The translations under genes were made by a program, and so were the position numbers. This document shows, in pieces, positions 1 to 64,000 of a stretch of DNA of 64,000 nt. The DNA lies in IMG/VR virus record IMGVR_UViG_3300025389_000011. The stretch is one strand, 5' to 3'. The notes below the pieces were generated by a model that did no database searches, was not told the DNA's origin, and saw only the letters and a list, made by a program, of their open reading frames with translations. Every line of letters begins with the position of its first letter. The first letter of the stretch is position 1. This DNA comes from a virus (lineage: Duplodnaviria > Caudoviricetes).

Positions 1-149
1 GGGGCTTTAGTCAATACTGGGATTTCTAGGCCCTGAAAGTTTTTCTCAAAAATAACACTAGTAACTTGGCCCTCGCTTGTTGGCAATTGAGAAACAATAG
101 TATTATCTTGAGCAATTAAAGTATTGATTTCATTAAGTGACATTTTCAT
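1..149 (-). CDS. Hypothetical protein, 5' part only (runs off window start)
   Basis: Manual translation from ATG at 149: MKMSLNEINTLIAQDNTIVSQLPTSEGQV..., open to base 1. Preceded by SD-like GAAAGG and a consensus sigma70 promoter. Confidence 0.7.
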   Translation of the reverse strand, partial: MKMSLNEINTLIAQDNTIVSQLPTSEGQVTSVIFEKNFQGLEIPVLTKA

Positions 150-177
150 ACTGTACCTTTCAAGTGATTAAGTACGT

Positions 178-206
178 ATTATATGCCCAAAACGATTTAT
201 TGTCAA
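178..206 (-). promoter_or_regulatory. Consensus sigma70 (early-type) promoter
   Basis: Minus strand TTGACA (206-201), 17-nt spacer, TATAAT (183-178): perfect consensus upstream of the CDS starting at 149. Confidence 0.85.
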
Positions 207-222
207 ATTTTGGATAGATTGA

Positions 223-1227
223 CTATTTGATAGGAACTAGGTTGTCTCTAAAGATTTCCCATGCACGTTTCCAAGACCAACGAAAACTACCTTTCAGTAC
301 TTGATTTCTGTCTAATTGTAAACAGCTATCAATAGCATGGGTTAGGTTCTCATTCATGAACCCCGTGACCCCTTGTTCAATTACATCCATAGGACCTTGA
401 CAAGGGTATGCCGCAACTGGCGTACCACACGCCATTGCCTCAATCATTACAATACCAAATGTTTCCCATTGGCTGGGGAATACAAATACATCAGCATTTG
501 CATAATAGACTGCCAAGTCTTTACCTGTTTTGAAACCAACAAAATTAACATCAGGATATTTTTTCTTGTACGTTTCTAACATAGGACCATCACCAACCAT
601 TGTTTTTCTTGCGCCCGGATAATCTAATTCAAAAAAGTCTTCTAAGTTTTTTTCTTTGCTAACACGTGCAACGCACAATAAATCAATTACACCCACTTCA
701 CTATACTCATGTCTTTGTTTAGTATTGAAAATTGTTCTATCAACCCCACGTGTCCATGGAATAACTTCACCGTCAAATCCATGCTTACGTAATTCAGCAA
801 CCATGCTGTCAGTCGTTGTTAAAACCTTGCCACTATGCTTATGAAACCAGCGTACAAAGCGCCAAGTAAGTGATTCAGGTATTCCAAATAGTTTGTTAAG
901 TCCTTCAGGGAATTTAGTATGATAAGCAGTATTGTGCCTAATACCACATTTTGCAAGATATGCTCTAGCCCACAAACCAAGAGGACCTTCTGTGGCGATG
1001 TGGATATGATCCGGATCAATCTTCGCAATCTTCTTGCCCATGTTCCTTGGATAGCTAAGTTTGACTTCGTTGTAGCCAGGACAATCAATATAGCTGAACC
1101 ACCTGGGGTCAATATAATCAATAGTATAACCATCCAGTATCGCAGGAGCCTCAAGATTTTTGTAAGTCGTGACAACGCCATTGATTTGATCCGGTAAATT
1201 ATCCGTTATTATCAGTATTTTCTTCAT
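223..1227 (-). CDS. GT4 (GT-B) glycosyltransferase, Agt/MgtA-like diacylglycerol glycosyltransferase
   Basis: TDNLPDQINGVVTT, IHIATEGPLG, AYHTKFPE, WTRGVD, ARVSKEKN, VGDGP, ADVFVFPSQWETFGIVMIEAMACGTPV are the motifs of the Agt/MgtA branch of GT4. Confidence 0.85.
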   Translation of the reverse strand: MKKILIITDNLPDQINGVVTTYKNLEAPAILDGYTIDYIDPRWFSYIDCPGYNEVKLSYPRNMGKKIAKIDPDHIHIATEGPLGLWARAYLAKCGIRHNTAYHTKFPEGLNKLFGIPESLTWRFVRWFHKHSGKVLTTTDSMVAELRKHGFDGEVIPWTRGVDRTIFNTKQRHEYSEVGVIDLLCVARVSKEKNLEDFFELDYPGARKTMVGDGPMLETYKKKYPDVNFVGFKTGKDLAVYYANADVFVFPSQWETFGIVMIEAMACGTPVAAYPCQGPMDVIEQGVTGFMNENLTHAIDSCLQLDRNQVLKGSFRWSWKRAWEIFRDNLVPIK

Positions 1228-1303
1228 AAAATGTTTCTTTAATGGCTAAAATTAAAGTTAATCCAATCCAAAGCACAAACATGCTAATTATAAAATATTT
1301 CAT
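1199..1303 (-). CDS. 34-aa single-pass membrane peptide (not in ORF track)
   Basis: MKYFIISMFVLWIGLTLILAIKETFYEENTDNNG*. Start overlaps the rimK stop (ATGA); hydrophobic stretch followed by an acidic tail. Confidence 0.55.
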   Translation of the reverse strand: MKYFIISMFVLWIGLTLILAIKETFYEENTDNNG

Positions 1304-2184
1304 TTTGCTTTGAATTTAATGTATTCTGTAATGATATCTGCAACGTCTACATTACAGAATTTTTCAAAGCCAAAGAATCCTGGATTACTGTTAGCCTCAC
1401 AAACTCTGAAACCGTTTTCGTCAAACAATAAATCAATACCGGCAATGTCTAAACCTAATACATGTGCTGTTTCTCTAGCCATGAATTCAATTTCTTCTGT
1501 GAGAGGGTAATTTTCACCAGTACCGCCACCTGTGATATTAGCACGGAAGTCTCCTTCAGGCGCTGTACGTTTCATTGCACCTACAACTTTACCGCCAATA
1601 ACTAACACACGCAAATCTTCACCTGGTCTATGGCCCATGTATTCTTGTACAATCATGGTTTTCTTGTTTCCAAGTTTTTCTACAAACTCTACAAGTTTTT
1701 TATAATCTTTTTTACGTTCACATAAATGAACACCTTCGCCATAGCTACCGGTAACAACTTTAACTACACAGGGGAATCCAATGTTTTCACTAACCAATTT
1801 ATCTTCAATAGGCCAACGTACCAACATTGTGTTCGGGATCGGAATTCCTGCACGACTTAGTATTTGACTGGTACGCAATTTATCTTTAACAGTTTCGATT
1901 GCAACGCTTCCATTTACACATGGAATACCGCATTGTTCAAAATGTCTGATAACTGCTAATTGGAATGGGAGAATACCTGCACCTAATCTAACTAGTACTA
2001 GTCTAGGTAACTCCATGTCTTGACCTTTATACTTGATACCTTTACGAATATCTCTATTCACGACAATATCAAAATCGTCAGGGTGAGCCATCATGGCTTT
2101 AATGCCCTTGCTTTCAAAACTTTCAATCAATTTATTTGATTCGTATTCGTTTCGTTCTAACTTAGTTAATACTAATACTGTCAT
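1300..2184 (-). CDS. rimK: RimK-family ATP-grasp alpha-L-glutamate ligase
   Basis: DKLRTSQILSRAGIPIPNT, FPCVVKVVTGSYGEGV, VQEY, DLRVLVIGGKVVGAMKR, DFRANITGGG, GIDLL, CEANSNPGF. Confidence 0.9.
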   Translation of the reverse strand: MTVLVLTKLERNEYESNKLIESFESKGIKAMMAHPDDFDIVVNRDIRKGIKYKGQDMELPRLVLVRLGAGILPFQLAVIRHFEQCGIPCVNGSVAIETVKDKLRTSQILSRAGIPIPNTMLVRWPIEDKLVSENIGFPCVVKVVTGSYGEGVHLCERKKDYKKLVEFVEKLGNKKTMIVQEYMGHRPGEDLRVLVIGGKVVGAMKRTAPEGDFRANITGGGTGENYPLTEEIEFMARETAHVLGLDIAGIDLLFDENGFRVCEANSNPGFFGFEKFCNVDVADIITEYIKFKAK

Positions 2185-2932
2185 CGTTTGCTTTCGTCCA
2201 AGTTATTATTTCCCAATGCCCATCATGATGTTCTACTAATGCAGTCATTGATTCTACCCAGTCACCGTCATTCATGTAAATCACATCATCTATCATTTTT
2301 ATTTCTGCATGATGTATGTGTCCGCATATTACTCCATCAAATCCACGCTTTTTACAATAAGCTGTTATATTTTTTTCAAACTGAAACACAAAGTCTGCGG
2401 CTTTTTTAACTTTGTGTTTCAAAAATTTACTTAAGCTCCAATAACCTAATCCTAGTTTATGTCGTAACGCATTGAATTTACTGTTTAATTCTAATACAAT
2501 ATCATACATCTTGTCACCTAAAAAGGCTAACCAGGGTGCTAATTTAGTAATCCCATCAAACAAATCCCCATGCGTTACCAAATAGTGTCTGCCATCAATA
2601 CCTATATGCTCAGTTTGATTAACAATTTCTACTGCACCAAATCCCAATCCATACGGTATTAACGGCCTAAGAAATTCATCGTGATTTCCTGCTACATACA
2701 CAACTCTAGTGCCACGTTTGGCATGTCCTAAAACTCTACGAACTACATTGCTATGACTTTGTTTCCAACGCCATTTATTTTGTTGAATTTTCCAAGCATC
2801 AATAATATCTCCCACTAAGTAAAGTGTTTCACACGTATTGTGTTTTAAGAAATTATTAAGTTGTTCTGCTTTACAATCTCTTGTACCAAGATGAACATCA
2901 CTAATAAAAATGGTTCGGTATGTTTTTTTCAT
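2162..2932 (-). CDS. plcP: PlcP-like metallophosphoesterase (usually annotated UDP-2,3-diacylglucosamine diphosphatase)
   Basis: FISDVHLG, LVGDIIDAW, AGNHDEFLR, THGDLFD, GYWSLS, DGVICGHIHHA, YMNDGDWVES fit the PlcP subfamily (GDWVES, YWSLS) better than E. coli LpxH. The neighbouring Agt-like GT4 supports this. Confidence 0.75.
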   Translation of the reverse strand: MKKTYRTIFISDVHLGTRDCKAEQLNNFLKHNTCETLYLVGDIIDAWKIQQNKWRWKQSHSNVVRRVLGHAKRGTRVVYVAGNHDEFLRPLIPYGLGFGAVEIVNQTEHIGIDGRHYLVTHGDLFDGITKLAPWLAFLGDKMYDIVLELNSKFNALRHKLGLGYWSLSKFLKHKVKKAADFVFQFEKNITAYCKKRGFDGVICGHIHHAEIKMIDDVIYMNDGDWVESMTALVEHHDGHWEIITWTKANDDSISIN

Positions 2933-2937
2933 AGCAA

Positions 2938-2944
2938 TATTTAT
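2938..2944 (-). promoter_or_regulatory. T4-late-like promoter ATAAATA, 5 nt before the plcP ATG (possible leaderless mRNA)
   Basis: Minus strand GATAAATA-TTGCT-ATG; no SD present. Confidence 0.55.
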
Positions 2945-2955
2945 CTTGCTAGGTG

Positions 2956-3174
2956 TTAAGGACTTTTGATTGTTTCATCTAATTTTGGAGATACTTTTTG
3001 ATAGTATTCCTCAGGTGGATTAAAATTCCAACTATCTGCTGTAAAGATACGTATTGGTTTCCAATAATGATGCATAATGTTATTGATAACAATAATACCA
3101 ACTACAACTACCACCAATGCTAACATTGTTAGAATGCTACCAGCCAAAACTCTTGCGGCTATTTCCATATCCAT
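2956..3174 (-). CDS. Small single-pass membrane protein
   Basis: 72 aa with a long hydrophobic N-terminal segment; SD AGGAA upstream. Confidence 0.7.
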   Translation of the reverse strand: MDMEIAARVLAGSILTMLALVVVVVGIIVINNIMHHYWKPIRIFTADSWNFNPPEEYYQKVSPKLDETIKSP

Positions 3175-3205
3175 GCTAATTCCTATTACAAAAAACTAAT
3201 TATAC

Positions 3206-3236
3206 AAAAAAACAAAGGCTCTGTACAGAGCCTTTG
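3206..3236 (-). terminator. Rho-independent terminator after the OMP gene
   Basis: Perfect 24-bp palindrome CAAAGGCTCTGTACAGAGCCTTTG (3213-3236) followed by T7 on the minus strand. Confidence 0.85.
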
Positions 3237-3259
3237 GGTATTAACATTTCAATCTAAGA

Positions 3260-3814
3260 TTAGAATGAACGTGTGTATGATAAGTTATAGCTATGATTTT
3301 GGCTATCACCACGAACGCGGTCATAACGTAAACCGATACTATCTTTCTTTGTCAATGCATAGCTTAAGCCAGCACGAACGGTATCTGTTGTATCATTGTA
3401 CACATTTGGGTCTACCATAGCAGTACGATAACGGAATCCAACTTTAGCAGTTGCTTTACCTAATGTGTAAGTAACACCAGGCTCAACGCTGTAGTAACCA
3501 AAATTAGCACCATTTGTATACTTTTCACCAACTGCAACACGTGTATAAACACCAGCTGGTCCGAATGATAATGCACCAGTTACACCAGCTTCCAAACGTG
3601 TACTTAATACGTCAGTTGCTTGTTGTTGATAATTGGTAAAACTTACGTCACCTGCAAAAGTATTGTTGATTGATTCTTTTACAGAAACTTGGTAGTTAGT
3701 TGAATTTTTAGCACCTTTGTCACCTAATTGGTCTTGACCTTCTAGGGTAACACTAGCGGCTGATACGAAACCAGCAAAAGCCATTAGGGCTAAAGTTAAA
3801 GCGAGTTTTTTCAT
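3260..3814 (-). CDS. Outer-membrane beta-barrel protein (porin/OMP-like)
   Basis: Signal peptide MKKLALTLALMAFAGFVSA, alternating amphipathic strands with Gly/aromatic residues, C-terminal YNLSYTRSF ending in Phe (BAM-type signal). SD AAAAGGAAA. Confidence 0.75.
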   Translation of the reverse strand: MKKLALTLALMAFAGFVSAASVTLEGQDQLGDKGAKNSTNYQVSVKESINNTFAGDVSFTNYQQQATDVLSTRLEAGVTGALSFGPAGVYTRVAVGEKYTNGANFGYYSVEPGVTYTLGKATAKVGFRYRTAMVDPNVYNDTTDTVRAGLSYALTKKDSIGLRYDRVRGDSQNHSYNLSYTRSF

Positions 3815-3862
3815 TGTTATTTCCTTTTGTTAATGAATCGACAACTTCTTGTCTTGAACATG

Positions 3863-3869
3863 TATTTAT
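3863..3869 (-). promoter_or_regulatory. Late-type promoter ATAAATA upstream of the OMP gene
   Basis: Motif in the intergenic gap 49 nt before the ATG; same motif recurs at other operon heads. Confidence 0.5.
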
Positions 3870-3914
3870 TGTAAAATTAGTATTCTACAAAAAAATACAT
3901 GTGTTTTTGGTCAT

Positions 3915-4826
3915 TTACGCTGGAATAAAATCAATACCACTACCTGCTAATACGCCTGTAGTTGCTGGAGCAATACCAACTAATCCAATTGTTTGTTGGA
4001 ATGCTGTTAGATGTGCCGCGGCATTTAGTAATGATACTTCAGTCGCTGTACCTGTTGCTAGTTGAGTAACGAAAGGCAATGCTTGTGTTGGTGTGGGTGC
4101 AACACCCATAACGTTAGTATAAACGTTATTAACGAATGTAGCATAGTCTGGGTTAGCTGTTTTGAATGGTGTGCTACCAACAATAGCTTGTGCAATACCT
4201 AAACTAGTTGTACCTGCATCTTCTAATTTGATACCAAGACCTTCGTATGTAGTATTAACTGTTCCACCGAAACCTGCTTTAAGCAATGCATATACATCAC
4301 CGGCGTTACCATTGATGTCAAATGCTGTGGCTTTATCTGTAAAAACTACTCTCTCATGTTGTTCCAACTTGAATGATACTGTTGTATTCAAAGTACTTGT
4401 TACATTAATAACCTTGTTTGTAGTGTCATTAACCACTGTATAGTCTGCGCTCTTGTCATTGAATGTATATGTGTCAACACCTGTAGTGCCTGTTACATCA
4501 ATAACTGTGTTTATAGTTCCATTACCAATTGCGCCTGCACCAACTGAACCAAATGTTTTAATTGTACCATTTGTTCCGATTGATCCAACTGTGATAATGT
4601 CGTTGTTAACACCCGTTGTTCCACCTAAACTTGCGCCTGGGATAGTAATCGTGTCACCAACGGCATATCCTGTACCAAGATTTGCTGTTTCAATAACAGT
4701 AGTGTACACACCATTTGTTTTTGTTACATCAAATTTAGCACCAGTACCAGCACCAGTTGTAGTACCAGTAACTGCCGTGTAAGTTGAGTTGATTGGTAAT
4801 TCGCCAATTGTTATCGTAGTTGTCAT
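3915..4826 (-). CDS. DUF4214/S-layer-like Thr/Gly-rich surface protein
   Basis: C-half ERVVFTDKATAFDINGNAGDVYALLKAGFG...FVNNVYTNVMGVAP resembles the DUF4214 region of proteobacterial surface proteins. N-half is a GTGYAVGDTITIPG beta-rich module. Confidence 0.6.
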   Translation of the reverse strand: MTTTITIGELPINSTYTAVTGTTTGAGTGAKFDVTKTNGVYTTVIETANLGTGYAVGDTITIPGASLGGTTGVNNDIITVGSIGTNGTIKTFGSVGAGAIGNGTINTVIDVTGTTGVDTYTFNDKSADYTVVNDTTNKVINVTSTLNTTVSFKLEQHERVVFTDKATAFDINGNAGDVYALLKAGFGGTVNTTYEGLGIKLEDAGTTSLGIAQAIVGSTPFKTANPDYATFVNNVYTNVMGVAPTPTQALPFVTQLATGTATEVSLLNAAAHLTAFQQTIGLVGIAPATTGVLAGSGIDFIPA

Positions 4827-4900
4827 GTTTTTAATTCCTTTTTAAAACGTTATTATAATTTTTATTATCTAAGATGTATGTGATTGTAGTCACAAAGATT

Positions 4901-4929
4901 GAAAGAAAGCCCACATATAAGTGGGCTTT
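4901..4929 (-). terminator. Rho-independent terminator closing the tmRNA transcript
   Basis: Stem AAAGCCCAC/GTGGGCTTT (4906-4929) with a 6-nt loop, followed by CTTTC on the minus strand. Confidence 0.8.
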
Positions 4930-5089
4930 GGTATTTTCTGTTTCGAGGTATATCCTACCCAATAGTGGCTTACGCCGCTAAAGAATAAACGCTATCGTTT
5001 GCATTTATAAGTTTTGCTTGATTTACGGTCATCGCCTACCGAGTTGTCCATTTACGTACTTATCACCCTGTCGAAACCAAGTCAGGCCC
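4930..5089 (-). ncRNA. ssrA: tmRNA coding piece (permuted two-piece ssrA); tag (A)ANDSVYSLAA at 5002-4970
   Basis: Starts GGGCCTGACTTGGTTTCGACAGGG (tmRNA 5' signature). pk1-like stem CGGT...ACCG. ATAAAT|GCA resume context. Tag ORF GCAAACGATAGCGTTTATTCTTTAGCGGCGTAA with its stop in a TAGCGGC-GTAA-GCCACTA hairpin. 3' end approximate. Confidence 0.93.
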
Positions 5090-5090
5090 A

Positions 5091-5213
5091 TCAAAAATTA
5101 TCATTCCATAGCTGTTCTAATTCAGGATCTACTGGGCCATGATCGGCAACAAGTGCCCATACATTTACTACTACCCAGATAATACCTATTGAATAAAACC
5201 AATGCCATTCCAT
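5091..5213 (-). CDS. 40-aa membrane peptide encoded in the tmRNA intervening segment (not in ORF track)
   Basis: MEWHWFYSIGIIWVVVNVWALVADHGPVDPELEQLWNDNF*. SD AAAGG directly after the CCA, 6 nt from the ATG; stop ends 1 nt before G1 of the coding piece. Confidence 0.7.
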   Translation of the reverse strand: MEWHWFYSIGIIWVVVNVWALVADHGPVDPELEQLWNDNF

Positions 5214-5224
5214 ATAATACCTTT

Positions 5225-5289
5225 TGGTGGACCTGGCGGGAGTCGAACCCGCGTCCAGAATGCCTTTCGGCTCACTTCATACAACAATA
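5225..5289 (-). ncRNA. ssrA: tmRNA acceptor piece (T-arm + CCA)
   Basis: ...GACGCGGGTTCGACTCCCGCCAGGTCC-A-CCA. CAGGTCC pairs with GGGCCTG (5089-5083) including the G3.U alanyl determinant. CATTCTG/CAGGGTG and GTTGT/ACAAC form helix 2 between the pieces. 5' end inferred from the promoter. Confidence 0.92.
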
Positions 5290-5295
5290 ACTCTC

Positions 5296-5324
5296 AGTAT
5301 ATATTTATTTGATAATACTGTCAA
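5296..5324 (-). promoter_or_regulatory. sigma70 promoter of the tmRNA, with an embedded late-type ATAAATA
   Basis: TTGACA (5324-5319), N17, TATACT (5301-5296); ATAAATA at 5308-5302 inside the spacer. Confidence 0.8.
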
Positions 5325-5339
5325 TAACGGATTTACCCG

Positions 5340-5471
5340 TTATTTTACGGCTTCTGTATGCTTACCGTCAAGACTTTTTTTCAATAACTTAAACCAAAGT
5401 TTTTTAACTTTTTCTAAATTATGTTCAAACTCAGCCTTGTTGAGTTTCATGATTAGTTTTTTAACTTTCAT
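5340..5471 (-). CDS. 43-aa Lys-rich small protein (not in ORF track)
   Basis: MKVKKLIMKLNKAEFEHNLEKVKKLWFKLLKKSLDGKHTEAVK*. Strong SD AAGGAGG; ATAAATA at 5498-5492 upstream. Confidence 0.75.
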   Translation of the reverse strand: MKVKKLIMKLNKAEFEHNLEKVKKLWFKLLKKSLDGKHTEAVK

Positions 5472-5490
5472 AATAAACCCTCCTTGACTA

Positions 5491-6078
5491 TTATTTATTC
5501 GCTAGGGGATTGTCTACAGCTTTTTGAATTTTAGCATCAACTTCTTTCTTTAATGCTACCATTTCACGGTCAATGTCTTTACGCATTTGAGCATTTTCTT
5601 GGCGCATTGCTTGAAGTTCTGCACGTTCTTTATCCAAATCTTCACGAACACCTTTACGCAAGTCACGCATTTCGGCGTCACTTTCACGGTTTGCATCCTT
5701 AACATAACGTTCAACTTGTTCAGTAACAGTTTCAGTTCTACGGATATCACCTTTTAAATCATTCTTGATGTCACGTGTATAGTCAGAAGTTTTTTCGCTA
5801 TTTTGTTCAATAACGGCTAGTCGTTTATCAAATTCACTTAAGTCTGGTGCTACATATTTGGCAATTTTATTTTTCATGTCCATATAGTCTTTGTACACCT
5901 CAAAACAACCATATAGTCCGCCCAATATAGAACTTACCAAGGTAAATGCTACCATTAGTTTTGCCGGAGTAAATTCATATCCACCAATACTAATAACAGT
6001 ATCTTTACTTGCGTATTTTTTTACAGCTTCTTCTGCTTGGTCAATTTTTTCATTGACATCTTTAATTTCTTCTGTCAT
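5491..6078 (-). CDS. Membrane-anchored coiled-coil protein
   Basis: TM segment LMVAFTLVSSILGGLYGCF followed by ~130 aa of E/K/R-rich heptads; SD AAAGGAAAA. Confidence 0.75.
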   Translation of the reverse strand: MTEEIKDVNEKIDQAEEAVKKYASKDTVISIGGYEFTPAKLMVAFTLVSSILGGLYGCFEVYKDYMDMKNKIAKYVAPDLSEFDKRLAVIEQNSEKTSDYTRDIKNDLKGDIRRTETVTEQVERYVKDANRESDAEMRDLRKGVREDLDKERAELQAMRQENAQMRKDIDREMVALKKEVDAKIQKAVDNPLANK

Positions 6079-6079
6079 A

Positions 6080-7978
6080 TTATTTTCCTTTATATTGCTG
6101 GTCTACCATCTCTTGATGTAGTCTGTCGCTTGATAACTGTCTTAATGCTCTTACGTTATCAATCGTTGTTTGATTTTTATAAATTTCTTTTGGTTCATAA
6201 AAAGCCGCATCTTTCAAACTAAACCCATACATATCGTATCCAGCTGGTTGTGTTGCCATTAATGCTATACTTACACCATTGGCTGCTAAATCATTTGGTT
6301 CAACATTCTTTTTAACTGTATCTGTCTTTTGTTCTACTGTTGTAGTTTGTATTTCGGGTCTAACTTGATTAATGGGATCAGTAGGATCACCTGCTAATTT
6401 TGAAGTAGCAGTTGCACTTGATGTTAATGTAGGTGAAACTAAATTTAATGCACCTAAATCTGATTTTAATTGCATAGCCTGTAACGATAATGCTTGTTGC
6501 TGTTGCGTTTGTTGTACTGCTTGTTGTGTACTTTGTTGTTGGTTAGCAAAAACTAGTGGTTGTGAACTTAATGCAGTACTTGTACTTGCAGTTACTGGTC
6601 CTAAATTTTTACTTGTAATACTATTATTCACTACAGAATTTTGTGCCTTATAAGGGTTTAGTGCATCTACAGTTGAACCCTGTGCTTGTGACTGTGATGA
6701 AGTATCTTGCGTTGTGGCATTAACTGAATTTTGTGCATTCATGTTGTCTAAGATTTGCATTGCCAAATCTTGTTGTTTGTTGTTCGAACCCGGTTGGCCA
6801 GGCTGTTGAGGACCGGGTTTATTTTCATTTGTACCCCCTGGCTGAGGGCCAGTCTTTTGCTGTTGATTTTGTTGTGTATTAGTAGTTGCTTTAGCTTGTT
6901 GTGCAGATGTTTGTTGGCTAGATCCTGTTTTAGCTTGTTGTGTAACTGATTGTTGATTATTTGCAGAACCTGCTTGTTGTACAGGACTATTACTTGGACC
7001 CACAATAGGTCCAGCTGGTGTTGGCTGTGATTGTGTAGTTGTCGTTTGTGATTGCTGTGTAGTTTGTGTGCTACTTGTATTACTAGAATTACTATTTGAA
7101 ACAATTGCAGGAACACTATTACCTAAAGTATTGATATTTCCTGTACCAGAAATGCTTACACTTCCCACTGTTTGTGAGCCTGTGGATTTATTATCTGTAC
7201 TACTTGTGTCTGTTGTTGCGGCAGCTGTAAAAGTTGCAGTTGATTGGCTGGCAGCTTGTGTTGCTTGATTAGAGACTGTTGTTCCGGGATTAACAGTACC
7301 ACTAGATGAAGTTTCTGCTATACCGTAATTCAAACTTAAACTAGGGTCACGTACTCTTGGACCATAATAACCTGCCCAATATCTATCATCTTGGCCCGCA
7401 AATGCTACAGTTAAACTTCCTAAACTACTTGCTGAATAAATTGAATTAAAATTTTGTGTTCCTGAAATTGTTTGGAAATTATAATTTCCAGTTAGATTCA
7501 TTTTGTAGCTTTCTAACACGCTACCTGTGTTACTGGTTAACCCATAACCGGCATATAAAGTACCTGAAGTTTGCCCCTCATTATCAACAATAAAACTATA
7601 ATTAAATCCACTCACATAAATATTATTTCCTTTACCTGCTAATGCCGTACTGATTGCAATTGCTTGTTGTGCTATACCAAACCCATAACTAAAACGTATA
7701 GTGTTAGTATCTTGGTTCATAGCTGGATTAGGTCCACCACTACAACATTGACCTACCCCTGCATTATTAGTATACGTAATGCCGGACCATCCTGTTTTGT
7801 TGATAAGATTATCTGTAGTTGCCGTACTACTTAGAACCGGTGTTATTGATGAGGTATTTTGCCCAGTAACATTTGAAGTGGTATTTACCACTCCAGTGGT
7901 TAAATCAACTAGTACTTGGCTATTAGAATAACTTGTACACAAGAGCACCAAGCAAAGCGCCAAGGCCAATCTTTTCAT
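6080..7978 (-). CDS. Secreted protein: N-terminal beta domain, long Q/T/S/N linker, compact C-terminal domain
   Basis: Signal peptide from MKRLALALCLVLLC (ATG 7978; the track's start at 8002 adds basic residues). Low-complexity Q-rich centre. Confidence 0.75.
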   Translation of the reverse strand: MKRLALALCLVLLCTSYSNSQVLVDLTTGVVNTTSNVTGQNTSSITPVLSSTATTDNLINKTGWSGITYTNNAGVGQCCSGGPNPAMNQDTNTIRFSYGFGIAQQAIAISTALAGKGNNIYVSGFNYSFIVDNEGQTSGTLYAGYGLTSNTGSVLESYKMNLTGNYNFQTISGTQNFNSIYSASSLGSLTVAFAGQDDRYWAGYYGPRVRDPSLSLNYGIAETSSSGTVNPGTTVSNQATQAASQSTATFTAAATTDTSSTDNKSTGSQTVGSVSISGTGNINTLGNSVPAIVSNSNSSNTSSTQTTQQSQTTTTQSQPTPAGPIVGPSNSPVQQAGSANNQQSVTQQAKTGSSQQTSAQQAKATTNTQQNQQQKTGPQPGGTNENKPGPQQPGQPGSNNKQQDLAMQILDNMNAQNSVNATTQDTSSQSQAQGSTVDALNPYKAQNSVVNNSITSKNLGPVTASTSTALSSQPLVFANQQQSTQQAVQQTQQQQALSLQAMQLKSDLGALNLVSPTLTSSATATSKLAGDPTDPINQVRPEIQTTTVEQKTDTVKKNVEPNDLAANGVSIALMATQPAGYDMYGFSLKDAAFYEPKEIYKNQTTIDNVRALRQLSSDRLHQEMVDQQYKGK

Positions 7979-9050
7979 AAGTGTCATCCTTTTTCGCCTC
8001 ATCTAATTTTGGCATCTTTTGAGAATTTTCTTCCCAAGCTGCCTTAGCCTGTTCACCAATCTTACCTTCGTATGGGCAAGGTGTACCTGCCTGCATCATA
8101 GCATCAAACACACGACGGTCTTGACACATAGTAGCAACTGCGGCAACTTTCATACCCATGTCATATAGTGTTTTAGATAATTTTAATCTTTCACAATTCA
8201 TATCACGAACTGTGCCACCACTACTTACCCCAAATACTTGTGTTTGTACTGAACCAGATGAACCAGTTGTACACAAATCTTGATTACCACCGCTCATCAT
8301 AGCAGGGGCAACTGCTGTTGGTGGAGGTTGAATCACACGTTGTGTAATATCACTTGTATTGATATTGTTGTTAGTCATACTACCACTTTGTATATTTTGA
8401 TTAACATTATTGTTACTACTACTTGTGGTAGCAGTTGTTTGGTTAATGTTATTGTTTGTAGCAGTAGTTGTATTAACGTTGTTGTTATTGTTTGTTAATG
8501 TGCCACTTTGTACATTATTGTTATTATAAGTCATAGTACCGCTGTTAACATTGTTATTTGTATTAACGTTAGTACTCGTTGATGCTGAAGTATTAACGTT
8601 ATTATTGTTATTAGTCATTGTACCATAGTTATAATTTGTGTTAGTAGCAGTACTAGTACTTGTATTAACGTTATTGTTATTGTTCGTCATGGTACCTGTA
8701 TTGACATTGTTATTATTATATGTCATAGTACCAGAGTTAACGTTATTATTGTTATACGTCATTGTACCCGTATTAACATTATTGTTGTTATTGGTATTTG
8801 TTGCCGTTGAGGTACTAACATTGTTATTATTGTTAGTATTCGTAGACGTTTGATTTGCGTTAACCGTAGTTTGGTTAACGTTAGTAACAGTTCCACTATT
8901 AATTGTGTTTACTGTACTAGTACTTGTGCTGTTACTATCTACTAATGAACTAGTAGTATACCCACCCTGATTAATCAAGGTGTCTGCAAAAACATATGGC
9001 CCACACAGGTAAGCAAGGAGTATCCCCCCTGCGAGAATTCTTTTTATCAT
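7923..9050 (-). CDS. Secreted/membrane protein with Asn-rich repeats and a 4-Cys C-terminal domain
   Basis: Signal peptide MIKRILAGGILLAYLCGPYVFA, N-rich repeats, C-terminal CTTG...NCERLK...MCQD...PCP domain, terminal hydrophobic tail. SD AGAGGA. Confidence 0.8.
   Translation of the reverse strand: MIKRILAGGILLAYLCGPYVFADTLINQGGYTTSSLVDSNSTSTSTVNTINSGTVTNVNQTTVNANQTSTNTNNNNNVSTSTATNTNNNNNVNTGTMTYNNNNVNSGTMTYNNNNVNTGTMTNNNNNVNTSTSTATNTNYNYGTMTNNNNNVNTSASTSTNVNTNNNVNSGTMTYNNNNVQSGTLTNNNNNVNTTTATNNNINQTTATTSSSNNNVNQNIQSGSMTNNNINTSDITQRVIQPPPTAVAPAMMSGGNQDLCTTGSSGSVQTQVFGVSSGGTVRDMNCERLKLSKTLYDMGMKVAAVATMCQDRRVFDAMMQAGTPCPYEGKIGEQAKAAWEENSQKMPKLDEAKKDDTYEKIGLGALLGALVYKLF
8370..8850 (-). repeat. 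Coding tandem repeats, ~12-aa unit NNNNVN(T/S)GTMT(Y/N)
   Basis: Unit visible in protein and DNA (36-nt period around 8690-8800), interspersed with NNNNVNTSTST variants. Confidence 0.9.
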
Positions 9051-9091
9051 AACTGATCCTCTCTAATGGTTGTTTAATACAACTCTAAGAG

Positions 9092-9098
9092 TATTTAT
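9092..9098 (-). promoter_or_regulatory. Late-type promoter ATAAATA heading the 9050-5340 operon
   Basis: GATAAATA in the intergenic gap upstream of the SD and ATG at 9050. Confidence 0.55.
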
Positions 9099-9118
9099 CA
9101 GTCATTAGAGAAAAACCG

Positions 9119-12100
9119 TTATAAATCAATACTTTGTTGATAAATGTTAAATAACCATTCCCAGTCGTAACTTAACATTAATTTTTGCAAGTCTCCGCCC
9201 ACTGAGTCATAGTAATCCATAGCATCATGTGCGCCTTTTTTGCTTTCTTCACCAAAATTACCGTTACCAATATTTAACCAAGCATGTAAACGTTCTTTAT
9301 TTTCATCAGTGCCACTATGTCTTAGTTTGATTGTTTCACGGAAAGCAGTACGCCAAGTGTCCCATGCGCTAGAATTATACATAGCGATACCACAGTTTAA
9401 TGGGACTACTTCGTGTTCACTATCCAATGTAAAGTCTAACCCTCTTACTTTGGTGTTAAGAGTTAATATTTTATTGTTAGCAACAATAGCTTGGTGACCA
9501 TATTCTAATCCATTTACGGGATTAGTTGCATTAAAGATATAGTGTTTTGGTATTTGTAACCTGTCAGGCTGCCAACTAAAATCAAATGTTTTATTCACTT
9601 TTAATTTTGCGTTAACTAAGAAATACCATGGTGTTGATGAGTTATACGCCGCAGTATGTTGACTAAGTACACGACCTTTAATATTGTCCAAACGTATTAC
9701 TTTATTACCTAAGTTTTTAGTAACACTTAACAAATGCTCATAATTTGCATCAGCACATGCTTCACCATTACTTAAAAAGATAATATCTAACGGATTAGAT
9801 TTTAATAACTTAGGTGACCTAGTGATATAAGGATAATCATATAACTCACGCTCAACATAATTTTTAGCCTCACTAGGGACTGTAATTCTAGTGCCGCCAG
9901 TACTTTTAATAACAATGTTTTTGTGGTCAGGTGCCCATAAACTTATAGGTTCATTTTCATCTTTTAGATTGATTAAGTTTTCATTATCACCTGTAATAAA
10001 CTCTGCATACGGAAATGTAAAGTCATAGTTAGACAACTCAACGTGGGTATCTTCTTTTACCAATATAACTGGAGCAGATAGTCGTTTAACACGTTGATGT
10101 TGATTGAAGTTAACTTTTTCATAATCCTCTAGTCTAATCATATCATTAACAAGACTTAAAAATTTATTAACATCTACTAAGAACGTATCACCAAACTTTT
10201 GCTTGTCGCTAGGGAACACATGCAGTTGATCCTTAGCATATGGATCGCAAATATAACTAAAATCAAAATCTTTATAGTCACAAATGCTACTGCAAATCCA
10301 AACATAATGTTCTTTTTTAGTTTCTAATGTCTTTAAATAGTTTTTAAGTGTCTGTAAGTAACTGTTATCAAACTTAATGATAGTTGTTGGCTTAAGAGTT
10401 TTTTCAACGATAGTGTCATTTACAGCCCTGAATTCTTTTTTAAAGTTTCCATGATTACCATGGTCTATTAACACAACATCATACAAACAATCAGTGGCTA
10501 CTGCTATTTTCTTTTTAACAAAATTCAATACATTCAAGTGTTCAATCACTTTTACATATTTTGTATCTTCAGGGAATGTTTCTTTGTTTACCATGAATGT
10601 AGTTCCCCAATGACTCCATTGAGTTCCAAATACATGCACCATTTTCATTTGCCATGGGCTAGGATAAAAGTCAAATTGAAAATCAGTATAGTCTAACTCG
10701 CTGTTCAATATCCAACATAAATTGGTTTCCGATTTAGTTAAACAACGAGTGATGGTGTCTACCCAGCTGTTTAAATAACGTGTTTTTTGAATTTGCGGAT
10801 ATCTTAATTTGAGTGCGTTATATCTGTTTGTTGACTCAAGATTACCCCTATCCACAAAGAACATACTTAAGTTACTATCAATTTCTACTGTTTGACTGTC
10901 AACGTAATTATATTCACGGTGACCTAACATGTACATAGGAGCGTTAACATAGTATGTCTGTGTGTTCATACTATATTCATTACCAAATACATTTATGTGT
11001 AGAAAGTTTTCTTCGTTAGGTCTCCAACTAAAGTCAAACTTATCGTAACTTAAGTCAGGATTGATAGCCCAAAACACCTCATCTTGATGCTCATTAATTA
11101 AATCCTCAAGTGTTGTTTTAATCTTGTAATGTTTTACAATACTACGTGTGATTTCTTCAGTACGTTTCATAAAAACAACTTCGGCATCTTTTAGTACGTC
11201 AGGGTCTGCGTATCTGGGTCCGTTATCTTCCCACTGATAAATTTGCAACGGGCTATGTGGATTGGGTCTCCAACTAAAATCAAACGTTTCTAAATCATCA
11301 TTGTTACTAATATGCCAATACTTTAAGTCTGGTCTTGGTGTAGCTACAATATCTTTAATGTACTTGAATTCTGTAGCACCCTCTACATAGTATTCTAATG
11401 TGGCTTCAACTGTGGCGTCATTCCATTTGTTTCCAAACACATAGATATAAGGAGGATCCATTGGATCAGGTCTCCAACTATAATCAAAACTTTCTACAGG
11501 AATTAATGTTTTCCATTTGCTCATGTCAGGCAACGTTGATGCTACTTTGTCATGCATGTATTTCTTTTCAGTAGCACCTGGGCAATGATACTCTACTGTT
11601 GGTTCAAATTCTGCGCTGTTAAACTTATTACCCCATACATAAATGAATGCTGGTTCACGTGGGTCAGGTCTCCACTTAAAGTCAAAACTATTTTTATTTA
11701 CTGGAATAAGAATATTCCATTTATCCCATTCAGGTTGCACATCAACTTCACCGATATACTTGCGTTCAGTAGCGCCCGGGCAATGATACTCTAATGTAGC
11801 CTGTAACTCAGCGTTGATATATTTGTTACCCCACACATAGATGTAATCAGGCTCACGTGGATCTGGTCTCCAACTAAAATCAAAATTTTCTACGTTTTGT
11901 AGTATCTTCCAATTTTCTATAATAGGCAATACTTCAGCAGGTTCTGCCATGTATTTCTTTTCAGTAGCACCGGGGCAACGATATTCTATTGTTGGTTGTA
12001 GTTCTCCAGCAATCCATTTGTTACCCCATACATAAATGTATGCTGGTTCTCTTGGATCAGGTCTCCAACTCATATCAAACTTGTTTCTGTCTACAGGTTG

Positions 12101-14431
12101 ATATTCTATCCAACGTTCATATTGAGGGACAACTTCAACATCGCCCATGTACTTGCGTTCACTTGCTCCTAGACAATGGTATTCTATTGTGGGCTGTAAT
12201 TCACCTGCAATCCATTTATTACCCCATACATAAATGTACGCTGGTTCTCTTGGGTCGGGACGCCATGTCATATCAAAGTCTACAGGTTCTTGATAAACAC
12301 GCCACAACTCTTGTTCAGGTAATACTTCAACATCACCCATATATTTGCGCTCAGTTGCGCCTGGATAATGATATTCTATTGTAGATTTTAATTCACCGGG
12401 TATCCATTTATTACCCCATACATAAATGTATGCTGGTTCACGTGGATCTGGGCGCCATGTCAAGTCAAATTTCTTTATATCAATTGCCTGAACCATTGTC
12501 CATCGTTCAAATTCAGGTACCACTTCTAATAGTTCTTCCATAAATTTGTATTCTGTTGCACCTTCAACAATATATTCAAGTGTGGGAATAATATTCCCTG
12601 GCACATGTTTGTTACCCCATACATAAATATAGGGAGGGCTTGTTGGATCCGGTCTCCATGTCATGTCAAATTTAGTTTTATCAACTTCTGAAGGATGTAG
12701 TTTCCAATTCTTACTAACAGCCAATTTAACATCTTGCGACATGTGTTTGATTTGTGTTGCACCTGGTACAATATATTCTACAGTGGGTTTTAATTCACTA
12801 CTATAATGTTTATTGCCCCATTGGTAAATGTATGGTTCTTCAGTTGCATCAGGATGCCAGCTATAATCAAAATCTAACACATCTTCATGTGTTACCCAAT
12901 TTTCTGTTGTTGATTGAGCAATTGCTTTAATCGTGTCAACATACTTGATAGGCGAATCCATAGTGCATCCAACAGCAGTAAAGATAGGTCCACCTGTTTT
13001 TTGATGCTGTGTACCAAACTGATATATCATTGGTTCATCTTGTATATCAGGATGCCAACTAAAATCAAAACCTTCTGTGATACAGCCTTCAGGTATTGCC
13101 CAATGATCCATATCAACTTTGGCAGTTGCTGTCTGTACATCAATATACTTAAACTCAGTTGCACCCTCTACAACAAAGCGTGGTCCACCTGAATGTTGCC
13201 ATTGACTTGGAAACTGATAGATATATGGATCTTCTGTTAAGTCTGGATGCCAACTAAAGTCAAACGTACTTCTATCAATGTTCATTGGAATTTGCCAATT
13301 TAAAAATTGATAGCAAACCACTAGTGATACCGGATTATCAACATATTTTAACTCAGTAGCACCTTCAATATAGTATTGTGGGCCATCTGTTTTTTGCCAT
13401 TGTGTTCCAAATTGATATACATAGGGAGGGTCATTGGGATTTGGTTCCCAACTATAATCAAAGCTACCTTCTGCAACGTGTACAGGTACTCGCCAATTAT
13501 CCATACAAGGTAAACGTATTGCACGTTCTTCCATGTACTTGATTTCTGTTGCGCCTTCTACAACATATCTAACACTTGCTTTATCTTCTGGCTTATTCCA
13601 TTGATTGCCCCATACATAAATGTAGGGAGGACTTGTTGGATCGGGTACCCAACTAAAATTAAATGCCAACTTATCAATATCTTCTAGTATTTCAAAATCT
13701 TCTGGTCTACGTACTAATTCAGGAGTAAAGTCATCAATATACTTACGTTCGGTGGCACCTTCTACATGAAACTCAATCGTTGGCATAATTGTGCCAGGGT
13801 ATTGATTGTTACCAAACACATAGATATAAGGAGGGCTAGTTGGATCAGGTACCCAACTAAAATCAAATTTAATAACTGGATGTATTATTTTAAATAGTCT
13901 TGGACTTTGTGCAAGTATTGCTATTTTGTCTATAACATATTTTCTATTGATAGCACCGGGTACATGATATTCTACCGTTGGCATGATAGCACCACTGTGC
14001 CATTGATTACCAAACACATAGATATAGGGAGGGTCACTGGGATCAGGATGCCACTTAAAATCAAACTGCTCTCTATCAATATTTTCTAGTATCTTCCAAT
14101 TTTTACTTATTTCTAATTCTTTGAATTGTAGAGGGTCTACATCAGCCCTGTAAACCATTAAATAATCACTACGATTAGGACACAACCATGTACCACTGTC
14201 TTTTTGATATTGACTGGGCCAGACATTAATATGATCTTGTGCCCATACATCTTCATCTGGTAATAACTCAAAATCAAAGTCCCAGTCAAAGTCACGATAA
14301 TCACACCGTTCGTTGATTATCCAAAAATGTTCTGTAGTGGCCTGTGATAATGCATCTTCAAATGAAGTTGCATGTTTTTCTCTAGGGTGGGCGTTTGGTT
14401 TTTCGCCATAGTAAAATACATCTCTTAGCAT
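9119..14431 (-). CDS. 1770-aa repeat protein with degenerate GT-A-like domains
   Basis: About 15 repeats FD(F/M)(S/T)WxPDPxxPxYIYVWGNKW...PGATExKY. The C-terminal domain aligns by eye with 36550-37503 (DIIFLS, H-x-AA, NGLxYG, WRxxFRExxK), but its DxD position reads NAK. Confidence 0.85.
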   Translation of the reverse strand: MLRDVFYYGEKPNAHPREKHATSFEDALSQATTEHFWIINERCDYRDFDWDFDFELLPDEDVWAQDHINVWPSQYQKDSGTWLCPNRSDYLMVYRADVDPLQFKELEISKNWKILENIDREQFDFKWHPDPSDPPYIYVFGNQWHSGAIMPTVEYHVPGAINRKYVIDKIAILAQSPRLFKIIHPVIKFDFSWVPDPTSPPYIYVFGNNQYPGTIMPTIEFHVEGATERKYIDDFTPELVRRPEDFEILEDIDKLAFNFSWVPDPTSPPYIYVWGNQWNKPEDKASVRYVVEGATEIKYMEERAIRLPCMDNWRVPVHVAEGSFDYSWEPNPNDPPYVYQFGTQWQKTDGPQYYIEGATELKYVDNPVSLVVCYQFLNWQIPMNIDRSTFDFSWHPDLTEDPYIYQFPSQWQHSGGPRFVVEGATEFKYIDVQTATAKVDMDHWAIPEGCITEGFDFSWHPDIQDEPMIYQFGTQHQKTGGPIFTAVGCTMDSPIKYVDTIKAIAQSTTENWVTHEDVLDFDYSWHPDATEEPYIYQWGNKHYSSELKPTVEYIVPGATQIKHMSQDVKLAVSKNWKLHPSEVDKTKFDMTWRPDPTSPPYIYVWGNKHVPGNIIPTLEYIVEGATEYKFMEELLEVVPEFERWTMVQAIDIKKFDLTWRPDPREPAYIYVWGNKWIPGELKSTIEYHYPGATERKYMGDVEVLPEQELWRVYQEPVDFDMTWRPDPREPAYIYVWGNKWIAGELQPTIEYHCLGASERKYMGDVEVVPQYERWIEYQPVDRNKFDMSWRPDPREPAYIYVWGNKWIAGELQPTIEYRCPGATEKKYMAEPAEVLPIIENWKILQNVENFDFSWRPDPREPDYIYVWGNKYINAELQATLEYHCPGATERKYIGEVDVQPEWDKWNILIPVNKNSFDFKWRPDPREPAFIYVWGNKFNSAEFEPTVEYHCPGATEKKYMHDKVASTLPDMSKWKTLIPVESFDYSWRPDPMDPPYIYVFGNKWNDATVEATLEYYVEGATEFKYIKDIVATPRPDLKYWHISNNDDLETFDFSWRPNPHSPLQIYQWEDNGPRYADPDVLKDAEVVFMKRTEEITRSIVKHYKIKTTLEDLINEHQDEVFWAINPDLSYDKFDFSWRPNEENFLHINVFGNEYSMNTQTYYVNAPMYMLGHREYNYVDSQTVEIDSNLSMFFVDRGNLESTNRYNALKLRYPQIQKTRYLNSWVDTITRCLTKSETNLCWILNSELDYTDFQFDFYPSPWQMKMVHVFGTQWSHWGTTFMVNKETFPEDTKYVKVIEHLNVLNFVKKKIAVATDCLYDVVLIDHGNHGNFKKEFRAVNDTIVEKTLKPTTIIKFDNSYLQTLKNYLKTLETKKEHYVWICSSICDYKDFDFSYICDPYAKDQLHVFPSDKQKFGDTFLVDVNKFLSLVNDMIRLEDYEKVNFNQHQRVKRLSAPVILVKEDTHVELSNYDFTFPYAEFITGDNENLINLKDENEPISLWAPDHKNIVIKSTGGTRITVPSEAKNYVERELYDYPYITRSPKLLKSNPLDIIFLSNGEACADANYEHLLSVTKNLGNKVIRLDNIKGRVLSQHTAAYNSSTPWYFLVNAKLKVNKTFDFSWQPDRLQIPKHYIFNATNPVNGLEYGHQAIVANNKILTLNTKVRGLDFTLDSEHEVVPLNCGIAMYNSSAWDTWRTAFRETIKLRHSGTDENKERLHAWLNIGNGNFGEESKKGAHDAMDYYDSVGGDLQKLMLSYDWEWLFNIYQQSIDL
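11200..14110 (-). repeat. About 15 tandem ~65-aa (~195-nt) W/D/P-rich coding repeats
   Basis: FDxxWxP(D/N) motif counted 15 times. The central copies (about 11600-12650) are near-identical in DNA (accccatacataaatgtatgctggttc). Confidence 0.9.
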
Positions 14432-14436
14432 ATTAC

Positions 14437-14443
14437 TACTTAT
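14437..14443 (-). promoter_or_regulatory. Late-type promoter variant ATAAGTA, 5 nt before the ATG of the 1770-aa gene
   Basis: ATAAGTA-GTAAT-ATG with no SD; same spacing as at 2938 and 42804. Confidence 0.45.
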
Positions 14444-15921
14444 GAAAGTACTGTTATACCATAAAGTTTTTCAAATCTATCTGCATCATTACGGTCATTG
14501 ACCATGGGCTCACCACGTATGTTTAAACTTGTGTTTAATAACATAGGGCAACCGGTTAGTACATACCATTTTTCGAGTAGTTCTCGAATACCTGATCCAT
14601 CTTTAGGAACAGTTTGGATACGACTAGTGCCGTCATGATGAACGATAGCAGGAAATAAGTCAGGATACCTACAAGTACCGACGACTTGCATATACCTACT
14701 GTTATGCCAATTGAGAGGCATAGTAAAATAATCATTAACATACTCTTCCAGAATAACTGGGGCAAATGGTCTAAATTTTTGTCTACGTTTGATTTCATTT
14801 ACTTTATCCTTAATTTCATTTCCTCTAGGGTCTGCTAATAAACTACGATTGCCTAACGCTCTTGGTCCAAACTCTGCTCGTCCGTTTGCAACTCCCACGA
14901 TTTTACCATTAAGTAAAATATCAAGCAACTTGTTAGTAGGATAAGCCCCGGTAATATCAGTACCGAGAAAAGCATTATTCCAATTAACACGCTTACTATA
15001 ACCCAAGCCGGCACTGCCAAGACTATTCCCAGCATCGCCAGGATTAGGCATAATCCAAATGTTTTCATAGTATTTTCCTAAAATTCTATTTGCTACACAA
15101 TTAAGTGCTACTCCCCCACCATATACCAAATTTTTACTTGGTCCCAACACCTTTGCAAGTGTCACCACATTGGTTATTAATTGTTCAGTTAGCAACTGAG
15201 TACTTGTTGCCAAATCCATTGGATCAGCATTATGTATAAATTCTTTATCAACACCCGTGTGTAAATTTTCTTTAAATGTTATTGTAAGACTATCTTGTAG
15301 TAACTGTCTATGTAACTGGGCATAGTGTTTATTTTCACCATATGCTGCCATACCCATAAAAATATATTCTTCTTCGTTGGCTTTTAACCCAACGCTATCA
15401 GTCATGGCACTATAAAACAAACCAATACTATGTGGGTATTTTTTACCCCATAATTTTTTATATGTTGCAACACCATTAACATAACGTGCGTCCCAAATAC
15501 TTATAGTATCAAACTCACCTATCGCATCAATTACAACAACGGTTGCATCAACAAAACTGCTTGTTTGAAATCCACCAGCCGCATGACACAAATGATGTCC
15601 ATGTGTATGTATCTTTTTATTACCTAATAACTTCATATTTTCCTTGCCAATGATGTTACTAGCAAACAAACTACTAAGTTTAGGTTGTTCCCCGCTACGC
15701 AATTGTCTTAGAAATTTAATGGTAGGACGTTCATAGTAGTGCAATTCATAATCACCCTTAACATATGATAGTGCATCTAATATCAATTCACGATTTAAGT
15801 CTTTATCGTTTTTGATTTTACTATAGCGTTCGCTATGACCAGCGAACAAAATATTACCACTATCATCTATTACACTCAATGCACCATCATGAAATCCACA
15901 ACTAATGCCTATGTAGTTCAT
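14440..15921 (-). CDS. O-carbamoyltransferase, NodU/CmcH/TobZ family
   Basis: GISCGFHDGA, SERYSKIKND, HHLCHAA, VIDAIGE, EEYIFMGMAAYG, GGGVALNCVAN, GRAEFGPRALGNRSLLADP, RQKFRPFAP, LNTSLNIRGEP. Start taken at MNYIGIS (ATGA overlap with upstream gene). Confidence 0.92.
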   Translation of the reverse strand: MNYIGISCGFHDGALSVIDDSGNILFAGHSERYSKIKNDKDLNRELILDALSYVKGDYELHYYERPTIKFLRQLRSGEQPKLSSLFASNIIGKENMKLLGNKKIHTHGHHLCHAAGGFQTSSFVDATVVVIDAIGEFDTISIWDARYVNGVATYKKLWGKKYPHSIGLFYSAMTDSVGLKANEEEYIFMGMAAYGENKHYAQLHRQLLQDSLTITFKENLHTGVDKEFIHNADPMDLATSTQLLTEQLITNVVTLAKVLGPSKNLVYGGGVALNCVANRILGKYYENIWIMPNPGDAGNSLGSAGLGYSKRVNWNNAFLGTDITGAYPTNKLLDILLNGKIVGVANGRAEFGPRALGNRSLLADPRGNEIKDKVNEIKRRQKFRPFAPVILEEYVNDYFTMPLNWHNSRYMQVVGTCRYPDLFPAIVHHDGTSRIQTVPKDGSGIRELLEKWYVLTGCPMLLNTSLNIRGEPMVNDRNDADRFEKLYGITVLS

Positions 15922-16760
15922 TTGATATACTCTTTGGTTTTTTCTGCCCAATATTCGTGATGTATAGGTCCAAGATGACTTTTGTCTCTAGCCAAATCTT
16001 TTTCGATATCAGTTTCAGTATATTGTTTGTAAAATCTATCAAATACTCTACCAAATTGTGGTATAATTACTGCACTGGTTAAATCCATGTGTTTCAAAAA
16101 TTCGTATGTGTTACCGTCCCACGCTGAAAGATATATTTTGATATTTCTTTCTTTGGCAATTTTTTCTGCCAAATAAATATCATTCCTAAGGTTCTTGTAC
16201 ATATCTTCCTCAGGTGTACCTTTATACAATGATTCAACATCAACTTTGTATTTTTTTAACATAGGATCAGTAGATTGAGCTGATGACATATACAATATTT
16301 TATGTGTCTCTGCGTTAATTTTAGCTATCTGTAATCGCATATAGGGAGATAACACCAATATTGCATGTTTCATGGTTACATGTTTAGATATAATTAAAAA
16401 TAAATCTATGATACTTTTAGGTGACAATCCATTCATTGCAAAGTTCAAATGCGACATGTTTAATTGTTTAGCCAATAATGTATGCCACAACATGTCTACG
16501 GGTAATCCCAATCCTGCACAATAGCTACAACCAAAAATACCAATATCAGTTGTCGAAGGTATTTCATCGCTATCCATGCGAAATCCAAATTTATTATAGT
16601 TGTAATTAAATTTTGAATATTTCTTTTCCCATTCACTGGAAAATTTCATGTCATCGAGGCTAGCAAATTCAAGTTGAAATGAACTAGTCGCAGTTGTGTA
16701 AGAAGATACATCACTTATATTTTTTGAATCTAATAAATTCAATTTAGCTATACTTTTCAT
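15918..16760 (-). CDS. SGNH/GDSL-like hydrolase-fold protein
   Basis: YNKFGFR, IFGCSYCAGLG (block I), NFAMNGLS (block II), RDKSHLG (DxxH-like block V). Confidence 0.6.
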   Translation of the reverse strand: MKSIAKLNLLDSKNISDVSSYTTATSSFQLEFASLDDMKFSSEWEKKYSKFNYNYNKFGFRMDSDEIPSTTDIGIFGCSYCAGLGLPVDMLWHTLLAKQLNMSHLNFAMNGLSPKSIIDLFLIISKHVTMKHAILVLSPYMRLQIAKINAETHKILYMSSAQSTDPMLKKYKVDVESLYKGTPEEDMYKNLRNDIYLAEKIAKERNIKIYLSAWDGNTYEFLKHMDLTSAVIIPQFGRVFDRFYKQYTETDIEKDLARDKSHLGPIHHEYWAEKTKEYIK

Positions 16761-16783
16761 TTATAAATCCAATGTCATTGTTT

Positions 16784-16888
16784 TCATTTATAAATAAAAG
16801 GATCTCTTTTACGTAATTCTTTAATGCGTTTACGATAACGTAATTCCATTTTGATTTTATAGTATATATTTTTAATCCAACTAAACAT
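16784..16888 (-). CDS. 34-aa basic peptide (not in ORF track)
   Basis: MFSWIKNIYYKIKMELRYRKRIKELRKRDPFIYK*. Overlaps the stop of the upstream rSAM gene and fills the gap. Confidence 0.7.
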   Translation of the reverse strand: MFSWIKNIYYKIKMELRYRKRIKELRKRDPFIYK

Positions 16889-18155
16889 TTGTGTTCTCCT
16901 TGTTTATAGTGTCAATGATTTCTACAATGTCAGGGTAAATCTTTTTCCAATCTAGATTTCTTCTAACATCTAAATCATCTAAGAATCCATGTAAGTCGTT
17001 TACAGCTTTAACACTTACGGGAGTAGCCAACATTTGCTTTTTAATACCGGTTAATGAATTGATTTCCGGGCTATAATCTTTTTTATATTTATTAAGTGCT
17101 TCAATGGCTTTGTCTACATATGGCACCAAGTGCTTTCCAAAGTTATACGGGTTAAAGCAGTCAGGTCTAACCACTGTGTTCCAATTGAGGTTGGCAGTTT
17201 TATTTTTCAATATCCATTGACCACAGAACATGTCAATTAATTTATGCAATGCAGGTAATGTTACAGCAGTTAGTGTAGCATGTATTTGCAACACAACTCC
17301 CCAACTTTCTAACACGGTATTGATATTCTTTTCGCAATTTTCTAAGTTAAGACCATAACGTGCATACTCTAATTCTGGTCCCCAACAATCAATACTTGCA
17401 GTAATTTCAAAACGTTTTAATTTTTTAGCTTCTACTAATTTTTGAATTCTATTGATTTTTTCCTTGAACTTTTCAGGCTCATGATTTAGATTTGAAAAGA
17501 TACGCCAAATTAAATTTGGATTGTCATGTGTTTCAAAAAATTCTAAATGCTGTTCAAATTCTTTTTGATACATGGGCTCTCCACCCAATGTATTGTAAAT
17601 TACTAAATCTTTTGAGTTTTCATGCATCCATTCCCAGAATTGTTTTACATACTCATCATAGTTATCTCTGTCATCTGCTCTAAAGTTACTATAGTCATCA
17701 TTGAATTGGCTTTTACCATACTTACGTACTTCTTGTTCAATAACGCTACTAAAGCCGGGGGTACAATAAACGCATGATTGATTGCACACGTTGCTAAAGT
17801 ATACTTCCAACAGTCTAGGGTTTACGTTGATTTCTTTAGGGTTTGTTTCTAATTCATACGGAAGCAATTCAACTGATTTGTTTGCAAATCCAATTCTATC
17901 GCTTACCCCACCTGCTTGTTCAACATTGCGACAATATTCGCAACCGTTACCTGGCCATATACCTTCTAACATTTTTTCTCTATCACCTAATTTGCCCGGA
18001 TGATTATGAAAATCTTTTAGTGTATCTTTATTTAATTTCCAATGAAATCCACGATGGCAACTAGCAGTAGTTCCTCGATTTAAGAATAATGTGCTCCATG
18101 TCCATTTATATAGACATGCGGCATCGTTTACTATAGGGAATGTTTTTTTGTTCAT
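16881..18155 (-). CDS. Radical SAM protein, N-terminal twitch (CxxKW...SCH...CxxC type)
   Basis: CLYKW...SCH...CEYC, then CNQSCVYC and LGGEP. Confidence 0.9.
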   Translation of the reverse strand: MNKKTFPIVNDAACLYKWTWSTLFLNRGTTASCHRGFHWKLNKDTLKDFHNHPGKLGDREKMLEGIWPGNGCEYCRNVEQAGGVSDRIGFANKSVELLPYELETNPKEINVNPRLLEVYFSNVCNQSCVYCTPGFSSVIEQEVRKYGKSQFNDDYSNFRADDRDNYDEYVKQFWEWMHENSKDLVIYNTLGGEPMYQKEFEQHLEFFETHDNPNLIWRIFSNLNHEPEKFKEKINRIQKLVEAKKLKRFEITASIDCWGPELEYARYGLNLENCEKNINTVLESWGVVLQIHATLTAVTLPALHKLIDMFCGQWILKNKTANLNWNTVVRPDCFNPYNFGKHLVPYVDKAIEALNKYKKDYSPEINSLTGIKKQMLATPVSVKAVNDLHGFLDDLDVRRNLDWKKIYPDIVEIIDTINKENTNV

Positions 18156-18922
18156 ACTATATTTAAGGTTCTTTTAACCAATGGGAATAATTCTTGTCTG
18201 AAATACATTAAATGTCCGGCTTCATTAACATGATTGTCGATAAAATGATAATGGTTCCAATTGTGTTCAAAGTCCATACGCCCAGAAAAATCATACCTAG
18301 CTATATGTCTATATTGCAAATGTTTAAGTATTTCTAATTCTTTGAATTTAGTATTCATATCAGAATGTATTGTTTCGGGATTACACCATAAAAATTTTAT
18401 ATTTTTAGATGTTACAAACGAATAAGTTGCCAATGTTGACATTAAACTTTGATAATACATTATTGTGTCATTTGTAAGATATTTGTAAAACTGAACTCTT
18501 GCATTTCTATATTCATTATATGCGATTGGATATAATGGATTATTTATTTTATCCGGGTCATCGCCCCAAGCAGGGCACCACGGCACAATCATTTCAGGAT
18601 CTTTATACCCTGCTAAACTAAAACGATCCATGAATGTTCCATTAAATAACACCAATGCTATATCGTCATGTTGATTGATATAATCAACTGTGTCCTTGAA
18701 AATTCCAAATTGACTATTGCCCGGGCTTGCTAAATTAACTACATTATAATATGGTAACTGTTGATTTAATAATGTTGCCCAGCAGTATTCGCTAGAAGGG
18801 TCATTGGGATATTCAAAGGGTTTACCTAAATGAGTTTTTGTTTTCTCATCAAAATAATATATTCTATCCTTACAACCTTGACCATATGTATAGCTATCCC
18901 CTACTACTAATATTGTACTCAT
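18152..18922 (-). CDS. SGNH/GDSL-like protein
   Basis: VVGDSYTYGQG, NLASPGNS, DNHVNEAGH. Confidence 0.7.
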   Translation of the reverse strand: MSTILVVGDSYTYGQGCKDRIYYFDEKTKTHLGKPFEYPNDPSSEYCWATLLNQQLPYYNVVNLASPGNSQFGIFKDTVDYINQHDDIALVLFNGTFMDRFSLAGYKDPEMIVPWCPAWGDDPDKINNPLYPIAYNEYRNARVQFYKYLTNDTIMYYQSLMSTLATYSFVTSKNIKFLWCNPETIHSDMNTKFKELEILKHLQYRHIARYDFSGRMDFEHNWNHYHFIDNHVNEAGHLMYFRQELFPLVKRTLNIV

Positions 18923-19674
18923 TAACTAATTCCTAACTGTTTCATAAAGGGCATTATAACTCTATCAAAATAAATTTTATGTCCTGTGTCATTGCAATGT
19001 CCATCAGGCTGATAACATGTTTTATTAAATTCTTCATTTTCTCTTCCTGAAAAATCATACCTAAATATATGAGGGAAATAGTTAGGTACTAGTTTTGATA
19101 TTTTGTACTTTAGTTTAGAATAATCAACGCCAACCAGAGGCATAGACCAAGCAAATTGTGCGTTACATGCTTTGGCTACCCCATATATTCCCATGATACT
19201 GGTAAATGCATTTTGTAGACCAATACTATCATTATACAAGTATTTTGCATACATCATTTTTGCAGTACTATAATCTTTAGGATCATTGTCTCTGTAAAAA
19301 GAACCATCAAATTTGATAGACCAAGTTACTGGATCTTCTGGATTAAGATAGCTTGCCACTTCAATTCTGTCCATAAAAGCTCCGGCCGCTACAATTAAAT
19401 AGTCTGAATTTATATTGCTACTGGCATGTAGTGTCATTAAATCTCTAAACATTCCTGAATATGAATGTCCCGGTTTACTTGCATTTATTACCAATGCATT
19501 GTTAATATTGTTTTGTAACAAAGAACCCCAGCAATAATTGCTAGGTTTCAAGTGAAAGTCGGATGCCATACTTCCCACCCATACTTTCTTTTCAATATCA
19601 AAGTAATAATTTTTGTCTGAGCACCCATGTCCAAATGTAAAACTATCACCTAGCAGTATAATTCGTTTTATCAT
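18922..19674 (-). CDS. SGNH/GDSL-like protein (paralog of 18152-18922)
   Basis: LLGDSFTFGHGC, NASKPGHS, DGHCNDTGH. Shares GxGCxDxxYYFD and RYDFSGR with its neighbour. Confidence 0.7.
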   Translation of the reverse strand: MIKRIILLGDSFTFGHGCSDKNYYFDIEKKVWVGSMASDFHLKPSNYCWGSLLQNNINNALVINASKPGHSYSGMFRDLMTLHASSNINSDYLIVAAGAFMDRIEVASYLNPEDPVTWSIKFDGSFYRDNDPKDYSTAKMMYAKYLYNDSIGLQNAFTSIMGIYGVAKACNAQFAWSMPLVGVDYSKLKYKISKLVPNYFPHIFRYDFSGRENEEFNKTCYQPDGHCNDTGHKIYFDRVIMPFMKQLGIS

Positions 19675-19675
19675 T

Positions 19676-20428
19676 TCAATCTTTTTTGTCTAAATCTGTG
19701 GAGTATCTTTCGATAATTTCTTTGTTCTTGCAAGTAAGTTCAGGATTTTTATACAAGTCAATAATTTCAGGATATAGTTCCCAACACTCAGAAATTATTT
19801 TAGCAAAAATCATGTTTCTTTCTTTAGATAAATGACACCAACGATTGTCAACACGATTCATATTGGGCAATTCATTTCTACTTACTGATATTAAATTGTA
19901 TAAACATGGACCATGACGGTTATCTAAGTTGGTACTTAAATGTTTGTCTCTACGGTCTTCAAATGTTAACACATTTACTAATTTAATATTTTTGTTTCTG
20001 CATATATCATTTACATCATTGAAGATTTTTTGTTTTACCCAAACATCAAACTCAGTATCTATATTTATAGCACGACCAGTAAGAATTCTTACCATTTCAA
20101 GTTCTTGTTCAATTGTTAATTCTTTGTTTCTGCGTGTTTCATATAACTCATCGGGAGTGTTTAAGAAATGTAATCCTTCACAACCATGTGGCAAATGATG
20201 TATACGATGCAATGAAGAATGCATGAACACAATGTGGTCAAATTGGTCATGATGTGCTAAAAATTGCTGATATGCATACCACGTGCTGGTACCTGTTTTA
20301 CCATAAGTGGTTATCTTGTTTCCACCTTCTTCAATAAATCTAATCCAAGATTCGTCTTCCTTAAAGGGACTATCAGGATTGTGCGGAGCTCTATCCGCAA
20401 AACTATCTCCAAATACACCTATTCTCAT
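19676..20428 (-). CDS. SGNH/GDSL-like protein
   Basis: GVFGDSFA, YGKTGTS, RWCHLS. Confidence 0.6.
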   Translation of the reverse strand: MRIGVFGDSFADRAPHNPDSPFKEDESWIRFIEEGGNKITTYGKTGTSTWYAYQQFLAHHDQFDHIVFMHSSLHRIHHLPHGCEGLHFLNTPDELYETRRNKELTIEQELEMVRILTGRAINIDTEFDVWVKQKIFNDVNDICRNKNIKLVNVLTFEDRRDKHLSTNLDNRHGPCLYNLISVSRNELPNMNRVDNRWCHLSKERNMIFAKIISECWELYPEIIDLYKNPELTCKNKEIIERYSTDLDKKD

Positions 20429-20431
20429 ATA

Positions 20432-21628
20432 TCATCCTTTTTTGATTACTTTATTTACATATAACTTGTCCATGGCAGATTTTTTACCACATGTTTCTAA
20501 ACAGAATAACAATTTACCACCTTCAATAGTTGGTCTACTCCATCCATCTAAAAAGAATTTTTGAAAGTAAGGACCGTTTAATACTTCTACCATATTATAT
20601 ACTTTCAAATCAAATTTATCAAGCCCATATTCTCTAATCAATGTGTTAAACTGAAAACGTGAATATGAACTATGAAATTGACCAAATACTCCACCCAAGA
20701 AACAACAAGGTAACATATACCCATTGGCTGATATGTATACTTCACCATGTTCAGGGTGTTCAATTGATTTACACGCTATGCCATCATTTTCTAAACTTTT
20801 ACCAAACTCGCTAATAATAGGTATATGTCTATCTTGTGCAGTACTTAATACACCTTTACTAAAATCAACTTTGTAACCTAAAGGCGGAGTATAAACTTCT
20901 TCTTTAGAAAAACTAGCATTTGCAGGCCAAATACTGTACTCGAAATATCCTTCTTTGTCATAAACATTAATAGGAGTTGGTTTGTCATCGTATTCACCAA
21001 AACCTAAAGGATTTTTCATTGAGAATATAAATCCCAACTCTTTTGCCAACTTTTGTGCTTCTTCTACTTGATGTTTATTGTGGTCAAATAACAGCCATTC
21101 CCATATTGCTTTGGCCCCGGTAGCACTATATGCTCTCATGTTAGCAATAACTTTTTCCCACTTGACCCCTCTGCGATAAATGTGATTTGTGTCTTCTAGT
21201 CCATCAACACTAAACACAACACCCGGTTGGTTAAACAAGTGATTGTCCCAAAATTTGGGAGTACGGTTTTGTTGTTCCGCAAAAAACTCACCCATGCTAG
21301 TCCAAAACTCAGTATTACGCATACCACCATTGGTTCTTACTTGTTGTATAACTTTACTTGAATGCTCTGAAAAATATTTCATGATTGGTAACAAGTCAGG
21401 AGCCATTCCAGGATCTCCAACATTACCGCAATAATTAATTCCAATTAAGTTTTGTGCTATCTCTACCGGAACCATTCTTTTAATATCTTCAAGCGATAGT
21501 TCTGTAAGTTCTAAGTCTGGTACTACTGCACCACCAGAAAAATTTCTACTACATGCCGGGCAACTGGCATTGCATCTACTTGATAACTCAATGTGCAGTC
21601 TTGCCACTTTATGATACATCTTATCCAT
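20432..21628 (-). CDS. Radical SAM protein with C-terminal SPASM/twitch-like domain
   Basis: CNASCPAC near the N-terminus, CGNVGDP, C-terminal ACKS...YISANGYMLPCC...CLETC. Confidence 0.9.
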   Translation of the reverse strand: MDKMYHKVARLHIELSSRCNASCPACSRNFSGGAVVPDLELTELSLEDIKRMVPVEIAQNLIGINYCGNVGDPGMAPDLLPIMKYFSEHSSKVIQQVRTNGGMRNTEFWTSMGEFFAEQQNRTPKFWDNHLFNQPGVVFSVDGLEDTNHIYRRGVKWEKVIANMRAYSATGAKAIWEWLLFDHNKHQVEEAQKLAKELGFIFSMKNPLGFGEYDDKPTPINVYDKEGYFEYSIWPANASFSKEEVYTPPLGYKVDFSKGVLSTAQDRHIPIISEFGKSLENDGIACKSIEHPEHGEVYISANGYMLPCCFLGGVFGQFHSSYSRFQFNTLIREYGLDKFDLKVYNMVEVLNGPYFQKFFLDGWSRPTIEGGKLLFCLETCGKKSAMDKLYVNKVIKKG

Positions 21629-22881
21629 TATTTTTTTCCTATATATTTTGCTAAATTGTCCGGTTTATTTCTACGCTTAGTGTACTGTTCAAAAAAGATA
21701 TCACTATCAACACGCAATTGTTGTTGATTTTCTTTCACTAAACCACTATCTAACATAGTTAATAATCTGTTGCAATGTTCTTGTTCAACAGGTAACAAAT
21801 CATTACTAATACTATCGTAAAATTTTGTATACTTGTCAATATAAAAATCACGTTCTTGTCGTGTTAGGCAACCAAAACCTTGAAAGTCTGGCTTGTCAAC
21901 CATGTTAATTGATATATAAGGTTTTACTTTGGTACGCTTACGTATGTCAATAATATCCAAATACATTTGATCCAAACTCTGTAACGCAATTGCGCTTACT
22001 GTGGTGCTGATTGTAAATTCTTTAACTGTACTGTTACCTAGTCTTTCTACATTTTCTAACCATTCACTATATACCATACCCTCACGAATAAACTCCGCAG
22101 TTTCTCCTGCGCTTTCATTACTGATATTCATGCGTAAGTTTGTAAGTTTACTAATCTTGTCAAAAAATCTGTCCATAACAACGGGCTTTTGACATAAGTT
22201 ACTGTGTATCACGCATTCAATGTGTGGGTTCATTTGTGTCATCATTTCAAACACACGAAACACTTCTTCATGCATTAAGGGTTCGCCACCACTAACACGT
22301 ATGCTTTCTAGTCCATCTGCAACGGTAGTGAACCAATCCCAAAACAAATTCATATCGGGAGGGTCAATCATTTGTTGTATCTCAGCAATATCTTTTTGAT
22401 AATGTCTGCGGTCGTCAGTTGTAATGTCCTGATAGACTCCTTGATTTCTAATATCATTCATCCATGCTGTACTGAACTGCGGACTGCAATAGCTACATGC
22501 TAAGTTACATGTATTCTGAAATGCTAATTCTAATGCTTTGGGCTTGAATACGTAGTTAGGATTTTTATAATCATCTGCACTTAGATGGTCTTTGAAACTT
22601 AAACTTTTACGTGTTCTGTCACTACGCAAGCCTAAGTTTTCATAATGCCAACAGCTATTACATGCAGGAGGTTGTTCACCTGCTAACATACGCTTTTGTT
22701 GTTCACGTTTTTCAGCAGGATTATAAAATGTATCTACTGTGTTGCCCACTTGAATAAAGGGAGTATAATGACAACTTGCTATTTTACCCGAGTATACCCA
22801 AATACTTGCTTCATGGAACTTAGCCAAACACATTGTTGGACTGGTTTCATCACGTATCTTGAAAAGTTTTTTCTCATCCAT
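21628..22881 (-). CDS. N-twitch radical SAM protein
   Basis: CLAKF...SCH...CNSC; CNLACSYC; VSGGEP. Confidence 0.9.
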   Translation of the reverse strand: MDEKKLFKIRDETSPTMCLAKFHEASIWVYSGKIASCHYTPFIQVGNTVDTFYNPAEKREQQKRMLAGEQPPACNSCWHYENLGLRSDRTRKSLSFKDHLSADDYKNPNYVFKPKALELAFQNTCNLACSYCSPQFSTAWMNDIRNQGVYQDITTDDRRHYQKDIAEIQQMIDPPDMNLFWDWFTTVADGLESIRVSGGEPLMHEEVFRVFEMMTQMNPHIECVIHSNLCQKPVVMDRFFDKISKLTNLRMNISNESAGETAEFIREGMVYSEWLENVERLGNSTVKEFTISTTVSAIALQSLDQMYLDIIDIRKRTKVKPYISINMVDKPDFQGFGCLTRQERDFYIDKYTKFYDSISNDLLPVEQEHCNRLLTMLDSGLVKENQQQLRVDSDIFFEQYTKRRNKPDNLAKYIGKK

Positions 22882-24224
22882 TATAATACCTTGATTTTAT
22901 TGTACTGTTCTTTTTGCAATGTTACGTTTAAGTTGTTGTGTATAATATAATTTTTCATATTGATATGTTCTGGATAAACATCAAAAAAACTTTGACTGCG
23001 AATATCATCTAGTTTTGTTGTGATATGCCAAAAGTCTCTAAGACTTTCATCAATACCCGCATGGTATTTTGATGTATCCGACCACATAAATTTAATTGCA
23101 GTATCATACATACTTACCACATGTTCGCAGTTACCAAAAGTTTTTAGCCACTCAATGTTTTCATTTAGTTTGATTTCAATTTCACGCTTTTTCCAATCAG
23201 GAATATTCTTCAAACAATAATAGGGAGGAGTATCTAATGGATTAACCATGATTTTATCAGGTTGAATATATCCCAATTCAGTCCATTCTCTATGAAACTC
23301 TACCAAGTTAAATGCATTAGGCCAACTTAATGTATATGCTATACTAAAGTTAACGTGCGGAGTTTGTTCCATCATGCGTTTACGATTTTCTACAACTTGT
23401 TTCCAATCTGTGCCATTACGCCAGTATTCGGCTTTTTCATGACTGCCATCTAAACTTGCATATACATTTACGTCTTTGAACTTTTTCCAATACTCTAACA
23501 CATTATCAAAATTCTTTAACTTGAAATTAGTAAAGTTTGTGTTGTATCTGATAGTAATATCTGTGTTGCCAAACTCAATCAATTTATCTAAAATTTGATA
23601 GTGTTCTTTTTGCATCAATGGCTCACCACCTGCAAAGTAAATGCACTTAGCTGTTGCTAAGTGTGGTAATGTTTCTAAAAATGCTTGTTCTTCAGTTTTA
23701 CCTGGATATTGAAATCCATCGTCTTTGTCTCTGCGCTCAACCAAATTGTATAGTTTTCTATGGTCTAATATCCATCCAGTGCTATAGTGAGGGGCACAAC
23801 TACGGCAACTTAAATTACATAGGTTATTAAATCGTACATCAATGTAATACAATTTATGTTCATCTAATGAACCATCAGGGTTAGTACTTGCTACAATATC
23901 TTGTATGTCTTTGCTTTTTTCAAAAAACAATTTGTTGTATTCATTCTTGTGTGCGTAATCAATTTCCGCACGTTGGTTACATATGTGACAATTGGGTTCT
24001 TCAATGCCGTTTAAGAAATCTAAACGCATTTTTTTCATTTTGTCATTGTTCCATATTTCTTCTAATGTGTTTTCTTTAAGACTACCCACTTGTTCATTGT
24101 GGCTATACACACAGCAAGGTTTAACATCACCTGGTGGACCTACATATTGATGAATCCATGGAAAGATACAAAATGTTTTACTTGTTTTAGCTAATGCTAA
24201 TGGATCAAACGTTTGATTGGACAT
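22881..24224 (-). CDS. N-twitch radical SAM protein
   Basis: CIFPW...KPCC...CHIC; CNLSCRSC; FAGGEP. Confidence 0.9.
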   Translation of the reverse strand: MSNQTFDPLALAKTSKTFCIFPWIHQYVGPPGDVKPCCVYSHNEQVGSLKENTLEEIWNNDKMKKMRLDFLNGIEEPNCHICNQRAEIDYAHKNEYNKLFFEKSKDIQDIVASTNPDGSLDEHKLYYIDVRFNNLCNLSCRSCAPHYSTGWILDHRKLYNLVERRDKDDGFQYPGKTEEQAFLETLPHLATAKCIYFAGGEPLMQKEHYQILDKLIEFGNTDITIRYNTNFTNFKLKNFDNVLEYWKKFKDVNVYASLDGSHEKAEYWRNGTDWKQVVENRKRMMEQTPHVNFSIAYTLSWPNAFNLVEFHREWTELGYIQPDKIMVNPLDTPPYYCLKNIPDWKKREIEIKLNENIEWLKTFGNCEHVVSMYDTAIKFMWSDTSKYHAGIDESLRDFWHITTKLDDIRSQSFFDVYPEHINMKNYIIHNNLNVTLQKEQYNKIKVL

Positions 24225-25521
24225 AATTTGTTATTTTTTCATACATATAGGGAAATACATCGCTGAACTTTTCATTTCTAACATTATCTAATAGTTCAGT
24301 TTCGTGTAAGAATTTTTTCAACATTTCTTTATCACTTGGTTGACTATTCATTAATATGATAGCATTTTCCCAATGACTTATTGATTGGTCATATGTAAAA
24401 TTCTTTTCTTGTGTTTCTTCTAACCATTTTAAATGATTTTTAATTTTTTCTGTTACTTCTTGTTTAACATCAGGAGGCAATATATTGGTTCTGAAATGTT
24501 GTGGGTAATGTAATGTGTTCAAATAAAACCCAAACTTATCAAACAATTTATTCTCACACATGTATCTATGCAAATCAACTGCTTGGTAACAATTTAATAA
24601 ACTATATACTGCGGTGATGCCATAATCTTTATTAGGCAAATATTCTTTAGCGGTCTTGATCCATTCAAGTGCAACGTTCCAATCAAAACCTTTACGTATA
24701 TATTCACCTTCTGCGCCCATTGCATCAACACTACCCACAATAAACACATTGTCAAACTTCTGTAGTAACTCAAATGCATTATCGTCTTTAAGTGTATATG
24801 TTGTAAGATTGGTATTGTAACGTATCTTAACATCAGTTTTGTTTTTAGCAATCAATAATTTTAAGAAATCATAGTGGTCTTGTTGCAACATAACCTCACC
24901 ACCGCTAAAGTGTACTTCAGTATATGTATCAATGATATTAACCAGTTCTTCTAAATCTGTGTGTACATTTTCTGAATCATTGCTTAACAATCTTGAGTTT
25001 GTGGTAAAATGATGACGACCTAATTTAATTTCATCAGGAATCCAAGCTGTGCTACAACGTGTACCACAACTACGGCATTTCAAATTACACAAGTTATTAA
25101 AGATTAAATCAACTGTTGAGATTTTTAAATCATTATCAACTGTGCCATCTGTGTCACTATGCTTTAATATGTCTTCTAATTTGTTGGCATTGGTTTGACT
25201 TAATGCATCAGGGAATCGTGAATAGCGTTCATTAAATCTTTCACGCATACTAACAATACCACTATCCTCTTCGCTCCAACATTTAGTGCAAGGTTCAGGC
25301 TTTTTACCATCTAAAAAGTCCTTACGTAACTGATTCCATTTGTCATTGTGAAATGTATCAATCAATGTACTGTTGTTCCAATTGCCTAATACATTGTCTT
25401 TGGTATGTGCAGGATTATAATAACAGCATGGTGTTATCTCTCCGTCTGGTTCTGTATGTATTTGTAGCCAAGGTAGACTGCAAAATGTTTTTGGTAATTG
25501 TTCTACTGTTAAATTAATCAT
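24205..25521 (-). CDS. N-twitch radical SAM protein
   Basis: CSLPW...TPCC...CTKC; CNLKCRSC; FSGGEV. Confidence 0.9.
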   Translation of the reverse strand: MINLTVEQLPKTFCSLPWLQIHTEPDGEITPCCYYNPAHTKDNVLGNWNNSTLIDTFHNDKWNQLRKDFLDGKKPEPCTKCWSEEDSGIVSMRERFNERYSRFPDALSQTNANKLEDILKHSDTDGTVDNDLKISTVDLIFNNLCNLKCRSCGTRCSTAWIPDEIKLGRHHFTTNSRLLSNDSENVHTDLEELVNIIDTYTEVHFSGGEVMLQQDHYDFLKLLIAKNKTDVKIRYNTNLTTYTLKDDNAFELLQKFDNVFIVGSVDAMGAEGEYIRKGFDWNVALEWIKTAKEYLPNKDYGITAVYSLLNCYQAVDLHRYMCENKLFDKFGFYLNTLHYPQHFRTNILPPDVKQEVTEKIKNHLKWLEETQEKNFTYDQSISHWENAIILMNSQPSDKEMLKKFLHETELLDNVRNEKFSDVFPYMYEKITNYVQSNV

Positions 25522-26671
25522 GTTTTATAAATTCAATTATTTGGTTAAACGCATTTTGGTATGTTGTATTTCTTAAGATATCTATATTATTTAAAGTATC
25601 TATTGCTATATCAAATTTTCGTGTATCAAAATCTTTTGGCACAGAATAATCCATATGTTGTTTAAATATTTCTATACCACGTAGTATAGTTTTGTTGGTT
25701 ATGTTGGGATTTATACCATTAATAACATATTCACATATTTGTCGTTTGTTGTCAGAAGATAATATGTCAACAGAATAATAATTAGGACCAATTAATTTAG
25801 TTACCAATAAATCTGATAATTTTGGATAATCCGTACTTATCCAATTAATAAATTCTTTGAAATTACTAGAGTTCATCCATGACAATGTATAATTAAAACC
25901 AAAAGTCATGTTTGATGCATTGGTATAATATTGATAAAAATAATCAATTGTTTCTTTAGTTGATTGATAATTTGCACCAGACCTAATATATTCAAATACA
26001 TTATCTGTACCGTCTATACTTAATTGAATACCCACCATGCTGAATTTGTTTAGGTATTTTTGTATGTTTTCACATTTGGTTGTTCCATTGGTTGTGATAA
26101 CTATCACAGTATTCTTTGCATAAGGCTGTTCTGCTAACCAATCAATAAACTCTAGTACCATTGGGTTAATCAATGGTTCACCGCCTAACACTTCAAATCT
26201 AAATTCTTCAAAATCACGTTCTGCCAGTAATTGTTTAATAAAGTCAATTTTTTCAGGTGCCGGACTCTTTATTACTTTATTAAACCATTTTATATCTTTA
26301 CCTTCTATTTGTAGTTTTTCTGCGGCAATACGTGTGCTATTTTCAGGTATACATGTAATGCATTTTAAATTGCATAAGTTATCAAACGATGCAGTAACAA
26401 CCAATACTTTATCCGAACGTATGCTATCCTTAAAGGATGTTCTTAGACTCCATGGACCTGATTTCTCCATGTCAATACATCCTTTACAATTGGTTTCAAT
26501 ATCACACTCAGCTAATTGAGAATAAAAATCATTAGGTGTTTTAGCTTCAATGCTAGATTTGAACCAACAGCAAGGTTTATATACTTTTGCTGATTCAATC
26601 TGACTAGCATTGGCAATAAAAATCCATTGCTTATGTGCAGAGCATTCTTTATAAGGTGTTAAATCAATCAT
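25514..26671 (-). CDS. N-twitch radical SAM protein (short twitch)
   Basis: ECSA...KPCCWF...CKGC; CNLKCITC; LGGEP. Confidence 0.88.
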   Translation of the reverse strand: MIDLTPYKECSAHKQWIFIANASQIESAKVYKPCCWFKSSIEAKTPNDFYSQLAECDIETNCKGCIDMEKSGPWSLRTSFKDSIRSDKVLVVTASFDNLCNLKCITCIPENSTRIAAEKLQIEGKDIKWFNKVIKSPAPEKIDFIKQLLAERDFEEFRFEVLGGEPLINPMVLEFIDWLAEQPYAKNTVIVITTNGTTKCENIQKYLNKFSMVGIQLSIDGTDNVFEYIRSGANYQSTKETIDYFYQYYTNASNMTFGFNYTLSWMNSSNFKEFINWISTDYPKLSDLLVTKLIGPNYYSVDILSSDNKRQICEYVINGINPNITNKTILRGIEIFKQHMDYSVPKDFDTRKFDIAIDTLNNIDILRNTTYQNAFNQIIEFIKHD

Positions 26672-26672
26672 T

Positions 26673-27806
26673 TTACTTATAGCCTATAAATTGTAAAAAA
26701 TCTTGTACCAATGGTTGATGTGTATTACCACGTCTACCATCAAAGACATTTAACGAATTTATTCCACTTCTTAATAACTCTTTGTCATATGAATCATAGG
26801 TTGTGGATAGCATATGCTCTTTGTAAAGAAACAAGCAACGTTCATAATTTTCATTAACTGGGGTGTCCAATTCGGTCATAACTTTATTGAACACACGTGT
26901 TTTCATATCTACGGATAACAAATCAATTGAAAAATGTTCTGGTACATCTAGTTTACTAACATAGATATTCCATTTTGGATATCTGCGTTGTGCCCAATTG
27001 TAGTATTGTGCGAAATGCAAACAATTCATCCAGCTTAATGTATAGTGACTTCCTATAAAAAAGTTACTGTGTGTTTCAGTTAATTTATAAAATTCATCAC
27101 ATACTTTTTCTAATGTGGTAAAATCATTTCCATATCGCAAATATTCATACTCTTGATTAATACCATCAATACTTAACTGAATGATAACGTTAGAAAACTT
27201 ATCCAAATACTTAAGTATTTTGTCGCTGTATGTGGTACCATTTGTAGTAATACTAATCATGGTATTTTTTGCATAAGATTGTTCGCTTAACCAATCTAAA
27301 AATTCAAAGATAGCAGGATTAATCAATGGTTCACCGCCCAATATGTCTACACGTATTGTTTTGAATGTATTGTTGGCTAGAGTTGTTTTAACAAAATCTA
27401 CTTTCTTAGGAGCTTGTTGTTGCAAACGTGTGTAATACTTTTTATCTTTACCCATTACTCCGTCAGGCCAATCAACAAAAAATTCTTTAATCAATGTTGT
27501 TGAATTTGAAGGAGTGCAGGTAATGCAACCCAAGTTACAAATATTGTCAAATGAAACTGTTAATATCAATTCGTCTGGTTTATCAAATTGTTGTCTATAA
27601 CTATATTGCCCACCTTGATCCTGCTTGATACAATAATCGCAATTATACTCTAAGTCCATTTCACTTAGTTGTTTTCTATAATCATCTGCATCAACTGCAT
27701 CAATATAAGTTTTGAACCAACAGCAAGGTCTGTAGGGTTTTTCTTCATTAGCAATAAAAATACTATTTGTTAGTGCTAGACAATTTTTGTAAGGTGTTAA
27801 ATCCAT
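26673..27806 (-). CDS. N-twitch radical SAM protein (short twitch; duplicate of 25514-26671)
   Basis: NCLA...RPCCWF...CDYC; CNLGCITC; LGGEP. Confidence 0.88.
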   Translation of the reverse strand: MDLTPYKNCLALTNSIFIANEEKPYRPCCWFKTYIDAVDADDYRKQLSEMDLEYNCDYCIKQDQGGQYSYRQQFDKPDELILTVSFDNICNLGCITCTPSNSTTLIKEFFVDWPDGVMGKDKKYYTRLQQQAPKKVDFVKTTLANNTFKTIRVDILGGEPLINPAIFEFLDWLSEQSYAKNTMISITTNGTTYSDKILKYLDKFSNVIIQLSIDGINQEYEYLRYGNDFTTLEKVCDEFYKLTETHSNFFIGSHYTLSWMNCLHFAQYYNWAQRRYPKWNIYVSKLDVPEHFSIDLLSVDMKTRVFNKVMTELDTPVNENYERCLFLYKEHMLSTTYDSYDKELLRSGINSLNVFDGRRGNTHQPLVQDFLQFIGYK

Positions 27807-29080
27807 CCTGATAACTCCGGGAAATTCATGTTAAAGTTTTTATTTCTGCGTTTGTCATACTCATTAACAAACTTACTAAACTGGTCTGTACGCCAATCTC
27901 TGTCTTCTGTTGTCATTGTGTCGTGTCGTGCTTTCCAAAAGTCATAAACCATTTGCCACGTTTCTTCTTCTACATTAGTTACATTATTGTTTTTAATAAA
28001 ATCATTTGTATCATCAAAGTACTTATCGCAATAATCAGGGAGAATTCTTAAATCAAACTGTTTAGGGTCAACAAGTCTTGCACAATTAAACATAATGTCT
28101 ATGCCATCATTGCGTAGTTCAATAACTTTCTGTATAAATGTTTTAAAGTTAAAAATACTCATTAACCCAAACGTTACCATAATACGAATAGGTACATTAA
28201 ATGTTGTACTTACTTTGCGTACAGTATTTTCCCAACGTTCAATATCTAACCCATCACGAATGTACTCAGCTTGTGGGCCCCATGTATCCATGCTTGTATA
28301 TACTTCTAAGCCTTTGATTGTTTTAGCATTTAATAATGTTGTTGCTTTTTCAAAGAACATGTTTAAGTTCTTATCAGGTACACACAAGTTTGTGTTTACA
28401 ACCAATGTTAAGTTGGGGTTATGATTTGTTGCAACAAAGTCTAACAACTTCATAAAGTTGCGAGTTGCAAGTGGTTCACCCCCTGTAATGCGTAGATATT
28501 TTAAGTCTTTGTAAGCATCTGGTAACCACTGCCAAAATGCATCAATATATGGATTGTCATCTTCTAATAACATGTCATGCATTTTGTCTTTGTGTACTGT
28601 AGGGTCTTCAATGGGGTAACTACCATACTTGCGTACTTCTGTTTCCCACTTACTACTTTGTCCAGGACTGCAATAACTGCAACCAAAGTTACACACGTTA
28701 CTAAAACTTAGTTCCAAATAACTGGGATTGATATGTTTATCATAAGGTGCATTGATAATTTCTTCTCTGCGTTCAATAGCATATTGTTCGTTGGTAAAAC
28801 GTTTTCTATCACTAATCACATCTGGATTAATCTTTTCCATGTCAAAACAGTAATAGCATTCGTTAGGTTTTTCACCATTCATCATTTGTCTACGTTGCTC
28901 AATTTTATGTGCGGTGTTGTGCAACATGCTTGGGTCACGTTTTACATCTTCTAAGTTCCAACGATGTATTGGTGGGTGGTAGCAACTGTGATTTTCTCCC
29001 ATACCAAAGTGCATGGTAGCCATTAACCATTTGGCTGAACAAAAACTATCTTTAATCTTATCTGGAATAATTGGTATCAT
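27797..29080 (-). CDS. N-twitch radical SAM protein
   Basis: CSAKW...SCYH...CYYC; CNFGCSYC; ITGGEP. Confidence 0.9.
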   Translation of the reverse strand: MIPIIPDKIKDSFCSAKWLMATMHFGMGENHSCYHPPIHRWNLEDVKRDPSMLHNTAHKIEQRRQMMNGEKPNECYYCFDMEKINPDVISDRKRFTNEQYAIERREEIINAPYDKHINPSYLELSFSNVCNFGCSYCSPGQSSKWETEVRKYGSYPIEDPTVHKDKMHDMLLEDDNPYIDAFWQWLPDAYKDLKYLRITGGEPLATRNFMKLLDFVATNHNPNLTLVVNTNLCVPDKNLNMFFEKATTLLNAKTIKGLEVYTSMDTWGPQAEYIRDGLDIERWENTVRKVSTTFNVPIRIMVTFGLMSIFNFKTFIQKVIELRNDGIDIMFNCARLVDPKQFDLRILPDYCDKYFDDTNDFIKNNNVTNVEEETWQMVYDFWKARHDTMTTEDRDWRTDQFSKFVNEYDKRRNKNFNMNFPELSGWI

Positions 29081-30255
29081 AAAAATTTCTCTAATTCTGG
29101 TATGTAATCATTATATCTTATATTACGTGCATTGTCAACTGCTACAATAAAGTCTTTGGCTTTAGTTAGTAGTTCAGGTTGAAACTCTATGTTAAGTTTA
29201 GCAAACAAATCATTGCGTTGATATTCGGGTAACTTGTCAGCATAGTATTCTTTCAACTCAGTTTTGATATGGTTGGGCAATACTGCTAGACTTAAGTAGT
29301 CTGGGTATAACACATAATTGTGATGTGGGTGTTTGTTGTATTCACTACTTAACCAATCGCTAAACTTGTCTAAGTTATAGATATTGAAAATGCTAACAGT
29401 CTGCGTAACATGCCAGTCTACATTCTTTAGTTTGTTTAGTTTTTTAATACTGTTAAGTGTCTGTTCCCATTTGGTTGGGTAACGAATATAATAGTTGCGT
29501 TCATTCAAGTCATCAATACTTGCGTTGACTGTAACCTTTTTAAAACTTTTCCATAATGCAATTAAGTTGCTGGGAATATCCATCATGTTCAAGCTGTAAA
29601 CCAAATGTACATTTTGTGCAACATCTAACAATATCAATTTCTTTAAGTATTCAAAGTGTGCTTTAATCAATGTAGGTTCACCACCATTGATGTAAATTTC
29701 TTCTACGTCTTTACTGTGTTCTGCTAAGTCTTGATAGAACTCGGGTTTTTCAAACCATTTGAAATTTTCAAGCGGGCGCAATTCGAACCAAGGCAACACT
29801 TTAGCAATTTTCTTTTCATCAGGATACCATTTGCTACTGCTATAACTGTTGCAAGTTAAACAAGCATTGTTACATACATTACCCAATCGTAACTCTACAT
29901 AACGCAAGTCTACGTTTTGTAACTTAGCAGATTTTTCTAGTAAAGGTATAATGTGCGCCCAACGTTCGTTTTCATATTGACGTTTGCTTTTAATGCCCTT
30001 GTCTTCGTCACTCCAACAGCCTTCACACTCAACAGGACGTTGTCCATCTATCATAGCTTGGCGAACTTCAATAAACTTTTTACTGTTCATAATGTCACTA
30101 ACACTATCATTGTCAAGCATAACTAGACTTTGTGTGTCATCTTTCTTTGCCCAACTGATTGCATTTGTATGATTGCTACGGCAACATAGGCTAGCTCCTC
30201 CGTTAGGGTGCGTAGCCAAATGCATCCAGGGTAGTACGCATAATGTATCACTCAT
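29077..30255 (-). CDS. N-twitch radical SAM protein
   Basis: CVLPW...LCC...CEGC; CNNACLTC; INGGEP. Confidence 0.9.
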   Translation of the reverse strand: MSDTLCVLPWMHLATHPNGGASLCCRSNHTNAISWAKKDDTQSLVMLDNDSVSDIMNSKKFIEVRQAMIDGQRPVECEGCWSDEDKGIKSKRQYENERWAHIIPLLEKSAKLQNVDLRYVELRLGNVCNNACLTCNSYSSSKWYPDEKKIAKVLPWFELRPLENFKWFEKPEFYQDLAEHSKDVEEIYINGGEPTLIKAHFEYLKKLILLDVAQNVHLVYSLNMMDIPSNLIALWKSFKKVTVNASIDDLNERNYYIRYPTKWEQTLNSIKKLNKLKNVDWHVTQTVSIFNIYNLDKFSDWLSSEYNKHPHHNYVLYPDYLSLAVLPNHIKTELKEYYADKLPEYQRNDLFAKLNIEFQPELLTKAKDFIVAVDNARNIRYNDYIPELEKFL

Positions 30256-31657
30256 TGTAAATATTATCCCACCATTTTAATAATTCAGGGTTACGACTGT
30301 AAATGTCACGTAGGGTTAACGGATTCTCACGAATTTGCTCTAGTCTTTCTACCCAACCTTTACCGTTTTTAGCACCCTGTTTGTATGTTTCTGGCCACTC
30401 TTCGGCATGTGTTTTACGTGTTTCTTTTAATGCCTTTAAGTTACCAATCAAGGTGTCTTGTTTCCACGTAGCACGTGGTGTAATGTACTCTAAGATATCA
30501 TCTACCATGTCGTTGAGTATAGGACGTGGCCAACTTAATGGTGTCCACATGATATCATTGTGAAAGCCAAACGTTGTTTTAGTTTCAATCTTAACATCTA
30601 ATTCAATACTCAAGTCAAACAAGTCTTTAATTGAAAACATGCCTGGAGCAGTTAGTGTTAAATCAAGAACCATTTTGTCTTTACCATTTGGTAATGCTAG
30701 TCCTTGCTTGAAGTTTTCTAACCACTTGTCCCATTTAATGCCTGTGCGAATGTATTCAACAATTTCACCAGTGCCATCAATACTTGCACACATCATCCAG
30801 TCTTTGTACAATGGAAGATAATCATATAAGTTTTTCTTTCCAAATTGTACACGACTTAAGTTACTGTTATAACGCATGTAACATTTCTCATTACTCCCGT
30901 TATTCAGCATTTCTTCTAATGTCCACCAATGTATATCATACATCAATGGCTCACCACCAACCCAATACATTTCTTCAACAATACCCCTGCGTACCGCATC
31001 CTTAAATTCTGCTTCCACAACATTAACTTGAAAGTCTTGCATGGCACTTTTGATTTCCGGAATCATAAAAGGTTGATTCTTTGGTGTCCACATATCATGT
31101 GTTTTCTTTTCAGTTTCCCATGCGCTACTTAATTGTTCTCCGCACATACGACATTTGAAATTGCATAGATTGCTAAAGCGATAATCGAAACTAATTGGTT
31201 CCATCGTGGTGTAACCATTATCGTCTGTGCTATCAAATGCTTGTTGTATTTTGTCACGGAACAATGCACCGGTAAACCAACCGCGGTAGCTATAACCTTC
31301 CATCAATAGATTTTTGTTGCATACATCACATTGTGGAATCTCTTCGCCACGCATTAACTTAACACGTATGTCACGCATGTATGGACTGTTCCAATGTTCT
31401 TTTAGACTAATAGGCTTATATGCATCAAGTGAAGTACCGCTTTCTTTTACATTGCCATACTTGCTATCATTACTACTGTCAATATATTGTTTTTGAAAGC
31501 TATGTTCTTCACGACTGGCACAACATAATCTGCGTTCGCTTTGTGGGCTTATGTAAGTGTGTGTCCATGGCGCCATGCAAAACACTTTGTTTTTGCTTTC
31601 AGGAGCAGGCTTTGCATTATCTCCCCATATAGGGATTATTCTGTTATTAGTATCCAT
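30248..31657 (-). CDS. N-twitch radical SAM protein
   Basis: CMAPW...LCC...CDVC; CNFKCRMC; VGGEP. Confidence 0.9.
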   Translation of the reverse strand: MDTNNRIIPIWGDNAKPAPESKNKVFCMAPWTHTYISPQSERRLCCASREEHSFQKQYIDSSNDSKYGNVKESGTSLDAYKPISLKEHWNSPYMRDIRVKLMRGEEIPQCDVCNKNLLMEGYSYRGWFTGALFRDKIQQAFDSTDDNGYTTMEPISFDYRFSNLCNFKCRMCGEQLSSAWETEKKTHDMWTPKNQPFMIPEIKSAMQDFQVNVVEAEFKDAVRRGIVEEMYWVGGEPLMYDIHWWTLEEMLNNGSNEKCYMRYNSNLSRVQFGKKNLYDYLPLYKDWMMCASIDGTGEIVEYIRTGIKWDKWLENFKQGLALPNGKDKMVLDLTLTAPGMFSIKDLFDLSIELDVKIETKTTFGFHNDIMWTPLSWPRPILNDMVDDILEYITPRATWKQDTLIGNLKALKETRKTHAEEWPETYKQGAKNGKGWVERLEQIRENPLTLRDIYSRNPELLKWWDNIYNE

Positions 31658-32780
31658 ATTCTATCGCCATTTCTTTGTATTCGGGAAACGCATTAATAAA
31701 TGATTCTTCCCTACGTAAATCAACTTCTTTTAATCTTGCTATTGCCGCTGTCATCAAATTTGATTTATCTTTACTGTTCATAAATAAAACCATTCCCTTC
31801 AATGTATCCATATTAACTTTATTTTTATCAATACTATTAAAATATTTTTCAACACGTGTTTTGATATTTTTAGGTAATACTTGCAAATTAAACAAATCTG
31901 AGTATACTGTATTAAAATTAATTTGTGGTTTATTATCAAAAGAAGCTAGTGCATCAATTATCTTTTCTACATGAAAAACATTTGGCCAAGATATAGTTAC
32001 TGTATACTCTAATTTAACATTTGGCATTAATTGTTTAACTTGTTTAACGTTATTAATAATTGTATCCCATTTTTCTCCATGTCTCCAATATTCGGCAGAA
32101 TCTTCAACTGCATCTATACTTACTCTAAAAATAACATCACTAAAATGTTTCCATTTATCAAAAATGTGTTGGTTCTTAAATGTCAATAGTGATGCATTAC
32201 TGTAATATAACAACTGAGGGTCTAGTTTGTTTTCTATAAGATAATCTAAAAAGTCCCAATGTTGCCATTGTAGTAGAGGCTCTCCTCCACTAAAGGTAAC
32301 TGTTTTTAGATTACTAGCAATTTGCTTTGACTGATTTAATATAAAATTTTCATCTATCCCAGAATAACGTAATACCGGAAACTTCCAATTTAAGTATTTT
32401 TTTTCTTCTGTGGCAATTGGTGAACTGGTATTTGGTATGCACGTTCTGCATTTAGAATTGCATATGTTTGAAAATCTAACTTCTAAGTGAGAAAAATTAT
32501 CTGATTCAAAAATAGTTTTATCAGTTTTTGACAACCAAAATTGTCTATTGCTACCAATATTTTGGTCTATCTCCTCTAAATTATAACATGAATTACATAA
32601 TGGATTTCTAATACCATTTTTCATGTCTGATTTTAATTGTTGTAGTTTTTCGTCTTTCAGATATTCATCAATTGTTTTGACATTGACCATGTTGTTTAAC
32701 GAACAGGGTCCCATTTTGTTGTCCATGTCATAATGAACAGCACCAAAAGCCAATGGACATATATATCTGTTATCGGTCAT
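31647..32780 (-). CDS. N-twitch radical SAM protein
   Basis: CPLAF...GPCS...CNSC; CNSKCRTC; FSGGEP. Confidence 0.88.
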   Translation of the reverse strand: MTDNRYICPLAFGAVHYDMDNKMGPCSLNNMVNVKTIDEYLKDEKLQQLKSDMKNGIRNPLCNSCYNLEEIDQNIGSNRQFWLSKTDKTIFESDNFSHLEVRFSNICNSKCRTCIPNTSSPIATEEKKYLNWKFPVLRYSGIDENFILNQSKQIASNLKTVTFSGGEPLLQWQHWDFLDYLIENKLDPQLLYYSNASLLTFKNQHIFDKWKHFSDVIFRVSIDAVEDSAEYWRHGEKWDTIINNVKQVKQLMPNVKLEYTVTISWPNVFHVEKIIDALASFDNKPQINFNTVYSDLFNLQVLPKNIKTRVEKYFNSIDKNKVNMDTLKGMVLFMNSKDKSNLMTAAIARLKEVDLRREESFINAFPEYKEMAIEYGY

Positions 32781-34309
32781 TGTAAATCTGGGTTAACAAA
32801 CACATCTTTACTAGGATCTTCAGCAGGATGAATTGGAATATACCCTGTACCATCACTATATTGACCTGTTGTGATTTCTGTTTCAGTTGGTAAGTCTGTG
32901 TCAATACTATCGTAAAAGTCTACAAACTCTTGCGGGAATGTATTACGGAAGTCTTTACCTCTACGAATATCATATTGATGGTAGAATTGTTTAAAGTCAC
33001 GTTTGTTTTGCTCAGGGTCTTTAACATTTTTGTGCGGAGTTTTAATAACGTCAAGATAGTCAATCAGTCGTTGTGTTTGCTCACGCTCAATATGCATAAG
33101 AATTGGGCTACCGCCTGTTGTTCTTTCATCTTTTGCAATTTGTTCATCTAACCATACTTGTAGTTTTTCGCTGTACTTTTGACGAACATCCATTGGCAAT
33201 AATGAGCAACTTTGAAAGCTAGGGAAACGTAAGATGTTCAAACTCATTGTTGGATAGTGAGTGTCATGCTTACGCTTAAATGCTAGTATTTCATCCATGA
33301 ACTCAGTAATACTTGCTAAACACAAACTATTGATTGTCATCATAATGTGTGTCTTTTTGATATTACCTTCAGTATGTAAACGTGTTAAATTATGAATCCA
33401 TTTATCCCAAATGAAACCATCACGAATATATTCGCTATGTGCGCCTAAACTTTCTGCGCTAGTGTATACTTCTAAGTGCGGGACAAAGTGACTTAACTCA
33501 ATCAATCTATCCATGATATCATCTTTAGGAACTAAGTTACTGTTAATCGCATAACGCATAACTTTTCCATCTTTACGATTTTTAACACGTTCTTGATTTG
33601 CTTTGAACCATTCGAATAGTTTCCATACGCCCGGAGCCATTAATGGCTCCCCACCTGTAATGCGAATTTCTTCTAAGTTATCTGCAAGACCATCTTCTTG
33701 TTCCCACCAACGCCAAAAGGCTTGAATATATGGGTTAACTTCATCAGGCAATGGCTTTGCGTGGTCTGCCGCATTAACAAAGTGACTACGGGCATCACCA
33801 TCGATGTTACGATATGGGCCATACTTGTGAATGTCTTTTACCCATGTTGTGCTAAAACTAGGGTTACAATAACTGCAACCAAAGTTGCATGTTCTATCAA
33901 AACTAATTTCTAATGTACGCAACATTGTGTTTTCTTGCCAATCTGCTTTGGCAGTTTTTAAAATATGTTCTTCTTCAAATACAGCAGTCTTGTATACGCG
34001 GTCACTGATGTTGTTACGACCAATATCTTCAATCTTCCAGCAGTACTCACACTCTTGTGGACGTGTGCCTTCCTGCATCATTTTACGCATAAGTTTTTTA
34101 TGTGGAGTATTATGAATTGCTGAAGGGTTTTCAATCAATTCATTGGCATCAATTTGATGACCTAATGGGTGGTGACAGCTTGTTGTTTGACCATTACCCA
34201 ACCAAATAGTTGCGTTTAGCCATTTTGCCGCACAATAACTCTCACTAATTGGATCAATCAATCGTGCTTTATACTCTGCAAAACTTTCTGTGTGTTTTTT
34301 ACCTGCCAT
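32777..34309 (-). CDS. N-twitch radical SAM protein
   Basis: CAAKW...SCHH...CEYC; CNFGCSYC; ITGGEP. Confidence 0.9.
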   Translation of the reverse strand: MAGKKHTESFAEYKARLIDPISESYCAAKWLNATIWLGNGQTTSCHHPLGHQIDANELIENPSAIHNTPHKKLMRKMMQEGTRPQECEYCWKIEDIGRNNISDRVYKTAVFEEEHILKTAKADWQENTMLRTLEISFDRTCNFGCSYCNPSFSTTWVKDIHKYGPYRNIDGDARSHFVNAADHAKPLPDEVNPYIQAFWRWWEQEDGLADNLEEIRITGGEPLMAPGVWKLFEWFKANQERVKNRKDGKVMRYAINSNLVPKDDIMDRLIELSHFVPHLEVYTSAESLGAHSEYIRDGFIWDKWIHNLTRLHTEGNIKKTHIMMTINSLCLASITEFMDEILAFKRKHDTHYPTMSLNILRFPSFQSCSLLPMDVRQKYSEKLQVWLDEQIAKDERTTGGSPILMHIEREQTQRLIDYLDVIKTPHKNVKDPEQNKRDFKQFYHQYDIRRGKDFRNTFPQEFVDFYDSIDTDLPTETEITTGQYSDGTGYIPIHPAEDPSKDVFVNPDLQ

Positions 34310-34318
34310 GTGTTTTCC

Positions 34319-35884
34319 TTAATGTTTGGTATACGCTTTAATACATTCTCTCCAGTACCATTTTAGTTCTGGAAATATTTCCATAAAATTTGTTTGCCTA
34401 CGTCTATCGTACTCACTAATAAACATGTAGAAGTTAGTTTTATTTAGTGACACTTGGTCCGCTGGCAAAGATTCTTGCATTATAGCAAGGTCTCGCTTGA
34501 TTTTCAATATCTCATAGGGTTTAAATCCTTCGAATGTTTCCGAATAGTCTTCACCTTGTACGTTGTCTTCCATATATTTCAAACAACGTTCTACTTCTTT
34601 GATACCATATTCTCCTGCATTTTGTATGCTGAACCATGGTGGATAACGTAGAATGGGTATGTCAAAGAATACACGTTGATATTTCTTTTGCTTATAAACT
34701 TTGTGTACAATATTATTTTCTTTTTCAGTTTCAGTTTGTTCGGGTGCGATTGTAAACTCAGTTTGGGCACGTCCACCAAATTCTTCACGTAGTGTTAAAA
34801 TCATTTCTAAAAATTTATGTAAGCTGGGAATGCTTAACATGTTGAATGTATTGATAAAACTAACTGTGCTGTATTTTGTTTCACGTAAAAAGGTACGAAC
34901 ATTGTTCAACAATCTGTCAAACTCTAATCCAGTACGCATATATTCTGCTTGTTCCCCAAATCCATCTAATGATACAAACAACCAAAAGTGCTTGAAGCCT
35001 TTGTCTACATACCAATGATTACCGCTGAACTCATTAAAGTTTTCCTTGTCTTCATATGTACGTAATTCTTCTAGTGCCTTTACTTTTTCTAAAAACTTAT
35101 CAAATAGTTTTTGATCTGGAGGACACATGTTACTTGTTATACTTAATTCAAGTTGACCATGTGGGTTTTCATTTACATAGTCTAATACTTTAAATGTGTT
35201 TTTGTCCATGAGTGGTTCACCGCCGGTCATTCTAAAAACACGTAACTTACGATAAATCTCAGGAAACCATTGCCAAAATGCTTCAACATATGGATTATCT
35301 TTAGCCGCAACCTTAAGTGGCATTAGTCCCTTTTTCTCCAAATGCTCTAAGTTGTTGTGTGTCATGTCAGATAATTTATACCCACCATGTTTTTTAACTT
35401 CTTCTTCCCAACTTGTGCTTAGGTGAGGACTGCAATACATGCACTTGAAATTACATGCTTGATTAAAATTAACCTCTACATAGCGAGGGGTAACATTATA
35501 GTCAAAACTATTTGTTGTTACTTCGTCAAATGTTGGTGCGTTCCACCACTCACTACTGCGATAATGTCTATCACTCATGTGACCTTTGGGGTCATCACTT
35601 TGTGCATCTTCTACTTTCCAACAGTAACTACAACCCTCAGGTCTTTCACCGTTGAGCATTTGTTTGCGTTCATGTATTTTGATAGGTGTATTGTGTAATA
35701 CACTAGGATTATCTTTTAATAACTCTAGTGGAATCTTATGCGTAGGAGGATGGTAACAGCTTTGTGTTAATCCACTTGGCAAGTGTATTGAAACTTGTTG
35801 CCATTTTGCGAGACATAGTGATGGACTGACCGCATTCAAGCGGTCACGCATGTCTCTAGCATATTGGTCGTACTCACCCGACAT
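34319..35884 (-). CDS. N-twitch radical SAM protein
   Basis: CLAKW...SCYH...CSYC; CNFKCMYC; MTGGEP. Confidence 0.9.
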   Translation of the reverse strand: MSGEYDQYARDMRDRLNAVSPSLCLAKWQQVSIHLPSGLTQSCYHPPTHKIPLELLKDNPSVLHNTPIKIHERKQMLNGERPEGCSYCWKVEDAQSDDPKGHMSDRHYRSSEWWNAPTFDEVTTNSFDYNVTPRYVEVNFNQACNFKCMYCSPHLSTSWEEEVKKHGGYKLSDMTHNNLEHLEKKGLMPLKVAAKDNPYVEAFWQWFPEIYRKLRVFRMTGGEPLMDKNTFKVLDYVNENPHGQLELSITSNMCPPDQKLFDKFLEKVKALEELRTYEDKENFNEFSGNHWYVDKGFKHFWLFVSLDGFGEQAEYMRTGLEFDRLLNNVRTFLRETKYSTVSFINTFNMLSIPSLHKFLEMILTLREEFGGRAQTEFTIAPEQTETEKENNIVHKVYKQKKYQRVFFDIPILRYPPWFSIQNAGEYGIKEVERCLKYMEDNVQGEDYSETFEGFKPYEILKIKRDLAIMQESLPADQVSLNKTNFYMFISEYDRRRQTNFMEIFPELKWYWRECIKAYTKH

Positions 35885-36548
35885 TGTATTCCAATAAATT
35901 AAACATTTCTACTAACTTATCATAATCAGCAAAAAATTCTTTAGGAGTTATATTGTATATATTTTTTACCACTTCACCGATTGGCACAGGTTCTATGTCT
36001 TCATACACCAGTGTATTGTCGCAAGGAAATCTATTAAGTTCTAGAATTTTCTTTATAAAATTATTAATTTCACGTATATCATACTTAACTGGTAAAGGCA
36101 TACCAAGTTGCGAAAAAGTATCATATTTGTATTGTCGATTGGTATGCAAAAAAATACAATGTGACATAAAATGATTTATATAGTTTCTTCTATACAATTT
36201 AATTAAATGATAGTTATCATTATACCATTTAAAACTACTAGGATTGCATGAAATCATATCTAATTCTGTATAGACAATTGTGCCAACACTATAACTATCG
36301 TTATTAGCTGTTACTTTTTGTAGTTTTTCAACCATGTTGAAATATGAATATTCATCGTCGGTGCCTTCCACATCAAATCTATCTGTAAAATACTCACCAT
36401 TATCATTATAAGGAATATTACTCTCTGCTAGTCTAGAACCTACTAATGCACGTAGAAAATTAGAACCAGAACGCATAGTTCCAATAATTATTGTGCCTTT
36501 TTTGTTTAAATCAAATAGTTGAGAGTTTAGCACATTTTTAGAATCCAT
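35874..36548 (-). CDS. Sulfotransferase-like protein (Stf0-type P-loop)
   Basis: IIIGTMRSGSNFL (5'-PSB-like loop), LIKLYRRN...FMS (3'-PB-like), LVYED. Confidence 0.65.
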   Translation of the reverse strand: MDSKNVLNSQLFDLNKKGTIIIGTMRSGSNFLRALVGSRLAESNIPYNDNGEYFTDRFDVEGTDDEYSYFNMVEKLQKVTANNDSYSVGTIVYTELDMISCNPSSFKWYNDNYHLIKLYRRNYINHFMSHCIFLHTNRQYKYDTFSQLGMPLPVKYDIREINNFIKKILELNRFPCDNTLVYEDIEPVPIGEVVKNIYNITPKEFFADYDKLVEMFNLLEYNVG

Positions 36549-36549
36549 A

Positions 36550-37503
36550 TCACCAACCTTCGATTCTGCGAATGACTTCCATTTCTGTTACCAATGGTCC
36601 TAAATTACGTGCATCTGCTTTATAGTGGCGTTTGAAAAACTTACTTTGTTCTGCGGTATGCATACACATAGGTAAACCTAACTTAGCACTTAAATCATCT
36701 CCGTACTTTTTAATTAACTGTAATGGATCTTCATTTTTAACATTTTCCCACATTGCAAGATAGTTATCAAACCATTGAACTTCAATATGATTCCAGTCAG
36801 TCAGCATTGTCATGTACGTTCCCATACGTGCGCCCATGATTGCCCATTCTCCGTTTTCGGCATCTAATCCAATGTTATGCCAAATTGTTAGATTATTCAT
36901 ATTACGCATGGCTACAGTTTCTTTGAATACATCTACTGAGGGTACCGCACCTTTGTCTAAACACATCTTAACACCTTCACGGAATCCAGCACGCCATGCT
37001 TGGAAGGGAGTTTGATTTGGATATGTAGTTGAATAACAATCATGCATAGCCCAGTATAGATTATCTTTACTATCTAAACAAAAATCAGCAATACGTGTTA
37101 TATCACCTTCTGTTTGATTTTCATGTGTTTGCATTTCACGCACGTATGTTTTTGTCCAACTACTCATACCACCGTTACCATAACGTAACCCATTGATAGC
37201 ATTGATAGCTTTCCAACGAAACTGTGCTTTTTTAAATGTTTCCTCTTTATCAGTAAAATCTAGTTGAATGTTGAAGAAATTTTCTTGTGGCATATTATCG
37301 CCATCAATAAGAATAAAACGTTCTGTTTCACTGGCTTCACCTGCGGCTTTATGTGCGGCATCACTACCTTTGACACCGTCAACACGTTTGGCCCAAGGTA
37401 CCATGTTTTTAATCTTTAACCAGAATTCTTCTTTCTGTGGTTCATCATAACTAAGATAAATGCAATCTAAGTCTGCTACATCAATAATATCATCCGAGTT
37501 CAT
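36550..37503 (-). CDS. GT-A-like putative glycosyltransferase
   Basis: DCIYLSYDEP, RVDGVKGSDAAHKAA, FILIDGDN (DxD), NGLRYGNGG, AWRAGFREGVKM. Confidence 0.6.
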   Translation of the reverse strand: MNSDDIIDVADLDCIYLSYDEPQKEEFWLKIKNMVPWAKRVDGVKGSDAAHKAAGEASETERFILIDGDNMPQENFFNIQLDFTDKEETFKKAQFRWKAINAINGLRYGNGGMSSWTKTYVREMQTHENQTEGDITRIADFCLDSKDNLYWAMHDCYSTTYPNQTPFQAWRAGFREGVKMCLDKGAVPSVDVFKETVAMRNMNNLTIWHNIGLDAENGEWAIMGARMGTYMTMLTDWNHIEVQWFDNYLAMWENVKNEDPLQLIKKYGDDLSAKLGLPMCMHTAEQSKFFKRHYKADARNLGPLVTEMEVIRRIEGW

Positions 37504-37861
37504 ATATAGTAAGTTTCCATTTCATTTTATCATTAAATGATTCGTCAACTACGATACTTACATCCTCGCTATAACAACTGATTCCGTCATTGCTTGGCAT
37601 TAATTTATAAACAACAGCATCTGCTTTCGCTGTTGAAATTCTACCATCAATAACTTTTATATCATGACGGGCTTCGGCAAATGTTTGTTTATCGATAACA
37701 ATATAGTTACCACCTTCAATATGGCAGGATTTATCTCCTACATATGAAATAACATTACCTTTATCGTCATAATATAATCTAAATTCGGGAGGCACCATAA
37801 CAGGTGGTTCCCAAACAATAAGAAAATCTGCGTTTTTGTCTTTTACGTATCTGACTGTCAT
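37490..37861 (-). CDS. Hypothetical protein
   Basis: 123-aa ORF with overlapping start/stop junctions on both sides. Confidence 0.7.
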   Translation of the reverse strand: MTVRYVKDKNADFLIVWEPPVMVPPEFRLYYDDKGNVISYVGDKSCHIEGGNYIVIDKQTFAEARHDIKVIDGRISTAKADAVVYKLMPSNDGISCYSEDVSIVVDESFNDKMKWKLTIYELG

Positions 37862-38607
37862 TTTATGCTTTCCAGTATTTTATCAGAAAAATTCTTAATA
37901 TGATAGTGAAATGGATATTGTTGTGATACTGTTTGCACTCTAATTTGGTTTGGTAAACATTCGTACACAAATGTGTCTGTCCAATTTTCAGTTGGGTTGT
38001 TGTTTACAAACTGTTTCATGTGTACCATACTCATTTCATTAAATGAAGGTAATGTTGTTTTTTCAACTCCTACAATATGACATGCAATAGCATATGCCCA
38101 ATCTGTACTAACTTCTTCTTGCGGTTTACATCTTAGTGTAGCTTTATACGTTTCCCAATTTTCAAATACATCTTTAACAACTTCAAAAAATGCTTTTGCT
38201 GTGTCAGATTTTTTAAAGTATGTTATGGCATTGTATACATCTGGTAATTTATTATCATCAATAAATCTACGGTAGGTTCTTGCATCTGAAATTTCTTGTT
38301 TGTAATTTCTAATTGTAGTTGATACAACAACATCTTGTAATGCCAAAATATCCCACCAGTGCTCTATACTGCGTGGTATATACATGTCACTTTCTAATTT
38401 GATTGTTTCATCATATGGGCTAGCCTCATATACTTGCCAATCATTTTGATATCCACCTAAATCTCCATATGGTAACATATCACTGGTTATAATTGTAATA
38501 TTTGCATTAGGCATTACACGTAGTATGCTTTTACTTAATGCTTCAGCACATTTTGTATATTTTGTTTGCTCGGTATCCTGAGCCATGATTACAAACCCTT
38601 TACTCAT
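37858..38607 (-). CDS. GT-A (GT8-like) glycosyltransferase
   Basis: SPYDETIKLESDMY, YNAITYFKK, STDWAYAIA; paralog of 38604-39407. Confidence 0.65.
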   Translation of the reverse strand: MSKGFVIMAQDTEQTKYTKCAEALSKSILRVMPNANITIITSDMLPYGDLGGYQNDWQVYEASPYDETIKLESDMYIPRSIEHWWDILALQDVVVSTTIRNYKQEISDARTYRRFIDDNKLPDVYNAITYFKKSDTAKAFFEVVKDVFENWETYKATLRCKPQEEVSTDWAYAIACHIVGVEKTTLPSFNEMSMVHMKQFVNNNPTENWTDTFVYECLPNQIRVQTVSQQYPFHYHIKNFSDKILESIK

Positions 38608-39407
38608 GCTATAAGCTCCATAAAATTATCTTTGTTCATCATGTGAAAGTCTGTATCTTTAACCATTGAATATTCTTTACGAATTTTTCCTTTAGTCCAG
38701 TTATCAAACATAACGGTATATTCTGTGTTGAATTCATCATCATTGTTTCTGTATACACTTGTGTTTTTACCAACGTGTACCAAATTCCATGGAATAATAT
38801 CTTCGGTAGGAGAAGTATGACCATTGGTAATACGTGCGGCTAATGTTAGTGCATAATCATTTCTAAATGTAATAGAAATAAAACCGTGCAATGTTGCATA
38901 GTGGTCGTAATTAGATTGAATCATTTCTAAACATTCAAATATTTGTTTAGCACGATTTGTCTTTTTGAACATTACAACAGTTGCCCACATAGTCTTAAAA
39001 CTATATACGCTAATCATGTCTTGGTCAGAGTTTGGATGCATTAAAAAACTAGTAGAATCATGGCAACAAAAATCTGTTGGCAATTCAAAAAGTTTTAACA
39101 ACTTATCTGAATTAACCATGTAATCTGTGTCCAATAGTATTGTTTCATCATATGGACTTAAGTCATAAGCACGAAATCTACCTTTATTCATCCACACACC
39201 CCATTCACGACTATTGGTTTTATCGGCTGTGGTTATAATGGTATTATCAAAAATATAAGTTTGATTTTGTGGCAATGACTCTTCATCCGTTACCAATGTA
39301 ACTGGAAGTCCCAAAAAGTGATTAATACGTTTAGCAGTAGCCACTGCCATTTCGTAATAATTGTATTTTGGACTATTAAAGGCGAATAATAGTACCCCTT
39401 GGCTCAT
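38604..39407 (-). CDS. GT-A (GT8-like) glycosyltransferase
   Basis: SPYDETILLDTDY (DxD), WATVVMFKK, FRNDYALTLA. Confidence 0.7.
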   Translation of the reverse strand: MSQGVLLFAFNSPKYNYYEMAVATAKRINHFLGLPVTLVTDEESLPQNQTYIFDNTIITTADKTNSREWGVWMNKGRFRAYDLSPYDETILLDTDYMVNSDKLLKLFELPTDFCCHDSTSFLMHPNSDQDMISVYSFKTMWATVVMFKKTNRAKQIFECLEMIQSNYDHYATLHGFISITFRNDYALTLAARITNGHTSPTEDIIPWNLVHVGKNTSVYRNNDDEFNTEYTVMFDNWTKGKIRKEYSMVKDTDFHMMNKDNFMELIA

Positions 39408-39709
39408 CTGTTATTCTCTAGTTCTGTCCATTCATCGTGCCAATCACTCATTACTGTTGTATAAGTATCTTGTAATTTGGCTAACAATGTTTTTCTGTCT
39501 ACTTTGACAGGATTGTTAAAAGTGTCAATAAGAATTACTTCTTTTGACTTGCTTGAATTCAAAAAATTGATGGTTGTTAAATCAGCACGCCAAAGACCAT
39601 TTTGTTCGGCAACAATAAGTTTGCTGTCGTATTTGTCTTTTAAATAGGCTTTGGCTGAGTTATGATTGAAACGTGCTTTGGCTTCGTTAATTAATGTCTT
39701 TGTGTCCAT
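39404..39709 (-). CDS. Hypothetical protein, first gene of the modification operon
   Basis: 101 aa; SD AGGAGAG; ATGA-type overlap with the GT gene. Confidence 0.75.
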   Translation of the reverse strand: MDTKTLINEAKARFNHNSAKAYLKDKYDSKLIVAEQNGLWRADLTTINFLNSSKSKEVILIDTFNNPVKVDRKTLLAKLQDTYTTVMSDWHDEWTELENNR

Positions 39710-39728
39710 GTATATACTCTCCTATGAG

Positions 39729-39736
39729 TATTTATA
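39729..39736 (-). promoter_or_regulatory. T4-type late promoter TATAAATA heading the 39709-14440 operon
   Basis: Exact TATAAATA in the intergenic gap, just upstream of the SD. Confidence 0.7.
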
Positions 39737-39761
39737 GATTAACACAAAGACATTATAAAAA

Positions 39762-40715
39762 TTATGAACCCGAAACAGTACCGGTTACAGTAATTGTACC
39801 CCAAGTATTACTTAAGTATGTTGTTTCTGGAACAACTGCTGTTACTGTTGTAGCAGAACCTGTACCAACAGTTAAGCCACCAGGAATCTCGTCCCAAATT
39901 GTGTATAAAGTAATAACACTACCTGTGTCACTGTGTGAACCTTGCGTACCATTTGATTTAGCAACAACACGAATAAATGTGTTTACATAACCTGAAGGGC
40001 TACCTGTCGCTGTTTGTGTAAACACGTTAGCATTGCTTGTTGTTAATGCATAATATCCGTTATTTGTTAATACAGTTGGTGAATTACCACCTCCACCAAC
40101 TTTTTGAACACCGCTATACGATGTACTTGCAATTGTTGCTGTACCTGAACTAGGTGCGCTTATTACAATTGTACCAACGTTACTTGCTAATTGGTTCATT
40201 AGTAAGTTAATACCCGAAGTATTATTTGGATTACTACATGTAATTTTTAATTGTCCACCTGAGTTAAAGAAATACCGTGCGGCATCACCGTTTGCAAAAG
40301 TAATTGTGTGAGTAAATGTCAATGCAGTTGACCAAGTACTACCATAAGTTGCTGTGTTAGCAACAGTGGTTCCTTGACTGGCTGCATTTAATCTAGGTGA
40401 ATAGATTGATGTTAAGTTTGTAGGGATAGCTGACAAATAAGTAATAACACCGCCCACAACTGGAGCAGTAACTGCTGTGATACTTGTGCCTTGATGTGAA
40501 GCGGCATTAGAAGTTTTATTAACTAAGTTAGCCCAATCACTAGCAAAAACTGAATTACCTGCAGATACGTTTGCTAATGCAGTTTGACCATAACCTGCGG
40601 TTGAGCCGCCGGTTGCCCATACTGTGTTTAATGCACCTGATGTAGTGACAGGATCGCCACCTACTAGTGCATTATAGTCACTAGCTTGAATTGTTCCGTA
40701 TTGTGCGTATGACAT
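39762..40715 (-). CDS. Virion structural protein (tail/fibre-associated)
   Basis: S/T/G-rich beta-type sequence within the structural block; SD AAAAGGA. Confidence 0.6.
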   Translation of the reverse strand: MSYAQYGTIQASDYNALVGGDPVTTSGALNTVWATGGSTAGYGQTALANVSAGNSVFASDWANLVNKTSNAASHQGTSITAVTAPVVGGVITYLSAIPTNLTSIYSPRLNAASQGTTVANTATYGSTWSTALTFTHTITFANGDAARYFFNSGGQLKITCSNPNNTSGINLLMNQLASNVGTIVISAPSSGTATIASTSYSGVQKVGGGGNSPTVLTNNGYYALTTSNANVFTQTATGSPSGYVNTFIRVVAKSNGTQGSHSDTGSVITLYTIWDEIPGGLTVGTGSATTVTAVVPETTYLSNTWGTITVTGTVSGS

Positions 40716-40733
40716 GTTTTATTAATCCTTTTA

Positions 40734-41993
40734 TTATTTAATTGATACGATTGCTAGAACCAAACCAATTTCGTCTGTGGTTTTGTCTGCTAATGCACGA
40801 CCTATTGAGTTGAATGGTGTAGCTTCCCCTGCTTTTGCGGCACGTGCAATGCCATTGCCTGCACTTACTAATCTGTCAGCCTTCTTAACTTGACCAATTG
40901 CTTTAACTTCTACTCTACCGGCGAGTGCTATAGGAGGGTGGGTTTTATCTGAACCTGCGGCTTGATTCATTAAATATGCCGCTGTATTTGAAACTACACC
41001 AAATACATTGTCGCTTAAATCCAATTTAACTGCGGTGATTTCTTTTTCTCCGCCTATTTCAACTACTGTACCAACTTCATATTCTTGGTCAGCTTCAAAA
41101 CGTTCTGCTAAGTCAGCGTATGTTGCTTGTAACCTTGAACCTGTTGTTAATGTAAAATTACCAGTAAGCGCACCAGCAATTGTATTTCCACCAGTTGTAA
41201 TGTTTGCTGTAGTGACACTTGCAACGCTAATCGAACCACTAAAACGTGATACTGAGTTGCTACCTGTCAAATAATCATACACGTTACCATTATTATAGGT
41301 ACCTGCAAAGCTGACAGGTGTACCATTTGCATAATAATAGTTATCTGTTCTAATACCAATATTACCGCCACCTTGGCTATTTACATTACCTATCAATAAA
41401 TTACCACCAGTGATATATACTGCGGTTCCTCCCTGAGAATTTAGTGAAGCTGAACCATTAACTGTCCAAGCACCAACAATGTTACCTGTTGTAGATGGTG
41501 AACCAGTACTGATAAATTGTGTGTATAATGATCCAATATTACCTGTTGTAACGTTTGCGTTTGCAATACTTGCATTGCTTGTTACAGTTGCTAAACGTAC
41601 TGTAATTGTGTCAGCTGCCAATGCATTAGTGATTGTAGCATTGTTTGCTGTTAAATTTCCTGTAACTTGTAGTGTGCCAAAAGTTGTTGTTCCTGAACTA
41701 CCTGATTGTGCTAATGTCAACCAAGCATTTGCATTGGTGATATAGTCTGTAGGGCAAACATTTAGTGTGTTATTATTTGTATTAAACCATAATTGGCCCT
41801 GTAATGGGTTAGGAGGAGGACTTGCATTGGCAAAATTCTCAGTTAGCCAAACAAAGTTTGTATCTAAAACGTTACCATAACCAGCATAATTACGACCGGG
41901 TAACCCGTATAGTGATGTACTATTTGTGTTGATAGTACCGTCTGCAATGGTAGTTAGTGGTTGCCCATTGAATTTATTAATCGAATATGCCAT
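40734..41993 (-). CDS. Tail fibre-like protein with C-terminal intramolecular chaperone/autoproteolytic domain
   Basis: N-terminal GRNYAGYG...ENFA...P..GQLWF anchor motif; C-terminal ATYADLAERFEAD...GTVV...GVVS...PIALAGRV...IGRAL. Confidence 0.7.
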   Translation of the reverse strand: MAYSINKFNGQPLTTIADGTINTNSTSLYGLPGRNYAGYGNVLDTNFVWLTENFANASPPPNPLQGQLWFNTNNNTLNVCPTDYITNANAWLTLAQSGSSGTTTFGTLQVTGNLTANNATITNALAADTITVRLATVTSNASIANANVTTGNIGSLYTQFISTGSPSTTGNIVGAWTVNGSASLNSQGGTAVYITGGNLLIGNVNSQGGGNIGIRTDNYYYANGTPVSFAGTYNNGNVYDYLTGSNSVSRFSGSISVASVTTANITTGGNTIAGALTGNFTLTTGSRLQATYADLAERFEADQEYEVGTVVEIGGEKEITAVKLDLSDNVFGVVSNTAAYLMNQAAGSDKTHPPIALAGRVEVKAIGQVKKADRLVSAGNGIARAAKAGEATPFNSIGRALADKTTDEIGLVLAIVSIK

Positions 41994-42016
41994 GTTTTAA
42001 TTACTCCGTTATCTGT

Positions 42017-42023
42017 TATTTAT
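42017..42023 (-). promoter_or_regulatory. Late-type promoter ATAAATA
   Basis: GATAAATA upstream of SD ACGGAG and the ATG at 41993. Confidence 0.55.
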
Positions 42024-42024
42024 C

Positions 42025-42645
42025 TTAAATTGTTATTAAATTAGTTAAACTCTGTATTCTTACAGTATAATCGATTTGAATTTGTCTATTCAAACTCTTT
42101 TGTACTGGGTGAAAAATCACATGAGTTAATAAAGTAGTAATAACGTTACCGTTATTATCTGTACCGTAATTTGAGAGCAAGCCCAATTCATCAAAAACAT
42201 AAGAACTATCAGTTTGTGTACTATTATCAAATGCGGCTTGACCTGCGGGCTCACCGTAATCTAGTAAACATTGAACTAATATATCTGTATAAACTGTACC
42301 TGTCGTATGCGTTACTGTCATCTTGTTACGTGTAGGATCCAAGTTAAAAACACTAGTATCATCTACGATTTTTGCGTAAGTTTGATTGTACAATGCCGCA
42401 TTTTGTCCAGATACGTTAGGGGGCAAATAAGTAATAACGCCTGTTTCACTTACACTTGCACCACCGTTTCCAAAAGCCATTTCATAAATCTGACCATAAC
42501 CACGATTACTTAATGTGTTAGCAATTGATTCTGACATATTTTCATAATTAATGGCATTTTTCTTTTCCACAAATACTTCTCCGTTGTTAGGATCGTATAC
42601 TTTTAGAAAGCCTTCTACTTTATATGATAATTGTATTACTGACAT
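42025..42645 (-). CDS. Conserved virion/baseplate-region protein
   Basis: 206 aa (KNAINYENMS, EMAFGNGG, YVFDELGL, THVIFHPVQKSLNR...IDYTVRI), located in the structural block. Confidence 0.6.
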   Translation of the reverse strand: MSVIQLSYKVEGFLKVYDPNNGEVFVEKKNAINYENMSESIANTLSNRGYGQIYEMAFGNGGASVSETGVITYLPPNVSGQNAALYNQTYAKIVDDTSVFNLDPTRNKMTVTHTTGTVYTDILVQCLLDYGEPAGQAAFDNSTQTDSSYVFDELGLLSNYGTDNNGNVITTLLTHVIFHPVQKSLNRQIQIDYTVRIQSLTNLITI

Positions 42646-42648
42646 TAA

Positions 42649-42798
42649 TTAATCGCCTCGCATGTGTACTAGAACTTCTTTTGTGTTTGGATCAGTTATT
42701 TTAACCCCAGAAGAAAAATAGAACCCGCCAATTTCATTTGGCTTTTTTTGGGGCTTTTCTACGGGTTTTTCTTCTTTTTTGTTTAGGTTTTCGTTCAT
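42649..42798 (-). CDS. 49-aa small protein (not in ORF track)
   Basis: MNENLNKKEEKPVEKPQKKPNEIGGFYFSSGVKITDPNTKEVLVHMRGD*; fills the gap exactly. Confidence 0.7.
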   Translation of the reverse strand: MNENLNKKEEKPVEKPQKKPNEIGGFYFSSGVKITDPNTKEVLVHMRGD

Positions 42799-42803
42799 AT
42801 ATT

Positions 42804-42810
42804 TATTTAT
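42804..42810 (-). promoter_or_regulatory. Late-type promoter ATAAATA, 5 nt before the ATG at 42798
   Basis: GATAAATA-AATAT-ATG with no SD. Confidence 0.5.
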
Positions 42811-42812
42811 CA

Positions 42813-45800
42813 TTAATTTATACCGCCTCTTAGGAAATCTGCGCCCTGAGTATATGCAATCTGTAACGGATCACCGTTAACTGTGTCATAATATCCTGGG
42901 ATAGGATTCCATGTTTCATGATATAAAACATCTGTCATCATGTTAGTTGTGTTTATTCCATACACAGGAGTGTATACTGGTATGTAATTTTGTTCTCCAG
43001 TACCATTTGTTCCCCTAGATAATCCAGTGACTGTGTTGGTATTTAAATCACAGTACTCAAATCCAATCTGTTCTCCGTTAATAAACACTAATCTACCAAT
43101 ACCCACTGTAATAGTTAATGAGTCACCAATAGACACTTGGCTGTTTATCTGCAATATAGGAGCTGTATCAACAATTACAGTTTTGTAACTAGTTTGATTT
43201 AACTCTACTCCTGTAGTGTTGTTATAGACATATATGTAACAGATGTCATTTTTATTAGCACTTAAACCAATATAATAGTCCCCGTCAGTTGCGGCCGCAG
43301 GGCAAGTTGCATTTTGTACAATACTGTTTGTAATTTTTTTAACATCATTAAAATGTATTATACTATCCGTGTATTGCAATGGTTGTGTTAACCAAGTTCT
43401 ATTATTTCCATTAGTTCTGAAAACATTTCCTTGATTTGAAGCAGACACGTTTAACAAATAAACTTCTTCGTTTGGTGTAGCACTTGGCATCATACTTGTA
43501 ATAATAACCTCATCACCTGTTTGAATTGTAGTTAATATGCTTAAATCGTTATATGGGTTTAGTATTAACTTACTTGAAGGAACACGATACCCGTTTATTG
43601 TTACCCATAATCTATCTACGTTAATTTGTACAAATTGTGACACAAACACTTTACCTGTATCAGTTGTTAATACAAACTCACTTTGATTTGGATATTGCTT
43701 TGTGCTAATTGTAAATTCTTGGTCTGCTGTGGCAGTTCCTGTTCCACTACCATAACCTGTTGCAATGAATGTAACGCCAATTGTGTTAGAACTTGCGCCA
43801 ACTGCGGTGAAATTAGTAGTACCTAATGTTACAATCGTATATTGATTTCCAATAATAAAGTTTCCTGCAGTTGTAATAGGACTTACTTCATAAACATAGT
43901 ATTCTACGTCAGCTTGAATACCACCTAAAATATTGTCACCAAAAGTTGAATTTACAGTAGTAAAGTATACAGGAGTATTAGGTATTAATCCTTGTGTGCT
44001 TACCACTGTTATTCTATTACCAGTAGAATTTGTTGCTGTTGTGTTTGTGTTTGAAAGTGTGAACACTCTATCTAACCAAACATAACCATCACCTATGTAT
44101 GTTGAACAATTAGTTACAGGGAAGTTAGGGGCATTTAATGTTGGAGTATATGCTTGTAGATACAAATCAATAATTTTACTTGTAACTATTTTAGCATAAA
44201 ATACATTATTATTCAATTGTACGGAACCAACAGTACCATCTATACGTATCAATGAGTTTTCAGCTAAATTATGGTCAATTCCAGTTGTCACACGAATAGC
44301 TGGCTGACCTCCTGCATATCCAACAATAGTTCCTGTACTATAATCAGTCAATTGAATTGTTGTACCATATTGGTCTGTGATTGTAAAACTTGTATCGTCA
44401 ATAATTGTGCCTACAATATAGTATTCACCAGTTGTACTGATTCCCCCATATGTGCCAGGCGTTTGAGCTTTGAATATAATAAATTGTCCCGGTACCACTG
44501 GGTGTGTCGCATTATAAACAATTGCATTTGTTCCGGAAATTGTTTGAGATACTAATACTGTTGAACTTGCAGGGGTAATGGCATTGTCGATATTAACAAT
44601 ATTAGCCACAGTTAAACCATTCAATGAACCGTTCATTGTACCAGTATCACTAGTAACTGGGAACACAGCACCACCAACTTGAGTTGAAATAGTAAAGTCT
44701 GTAGAATTTAATATTTGAAGAATATAGTAAACTTGTCCGGCGATAATTCCACCAAATGTAGGTGATGAAAACACGATTGGGCTGTTGACAGTTAAATCTG
44801 CCGTAGTACCTGTACTCAAATGTAAGTAATTAAATTGTTCGTCATATGTTACAATTTGTGGATTATTTTCATCATATGTATATGTATTTGGGCTATTTTC
44901 ATCGTATGTAGCCAATGTATTTACAGTAGCACCAACTACAACTTCAACAAATACTGAGCCAGGACTTCCAGTGATACCATATTGAGTATTTAAATATTGA
45001 CGGTCAGTTAAGTTATATGTAGTAACTGCTACCGTTGAGTTTAATAGGGGCGGAGTATAGAACAAAATAGTATTTGTTGAACTATTAATTGAATATAATC
45101 CTATTGTTTGACGTAAGCCATTAATCTCTACAATTGCATTGTTTGGATTGTCACCACCGCAATAGTTTACCAAATTAAATGTTGATTTAGATGCATTACC
45201 AAAGAACACTTGTGTTTGTGGTATTGTGTAACCATATTGTATAGGAGATGTTTGTCCCAATACAGTATAGCTAATATAATCTACTGCTGTGTTGTATGTT
45301 TGTGCAAGAATAATCTTAGCGTTAATTCCATTATCTGCTATACCTAATGCAAAGTCGTTAGATATATAAGTTGCTACACCTGATTCAGTTGACACAACAA
45401 ATACTGGACCACCTGCAGTCTCACTAATGGTGATTCTATCGTATCCTAATATTTGTTTAACGTAGTATGTTATGTATGGAGTAATTCCACCAAAAATACC
45501 GGGACCAAACGTAATTGGCATATTGGGTACAAAGTTATATGTTGAATTAACAATTATTAAATTATCAAAAGAAAGTGTATTTGTAACTATACCAGATTCA
45601 CCCAATACTAATAAATTACCATTATGGTATACCGCTGGTGGAGTCCAAACAACACCATCACCATTTTGAGAGATAGCTTTCATGCTACCACTTGCTGTAG
45701 TTAAATCAAAAGTAACACCTGCTGTACCTGTAGAAAGATTGATACTTGTTGATATAGTAATTCTATTTGATATGTCATCAATTGTTTTTACGTAATAAGG

Positions 45801-48800
45801 AGTTTCTATTGCAACACCACCAAACACAGTTCCTTCAAAAGTTATTACGTTGTTTAATGCAATATTAGCCACTGTATCAAGCGTTATTTGATTTGTGGTT
45901 GAATCAGTATGTGTTGCAGTTGCAATGTAGGGTTGTGATCCTGGTCTGATAACCCCTGAACCTTGATAGATACTTGCACTATAATTTGCATTTAAGTAAA
46001 TTTCTTGGAAGCCAGTAGTTTCGTTTGTTCTAATTGGATTGTTACTCGTACTAGATTTAACCAATTGGTCACCGTTACCAGTTTCATACAAATCAATACG
46101 TAATGAATCTGCGTTGCCAGGGCTTGTAAATGACAATGAGTTTGTCAATATGATTAATTGATTTACCCAATCAACGGTATAGAATCCGTTTTCTTCGTAA
46201 ACTCTTGTGCTTAAACCAGTCGTATAACTTGTAACATATACAGCTAATTCGCTTGGAGTTGTAGCTATACTTGCAAAACTATATTCAGTTTGAGTACCGC
46301 TAGTTGCCTGTATCTCAATTGATTTAGTGCCATAACCTAGGTTTTGATATACTGTGGCGTCCCAGTTTGTACCAGGACGTGTAGCTACTGTCATTGTTAA
46401 TGTGTCGCTTACCACACCAGGTACCAATTCTTCTGGACCATAACCACTAGTAAATGAGTCACCTTGTACATCGTATACAGTAGGTGGATTTCTAAATATA
46501 CTACCTATTGTCCAACCAGATGTGTTACCCTGTAATACCGTGTTGTTATCTCCTACAACAAGATATTCATTAGTATCACTATTGTATGTAACACTTCTTA
46601 AGTTTTGCGTTGTGCCTGAAGTTTGTGTAGTCCAAGTTGTACCGTCAACTGTTCCGTACACTATGGCACCATTATCACCTACAGCCACAAATCTATTATT
46701 AATGTTGTCCCATATAATTTTGTTTAAATTTTCAGTTGTACCTGATGTTTGTACAAACCAAGTATACGTGTTAAATGTAGTATAAATGCTACCGCCTTGG
46801 CCAACAGCAACTATAGTATCAATATTACTTGCAACAGAATTAAGTCCATATTGAGTAGTAAAGGTTAATGGACTCCATGATATACCATCTCTACTAGAGA
46901 AAATAATTGCGACATTATTGATAACTAAATTAGTTGAAACTTGCCCTGAACCAACAGCAATAAATCCAGTGAATCCTGCTGTGTTTGCATATGTTACTCC
47001 TGTCAAATTATTTTCTAATGTGCCAGTAAATTCATAACGTTGTTTCCAATCATTAATATCTGTTGCAGTAACAATATTTTTTCCTACTGCAACATATAAA
47101 CCATTTGCATATGCAATACTGCTTAATCCAGTTGAAGGTACTACAGTTGATGGAGTACTAAAGGTTGTGCCATCAATACTTATTAATATTGGAGTAGCAC
47201 TATTGTTTCCTGTTAGTACATATTCACCATCAACATATATAATGTCATATAAACCAATTGGTGTATTAGCTAACTGTAGGCTAGACCATGTTACTCCGTC
47301 AACACTAGCATTAATTGATGAGTTGTTACCCGAATCACTTGTTGCGATATAAGCATGGTTGTTATATAATACTGCTGATAAATTAATGCCAGTTGGGTAA
47401 AATGGTTGGTCTTGTAAGATAGTATCTAACGGATAATTATCAGCCGGTGCAAATGCATTACCTAAATACGTACTATTTGGATAAGTAATACCTGTTACCA
47501 ATTGTGTTAAATCTACACCTGGCATGTCAACAGTTGGTTGATAGTAACCAATAATTCTATCAAGCGCATTAAGTTTACTTGAACCTGAAGTTAATAATTC
47601 CCATTTACCAAAAATGAAGTCAGCATCATTATTACTTACAATACATTGGTAAACATTATTATTGTACTTAACAATACTACTGTTAAAATAGAATGGTTCT
47701 GGTAATAATAAGTAATCACCTGACTTAGCCATTGTCATTGATCCAGTTGCATTTGTTGTAATTGTAAATGCACTACCACCGATACTTGTACTAATAGTTA
47801 TAGTCGTTGATGTAGGTTTAGTTAGAATATAATATGTTTGACCAATTGTTATACCGCCAAATACAGTTCCCGTAAACACAACAGGATCATTGATATTAAA
47901 TTCAGTATTGCTTACAACAGTAATAACATTACCAGTGGTTGCAGTTTGTGTTGCAGTTGTACTTGTTATTCCTTTATATGGTAAGTTTTGTCCACTCACT
48001 GATACCTTCAAGTTAGGATCGCTGTATAGTGCAATTTGATTTACGTCTACTACATCTACATAATATTTGTTGTCCAATCCAGGTGTTACACCTGTTGCAA
48101 TAGTTCCAGTAATACCACCTGTACTATTAATTGCGGACACAGTTAATGTTAAATCATTTGCCGGTGTAGTTCCTCCTACTGAAGTACCAGGTATTACAAT
48201 GGTATTGTTTATTGCGTATCCAACACCTGCACTTGAAAATGCCACATTGTATCCACCTAAAATATAACTAACGTCAAAACTTGCATAGTTACTTGGATTA
48301 ATATATTGTGTTAATGAAATTGTATTAGTTGTTGCATTTGTTAAAGTGTTGCTTAACACAACATATGGGTCACCTGTACCAGTCATACTACCTGTATCGT
48401 TAGATACTGATAACGGTAATGAGCTTCCAACTGAAGTAGCTATAGTAAATCTTCCTTCACCGCTTGGAGGGCTATTATCAATGCTATGTACATAGTAAAT
48501 TACATTTAATAAAACATTACCTAATGATGTTCCTGAGAAGTATATCGGCATGCCAACATATAATACATCAGTTGAATTAGTACCATTAACTGTTAACCAA
48601 TTTCCAGTGCTACTAGTGCTTAACACCTGAACTGAAGTTACTCCAGTGTTTACGACTGTGTATTCTGTTCCAGTAGTTAATCCACCAATATTACCACTAA
48701 CATTAAATTGCATGTTAGTATAAATGTTGGTTATTCCAGGTCCAGTTTGACTCAAGCAAACTCTATTAACTGTTGCCAATGTAGCTGTAAGATTTATGTT

Positions 48801-51800
48801 CAATAAACTAGATGTGTTTAATGTACCATTTACACCGGTATACACACCTGAAGTATTATATGCTGTAAATTGTTGTCCTTGAATTTGTCCAGGATTAATA
48901 CTTAAATTAACATTCAACGTCATTGAGCCAGTACCATTAGTTAATTTTAATGTATTAGCTTGGCTTGTAAATGTAAGAAGTGATGTGCCAAATACAGGAT
49001 CTAGTGGTGCAGTTGCAGTAGTTAATGTTACTACAGGGCCGTTGATACTTAATGACACAGAAAATTGAGTGTTCTTTGTCCCAGAAAATAACTGGCTTAC
49101 ATAATAAGTAATACCTGTTTGCAGATTACCCACAGCAGTTCCAGTAAATATAATAGGTGTATTTACAGACAAGCCCAACGTACTATCGCAAGTGATTGCG
49201 TTGTTGCTTGAAGATGTTGCCGTAACGTTTACCATTAATGGGTCAGCACTTGTAGACATTGTAAATGTCTGTGGATCAACTACAGTTGTTACATAATAAA
49301 TTTCATTAGCAACAATTCCACCAAACACATCACCTGTAAAGAATATTGGAAGACCAACATAGAAGTTTGTTGTTCCATTTTGACCTGTTGGTGTTAACTC
49401 TACTGTAACATAATTAGTTCCAGCAGTAGTAGCTGTTGTATTTCTGATGCCATCATAGTTGATTGTTAATATTGCTTGATTTGTAACTTCACCAGGATAA
49501 GCTAATAATCCCGCTGTTGGCACAGTAGCAGATGTTAGTGCAAATGTTGAGCCAGGGTTTCCATTACCATCTATTGAAGTTGAAACAGTAAAGCCTGTTG
49601 CCTCTAAGACACCTGTTGTTAAATTAGGAAGCTGTACCAATGATTTTACATAATATGTTGTATAATTACTTAAATTACCAACTGCTTCTCCAATAAATTG
49701 TATTGGCATACCTACGTAAAAACCAAGTGTAGCACCAAGAGTTGGAGTAACAGGATTACCACCAGTACTTGCTGTTATACGAATTGTATTTGGATATGAC
49801 GATCCAGAACCATATGTTTGTACAGTATTTCTAGATAGTGAAGACCAAACTAATGTTTGTTGATTTTCTACAGCTAATATTTCAAAAGGCGCGCCTTGGG
49901 CACTAGCAAGTATATTAGCAATATTAGGTTGAGCATTATCTAATAAAATACTTGAACTTGAAACCAATTCACTATTTGAATATGAACCTGCATAGAATGC
50001 ACCGTAATACCCACCTGGTTGCCAATCAATAACTTGACTGTTATACGTTGTTCTATCAAATTTTAATGTTATGTTATTTTCTCTAACTGGTATAGCACTA
50101 GTTACGCAACTTGCAACAGCACCTACACTAAAATTCTGATATCCAGTACCTTGCGAATTTAATTTCACACGATTGTTGTCGTTTACACAATTCAAGTATG
50201 ATTCATATAACGCAAACGTTATATTTGGATATGATTCCAATACGTTAACATAATATCTTTCACTAGGAATTAAACCTTCAATTGGTTCTGACCCTGTTTC
50301 TGGTTCATATATGATTAAGTCACCTGATTGTAGCAATGGTGATTGTAAATCAATTGTGTTATTAGTTGTATTAACTTGACTGCTGTTAACGCTTACAACA
50401 AGTGCAGGATCAATACTAATGCTAGGTAATATTGCATAACCTTCACCTGGATTATTAACTGTCACCCCAATCACACGATCCAAATTCATAATTGCAGTAA
50501 ATGATGCAGGAACTCTTGGAGCAGGGTATATTGATGTATCAATGTATGCTCTAATCTGCGGAGGATTACTGTAACCCCTACCGCTGTTCAATACCAATAC
50601 TGCTGGTAAATTAATGTAAATTTTTGAACCAGGTAGATGTTGACTAGCACCACTGTTGTTCAATCCACGTGATAATCCCAATAATTGATTTGTAGCAATA
50701 TTCAAATCAGAATATCCAATTTGTTCATTATCAATAGTTATAGTACCGTTGACCGGAAATCCGGTTACATTGTCAACATAACAAGATGTTGTATTAACCG
50801 CCATATACGATTGCAACGTGGATATTAAATAATTATCTTGTCCAACAATACTTAATCCATAATTATTAAACCACTGATTATAACTTGTTTCTTGCCATAT
50901 TGAATCTGTGGGTAAATATTGATTATCACCGCTGGCATTATTGTATACCAATTCAGGAGTTATAAATTGTTGAACACTTGAATTCCATTGAGCAGGTAAA
51001 TCAAAGTCAGTAATATCACCCTCAAATACGTCAGTACCTGTATACGCAAATAAGAAATCTTTGATAAGAACATGGTATGGTTTTACCTCGTTTAAATATC
51101 CTTCTAAGAATATTTCATTATCACTTTGGAAAACTTCTAATGGTAACAATTCACGCACAGTATGTGTAACATCAACCAATGATGTTTTGTTCAACCATGG
51201 TAAAAAGTTTTGATTTTGTACTGTTTCAGCTTGGATATAATTGAATAATAATATTAAACCTACGTTTCTCTCTACTAATAAATTGTCAGGAAGTTCTTCA
51301 TTCAATGAACGTATAATATATCTAGTTTCTTCGCTAGGATATGTATCATATGGTGCTGTGTCAAAATAGTTGTTACCAAATCCAATGGCGTTGTTTGCAT
51401 AATCATATATTGCACTACTGATTTGAACAGTACCATACTGTAAACCAATACGTACCCATCCTAAGGTAGCATCTAATACATATGTTTCTTGGAAACCGTT
51501 TCCGTTTTTCAACACACTTGCAATAGTTCCTACAGGAACATTAAGAGTTGATAAATCTGCATAGATAGGTACTTGCACACTTGCTCTTGTATTGTCATTG
51601 TAGCCAGGAGCCCACCAATTAACAGAATTTACATAATTTGCAACATTGTAGAAAGGTAATCCAGTTGAAGGATTAATTGGACCAACTTCATACAAGAAAA
51701 CACTATTGGCAATTTCATTGAAAGGATATTGAATCAATAATGCATTTGCACCAGTAATATAGTTATCCAATGCTCCCAATCTGTCATAGAAGAAACTTTG

Positions 51801-54800
51801 ACGGGGTCTTGTTAGTACACCTGTGCGAACTGGGGGAGGTAACCTAGGATCAGGAACAACGGCTCCAGTAACATTTGTACCAGACAAACTGTCTAACATT
51901 CTAGCATACAAACCAGTTGGTTGTGTTGATGTTACTGATCCTCTTAAGTTGTATACGCTTGTGCTTGGTAAGCCAGGCAAGAAACTGTCTTTGTTTCCAT
52001 CTTGTATTAGTGTGTATTGCGTATGTGCAACATCATTACCGCCACCTGATGAGTAACCAATATGTAGTACAGAGTCTGTATTGTTTATGTAGTCACTACA
52101 GTTATATAATGCAAATACATTTTGTAATAATGGTGAAAAATAGCTTATACCACTAGCCTGAGGCTGTGCAATATAACTTTGCAATGTAGAATCGGCTAAT
52201 GTTTTTCCCTGTTCTTGATTTACTATATTTGTGTTTCTAGCCCAGAAATAATATATAGGAACAATTGCACCCTGTTCATTAATGATTGGCGTAACCACAA
52301 ATGAATCTATACTATAAGCAGTTCCAGGACCTGAATATTGGTTAGGTGGCACGTTACTTGCTACCCATGAATATATTGCAACGTCACTTCCAGGGAATAC
52401 AGCGCCCCAATATTGGCTATTGTATACTACATCATTTTGATGGTAATTTAAAAACCGAACATTACTTGTATCAAACCAAAGTTTACCAAGATTTTCTGCT
52501 CCCCAAACTTTCCCACCAACTGTTGTACCCACAGAATTATAAGTTGCAGGATCAACATTACTGATAATGTCTATGTTTTCTCTTACTGCACCTAATAATT
52601 TACCTTGCAATGGATCAAAATAATCTAAATTAATTAATGTGTTATTTGTTTTTGCGCTATAAATTAAGATAGGTCCAATGTTATTAACATCTACAACAGG
52701 ACATGATGTTCTATACACAGCCCAGTCATTGCTTGTACTGCTGTTTACATATGTAACCACCTGACCGTTTGTGTCATTTGCATAAGTTGTAGGGCTAAAT
52801 TTAGGAGTACCAATAGTAACCACATTGTTATTATAGTCTAGTGCAGTACCGTATAAAGGTTGTGAACCATAATCAATATTCAATGCATTTGTACTTTGTG
52901 CATATGCAAATAGTCCAGGAGCTGTTATGCTTTCATTATATGCACCTAAATAATCAAACATATAAACAGCACCAGCATTATTGAATGTATCAATAAATTG
53001 TGTTGCGTTGTTGTCAAAGATAGTATCTAAATCTACGTTATTTTGAGGGGTAGCATCAAATGTTGTTGCAGAATAGCGTGTACCTGCAGGAGCACTAACA
53101 ACTATACTTGTACCAAATTCGTTAAACTTAACTACAGTACCAAACTGTGTGGCACCTGCTGTATGTGGGCATTGGATAACTTGTGTTTCAGTATATAATT
53201 CAATTCCTAATTCAGCTAATACTGTACTGTCTAATACCGTCAATGATAATTTGTTGTTTGAAACACCTAATGATACATCAATCAATTGAATCATTAATAT
53301 GCCATCAACTGCGGTTGAGGTAATGTTTGTTATTTTTGCATTGTTAATAAGCTGACTGATAACTGTTGCGTTGCCAGGTTTTAAATTAACTGCATATCCA
53401 TTCAATAATATAGTATGATTTTGTGTTACGTTTGTTGCATAGGCACCAACAATCATACCATATTTTTCACCACTATTGGTAAATCTATGAACAGCACCTT
53501 CATGATTTTCAGGGCTTAATTCAAATGGTGCACCAATCAATATTTCATTTGCAAAATTATTTGTAGCAATACTTGTACCAAATTCTACCCCAACTCTTGG
53601 TGTCATTTCATCGGTAAATGTTTGTGCCAATACAAAATTAATACTACTGATGTTTATCAAATCTCCATAATTAAGTGTTGGGGTCGAGTTACTATATATG
53701 TTAAATGTTGAGCCTAATACTGCGTACATGCTATCAGGTATCAATGTTCCATTGACAGTAACATACAATGGTGAATTTTGTATAACCAAATTCATTGAGC
53801 CTGTTGTTGCGCCGGCTAATGTAAACGCCGGGCCACCTCTGGTCAATGATACTGTGATGTTGTTTCCGCTAATTGATTTTACATAATAAACTGTGTTTAC
53901 TGCTAAACCACCAAATGGTGTACCTGTAATAATAAATGGTAAATTAACATATACACCAACAACAGTATTCAACACCAATGCGTTTCCACTATAACTAGAT
54001 GCTGTTACTGTAGTAGTTGTAGGTGTCCATGCCAATGTAAATGGTTGAGGAACAAAAAGTTGACTTGGATTAGTAGCTTCAAACATTTGAACTGTTCTAT
54101 TGAACAAGAATGCATAACCATAACTAGCAGTATTGGCATCATAGTTTGTATAAGGAGCTCCAATTGTTACTGTATCTCCGTAATAATCTGTTGCAATTGA
54201 ATATCCAAATTCTGCATTTGAATTAATACCGGCTACACTTAATGTTTCCATTAATTCATATAGATATGTGATTGCTGATTTACGATATACATAAACATTA
54301 TTGTTTGCGGTATCACTAATGTATAACCAATTTGCATCACCTGATATTGCAAGACCTTTACCCCATATACTGCCACCAGCAGGAGCCGGAATAGTTTGTT
54401 GTAATTCAAGTGAATTTACCAATGCTGTTTGAATCAATTCATAAACATAAACGTTACCTGTTGGTTCTGATATAATAAATGTGTTTCCAGTATAGGCAAT
54501 TGTAGTACCAAAAGAAGTATTCTGCGTCAATGTTTGTGTGATTTCATATGCCTGATATACACTATTATATTGATATCTATAAACTTTACCTGCACCCGCA
54601 TCAGCAATCATATATCCTAAATTATATGCGTATGCAACGGCAGAACCAAATGTTTCACTTGCTGGTAACAATATTTCAGCATCATAGGTGTAATTCAACG
54701 ATTTTTGATATACCGCCCAACCACCATTGGTATTTGCGTCTGTCCAAACTAACAGCTGGTTGAATTCGTTGTTAAGTAGTGATGGTAGTTCTGCAATCTC

Positions 54801-57800
54801 AGGTGCTGTTGCAACACGTTGACTGTCAAACATAAAACCAACACCTAACCCTGTGACATTTGTTAGTTGTGGATTTAATGATAAATTAATCAATACTCTA
54901 TTTGCATCAACAACACCAGCAACAATATAGTAATTGTTGATTTGTGTATTAAAATTAACGATTGCAAAAATTTGATTTTTTGTTAAGTTGTGTGGTTGTA
55001 CAAATGTAATCGTTACTGTACCATTTAAATTATTTTTAGCATTAACAATAGGACCTAAACTTGCAGGTGTAAATACGTCCCAATCACTTAAGTAATTTGC
55101 TATCCATGCATAGTCACCAACGTAAAAATTACTTAATGGTACTACTGTTCCAAAACTATTTTTAGCAGTAGCTAATCCTGAATAGTAATAGCTTGCCATT
55201 TTTACGTCATCAAAATTAACATAACCTGCAGTTGGGTATACTGTACTAGGTGTTGTTGTTGAAATTGTAGGTAGTATATTAGGCTGTGTAATTGTTTCTG
55301 AGTAGTTAACCAATTGATACAACGGAACTTCTTGTTGTACCCCGTCAGTATATACACCATTTGTTAACCCAACAATACTTGGGTTACCTGTTAATTGATT
55401 TTGTTGTAAAATAAATTCTACGTAATTGTTGTTTAATGTTCCACCAAATTGCCCTGACAATATGGCCCAATTTTCATAGATTGTGTAATCAATACCACCC
55501 TGTGGCAAATTAGCGCCCTTAAATGCGTTAAGAGCATTTATTGTACCCTTTTCTTTAATCATGTTTTTATAAACATTGATTTGTGTAATATCAGTTAAGT
55601 CAACTGTTGCTAGGTAATTTCTAGGACGATATCCAATCAAACTGTAACTTAATAAGTTAGCATCTTCATCTAAATTGTTTCTGTATGTGTCATAGTACAA
55701 GGTAGATTCATATGCACGTGTTTGTCCATTTGGTAATAAACCTTTTTGTACTTCATTATAGTTAGTAACTTTCCAACTCTTTTCTATAAACGTTGGATTT
55801 GGTTGAACAATATCTAGTGCAAACCAATATTTGTTTTTGTATGTAACAATACTACCAGCAGTATATTTGACAGTTGGGTCCCATGGTAAAATATTATCTT
55901 GATTTAATATAAATCCATTAGCATCTAATGTACCGTTCCAATCAGCAGTTTTTACACCACGCACATAAATTCTATTTTGACGTAAACCTGTAATCAAATT
56001 ATAAATGATGTCATTAAATTGTGTTACATTATCAAATACAATACCATGCTCAATGTTACTGATATTAAATTGTCCATAACTAATTGAGTCACCTTGATTT
56101 TGCGGAGCTACATTAAACAATGTACCATTACGGAATATTGACAAATCAATATTCTTTATTGGGTATAAGTTTTGATTCAATACAAAGTTTTGTTCTTGTA
56201 CCGATAATGGCTGTACTACATAACTATCTTTATCAATTGTTAATTGTGAGGCAGCAGGATTTAGTGTTGTTATAACTCCCAAGTCCCATCCCATTTGTGC
56301 CCAATATAAGAATTCAGCAATCATTTGATTCCATGTTACCGGGACGCCATTTTCTACTGATTCATAAATCATACCTTGTTCAATAAGATATGCACTATAA
56401 CCACTGATAAATGATGCTACTTCTTGTGCAGAATAAAATTCAGTACCATATGGAACTAACACCACATCATTGTAAAATTGTGAGTATACTTTTACTGACA
56501 AATTTTCTACTGTACTTACTGTATATTTTGAACTTGTATTTGGCAGGTAAACTCTGAAATATGCATCGTTTTGACTGTTTCCGTATACCTTATAACCGTT
56601 TTGAGTTATTTGCACAACTACGCCACTATAGACTAAAGTTGTGAAAGGTGTGTTCTCGTATAATAGTACAGAATAGTTTTCATTAGGAATTAATAATGAA
56701 CTGTTGTTACTGTTTGCAGAACTCTTTTCTAAATAGAAATTCAATAATGACTGGTCACTAAAGCCAGCTAGTCTATATACCAAACGAACATCTAAGTTAC
56801 TGAATAGGTTTGTAATCTGTGTTGTTGCATCTACACCTAATTGTTTTTCGTAATCAACAATCCAATTGATGTAACTAGTTGCAGGTGTGCCACTACCATA
56901 CACAGGTATGTTTTGTATATCTAAATGACTTCTATCATTGATTAAGAATTGATTAAACTCTGCATTGTATTTGTAATTGTCAACGTCAACACCCAAGTTA
57001 AAGAACTCTGCAGGTTTGAATAATGCATACAAGCGCATTAAATCAAATGGCCATGTGCTACTTCTGCGATAAGAAAATTCTGCAGGACCACTGTCACCTA
57101 CTACCCAGTCATTTTGGAAAGTAAAATGATTGTAATTACCCATAATAGAATCAAACGGTGATAACAAATTACCTTGACTATCTACTGGTAAAACACTTAA
57201 CAAACCATCACGAACATAAAGAGGATTAATAAATGGATTACCATTATTGTAATCTATACCTTGAGCCATGTCGTTCCATAACACCAAGTTATCACTTGTA
57301 TATGGTGCGGGACCATAACGGTCAGTCCACCAACCTGGCATTGTTGTGTAGCCTACCATTTCCCAAGGTGTTTCATTTGGAGTACTTGTATCATAGTAAT
57401 ACAAATATAAACCTCTAAAGTTACCTTGTTGGATAGGTTCTTGATTTATCTTATTTGCGCTGTTAGAATAATTATAACTAAACTGGTCTGATTTCAAATA
57501 GAATTGAGTTTTATAATTAATACGATTGATACCAACCCAGTTTAAGAAACCTTCACTATAGATTTCTAAAAATTCATCATATGAATATGGCAACGTTCTA
57601 AAGAAACCGGGAACTACTTCATATTGTGTAATTGGTATAACGTTGCTTAGTTTTAAGTTATTGTATACACGTGTTTCATACTCTAATAACGCTTGGTCTC
57701 TGAAATCATCTAATGCGCCTGTATCTGGATCGTAATTACCATATAGTTTATTATATGAACCATCATGTCCTACAATAAAATATGTTGGTTGAAAGTAATC

Positions 57801-60800
57801 TGAATCTAATGTTACGCTAGGAATTGTTGCAGGGTATAATCCTAACTTAGTTGGTGTGTTAGGTACATAGCTACCTGTTGTGTTATTATATTCATTAATT
57901 GTAATGGTATCGTTTTGTAACAAGTCATATGTTACCGTTAATGAAGGTGCGGTACTGCTGACAGTATAATCAACACCACGTATCAATTGAGTTTGAACAC
58001 CATTGCGTGTTAAGTATACCAATACGCTACTATAATTTGCTTTACTAAAATCATAAATTGTACTCAATGGATAGATACTAATATCTAATGAGTTTGCAAA
58101 AGTATATGTATTTGTAATATAAGGAGCATTACAAGGCAACATATCACTCCAAAAGAATGGTTGATCTGAAGAATGTGTTGCTGATATTTGCGTTATTGCA
58201 TCATCTAAAATTTGAGCAGGAGTTTGTATATAACTATAATTTGTATTATTAATTGTGTAAACTAACAAATCTTTAAATGTAATATATTCTCTACTATTAT
58301 ATTGTAATGAGTCAAATAAATTAGTATTTGGGTCACGTAAAAATGCACCAGGCAATACTAAACTTGCACTATTTTGAATAATAGCATTGCCCCATGGAAC
58401 TAAATTACCTAAATCACGGTAATTATTAGGTCCAAAGATTTGACCGCTAGTATTTGGATTATTGTAGAAAATACTTTGATATTGTCTACGAATATCACCA
58501 ACATTCGCTGTTGTAATATTGGTGTTGAAAGGATTGTTATTAATATTAATAGGTGTTTGGTAGTAAGCAGTTTCACTTACTTGGTCACTTAATATTAAAA
58601 CTTGTATTACACAATCAGTTACCGGAATATATGCTGAAGATATAATAATGCTTGTGGTATCAGAAGTTGTTGTTAATGTATAATTAGCAGGATCCAAATA
58701 TGTATTGTTTACATAAACTTGAACCTTAGGCCATTGAATATCAGATGTTGAACTTAATGGAGCAATGTCGCAATTAAATGCTGTGAGTCCACTTAGTGCA
58801 GGTACACTAAAATCAAAAATTTGATATTGAACGCTAGGACTTACTGCTGTTTGCCAACCTAATTGACGAATATATGTTGTACCGTCAATAGAGTAATTAT
58901 ATACATAACCAGTGTTAACATTTTCAGTTATAGGACTTAACCCACTTACATAGGTAAAAGTATCACTATTCAATGTTACATTGAAAGATATATCACCAAT
59001 GTTGTCTACACCAGAATATTGAATTGGGAAACCTAATACCGTGTCATTTGTTCCTGTACCAACACCATATTGAAATAGTGTGCTTCCCTTAAATGAGCTA
59101 CCTTGATAAACTGTTAAGTCACCAAAACTTATTCCATTGCTATCAAACACATCAAAATAAGGTGTTTGATTTACATTTATTTTTTGTTGGCATTCTATCC
59201 AAGCTGTACCATTGTAATAAAAATCTGTACCTTGATAATTATACCCACGATAAATTGTTGTTTGTTCATTTGGTAATACCAATCCGTCTTCTGCTTCTGT
59301 TAGTGTAATGATTGGTACACCATTGGTTACAGTTGTAGAAAATTGTGACACATAGATTTTGTTTCTTACATTTACATCGGTGTCATTTGCAAAAACAATT
59401 CTTGCACCATCGAACAATGCGTAATTGCTTAGTTGAGTATATGCTGTAACTAAACTAGCTACCGTTGTTCCTTGAACAGTTGATTGATTATACCAACTTA
59501 CTGTAATGATAGTATTGGTATCAACTTTTTCAATATTTGTAATTTGCGTAATTGCAGGTAATACCAATGTTGAATCTGTAATATATTGTCCAATTCCAAA
59601 TGTACCTGACAGATCGGCAGTTGGGATAGTAATCAATGTACTGTATGGATATATTGATGCACTTAATGTACCAGTAGCTGTAGTTAATGTTAAGTTTGTA
59701 CCTTGTTTTTGCGTTGAAATTGTAATATTAGTACCAATGATTGATGTAATATAATATGTAACACCTGTGCTTATTCCACCAAAAGTTGTACCACTAAAAG
59801 TGATTGTGTCATTTACAAACAATCCATTGGTATCACTCAATGTAATTTGATTTATTAATGCAGTTGTATGTGTCGCAGTTTTAGTTGAAGGACCTGTTAC
59901 TGCTTGAATCGTTGCATTATATGTTGTGTATCCTGCTACATCAGGATAGTAATTTGTTTGCCCAGCCACTTGAGTAAACGCATTTGTTGTTCTAAAATCT
60001 ATAAAGTCAATAGGTGATTTACCAATTGTACCTGAATCAAACAATTGTAAGTTTGGATAAAACTCAATGATAGGTCTTATTGCTTTGGCAGCCTGTGTTG
60101 CATATGTAGAAATAATAGTTGGATCATTGTTATATTTTGCAGTTGCAGTAATAACGTCTGTGTGGAACCAACGATTGCTACGTGACCAGGCATTTCTATT
60201 AATAGAATTTCTAGCAATTGTTATATAATCTTGCAGTAGTGGCAAGTATAATGTAATATCATAGTTACCAATATCATATGGTAATGTATCATATGGAATA
60301 TATTGTCCTTCTGAAAATAAGCCCGGGCTTATTAATTCAGTAGTAGGAATTAATTCAATAGCGGTACCAACACCCTGTACATAGTATTCTCCACTTGCAT
60401 AACTTGTTGGGAAAATATCACCCTGAAATGTTACCTTTAAACCATTTGTAAAAACAATTCCTGTAGTCGATGTATATTGAGTTTTACCTAATATTTCTGT
60501 ATCAACGTTTAGTGTATTATTATTGTTGTTTTCAACTAATTTAATAATGCCCACTTTACTTGGAGTAGTGCCATCTTGATAATATAATGTATCTAATATT
60601 GCACTATTATACGGTATTTCTTCTATAGTACCATTTGTATTTCTAAAGAATTTAAGGTTAATATATTCATTACCATATGTTGCAGTAATGTTTTCATTTG
60701 TTGGAATAAAACCAGATGGCGTTAATTGGATTTGTGGATTTGAAGGATCTCCGATTAAACTTATTGTGTAAAATGTAGCATTTACTTGTGTATAATAACC

Positions 60801-61826
60801 ACCTTCAAAATTATCATTGTCTAAAGGTGTACCAGGGAACACATAAGGATTTGGATTACCACCATCTTGGTCGTATGTAGTTTGTGCATAAAATTGATTT
60901 ACATAACCATATTCATCTTCAACGCCAGTATTATAAAACATTACTGTTAAACCATTTAATGCAGTAACACTATCAATGCCACCTAAGGCGTTTACAAATG
61001 CACCATTAACTTGACTAAAAGGAACATTACAAACAACATCTACTAAATTGTTTCCCGGGAATATATATTGGTCTAAGGCATTGGCTTCTGGTACTTGGAA
61101 TGTGATTACTCCATAATCAGCACCATTGTTTGATACTCCATATACATCACGTGTTTGTACATTTGGTTGAGTTGGACTATAACCAGTAATGCCTGGTTGA
61201 CCCTGTATCCAAAATTGACTATTTTGATTTACTGTAAATGTATATGTTCCTCCACGCAATAATGTTAGTGTTGGATTTACAGCCCCGGCAGGGTCTATAT
61301 TTGAAGTAATCAAATATGATTCAGATTGACTTTGTACTAAAAAGTTTACAGAATTATATATAACACTTGTAGAAATAGTAACAGCAGGCGGACCTGATGG
61401 CAACCAATAATATTGATTGTAATTAATAATTTTATCTAAATCAACAAAAGGATCCCATGAATAAAATTGACTGTTAAACAATCTACTGTTATTATCTGTA
61501 ATGCCACCTTGTAATTTTAATGCATCTAAAATACCAGGATAACTAATAAAATCTTGTGCTACAGTTGCACCGCTAGATGGATCAACCCCAGTGAAAACAA
61601 CACCTGGTTCTAATTGATAATCTGTTCTAGTTTTAGTTGGTTCAGTTACATAATAGTTATTTGGATTTACACCATATCCAAACTTACTACCAATATAACC
61701 TTGTATCTTTTGCGTGTTAGGCTGTGATGTGATTTGGTCTAATGTCGCACCTAAAAACTGTGTGTTTGTAGGTGTTTGGAATATTTCTGGAAGAAAATTA
61801 ATTGTTCTAACTCTTGTAGTTGCCAT
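42813..61826 (-). CDS. 6337-aa modular virion protein (baseplate wedge/fibre-like, multi-domain adhesin)
   Basis: Uninterrupted 19-kb ORF after a gp6-like gene. More than 12 copies of a ~45-aa GLxxxxPIxFxGxxFGGIxxxxxYYV module, an FG-GAP-like propeller (~52750-54750), a BNR/YCF48-like propeller (~46500-47400) and two CBM5/12-like W/Y motifs. Confidence 0.8.
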   Translation of the reverse strand: MATTRVRTINFLPEIFQTPTNTQFLGATLDQITSQPNTQKIQGYIGSKFGYGVNPNNYYVTEPTKTRTDYQLEPGVVFTGVDPSSGATVAQDFISYPGILDALKLQGGITDNNSRLFNSQFYSWDPFVDLDKIINYNQYYWLPSGPPAVTISTSVIYNSVNFLVQSQSESYLITSNIDPAGAVNPTLTLLRGGTYTFTVNQNSQFWIQGQPGITGYSPTQPNVQTRDVYGVSNNGADYGVITFQVPEANALDQYIFPGNNLVDVVCNVPFSQVNGAFVNALGGIDSVTALNGLTVMFYNTGVEDEYGYVNQFYAQTTYDQDGGNPNPYVFPGTPLDNDNFEGGYYTQVNATFYTISLIGDPSNPQIQLTPSGFIPTNENITATYGNEYINLKFFRNTNGTIEEIPYNSAILDTLYYQDGTTPSKVGIIKLVENNNNNTLNVDTEILGKTQYTSTTGIVFTNGLKVTFQGDIFPTSYASGEYYVQGVGTAIELIPTTELISPGLFSEGQYIPYDTLPYDIGNYDITLYLPLLQDYITIARNSINRNAWSRSNRWFHTDVITATAKYNNDPTIISTYATQAAKAIRPIIEFYPNLQLFDSGTIGKSPIDFIDFRTTNAFTQVAGQTNYYPDVAGYTTYNATIQAVTGPSTKTATHTTALINQITLSDTNGLFVNDTITFSGTTFGGISTGVTYYITSIIGTNITISTQKQGTNLTLTTATGTLSASIYPYSTLITIPTADLSGTFGIGQYITDSTLVLPAITQITNIEKVDTNTIITVSWYNQSTVQGTTVASLVTAYTQLSNYALFDGARIVFANDTDVNVRNKIYVSQFSTTVTNGVPIITLTEAEDGLVLPNEQTTIYRGYNYQGTDFYYNGTAWIECQQKINVNQTPYFDVFDSNGISFGDLTVYQGSSFKGSTLFQYGVGTGTNDTVLGFPIQYSGVDNIGDISFNVTLNSDTFTYVSGLSPITENVNTGYVYNYSIDGTTYIRQLGWQTAVSPSVQYQIFDFSVPALSGLTAFNCDIAPLSSTSDIQWPKVQVYVNNTYLDPANYTLTTTSDTTSIIISSAYIPVTDCVIQVLILSDQVSETAYYQTPININNNPFNTNITTANVGDIRRQYQSIFYNNPNTSGQIFGPNNYRDLGNLVPWGNAIIQNSASLVLPGAFLRDPNTNLFDSLQYNSREYITFKDLLVYTINNTNYSYIQTPAQILDDAITQISATHSSDQPFFWSDMLPCNAPYITNTYTFANSLDISIYPLSTIYDFSKANYSSVLVYLTRNGVQTQLIRGVDYTVSSTAPSLTVTYDLLQNDTITINEYNNTTGSYVPNTPTKLGLYPATIPSVTLDSDYFQPTYFIVGHDGSYNKLYGNYDPDTGALDDFRDQALLEYETRVYNNLKLSNVIPITQYEVVPGFFRTLPYSYDEFLEIYSEGFLNWVGINRINYKTQFYLKSDQFSYNYSNSANKINQEPIQQGNFRGLYLYYYDTSTPNETPWEMVGYTTMPGWWTDRYGPAPYTSDNLVLWNDMAQGIDYNNGNPFINPLYVRDGLLSVLPVDSQGNLLSPFDSIMGNYNHFTFQNDWVVGDSGPAEFSYRRSSTWPFDLMRLYALFKPAEFFNLGVDVDNYKYNAEFNQFLINDRSHLDIQNIPVYGSGTPATSYINWIVDYEKQLGVDATTQITNLFSNLDVRLVYRLAGFSDQSLLNFYLEKSSANSNNSSLLIPNENYSVLLYENTPFTTLVYSGVVVQITQNGYKVYGNSQNDAYFRVYLPNTSSKYTVSTVENLSVKVYSQFYNDVVLVPYGTEFYSAQEVASFISGYSAYLIEQGMIYESVENGVPVTWNQMIAEFLYWAQMGWDLGVITTLNPAASQLTIDKDSYVVQPLSVQEQNFVLNQNLYPIKNIDLSIFRNGTLFNVAPQNQGDSISYGQFNISNIEHGIVFDNVTQFNDIIYNLITGLRQNRIYVRGVKTADWNGTLDANGFILNQDNILPWDPTVKYTAGSIVTYKNKYWFALDIVQPNPTFIEKSWKVTNYNEVQKGLLPNGQTRAYESTLYYDTYRNNLDEDANLLSYSLIGYRPRNYLATVDLTDITQINVYKNMIKEKGTINALNAFKGANLPQGGIDYTIYENWAILSGQFGGTLNNNYVEFILQQNQLTGNPSIVGLTNGVYTDGVQQEVPLYQLVNYSETITQPNILPTISTTTPSTVYPTAGYVNFDDVKMASYYYSGLATAKNSFGTVVPLSNFYVGDYAWIANYLSDWDVFTPASLGPIVNAKNNLNGTVTITFVQPHNLTKNQIFAIVNFNTQINNYYIVAGVVDANRVLINLSLNPQLTNVTGLGVGFMFDSQRVATAPEIAELPSLLNNEFNQLLVWTDANTNGGWAVYQKSLNYTYDAEILLPASETFGSAVAYAYNLGYMIADAGAGKVYRYQYNSVYQAYEITQTLTQNTSFGTTIAYTGNTFIISEPTGNVYVYELIQTALVNSLELQQTIPAPAGGSIWGKGLAISGDANWLYISDTANNNVYVYRKSAITYLYELMETLSVAGINSNAEFGYSIATDYYGDTVTIGAPYTNYDANTASYGYAFLFNRTVQMFEATNPSQLFVPQPFTLAWTPTTTTVTASSYSGNALVLNTVVGVYVNLPFIITGTPFGGLAVNTVYYVKSISGNNITVSLTRGGPAFTLAGATTGSMNLVIQNSPLYVTVNGTLIPDSMYAVLGSTFNIYSNSTPTLNYGDLINISSINFVLAQTFTDEMTPRVGVEFGTSIATNNFANEILIGAPFELSPENHEGAVHRFTNSGEKYGMIVGAYATNVTQNHTILLNGYAVNLKPGNATVISQLINNAKITNITSTAVDGILMIQLIDVSLGVSNNKLSLTVLDSTVLAELGIELYTETQVIQCPHTAGATQFGTVVKFNEFGTSIVVSAPAGTRYSATTFDATPQNNVDLDTIFDNNATQFIDTFNNAGAVYMFDYLGAYNESITAPGLFAYAQSTNALNIDYGSQPLYGTALDYNNNVVTIGTPKFSPTTYANDTNGQVVTYVNSSTSNDWAVYRTSCPVVDVNNIGPILIYSAKTNNTLINLDYFDPLQGKLLGAVRENIDIISNVDPATYNSVGTTVGGKVWGAENLGKLWFDTSNVRFLNYHQNDVVYNSQYWGAVFPGSDVAIYSWVASNVPPNQYSGPGTAYSIDSFVVTPIINEQGAIVPIYYFWARNTNIVNQEQGKTLADSTLQSYIAQPQASGISYFSPLLQNVFALYNCSDYINNTDSVLHIGYSSGGGNDVAHTQYTLIQDGNKDSFLPGLPSTSVYNLRGSVTSTQPTGLYARMLDSLSGTNVTGAVVPDPRLPPPVRTGVLTRPRQSFFYDRLGALDNYITGANALLIQYPFNEIANSVFLYEVGPINPSTGLPFYNVANYVNSVNWWAPGYNDNTRASVQVPIYADLSTLNVPVGTIASVLKNGNGFQETYVLDATLGWVRIGLQYGTVQISSAIYDYANNAIGFGNNYFDTAPYDTYPSEETRYIIRSLNEELPDNLLVERNVGLILLFNYIQAETVQNQNFLPWLNKTSLVDVTHTVRELLPLEVFQSDNEIFLEGYLNEVKPYHVLIKDFLFAYTGTDVFEGDITDFDLPAQWNSSVQQFITPELVYNNASGDNQYLPTDSIWQETSYNQWFNNYGLSIVGQDNYLISTLQSYMAVNTTSCYVDNVTGFPVNGTITIDNEQIGYSDLNIATNQLLGLSRGLNNSGASQHLPGSKIYINLPAVLVLNSGRGYSNPPQIRAYIDTSIYPAPRVPASFTAIMNLDRVIGVTVNNPGEGYAILPSISIDPALVVSVNSSQVNTTNNTIDLQSPLLQSGDLIIYEPETGSEPIEGLIPSERYYVNVLESYPNITFALYESYLNCVNDNNRVKLNSQGTGYQNFSVGAVASCVTSAIPVRENNITLKFDRTTYNSQVIDWQPGGYYGAFYAGSYSNSELVSSSSILLDNAQPNIANILASAQGAPFEILAVENQQTLVWSSLSRNTVQTYGSGSSYPNTIRITASTGGNPVTPTLGATLGFYVGMPIQFIGEAVGNLSNYTTYYVKSLVQLPNLTTGVLEATGFTVSTSIDGNGNPGSTFALTSATVPTAGLLAYPGEVTNQAILTINYDGIRNTTATTAGTNYVTVELTPTGQNGTTNFYVGLPIFFTGDVFGGIVANEIYYVTTVVDPQTFTMSTSADPLMVNVTATSSSNNAITCDSTLGLSVNTPIIFTGTAVGNLQTGITYYVSQLFSGTKNTQFSVSLSINGPVVTLTTATAPLDPVFGTSLLTFTSQANTLKLTNGTGSMTLNVNLSINPGQIQGQQFTAYNTSGVYTGVNGTLNTSSLLNINLTATLATVNRVCLSQTGPGITNIYTNMQFNVSGNIGGLTTGTEYTVVNTGVTSVQVLSTSSTGNWLTVNGTNSTDVLYVGMPIYFSGTSLGNVLLNVIYYVHSIDNSPPSGEGRFTIATSVGSSLPLSVSNDTGSMTGTGDPYVVLSNTLTNATTNTISLTQYINPSNYASFDVSYILGGYNVAFSSAGVGYAINNTIVIPGTSVGGTTPANDLTLTVSAINSTGGITGTIATGVTPGLDNKYYVDVVDVNQIALYSDPNLKVSVSGQNLPYKGITSTTATQTATTGNVITVVSNTEFNINDPVVFTGTVFGGITIGQTYYILTKPTSTTITISTSIGGSAFTITTNATGSMTMAKSGDYLLLPEPFYFNSSIVKYNNNVYQCIVSNNDADFIFGKWELLTSGSSKLNALDRIIGYYQPTVDMPGVDLTQLVTGITYPNSTYLGNAFAPADNYPLDTILQDQPFYPTGINLSAVLYNNHAYIATSDSGNNSSINASVDGVTWSSLQLANTPIGLYDIIYVDGEYVLTGNNSATPILISIDGTTFSTPSTVVPSTGLSSIAYANGLYVAVGKNIVTATDINDWKQRYEFTGTLENNLTGVTYANTAGFTGFIAVGSGQVSTNLVINNVAIIFSSRDGISWSPLTFTTQYGLNSVASNIDTIVAVGQGGSIYTTFNTYTWFVQTSGTTENLNKIIWDNINNRFVAVGDNGAIVYGTVDGTTWTTQTSGTTQNLRSVTYNSDTNEYLVVGDNNTVLQGNTSGWTIGSIFRNPPTVYDVQGDSFTSGYGPEELVPGVVSDTLTMTVATRPGTNWDATVYQNLGYGTKSIEIQATSGTQTEYSFASIATTPSELAVYVTSYTTGLSTRVYEENGFYTVDWVNQLIILTNSLSFTSPGNADSLRIDLYETGNGDQLVKSSTSNNPIRTNETTGFQEIYLNANYSASIYQGSGVIRPGSQPYIATATHTDSTTNQITLDTVANIALNNVITFEGTVFGGVAIETPYYVKTIDDISNRITISTSINLSTGTAGVTFDLTTASGSMKAISQNGDGVVWTPPAVYHNGNLLVLGESGIVTNTLSFDNLIIVNSTYNFVPNMPITFGPGIFGGITPYITYYVKQILGYDRITISETAGGPVFVVSTESGVATYISNDFALGIADNGINAKIILAQTYNTAVDYISYTVLGQTSPIQYGYTIPQTQVFFGNASKSTFNLVNYCGGDNPNNAIVEINGLRQTIGLYSINSSTNTILFYTPPLLNSTVAVTTYNLTDRQYLNTQYGITGSPGSVFVEVVVGATVNTLATYDENSPNTYTYDENNPQIVTYDEQFNYLHLSTGTTADLTVNSPIVFSSPTFGGIIAGQVYYILQILNSTDFTISTQVGGAVFPVTSDTGTMNGSLNGLTVANIVNIDNAITPASSTVLVSQTISGTNAIVYNATHPVVPGQFIIFKAQTPGTYGGISTTGEYYIVGTIIDDTSFTITDQYGTTIQLTDYSTGTIVGYAGGQPAIRVTTGIDHNLAENSLIRIDGTVGSVQLNNNVFYAKIVTSKIIDLYLQAYTPTLNAPNFPVTNCSTYIGDGYVWLDRVFTLSNTNTTATNSTGNRITVVSTQGLIPNTPVYFTTVNSTFGDNILGGIQADVEYYVYEVSPITTAGNFIIGNQYTIVTLGTTNFTAVGASSNTIGVTFIATGYGSGTGTATADQEFTISTKQYPNQSEFVLTTDTGKVFVSQFVQINVDRLWVTINGYRVPSSKLILNPYNDLSILTTIQTGDEVIITSMMPSATPNEEVYLLNVSASNQGNVFRTNGNNRTWLTQPLQYTDSIIHFNDVKKITNSIVQNATCPAAATDGDYYIGLSANKNDICYIYVYNNTTGVELNQTSYKTVIVDTAPILQINSQVSIGDSLTITVGIGRLVFINGEQIGFEYCDLNTNTVTGLSRGTNGTGEQNYIPVYTPVYGINTTNMMTDVLYHETWNPIPGYYDTVNGDPLQIAYTQGADFLRGGIN

Positions 61827-61845
61827 ATTTTTTATAATTCTTTAA

Positions 61846-63999
61846 TTATGATGTACTTCCTGATTGTAACTCAGCCGGGGTCAGCGCGGCAATTACAACA
61901 ATATCATTAGCAGTTGCCGCATTTACAAATATTTCATAAGGTGCAGACTGAATTTCATACAAATCACCAAACGTTAAATTTGGATCGTTTGGTACTAACA
62001 CACACGAACTTACATAATCACCTATATTGCTATGAATATATGCGCTTAACTCACTAAAATAAAATGTGTCTCCAAAATTCCAATTATCAATACTAAAGTA
62101 ATTATTCATTTGCGTTAACACCGCACTTACAATTTCACTCGTACTTGCATTTGTAGTTGCATTTGGAATAACTTTAATTGTTGCTTGTAATAATGGATCA
62201 GCTTTAGGACCAAATAATGGTTTGAAAACAACATTATTTACGACCACGCTGTCACTTAACATTTTATAATCTTGTAATTGTGAATATTCAGTTGTCAATT
62301 CATTGATTGTAGGTGGAATTGGTTTTGGAATAGTATTTGTACTATTCTGAATATAATTTTGATATTGTGTATAATACGATTGAGTTACAACATATAAATC
62401 AATAATGTTTGTTGTAGCTGGATCAATACGTGTAGTGTTATTGCTATTATGGCGATATTGAAAACTTAATCCCTGACGACCTGTTTGAACACTATATTGT
62501 GATTGCTGTGCCAATGTATAATATGGAGTTGTAACTGTTGGGTCTTGTACAGTAATGTAAAACACATTATCTGTGTATGCATAAAATAGTTGTCCAACTG
62601 GATATTCATATTTTACAACTTCAATTTGTGATTGTGTTGCATATTGATAGCAAACTGTAGTACTGTCAATCAAATCATATCGTGTTAAATTAAGTGCATC
62701 TTGCACTTGTATAAAGAATGCATAAATTCCAATATTAGTACCATTTGGAATATATCCAGTTGCTTGATTAAAGAAGTCTGGATTATCTACGATACTGGAA
62801 TTATTAACATCTATACTTGCTATTTCTACTTCAAAGTCATCAACATAACCGTCACTTTCAACTGTTTGTCCAATAATACTTGCAGTAATAGGAGTGCTTA
62901 ATGGATAATTGCTGTTAGGTTGTGAATTAGTCTCTAATATTTTTATATAATCTTGTAAGATTTTTCCTGTAAATGGATCATATACTAATGACCCGGTTTC
63001 AAATGTAAATCTAGTTTGGTCTACACTACCAAAGTAATAAGCCAATGAACGATATGTTATTTGGTAACGATTATATCCTGTGCTTTCAAAAAGAACAAAC
63101 CAATTTGGATTAGTGTATAATTCTACACTCCAACGATCCTGTGCTATTGTTAATGAGTTATCAAATACCAATGAGAAATTTTGTTGTAATTCAAGTCTAG
63201 TAATACATTCTTGAATAACTGCATTGCTTAATGAATTGGTAAATGCAGGAATTACAACAGACAGTATTGCGCCTGTTGGTACAAATCCATTTAATGTTAC
63301 CGGGCCCGAACCATTAGTAAAGCTACCTTGACCATTATTATAACCATCACCGATGACATTTAACACAGTAGTCCAAATATATGTTTGATTACTTGGTGTG
63401 GGGATACCGCTTACTAAACGATTATTACTGTCAAAATAATAACCAGCGGGTGCAACAAATTTTAAGATAGCTCCGGCAGTAATATATTTTGCATTTGTTG
63501 TAGAATATGTACCAATTGGAATTGGAGTGTTTACATTATTTGTAAAATTATAAAAATATCCACTTAAACTGTTGGCATCAACTGTGCTGATTTGCCAATA
63601 ATCAAATGCTGTTCCTGTGTCTGCTACATATGTAGAATTACTACTTATTGATGGACCAGTTGCGTATCTAGGATAGTATTGTATATAGTATTGCATTGCT
63701 CGGTTACCAGCTAATACAGCTGCCAATGTACCGCTTAAGAATGTAATAATATCGCCAGTGTTATTAATTGTTAATAACGAAAATCCTGAGGTTGCATTTA
63801 ACCAAATACCACCATCGTCTGCAAAGCTATTGCTACTACTATATTTTCCTGTAGGGTCTAGTAAGTCTAAGTTTTTACTTACACCTACGCTACTACGGTT
63901 GATTGCTTTACTTTTAATAATTGAACTATACAATGTATACGGGAAGTTGTTATAGTCTTCTCCATTAACCATACGATTTTGTGTATAGTATCTGCTAGG
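61846..63999 (-). CDS. Baseplate wedge subunit, T4 gp6-like, 3' part (5' end beyond window)
   Basis: Frame open to the edge: PSRYYTQNRMVNGEDY matches the gp6 QNRxVTxxDY motif; C-terminal YFSIDNWNFGDTFYFSELSAYI. Confidence 0.7.
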   Translation of the reverse strand, partial: PSRYYTQNRMVNGEDYNNFPYTLYSSIIKSKAINRSSVGVSKNLDLLDPTGKYSSSNSFADDGGIWLNATSGFSLLTINNTGDIITFLSGTLAAVLAGNRAMQYYIQYYPRYATGPSISSNSTYVADTGTAFDYWQISTVDANSLSGYFYNFTNNVNTPIPIGTYSTTNAKYITAGAILKFVAPAGYYFDSNNRLVSGIPTPSNQTYIWTTVLNVIGDGYNNGQGSFTNGSGPVTLNGFVPTGAILSVVIPAFTNSLSNAVIQECITRLELQQNFSLVFDNSLTIAQDRWSVELYTNPNWFVLFESTGYNRYQITYRSLAYYFGSVDQTRFTFETGSLVYDPFTGKILQDYIKILETNSQPNSNYPLSTPITASIIGQTVESDGYVDDFEVEIASIDVNNSSIVDNPDFFNQATGYIPNGTNIGIYAFFIQVQDALNLTRYDLIDSTTVCYQYATQSQIEVVKYEYPVGQLFYAYTDNVFYITVQDPTVTTPYYTLAQQSQYSVQTGRQGLSFQYRHNSNNTTRIDPATTNIIDLYVVTQSYYTQYQNYIQNSTNTIPKPIPPTINELTTEYSQLQDYKMLSDSVVVNNVVFKPLFGPKADPLLQATIKVIPNATTNASTSEIVSAVLTQMNNYFSIDNWNFGDTFYFSELSAYIHSNIGDYVSSCVLVPNDPNLTFGDLYEIQSAPYEIFVNAATANDIVVIAALTPAELQSGSTS

Positions 64000-64000
64000 A

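Follow-up and report, generated by a model that had tools for sequence, protein, structure and literature searches.

A radical SAM-rich operon behind the tail genes of an uncultured jumbo phage: a candidate pathway for building and tailoring a glycan

What is made by a phage operon that ranges thirteen radical SAM genes with glycosyltransferase (GT) genes behind those of the tail, and to what is its product attached? The locus lies in a window of 64,000 nt, the whole stretch of DNA analysed, from the genome of an uncultured jumbo phage of ~350 kb. It comprises 24 minus-strand ORFs (39709 to 14440) directly behind baseplate and tail-fibre genes, reaching ~30 kb with g25 included, and encodes three predicted GT-A-fold transferases, one sulfotransferase, 13 radical SAM proteins, one carbamoyltransferase, SGNH-like proteins, and the products of g1 and g4 (Table 1). 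From the observed gene content, folds and families, conserved synteny and orthogroup structure we argue, with evenly balanced confidence, that the operon is a cytoplasmic glycan-building and tailoring pathway of a Rak2/XacN1-like jumbo myophage, co-transcribed with tail and baseplate genes and having an S/T/N-rich neighbour as acceptor; the substrate and every reaction of this pathway are predictions.

Table 1. Features of the locus, in positions of the 64,000-nt window.
Feature	Coordinates	Strand	Assignment	Basis
u3 (206 aa), u2 (419 aa), u1 (317 aa)	39762..42645	-	conserved structural neighbours	homology, composition
TATAAATA	39729..39736	-	T4-late-promoter-like box	exact match, 19 nt 5' of g1 ATG
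g1	39404..39709	-	101 aa, no assignment	conserved in relatives
g2	38604..39407	-	putative GT8-like GT-A transferase, DTD motif	Atlas features, paralogy to g3
g3	37858..38607	-	GT8-like GT-A transferase	family profile
g4	37490..37861	-	123 aa, no assignment	conserved in close relatives
g5	36550..37503	-	GT-A-fold transferase, virus-only family, C-terminal helical domain	AF2 model
g6	35874..36548	-	Stf0/NodH-like sulfotransferase	Atlas features, structure
g7	34319..35884	-	N_Twi radical SAM, core orthogroup	NF033640 288 bits
g8	32777..34309	-	N_Twi radical SAM, core orthogroup	NF033640 290 bits
g9	31647..32780	-	N_Twi radical SAM, variable	NF033640 260 bits
g10	30248..31657	-	N_Twi radical SAM, core	NF033640 295 bits
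g11	29077..30255	-	N_Twi radical SAM, core	NF033640 345 bits
g12	27797..29080	-	N_Twi radical SAM, core	NF033640 283 bits
g13	26673..27806	-	N_Twi-like radical SAM, shortened N-terminus	NF033640 166.2 bits, just below 170
g14	25514..26671	-	N_Twi-like radical SAM	NF033640 170.0 bits
g15	24205..25521	-	N_Twi radical SAM	NF033640 338 bits; SPASM PF13186 at residues 14-82
g16	22881..24224	-	N_Twi radical SAM, core, modelled member	NF033640 365 bits
g17	21628..22881	-	N_Twi radical SAM, core	NF033640 242 bits
g18	20432..21628	-	radical SAM, conventional orientation	CxxxCxxC at residue 19, C-terminal Cys-rich domain
g19	19676..20428	-	possible SGNH-like, unconfirmed	GDS at residues 7-9
g20	18922..19674	-	SGNH/GDSL-like	GDS and DGHxNxxGH motifs; Lipase_GDSL_2 E 0.028
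g21	18152..18922	-	SGNH/GDSL-like, g20 paralog	GDS and DxxH motifs
g22	16881..18155	-	N_Twi radical SAM	NF033640 232 bits
g23	15918..16760	-	280 aa, possible SGNH-like, unconfirmed	motifs, GCS replacing GDS
g24	14440..15951	-	NodU/CmcH/TobZ-family carbamoyltransferase	PF16861 3.5e-48, PF02543 1.1e-30
g25	9119..14431	-	1770-aa repeat protein	16 tandem repeats of about 66 aa

The original prediction described an exact TATAAATA heading a late-type and almost gap-free run, and both elements were recovered: the box was located on the minus strand, with an AGGAG downstream of it and ahead of g1, and the ORFs mostly overlap or abut, the only gaps being 52 nt ahead of g1 and 120 nt ahead of g23. No coding-strand terminator was found between 39700 and 3236, and neither a terminator nor a promoter-like box ahead of g25, which is probably the last gene of the unit. 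Because the word is not enriched in the window (three copies observed, 13.7 expected), it counts through its position alone. A (G/T)ATAAATA box also lies 24-30 nt ahead of u5 and u2 and 48 nt ahead of d1; small genes elsewhere, unlike the operon, are headed by sigma-70-type promoters. The orthologous site reads TCTAAATA in the three closest relatives, exact TATAAATA occurring only in this genome, and [TG]ATAAATA was found within 700 nt upstream of g2 in only 8 of 56 diverse loci. What these motifs suggest is late expression of the operon.

Fibre proteins are normally rich in S, T and N, and the upstream neighbours contain 27-37% of these residues (37% in u1) versus 14-24% in the operon enzymes. 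That the operon follows S/T/N-rich tail and baseplate genes was further upheld by homology of these neighbours, which include the giant protein u4 (6337 aa), to the baseplate wedge protein and the giant virion protein of RsoM2USA, a cultured Ralstonia phage; the latter protein was detected in virions by mass spectrometry (PMC8504454). In Rak2-like and Atu_ph07 jumbo phages, homologs of u3 carry structural or baseplate annotations, and u2 is a fibre or spike protein that has a C-terminal intramolecular-chaperone domain and matches Peptidase_G2. Virion proteins are plausible candidate acceptors for a glycan.

The evidence for three GT-A-like genes differs from one to the next. Residues 4-168 of a g5 AF2 model (pLDDT 91) matched B4GALNT1, STIV A197, SpsA, SunS and PBCV-1 A64R in VIA-align with Z up to 10.2; Mimivirus R655 was also among the structural matches, Foldseek likewise found GT-A folds, and D67 and D69 (DxD) are near-invariant across a family of 1144 clusters at 50% identity. 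A profile of 38 g3 homologs matched glycogenin-1/2 in the half that binds the nucleotide sugar (E 4.4e-6). Its paralog g2 may be a GT-A transferase, with Atlas features of 0.96-0.97 to nucleotide-diphospho-sugar transferase and GT8 clusters; direct support is weak, glycogenin being the sole match of the family profile (E 0.14). No family was found for g1, whose weak match was to T4 Gp45.2 (E 0.023), and family searches with g4 gave no matches.

The enzymes that might finish a glycan were likewise confirmed to different degrees. The sulfotransferase, g6, has no Pfam match and is placed with Stf0, Sulfotransfer_3 and NodH clusters both by Atlas features (0.95-0.97) and by structure (TM 0.64-0.72), as had been claimed. 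Among four proteins called SGNH-like, g20 and g21 stand by their motifs and by Lipase_GDSL matches in 4 of 16 homologs of the pair (best E 1.5e-5), g21 also being homologous to RsoM2USA gp200/201/203 (hhalign E 1.5e-5); for g19 and g23 there are motifs and weak hhalign matches to the g20/g21 group (E 0.004 for g19; E 1e-3, probability 22%, for g23), and g23 gave no Pfam match. Both Pfam domains expected of a carbamoyltransferase were found in g24, which likely starts at the ATG at 15921 and is 46% identical to RsoM2USA gp199. It was ruled out as a NodU ortholog because it scores 123 bits against the NodU equivalog, whose cut-off is 1000.

All 13 radical SAM genes of the original count were recovered, twelve by the N_Twi_rSAM model NF033640 (cut-off 170 bits; ten at 232-365, one at 170.0, one at 166.2) and g18 by its motif and Cys-rich domain. 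The twitch cysteines, CxxxCxxC and GGE are retained in 12 of 12 N_Twi paralogs, each of which forms its own conserved orthogroup in the tree; seven or eight of the orthogroups, and g18, are present in 6 of 6 related phages. This separation into orthogroups points to distinct, non-redundant steps. Identities in relatives are 89-91% for g7, 87-89% for g12 and 86-89% for g17. In 77 of 79 viral loci g7 adjoins g8, and RsoM2USA gp349 is sister to the g7 orthogroup; the g8 ortholog of that phage is gp202 (49% identity), and g8 relatives are encoded in at least 551 viral loci. Of the other members, g10 is present in 55 of 79 loci, g9 forms a divergent branch of the tree, and g14 is a recent paralog of g13 (42% identity). 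The best structure matches of the g16 AF2 model (pLDDT 94.6) are GDGT-MAS, BlsE, anSME, SkfB and DesII, at TM about 0.33, and structure comparison found no close relative among solved structures. The substrates of the nearest of these include lipids and nucleoside sugars as well as peptides.

Peptides are the substrates of most SPASM/twitch enzymes characterised so far, and the best structural matches here include anSME, SkfB, CteB and SuiB. The array might instead act directly on protein, in a RiPP-like or anSME-like manner, cross-linking giant virion proteins such as u4, or g25, epimerising their residues or oxidising their side chains, with the GTs and decorating enzymes as a separate or secondary layer. 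The 16 near-identical 66-aa units of g25, whose C-terminus is a g5-like domain without DxD, could offer such a substrate at the operon end; however, their motif (FDFSWxPDP...YIYVWGN) consists of a duplicated part of the g5 GT-A-like domain and not of a typical substrate core, and the array of repeats occurs in the closest relatives only and is absent from RsoM2USA, G004, G005 and the 79 diverse loci. In the related contigs G004 and G005 (each about 92-97 kb, or roughly 28% of a genome), eight N_Twi genes and g18 occur together with genes for 2OG oxygenases, a DNA ligase and an endonuclease, and no GT, carbamoyltransferase, SGNH or structural gene was found there, which indicates that the radical SAM array can travel alone; the oxygenases are Asp/Asn-hydroxylase-like, a family known to act on proteins. 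Yet neither an RRE/PqqD domain nor a short precursor ORF was found, and the radical SAM genes keep a fixed order with the GT trio in 88% of informative loci. We consider action on protein unlikely.

Neighbourhood conservation across relatives was checked and held. Among close relatives, the complete genome G001 (352 kb), G002 and G003 preserve the gene order u5-u4-u3-u2-u1-g1...g25, with g25 orthologs after the carbamoyltransferase gene. Structural genes, GT trio and radical SAM genes recur in this order more widely: of the 67 diverse viral loci that extend 4 kb or more beyond the first radical SAM gene on its upstream side, 59 have homologs of g5 and g2/g3 immediately before that gene, and 29 of the 49 that extend 7 kb or more have u1 or u3 ahead of the cassette. 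RsoM2USA keeps this order (gp362...gp353-gp352-gp350-gp349-gp348) with a single radical SAM gene, and has a second cassette, away from structural genes, in which the g8 ortholog accompanies a carbamoyltransferase gene and three SGNH-like ones. Synteny of the cassette within one phage clade may in part reflect descent rather than function. Accessory genes are swapped between relatives in a serotype-like manner: G002 lacks the sulfotransferase, G001 has a NodS-like methyltransferase in its place, and an added SDR and 2OG oxygenases occur. A PF01370 NDP-sugar epimerase/dehydratase was found in this genome and all relatives tested (in RsoM2USA, within the tail/GT locus), G001 has a DegT aminotransferase adjoining two further radical SAM genes, and relatives with large arrays carry A-type Fe-S carrier genes.

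Recurring order, paralog orthogroups, accessory swapping, and NDP-sugar and Fe-S carrier genes make glycan building and tailoring the best reading. The carbohydrate pathway originally proposed gains also from the GT-A folds with their conserved DxD, the carbohydrate-type fold of the sulfotransferase and the carbamoyltransferase, and loses some ground to the arrays that stand alone in two contigs. In such a pathway g2 and g3 (GT8-like) and g5 (virus-specific GT-A) would transfer sugars from NDP-sugars, partly made by the phage itself, to an acceptor, likeliest at least one S/T/N-rich fibre or baseplate protein encoded next door. A dozen non-redundant twitch-type radical SAM enzymes would rewrite the sugar units, likely by oxidation, epimerisation, deoxygenation, decarboxylation or C-C chemistry, by analogy with BtrN, DesII, BlsE and AprD4, and O-acyl handling by the SGNH-like proteins, sulfation and carbamoylation would complete them. 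If the acceptor is a fibre or baseplate protein, the virion would bear a hyper-decorated coat.

The same enzymes could serve the infected cell rather than the virion, remodelling a host envelope glycan (LPS or capsule intermediates at the cytoplasmic face), or making a soluble aminoglycoside- or nucleoside-like sugar metabolite for use against competitors, superinfecting phages or grazers. NodU/TobZ-type carbamoyltransferase, twitch radical SAM, SDR, DegT and methyltransferase do form an aminoglycoside/Nod-factor toolkit; many cyanophages and pelagiphages have 'Nol-like' carbamoyltransferases (137 phage records), without a demonstrated virion link; the second RsoM2USA cassette stands apart from structural genes; and two secreted mucin-like proteins are encoded downstream of the operon. 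The operon itself, however, has no priming transferase, flippase, polymerase, exporter or membrane protein, and no transmembrane segment or signal peptide was found in any of its proteins. Its box is that of the fibre genes and not a sigma-70-type early promoter, and its order with baseplate and fibre genes is kept across distant relatives. Such a role seems to us distinctly improbable.

Phage GTs often glycosylate DNA, but we know of no DNA-modification pathway of such size, and hypermodification of the phage DNA, for example by glycosylating and tailoring a modified base, is very improbable indeed. RsoM2USA does have a second, divergent thymidylate-synthase-like gene (85 bits), and thymidine hypermodification involves radical SAM enzymes (PMC5889632). 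Against this, the present genome and G001 have one ThyA homolog each (about 355 bits) and no hydroxymethylase-like copy, and both position and promoter group the cassette with tail rather than replication genes. The single canonical ThyA of the complete relative adds only a little weight to the earlier case against DNA hypermodification.

Comparison with known systems places the glycan pathway among partial likenesses. To our knowledge no NF033640 member has a known reaction or substrate; the operon's twelve align with the family end to end, CxxxCxxC and GGE being preceded by four cluster cysteines at the N-terminus, but are paralogs within one operon (9-17 in relatives). Our literature search found no paper that treats this family, or an array of this kind, other than by counting genes. 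The count is that of the marine T4-like environmental genome TARA_ERS488813_N000010, reported to have 12 radical SAM genes and an A-type Fe-S carrier; it was given in the context of Fe-S metabolism, and neither family nor operon nor function was described (Nishimura et al. 2017, PMC5332604). Relatives of the present phage likewise encode A-type carriers. Peptide-maturation systems of the His-Xaa-Ser and polytheonamide types also have tandem radical SAM paralogs with a repeat protein next door; here, in contrast, RRE and precursor peptide are absent, and GT genes, not the repeat protein, are the constant partners. BtrN, DesII, BlsE and AprD4, which modify sugars, resemble the operon's enzymes in being twitch radical SAM enzymes with a single auxiliary cluster, and the aminoglycoside carbamoyltransferase TobZ belongs, like g24, to the NodU/TobZ family; but the auxiliary domain of those radical SAM enzymes is C-terminal where ours is N-terminal, their pathways use one or two of them against thirteen here, and g16 matches BlsE and DesII over the common core only (TM about 0.33, 14-19% identity). 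In Nod-factor synthesis the same three classes, NodU (carbamoyl), NodH (sulfate) and NodS (methyl), decorate an oligosaccharide, the NodS-like methyltransferase occupying the sulfotransferase slot in G001, but here there is no chitin-oligosaccharide synthase. The chlorovirus PBCV-1 glycosylates its capsid (A64R). In mycobacteriophages both the capsid and the tail tube bear glycans (Freeman et al. 2023, as cited in PMC12619734). These virion glycosylation systems, with that of Mimivirus, differ in having few GTs, simple tailoring and no radical SAM array; what they share with the predicted pathway is virus-encoded GT-A genes that adjoin structural genes.

Twenty-four minus-strand ORFs (g1-g24), overlapping or abutting with a sole gap of 120 nt before g23, extend from a promoter-like box down to position 14440. 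The original prediction placed GT-A-like genes, 13 radical SAM genes and a carbamoyltransferase gene in such a run behind tail and baseplate genes, an arrangement borne out by Pfam, NCBIfam, structural comparison and synteny. All genes of interest share the minus strand of the window, which was taken in reverse complement from an IMG/VR virus record of 103 kb; the CheckV completeness of that record, 29%, implies a genome of ~350 kb. A search of the coding strand found no convincing intrinsic terminator until 3236-3213, and no promoter-like box was seen before g25, the repeat protein gene that follows g24; the 25 genes, spanning ~30 kb, are therefore probably one unit. No cultured phage matched the whole operon in a Megablast search. 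Pfam, NCBIfam and PHROGs returned nothing significant for g1-g6, g19-g21 and g23, save a match of g3 to phrog_1903, which has no assigned function. Features of the region are collected in the table.

Table. Selected features in and around the operon
Feature	Coordinates	Strand	Description
u4	42813-61826	minus	6337-aa ORF upstream of the operon; no Pfam match; homolog of RsoM2USA gp361
g1, g4		minus	no family match in Pfam, NCBIfam or PHROGs
g25	9119-14431	minus	1770-aa repeat protein
Two proteins directly after g25	7923-9050 and 6080-8002	minus	signal peptide; one with lipobox-like LLCTS
Permuted (two-piece) tmRNA	4879-5317	minus	ARAGORN; tag peptide ANDSVYSLAA
RimK-like ATP-grasp protein	1300-2184	minus	phrog_2599; downstream of the operon
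Glycosyltransferase	223-1227	minus	phrog_2170; further downstream GT

The bulk of the run encodes radical SAM enzymes. Pfam identified a Radical_SAM domain in 13 proteins, several of which also carry a SPASM match, at residues 6-114, preceding the Radical_SAM match. This order is that of N_Twi_rSAM (NCBIfam NF033640), a domain-permuted family without a known reaction, defined by a full-length HMM match with a curated cut-off of 170 bits. The model covers twelve of the genes, ten at 232-365 bits, g14 at 170.0 and g13 just under the cut-off at 166.2, whereas g18, with 38 bits and the usual domain orientation, is a non-member. Although the 12 paralogs share only 19-32% identity with g16, their alignment shows C19, C79, C82, C136, C140, C143 and G199-G200-E201 to be invariant and C38 to be present in at least 90%, with the twitch cysteines lying N-terminal to an intact CxxxCxxC/GGE core. 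Because the twitch cysteines, the CxxxCxxC triad and GGE are all retained, every one of the 12 appears catalytically intact. An AF2 model of g16 (pLDDT 94.6) matched known structures at the level of the core only, and the enzymes matched act on lipids, sugars and peptides alike; lacking discrimination, these neighbours were set aside as a guide to substrate. Cellular homologs of the family occur in AFDB with TM up to 0.82, and these hits suggest Bdellovibrio-like carriers. A single-protein scan of genome contigs with an N_Twi query retrieved no relative, and the 12-paralog alignment contains no stretch conserved enough for such a scan. In a tree of 71 sequences each paralog formed its own orthogroup, and those of g7, g8, g10, g11, g12, g13, g16 and g17 were found in six of six phages; separate orthogroups common to six phages indicate that the paralogs are old and non-redundant. 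Among relatives, 9 to 17 copies were counted. Distant N_Twi-type radical SAM genes, four or five in number, were also observed in the cultured, 255-kb Vibrio phage K566 (OZ196521.1, 161.5-180.2 kb), in a different context in which no GT trio was detected.

Three genes at the head of the array, g2, g3 and g5, have features of GT-A transferases. A model of g5 (AF2, pLDDT 91), built from an alignment of 60 sequences drawn from 1144 clusters, superimposes over residues 4-168 on GT-A enzymes with Z of 8-10.2 and rmsd of 3.1-3.6 Å over 138-145 residues, its matches including the viral proteins A197, A64R and R655 and the peptide S-glycosyltransferase SunS. Since nucleotidyltransferases of the same fold also reach Z of about 8, we infer a putative transferase chemistry from the DxD motif, in which D67 and D69 are retained in at least 90% of the 60 homologs. 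Sequence comparison gave no family assignment for g5, and Atlas searches yielded unnamed viral clusters only. The family profile of g3 (38 members) matches glycogenin-1/2 (GT8) in the catalytic N-terminal half (positions 3-109) with E 4.4e-6; for its paralog g2, glycogenin is the sole family match, a weak one (E 0.14) to which Atlas features lend support. For one operon transferase the near-identical metagenomic relatives number more than 8000. Single-sequence PDB searches with g2 and g6 returned nothing usable, and g6 has no sequence match in Pfam, NCBIfam or PDB; its predicted structure and features nevertheless resemble those of Stf0/Sulfotransfer_3/NodH sulfotransferase clusters in the Atlas (TM 0.64-0.72 and 0.95-0.97, respectively), and its N-terminal region reads GTMRSGSNFL, so that we describe it as a putative sulfotransferase of the PAPS-dependent type. 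At the distal end, g24 carries Carbam_trans_N and Carbam_trans_C (107.7 and 163.8 bits against gathering scores of 24 and 27) and scores 123.4 bits against the NodU equivalog NF041651, whose cut-off is 1000 bits; by these domain scores it is a two-domain carbamoyltransferase of the NodU/CmcH/TobZ family, and no NodU ortholog. Among the SGNH-like proteins, g20 and g21 contain GDS (block I) and DxxH (block V) motifs with weak Lipase_GDSL matches (E about 0.03; homologs up to 1.5e-5), while g19 and g23 show similarity at the level of motifs only (hhalign E 0.004 and 0.001, low probability).

The neighbours upstream of the operon, in the order u5, u4, u3, u2, u1, have the character of tail and baseplate genes. 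In Rak2-like and Atu_ph07 jumbo phages, homologs of u3 carry structural or baseplate annotations, u2 bears a tail-spike intramolecular-chaperone domain, and orthologs of u4 in relatives range from about 3970 to 6291 aa. Upstream genes have homologs in the cultured Ralstonia phage RsoM2USA (MG752970.1), namely gp362, whose annotation is baseplate wedge, and gp361, which exceeds 288 kDa and was detected in virions by mass spectrometry (PMC8504454). Serine, threonine and asparagine together make up 27-37% of the upstream structural proteins versus 14-24% of the enzymes, a high content that is also normal for fibres.

The segment from u5 to g25 keeps its gene order in G001, a complete relative of 352 kb, and in the partial relatives G002 and G003. 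A scan of IMG/VR with the g8 alignment retrieved at least 551 loci, and contexts were counted in the best 79 of these: g7 adjoins g8 in 77 of the 79; g5 and g2/g3 immediately precede the radical SAM genes in 59/67 loci having at least 4 kb upstream; u1 or u3 is present in 29 of the 49 with at least 7 kb upstream; and a carbamoyltransferase occurs in 17 of the 79, within the limited flank. The decorating genes vary, the sulfotransferase being absent from G002 and its slot in G001 being taken by a NodS-like methyltransferase, with an SDR inserted inside the radical SAM array; the intervals concerned are L011:5564-6166 and L011:10661-11353. Among cultured phages g5 occurs only in RsoM2USA, which carries a miniature behind its tail genes, comprising gp353 (g2), gp352 (g3), gp350 (g5), gp349 (one g7-type radical SAM) and gp348 (g5-like), and elsewhere a second cassette of a carbamoyltransferase, three GCS-type SGNH-like genes and a g8 ortholog. 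The cassette genes of this phage are all annotated as hypothetical, and its virion proteomics was limited to the ten strongest bands (PMC8504454).

In this genome and most relatives the GT genes stand directly behind those for baseplate and fibres, and we consider it about an even chance that the operon encodes a cytoplasmic pathway of glycan assembly and tailoring, with the neighbouring fibre and baseplate proteins its most likely acceptors, a designation that rests on gene order. Counting against this are an N_Twi family without a known substrate, the core-level matches of the modelled g16 to lipid, sugar and peptide enzymes, and two contigs of about 92-97 kb (G004 and G005) in which the array has neither GT nor structural neighbour; both also encode Asp/Asn-hydroxylase-like oxygenases. 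Were the array instead to modify protein directly, an RRE or a precursor gene might mark it, yet the 13 radical SAM enzymes gave no match to an RRE/PqqD Pfam domain, and neither a short repeat ORF nor a precursor ORF was found in or beside the arrays. A further candidate substrate, the 16 tandem 66-aa repeats of g25, which are followed by a C-terminal g5-like domain without DxD, was not favoured, as these repeats are confined to close relatives and co-occurrence shows that g25 is no constant partner; direct protein modification thus seems unlikely to us, although some large protein may still serve as substrate. A role in the host envelope or in soluble metabolism appears somewhat less probable again, since the operon has no membrane or export component, neither membrane segments nor signal peptides being predicted in its proteins.

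The glycan pathway was originally predicted to be expressed late, with an exact TATAAATA at its head; the idea of this box as a conserved promoter held only in part. The box, a sequence that stands at about -10 in T4-type late transcription units, lies at 39736-39729, heads the run, and is followed closely by AGGAG and, after 19 nt, by the first ATG; related (G/T)ATAAATA boxes precede u5, u2 and g1 by 24-30 nt and the downstream gene d1 by 48 nt, and that of u2 is conserved in four of four close genomes. The exact form before g1 is nevertheless limited to this genome, three relatives having TCTAAATA, and a box of the (G/T)ATAAATA type was found upstream of g2 in just 8/56 diverse loci. Co-expression of the operon with the tail genes is likely on these grounds, and we infer late timing from the same boxes. 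A second promoter type, TTGACA-N17-TATAAT, precedes small genes beyond the window start; at 89.4-93.6 kb of the genome fragment such genes form a run, each with a near-identical TTGACAATAAATC-N-TATAAT. By their sequence these promoters would be early-type, and they are clearly unlike the boxes before structural genes.

The two proteins directly after g25 have their own box, GATAAATA, at 9098 and contain extended low-complexity stretches of N/T/S/Q (34-46% S+T+N); they resemble mucin-like proteins, secreted or of the envelope, more than components of the virion. Two-piece tmRNAs typically belong to Alphaproteobacteria, some Betaproteobacteria and cyanobacteria, so the permuted tmRNA of the window may offer a hint of the host. 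Homologs of the phrog_2170 glycosyltransferase and the RimK-like protein were also observed in G005, ~11 kb upstream of its stand-alone array.

Genes that could supply sugars and Fe-S clusters accompany the cassette. An NDP-sugar epimerase/dehydratase is present in every relative tested, lying 7.3 kb beyond the window in the present genome fragment and inside the tail/GT locus in RsoM2USA. In G001 a cluster at 95.2-100.5 kb (L013:5201-10511) encodes ThyA, an NDP-sugar 4,6-dehydratase/epimerase, a DegT aminotransferase and two radical SAM proteins of another type, about 325 aa in length, and recalls the amino-sugar chemistry of DesI/DesII; neither the aminotransferase nor the two extra radical SAM genes occur in the present genome fragment. 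The ThyA of this complete relative is single and canonical, which argues against the operon serving DNA hypermodification, a role we regard as highly improbable. RsoM2USA has, at 7739-8398, a second thymidylate-synthase-like gene that is divergent (85 bits), lacks a counterpart in G001 and may encode a pyrimidine hydroxymethylase. A-type Fe-S carrier (IscA-like) genes were located in relatives with large arrays (G001:139714-140016 and 275742-276053; G002:179816-180118; G003:132062-132364), and RsoM2USA, whose N_Twi genes number only two, yielded none. Their presence echoes the one such pairing that our literature search found reported, that of an A-type carrier with 12 radical SAM genes in a marine T4-like genome (PMC5332604).

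Our literature search found no paper on a phage operon in which tail genes and a GT trio precede 12-17 N_Twi radical SAM genes, and the cassette is not described in the papers on "moraphage" (PMC12619734) and the S-SCSM2R cyanophage (PMC12801897). A tailored glycan on tail fibres, if confirmed, would imply a dozen new radical sugar reactions and would matter for how the phage recognises its host, how stable its virions are and how it escapes defence or grazing in natural waters; because the cultured RsoM2USA carries the cassette in miniature, the question is directly testable. More tentatively, we propose that this is the largest radical SAM pathway in any virus, in which at least 12 N-terminal-twitch enzymes would each perform their own radical step on a protein-linked glycan or on fibre proteins, hyper-tailoring a virion coat that accessory sulfo-, methyl-, carbamoyl- and acyltransferases would diversify in the manner of a serotype locus. 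Such a coat would add a new layer to the arms race of phage with host or grazer, and its enzymes would be a reservoir of new chemistry. The enzyme classes themselves, and virus-encoded glycosylation of virions, are already known; to our knowledge, the latter, in chloroviruses, mimiviruses and mycobacteriophages, always involves few transferases, and the widespread cassette described here combines GT-A transferases with 9-17 radical SAM enzymes from a family without a known reaction.

Follow-up and report, generated by a model that had tools for sequence, protein, structure and literature searches.

A conserved tail-fibre-module cassette in a jumbo myophage, with an enlarged core of thirteen radical SAM genes, possibly a glycan-tailoring set

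In an uncultured jumbo myophage with a genome of roughly 350 kb, we found 13 radical SAM (rSAM) genes. They make up the enlarged central part of a block of 24 tightly packed, co-directional genes that spans 25 kb within the tail-fibre module. Far from being an isolated oddity, the array proved to be an expanded (12+1) copy of a conserved phage cassette that usually contains five to six rSAM genes. We tentatively suggest that the encoded proteins tailor glycans in a site-specific manner, the probable targets being those on the virion fibres. Gene integrity, family membership, domain order, cassette conservation and purifying selection were directly established.

The window, that is, the whole stretch of 64,000 nt analysed, comes from an IMG/VR virus record of 103 kb (29% complete), and a baseplate wedge gene in that record agrees with the phage origin. 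All 13 rSAM genes lie on the minus strand at exactly the coordinates given previously. Their frames are intact, each with one CX3CX2C motif and every cluster Cys present, and they are predicted to encode working rSAM enzymes. The junctions between 20432 and 35884 range from -20 to +9 nt, hence overlapping or near-abutting as reported before. In order of transcription, the genes, most of them with an N-terminal twitch domain (N-twitch), are:

34319-35884, minus strand: N-twitch rSAM, SC(YH) clade, 521 aa; NF033640 288 bits; orthologues in 16 of 17 close loci; dN/dS 0.045
32777-34309, minus strand: N-twitch rSAM, SC(HH) clade, 510 aa; NF033640 290 bits; dN/dS 0.066
31647-32780, minus strand: N-twitch rSAM, divergent, a single Cys replacing CC, variable cassette member; NF033640 260 bits; no orthologue of at least 45% identity in 17 close loci
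30248-31657, minus strand: N-twitch rSAM, PCC type, 469 aa; NF033640 295 bits; N-terminal Pfam SPASM match; dN/dS 0.03
29077-30255, minus strand: N-twitch rSAM, PCC type, 392 aa; NF033640 345 bits; N-terminal Pfam SPASM match; dN/dS 0.046
27797-29080, minus strand: N-twitch rSAM, SC(YH) clade, 427 aa; NF033640 283 bits; orthologues 71-89% identical in 17 IMG/VR loci; dN/dS 0.068
26673-27806, minus strand: N-twitch rSAM, shortened twitch, 377 aa; NF033640 166 bits (161 in a second run), model positions 44-387; 42% identical to 25514-26671; dN/dS 0.18
25514-26671, minus strand: N-twitch rSAM, shortened twitch, variable cassette member, 385 aa; NF033640 170.0 bits (167 in a second run); no close orthologue in 17 loci
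24205-25521, minus strand: N-twitch rSAM, PCC type, 438 aa; NF033640 338 bits; N-terminal SPASM match, 40 bits
22881-24224, minus strand: N-twitch rSAM, PCC type, 447 aa; NF033640 365 bits; AF2 model pLDDT 93; nearest clades with bacterial members; >5600 homologues at E<=1e-5
21628-22881, minus strand: N-twitch rSAM, SC(H) clade, 417 aa; NF033640 242 bits; dN/dS 0.038
20432-21628, minus strand: rSAM with the core first and a SPASM/twitch-like domain at the C-terminus (canonical order), 398 aa; dN/dS 0.045
16881-18155, minus strand: N-twitch rSAM, SC(H) clade, 424 aa, separate from the main array; NF033640 232 bits; orthologues in 6 close loci

The N-terminal twitch had been assigned to 12 paralogs, and 12 of the 13 genes indeed match NCBIfam NF033640 (N_Twi_rSAM) over nearly the full model, with its N-terminal four-Cys motif, CX3CX2C and GGE motif in common. 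Ten score clearly (232-365 bits; cut-off 170 bits), and two, 25514 and 26673, are borderline, at or just under the cut-off; their match begins at model position 44-51, which fits the shortened twitch described for them. A C-x17-23-C(C)-x26-63-CxxC pattern precedes the SAM motif in all 12 N-twitch paralogs. Pfam SPASM matches the N-terminus of four paralogs, and a profile built from the N-terminal region of the N-twitch rSAMs picks up BtrN's twitch domain (4m7t residues 177-260, E 9e-9), the sole solved protein whose twitch it finds. As noted before, normal domain order is confined to 20432-21628, with CX3CX2C at residue 19 and five Cys residues in the C-terminal part; these, C286, C308, C309, C376 and C380, are invariant across 12 orthologues. 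Its orthologues match Pfam SPASM at ~284-350 with 26-29 bits (cut-off 21.5; window copy 15.6 bits). The shared C-terminal helix was also recovered, its D..R being at least 90% conserved (D406, R409 in the numbering of alignment A1). The rSAM core comes nearest to the SPASM/twitch group, to which the sugar-nucleoside enzyme BlsE (Z 12.9) belongs; such structural matches are generic (TM 0.3-0.4, Z 11-13). Neither a signal peptide nor a membrane segment is obvious in the N-terminal sequences of the rSAMs, which must therefore be cytoplasmic enzymes, working where virion proteins as well as sugar precursors occur.

The paralogs are old, being mutually 19-31% identical except for one pair at 42%. 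Three sub-clades had been proposed from their motifs. The tree supports the SC(H/YH) group (16881, 21628, 27797, 32777, 34319), which is monophyletic and phage-only, and the pairing of 25514 with 26673; the 'PCC' group is instead paraphyletic, with bacterial members falling inside. Eleven of the 13 rSAMs form their own ortholog clade in related phages, the exceptions without a close ortholog being 25514 and 31647, in line with the earlier view of intact, deeply diverged enzymes. Relaxed selection, for which a dN/dS near 1 would be expected, was tested in the 10 measurable ortholog groups at moderate divergence (dS ~1), and all gave values of about 0.03-0.18, indicating purifying selection. Conservation and dN/dS are consistent with non-redundant roles of the paralogs in one pathway.

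Within the block, junctions measure at most 9 nt throughout the 24 genes, bar one gap of 120 nt, and giant structural genes flank the array on both sides. The block opens with a fibre protein and a second, S/T-rich fibre-like one, followed by a pair of GT8-like glycosyltransferases, the conserved enzyme-like protein X and a sulfotransferase-like protein; next come the rSAM array and four SGNH-like proteins, and a carbamoyltransferase of the NodU type closes it. The features besides the rSAM genes are:

40734-41993, minus strand: TF, tail-fibre/spike-like protein opening the cassette; Pfam Peptidase_G2 intramolecular-chaperone domain (residues 257-346); PHROG virion structural protein match
39762-40715, minus strand: f1, fibre-like, 317 aa, S/T/G-rich (29% S+T, 12% G), candidate acceptor; directly after TF in 40 of 80 distant loci
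39729-39736, minus strand: T4-type late-promoter-like TATAAATA, motif match only, lying 20 nt ahead of the start codon at 39709
39404-39709, minus strand: small conserved protein a, 101 aa, no assigned function; same position in 42 of 80 distant loci
38604-39407, minus strand: putative GT-A (GT8-like) glycosyltransferase, paralogue 1, aligned with 37858-38607
37858-38607, minus strand: putative GT-A (GT8-like) glycosyltransferase, paralogue 2; AF2 model (pLDDT 94) and Foldseek
37490-37861, minus strand: small conserved protein b, 123 aa, no assigned function; found in 35 of 80 distant loci, after the GT pair and before X
36550-37503, minus strand: X, enzyme-like, virus-only, LIDGDN motif; highly conserved (71% mean column identity in the alignment); in 59 of 80 distant loci
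35874-36548, minus strand: sulfotransferase-like (Stf0/NodH type), lead only; ESM Atlas feature score 0.95-0.97, structure TM 0.64-0.72 to sulfotransferase clusters
18152-20428, minus strand: tandem trio of SGNH/GDSL-like paralogues (hydrolases or acyltransferases), each of 250-256 aa; GDS, D/R and C-terminal His invariant in the alignment
15918-16760, minus strand: fourth SGNH-like protein (AlgX/GDSL-like), 280 aa, lead only; ESM Atlas structure, SGNH/AlgX clusters, TM 0.6-0.7
14440-15951, minus strand: NodU/CmcH-type carbamoyltransferase, last gene of the cassette; Pfam Carbam_trans_C 3.5e-48, Carbam_trans_N 1.1e-30
9119-14431, minus strand: 1770-aa protein downstream of the cassette, WxPDPxxPPYIYVFGNQW-type repeats, X-like C-terminal domain; no Pfam or PHROG match

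The TF family HMM matches 27 of 80 distant loci, standing first in the conserved order there. The late-promoter-like motif occurs 3 times in the window compared with 13.7 copies expected by chance. Both transferases are assigned to GT-A by fold: for 37858-38607, the top 50 PDB Foldseek matches are all GT-A transferases (E 1e-6 to 4e-5), including XXT1, LH3, glycogenin, LgtC, GlyE, PBCV-1 A64R and Mimivirus R699, and a weak profile match points to glycogenin. The GT family HMM finds members in 49 of 80 distant loci, as a pair in almost every case. No match was found for f1 in Pfam, or for X in PDB, Pfam or PHROG; the N-terminal 226 aa of X resemble residues 1539-1735 of the 1770-aa ORF (E 2e-8). 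Pfam Lipase_GDSL matches 9 of the 18 SGNH-like alignment members (best E 1.5e-5). The sulfotransferase-like gene (no Pfam or NCBIfam match; variable, in 5 of 80 distant loci) and the fourth SGNH-like gene (no Pfam match) are leads from Atlas similarity.

The order TF-f1-a-GT-GT-b-X-rSAM(n)-carbamoyltransferase was found again in dozens of distant IMG/VR phage contigs (31-50% identical), usually with five to six rSAM genes; among phages, the number of copies ranges from 1 to 13. We counted cassette partners in 80 distant loci and in 39 loci with full flanks, and assessed close orthology in 17 loci. Among the 39 full-flank loci, the GT pair occurs in 29, the carbamoyltransferase in 27 and an SGNH-like gene in 25, and 38 have at least one of these. 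The carbamoyltransferase, present in 38 of the 80 distant viral loci, is also the commonest neighbour of N-twitch rSAMs in the genome collection (17 of 79 loci). Some cassettes additionally carry a UDP-glucose dehydrogenase or an NDP-sugar epimerase/dehydratase. The conserved gene order may partly stem from shared ancestry in one phage lineage. Bacterial homologues occur alone or in polysaccharide-type loci, next to a carbamoyltransferase, a UbiA-GT4-GDSL fusion and an ABC transporter ATPase in Fluviicola, and to an ABC-2 exporter, GT4 and PMT_2 in Bacteriovoracaceae. The family had been thought to be known mainly from uncultured organisms, but it also has members in cultured Reichenbachiella species and KVP40-like vibriophages. 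In KVP40, one rSAM gene lies two genes downstream of a GT1-family gene.

A search of the literature, also for the match to a characterised pathway raised earlier, found none of identical architecture. To our knowledge, no function is assigned to the NF033640 family, no member of which has been characterised to date. The SC(H/YH) clade stands apart from its bacterial members as a phage-only expansion. BtrN, a 2-deoxy-scyllo-inosamine dehydrogenase and the founding twitch enzyme (PDB 4m7t), has one auxiliary cluster motif of the same C...C...CxxC type and a sugar-like substrate of its own; its domain order is reversed relative to the window proteins, which are longer (377-521 aa versus about 250-270), and the likeness of the core is generic. 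The SPASM/twitch peptide maturases anSME, CteB, SkfB and SuiB share the core fold (Z 11-13), and the His-Xaa-Ser (HXS) system likewise has multiple rSAM paralogues side by side. Unlike these, the window holds no recognition domain, precursor peptide or His-Xaa-Ser protein, and its HxsB/HxsC scores reach 15-23 bits where the cut-offs are 268-370. Published papers mention such arrays in passing only: genomes with 8-12 rSAM genes are in print (PMC5332604, PMC12390700, PMC7029224), among them the T4-like EVG TARA_ERS488813_N000010 with 12 (PMC5332604) and Aeromonas phage 332-Vera with 8 in a structural cluster (PMC12390700), and the pelagimyophage host-recognition cluster carries rSAM cassettes (PMC7029224). 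Vibrio phages K566/K567 have five N-twitch copies and KVP40 three. Like the window, rSAM-rich phages are large marine or freshwater myophages with many rSAM genes, often in structural or host-recognition regions, but their analysis in print or GenBank stopped at annotation. Kinship with NF033640 was checked for K566 and KVP40, whose copies share the N-terminal Cys pattern or fold with the window rSAMs; those of KVP40 adjoin nrd/nadV genes, not fibre genes. Capsid and tail glycosylation is described for mycobacteriophages (Freeman et al. 2023, PMC10527164, as cited in PMC12619734). In virus-encoded virion glycosylation (mycobacteriophage, chlorovirus PBCV-1 A64R, Mimivirus fibril glycan genes), glycosyltransferase genes sit amid structural genes as they do here, but in the window tailoring enzymes far outnumber transferases. 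We know of no radical SAM enzymes in the mycobacteriophage, PBCV-1 and Mimivirus systems.

The main rival to glycan tailoring is direct modification of fibre proteins, with the rSAMs altering amino acids within virion proteins (TF, f1, the 6337-aa or the 1770-aa protein). The nearest solved folds do include the peptide maturases named above, most sub-threshold NCBIfam matches of 25514 and 26673 are to thioether or cyclophane maturases, and giant structural genes flank the array. We nevertheless consider it unlikely, given that Pfam scans found no RiPP-recognition (PqqD-like) domain, that His-Xaa-Ser, poly-Ser and RGRR tails are absent throughout the 103-kb record, that the fibre proteins are Cys-poor, that the steady partners are sugar enzymes and that BtrN is the best twitch match. 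The products here would be cross-links, epimerised residues or other fibre-hardening changes, with the neighbours' glycosylation as a separate decoration. Host-directed glycan chemistry, in which the host's precursors for LPS, capsule or S-layer glycan, whether lipid-linked or nucleotide sugars, would be remodelled during infection, seems rather improbable. Bacterial homologues in ABC-transporter-type polysaccharide loci and a GT4 gene elsewhere in the window speak for it, as does the host-surface modification proposed for glycosyltransferases of the host-recognition cluster (PMC7029224); yet the cassette genes scanned gave no match to an initiating polyprenyl-phosphate transferase, flippase, polymerase or exporter, fibre genes begin the cassette, a late-promoter-like motif is present, and 25 kb would be a heavy spend for a lytic phage on a dying host's surface. 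A superinfection block or progeny release would be a possible purpose.

Synthesis of a small molecule, such as an aminoglycoside-, nucleoside- or Nod-factor-like glycoside acting on host or competitors, is very improbable: BtrN, BlsE, DesII and TobZ/NodU-type enzymes work in such pathways and bacterial rSAMs also adjoin WelO5/PhyH oxygenases and methyltransferases, but no aminotransferase, cyclase, NRPS/PKS, resistance or export family was found among the cassette genes scanned, and the position in the structural module is conserved. Scarcely credible, and largely refuted by the ortholog clades and the low dN/dS, are redundant or decaying paralogues lacking a joint function. The variable copy number and the two genes without close orthologues would suit them; against them stand intact frames with all cluster Cys kept in 13 of 13 genes, deep ortholog clades, dN/dS of 0.03-0.18 and a GC content of the array equal to that of its flanks.

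Glycan tailoring, the reading we tentatively prefer, is suggested by the NF033640 matches, by a core nearest to the group that includes BlsE, by the twitch profile best matching BtrN, a sugar (aminocyclitol) dehydrogenase, by the sugar-enzyme partners in the window, and by the conserved order, the bacterial and KVP40 contexts and the dN/dS values. Against it count the generic structural matches and the fact that the majority of characterised SPASM/twitch enzymes modify peptides or proteins. In another jumbo phage, three N-twitch rSAMs adjoin IscU, a peroxiredoxin and a fatty-acid desaturase, and glyco-enzymes are absent from the vicinity; Reichenbachiella-type genes stand alone in uninformative contexts. 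The substrate class, chemistry and target are those we infer. The two GT8-like glycosyltransferases, perhaps with X, would build a short glycan on a cytoplasmic acceptor, most likely the neighbouring S/T-rich fibre proteins before virion assembly. Each N-twitch rSAM would cleave SAM, and the 5'-deoxyadenosyl radical would abstract one specific sugar C-H; the auxiliary [4Fe-4S] cluster, held by four Cys, would accept an electron to yield a keto-sugar as in BtrN, or the radical may be re-quenched or eliminated, giving epimerisation or deoxygenation. Different paralogues would therefore edit different residues or positions, much as the sequence-only reading had supposed when it gave each a site or step of its own in a single combinatorial chemistry. 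Acyl, sulfate and carbamoyl groups could afterwards be put on or taken off by the SGNH-like, sulfotransferase-like and carbamoyltransferase enzymes. We thus propose that the cassette is a conserved late-gene glycan-tailoring set inside the tail-fibre module, with the rSAMs as its enlarged core.

Thirteen open reading frames on the minus strand of the window were found at exactly the coordinates for which the sequence-only reading had claimed 13 radical SAM (rSAM) genes, 12 of them with an N-terminal twitch domain. Each contains a single CX3CX2C motif, the SAM-binding GGE motif is invariant (G199, G200 and E201 in our rSAM alignment), and Pfam PF04055 matches all 13, eight of them above the gathering score. 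Neighboring genes in the array are separated by -20 to +9 nt. Twelve of the proteins match the full-length NF033640 model (N_Twi_rSAM; membership cut-off 170 bits) end to end, ten of them at 232-365 bits. The remaining two, 25514-26671 (170.0 or 167 bits) and 26673-27806 (166 or 161 bits), lack the first 44-50 model positions and are borderline because of their scores.

In these 12 genes (in the following called N-twitch rSAMs), four or five cysteines in the arrangement C-x17-23-C(C)-x26-63-CxxC precede the CX3CX2C motif. Pfam SPASM matches the N-terminus of four paralogs, and in a profile of 22881-24224 with its homologs the N-terminal 80 residues match the C-terminal twitch of the sugar dehydrogenase BtrN (E 9e-9), the sole solved twitch that the sequence profile finds for this group. 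The cysteine pattern and the NF033640, SPASM and BtrN matches bear out the N-terminal placement of the auxiliary Fe-S motif. With four conserved cysteines available, the proteins appear consistent with one auxiliary [4Fe-4S] cluster, i.e., a twitch rather than a full SPASM domain.

The thirteenth gene, 20432-21628, lies outside the family with an NF033640 score of 38 bits. The normal domain order proposed for it holds, because its CX3CX2C motif opens at residue 19, five C-terminal cysteines are invariant among 12 orthologs, and Pfam SPASM matches these orthologs above the gathering score at residues 284-350, which settled the question. An HMM of the N-terminal twitch aligned to its C-terminus at the identical position each time, without significance (E 0.4-1). 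Membership in the viperin or prokaryotic viperin family was not found, as the best NF038283 scores were 16-30 bits versus at least 180 needed.

Among solved structures, the AF2 model of 22881-24224 (pLDDT 93) matched nothing more specific than generic rSAM cores (Foldseek TM 0.3-0.4); VIA yielded Z values of 11-13 for BlsE, CteB, MoaA, SkfB, GDGT-MAS and anSME. Full-length matches (TM 0.6-0.86) were restricted to uncharacterized proteins, including many from uncultured phages as well as the "MoaA/NifB/PqqE family" proteins of KVP40 and phi-pp2.

The array belongs to a block of 24 co-directional genes extending from 39709 down to 14440, with junctions of at most 9 nt except for one 120-nt gap. 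The features of particular interest, including two fibre genes upstream of the block, are:

40734-41993: fibre protein with a Peptidase_G2 chaperone domain (TF)
39762-40715: fibre-like protein with 29% serine plus threonine (f1)
38604-39407 and 37858-38607, minus strand: pair of paralogous putative glycosyltransferases (GT pair)
36550-37503, minus strand: highly conserved, virus-only, enzyme-like protein (X)
35874-36548, minus strand: sulfotransferase-like protein, by Atlas similarity only
18152-20428, minus strand: trio of SGNH/GDSL-like proteins
14440-15951, minus strand: predicted carbamoyltransferase

The first start codon of the block is preceded, at a distance of 20 nt, by a TATAAATA motif, of which the window holds only 3 copies versus 13.7 expected. 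Scans for sigma-70 promoters and terminators stayed at chance level. The GT pair was tentatively assigned to the GT-A (GT8-like) type by fold, as sequence-family searches gave no significant match. The best 50 PDB matches of the AF2 model of 37858-38607 (pLDDT 94) are all GT-A enzymes of the GT8/GT34 type (probability 1.0, TM 0.33-0.50), among them glycogenin, LgtC, XXT1, LH3, GlyE and PBCV-1 A64R, and residues D74, D169 and H234 are invariant. A profile of X showed no relation to PDB entries or to the GT-A profile. In the SGNH trio, G7, D8 and S9 of block I and H199 of block V are invariant, and Pfam Lipase_GDSL matches 9 of 18 family members; judged by these residues, the three are predicted SGNH/GDSL hydrolases. 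A fourth SGNH-like protein was assigned from the Atlas. The product of 14440-15951 is predicted to be a NodU/CmcH carbamoyltransferase with both domains present (Carbam_trans_N 108 bits, cut-off 24; Carbam_trans_C 164 bits, cut-off 27). Beyond the block, 9119-14431 (minus strand) encodes a non-fibrous protein of 1770 amino acids without a family match, which contains repeats of about 75 amino acids (F.FSW.PDP..PPYIYVFGNQW...) and has a C-terminal domain resembling X.

The virus record is 103 kb long and judged 29% complete; a related record sharing the array has 352 kb and is 100% complete. The nearest cultured relatives of the baseplate wedge gene in the window are jumbo myophages (Atu_ph07, Phosso and RaK2 group), and a megablast search of the array against cultured phages returned zero matches. 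GC content does not differ between array and flanks. A permuted two-piece tmRNA of the betaproteobacterial model (4904-5338, minus strand; RF01850 134 bits, RF04321 139 bits) with the tag peptide ANDSVYSLAA is a hint that the host may be a betaproteobacterium. The baseplate wedge gene is immediately followed by a fibrous open reading frame of 6337 amino acids (42813-61826, minus strand; 20% S+T, 10% N), which carries at least seven copies of the motif F.G..FGG(I/V)...YY(V/I) and probably encodes a giant protein of the fibre or baseplate. The minus-strand stretch 223-2932 encodes a GT4 glycosyltransferase, a RimK-type ATP-grasp ligase and a metallophosphoesterase; between it and the cassette lie the tmRNA and structural genes. 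No genes for Fe-S helpers (A-type carrier, PaaD-like protein, glutaredoxin) were detected in the 103-kb record, 29% of the estimated genome.

A profile scan of IMG/VR, where at least 400 confirmed relatives exist, yielded 80 further phage loci (L107-L186) that are, with few exceptions, 31-50% identical and contain a median of 5-6 N-twitch rSAMs. Their common gene order is TF, f1, a small conserved ORF (a), the GT pair, a second small ORF (b), X, sometimes the sulfotransferase-like gene, the rSAM genes and the carbamoyltransferase. From this shared order and the lower copy number elsewhere, it follows that the window holds an unusually expanded copy (12 + 1) of a cassette common among phages. 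In the 39 loci whose 10-kb flanks are complete, X is present 32 times, the GT pair 29 times, the carbamoyltransferase 27 times and an SGNH-like gene 25 times; one or more of the latter three occur in 38 loci. Some cassettes carry an additional UDP-glucose dehydrogenase, NDP-sugar epimerase/dehydratase or B12-rSAM. Two families of about 355 and 364 amino acids, which have no Pfam match and are absent from the window, are interspersed, at fixed places of the typical cassette, among the rSAM genes of distant loci. The longer one occurs in 32 of the L107-L186 loci, and the shorter one in 30, typically right before the carbamoyltransferase.

The paralogs share 19-31% pairwise identity, with a single exception of 42%. 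In 17 close IMG/VR relatives, 8-13 copies lie within 21 kb wherever the contig is long enough. In a maximum-likelihood tree, 11 window paralogs each fall into their own ortholog clade common to the close phages, and phage-like contigs of greater distance join several of these clades. In the tree, the other two (25514-26671 and 31647-32780) are joined by distant relatives only; they have no ortholog of at least 45% identity among the 17 close loci and are therefore variable members of the cassette. The SC(H/YH) group forms a monophyletic expansion confined to phages. Bacterial members are placed near the 22881-24224 type. Values of dN/dS against orthologs were 0.04-0.17 for 11 genes, with dS near saturation, and 0.03-0.18 in the 10 groups re-analyzed with pairs held to dS of about 1, where such pairs exist. 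Relaxed selection with dN/dS near 1, which the sequence-only reading had named as evidence against its proposal, was not seen, and decaying paralogs are essentially excluded.

Outside of these phage loci, our genome collection contained 79 loci, mostly with one or two N-twitch copies. Six array-bearing contigs (L018, L020, L023, L031, L050 and L053), labeled as MAGs of Legionellales, Haliscomenobacter, Verrucomicrobia, Rickettsiales and Betaproteobacteria, share synteny with the phage cassette including the fibre gene and are probably mis-binned phage DNA. The commonest neighbor is again the carbamoyltransferase (17 of 79 loci; 14 without three phage-like contigs). A Fluviicola locus combines three N-twitch copies with a carbamoyltransferase, a UbiA-GT4-GDSL fusion, WelO5, three PhyH, an ABC ATPase and a methyltransferase; here (L099/L100, 10001-19862), oxygen-independent rSAMs are paired with oxygen-dependent WelO5-like/PhyH 2OG-oxygenases for C-H activation. 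A Bacteriovoracaceae locus contains GT4, an ABC-2 exporter, PMT_2 and a Peptidase_S74 protein, and in Reichenbachiella and relatives the gene stands alone in uninformative surroundings. At least 15 contigs of the Elusimicrobia MAG MJ-2014_bin-0981 have N-twitch matches (L030, L035, L040, L043, L052, L054, L055, L057, L077 and others), many inside ORFs of 2-3.4 kb that could have arisen by fusion or by reading through tandem genes, or could belong to a large phage with a recoded genome that ended up in the bin. In another jumbo phage (L104, a JGI contig of 358,613 bp), three tandem N-twitch rSAMs lie after PAAR and cell-wall hydrolase genes and are followed by NifU/IscU, the peroxiredoxin AhpC, a CMD-family protein and a fatty-acid desaturase, which suggests that the phage supplies the rSAMs with Fe-S assembly and with protection from oxidation. 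Among cultured phages, five N-twitch-type genes are present in Vibrio phages K566/K567, and 40 vibriophage records, mostly KVP40-like, have about three apiece; in KVP40 (genes 0260, 0261 and 0272), a GT1-family gene (0274) lies two genes upstream of one copy.

The companions that recur around the N-twitch rSAMs build or decorate carbohydrates, and the only solved twitch found by sequence belongs to a sugar dehydrogenase. For these reasons, we lean, tentatively, toward a reading in which the rSAMs edit a glycan site-specifically by radical chemistry, likely by oxidation, epimerization or deoxygenation. Its probable target would be a glycan on the adjacent fibre proteins, since these open the cassette, polysaccharide export machinery is missing, and the rSAMs probably work in the cytoplasm, as neither a signal peptide nor a membrane segment is obvious in them. 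Direct modification of the fibre proteins by the rSAMs is the chief alternative, and we consider it rather unlikely. The two marks of RiPP-type rSAM maturases are lacking: Pfam detected no PqqD-like recognition domain, and as to a precursor peptide, the array has no spare intergenic space for its gene and the small ORFs a and b are neither Cys- nor Ser-rich. The array is not a His-Xaa-Ser system either, as a six-frame search of the window and the full record found zero His-Xaa-Ser repeats and the array genes score far below the HxsB and HxsC cut-offs. Searches for poly-Ser and RGRR tails were empty.

Remodeling of glycan precursors of the host envelope appears quite unlikely, given a cassette that opens with fibre genes and has no export machinery, and there is only a slim chance that the cassette makes a small glycoside. 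Extending glycan editing to the whole family, the N-twitch rSAMs might constitute a new glycan C-H-editing class, of which large aquatic phages use 5-13 members to rewrite their own tail-fibre glycan residue by residue; in this full form the proposal is doubtful. If true, it would represent virus-encoded radical diversification of glycans without a characterized counterpart, which might serve to tune host recognition or to shield the fibres.

Phage genomes rich in rSAM genes have been noted in print only in passing: a T4-like marine genome with 12 rSAM genes was discussed in terms of Fe-S metabolism (PMC5332604), host-recognition clusters of pelagimyophages contain "Radical SAM cassettes" (PMC7029224), and eight rSAM genes in a structural cluster of Aeromonas phage 332-Vera were termed highly unusual (PMC12390700). 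A paper on moraphages (PMC12619734) was ruled out as a description of the lineage of the window, as it does not mention radical SAM. In the literature searched, no paper mentions NF033640 or N_Twi_rSAM, the papers found on twitch domain-containing radical SAM enzymes all concern other enzymes, and a description of the conserved cassette with its glycan context was likewise not found there.

The NF033640 family is very large, with more than 5600 clusters at 90% identity matching one query and at least 400 relatives in IMG/VR, and is under purifying selection without any characterized member. The cassette provides the first testable hypothesis on its substrate class, for which KVP40- and K566-type vibriophages, Ralstonia phage RsoM2USA and Reichenbachiella species offer cultured systems. 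If the glycan reading is true, it would account for large aquatic phages devoting up to about 17 kb to oxygen-sensitive Fe-S enzymes, would provide a source of site-selective C-H-activating enzymes for carbohydrates, and would bring radical chemistry into viral glycobiology.
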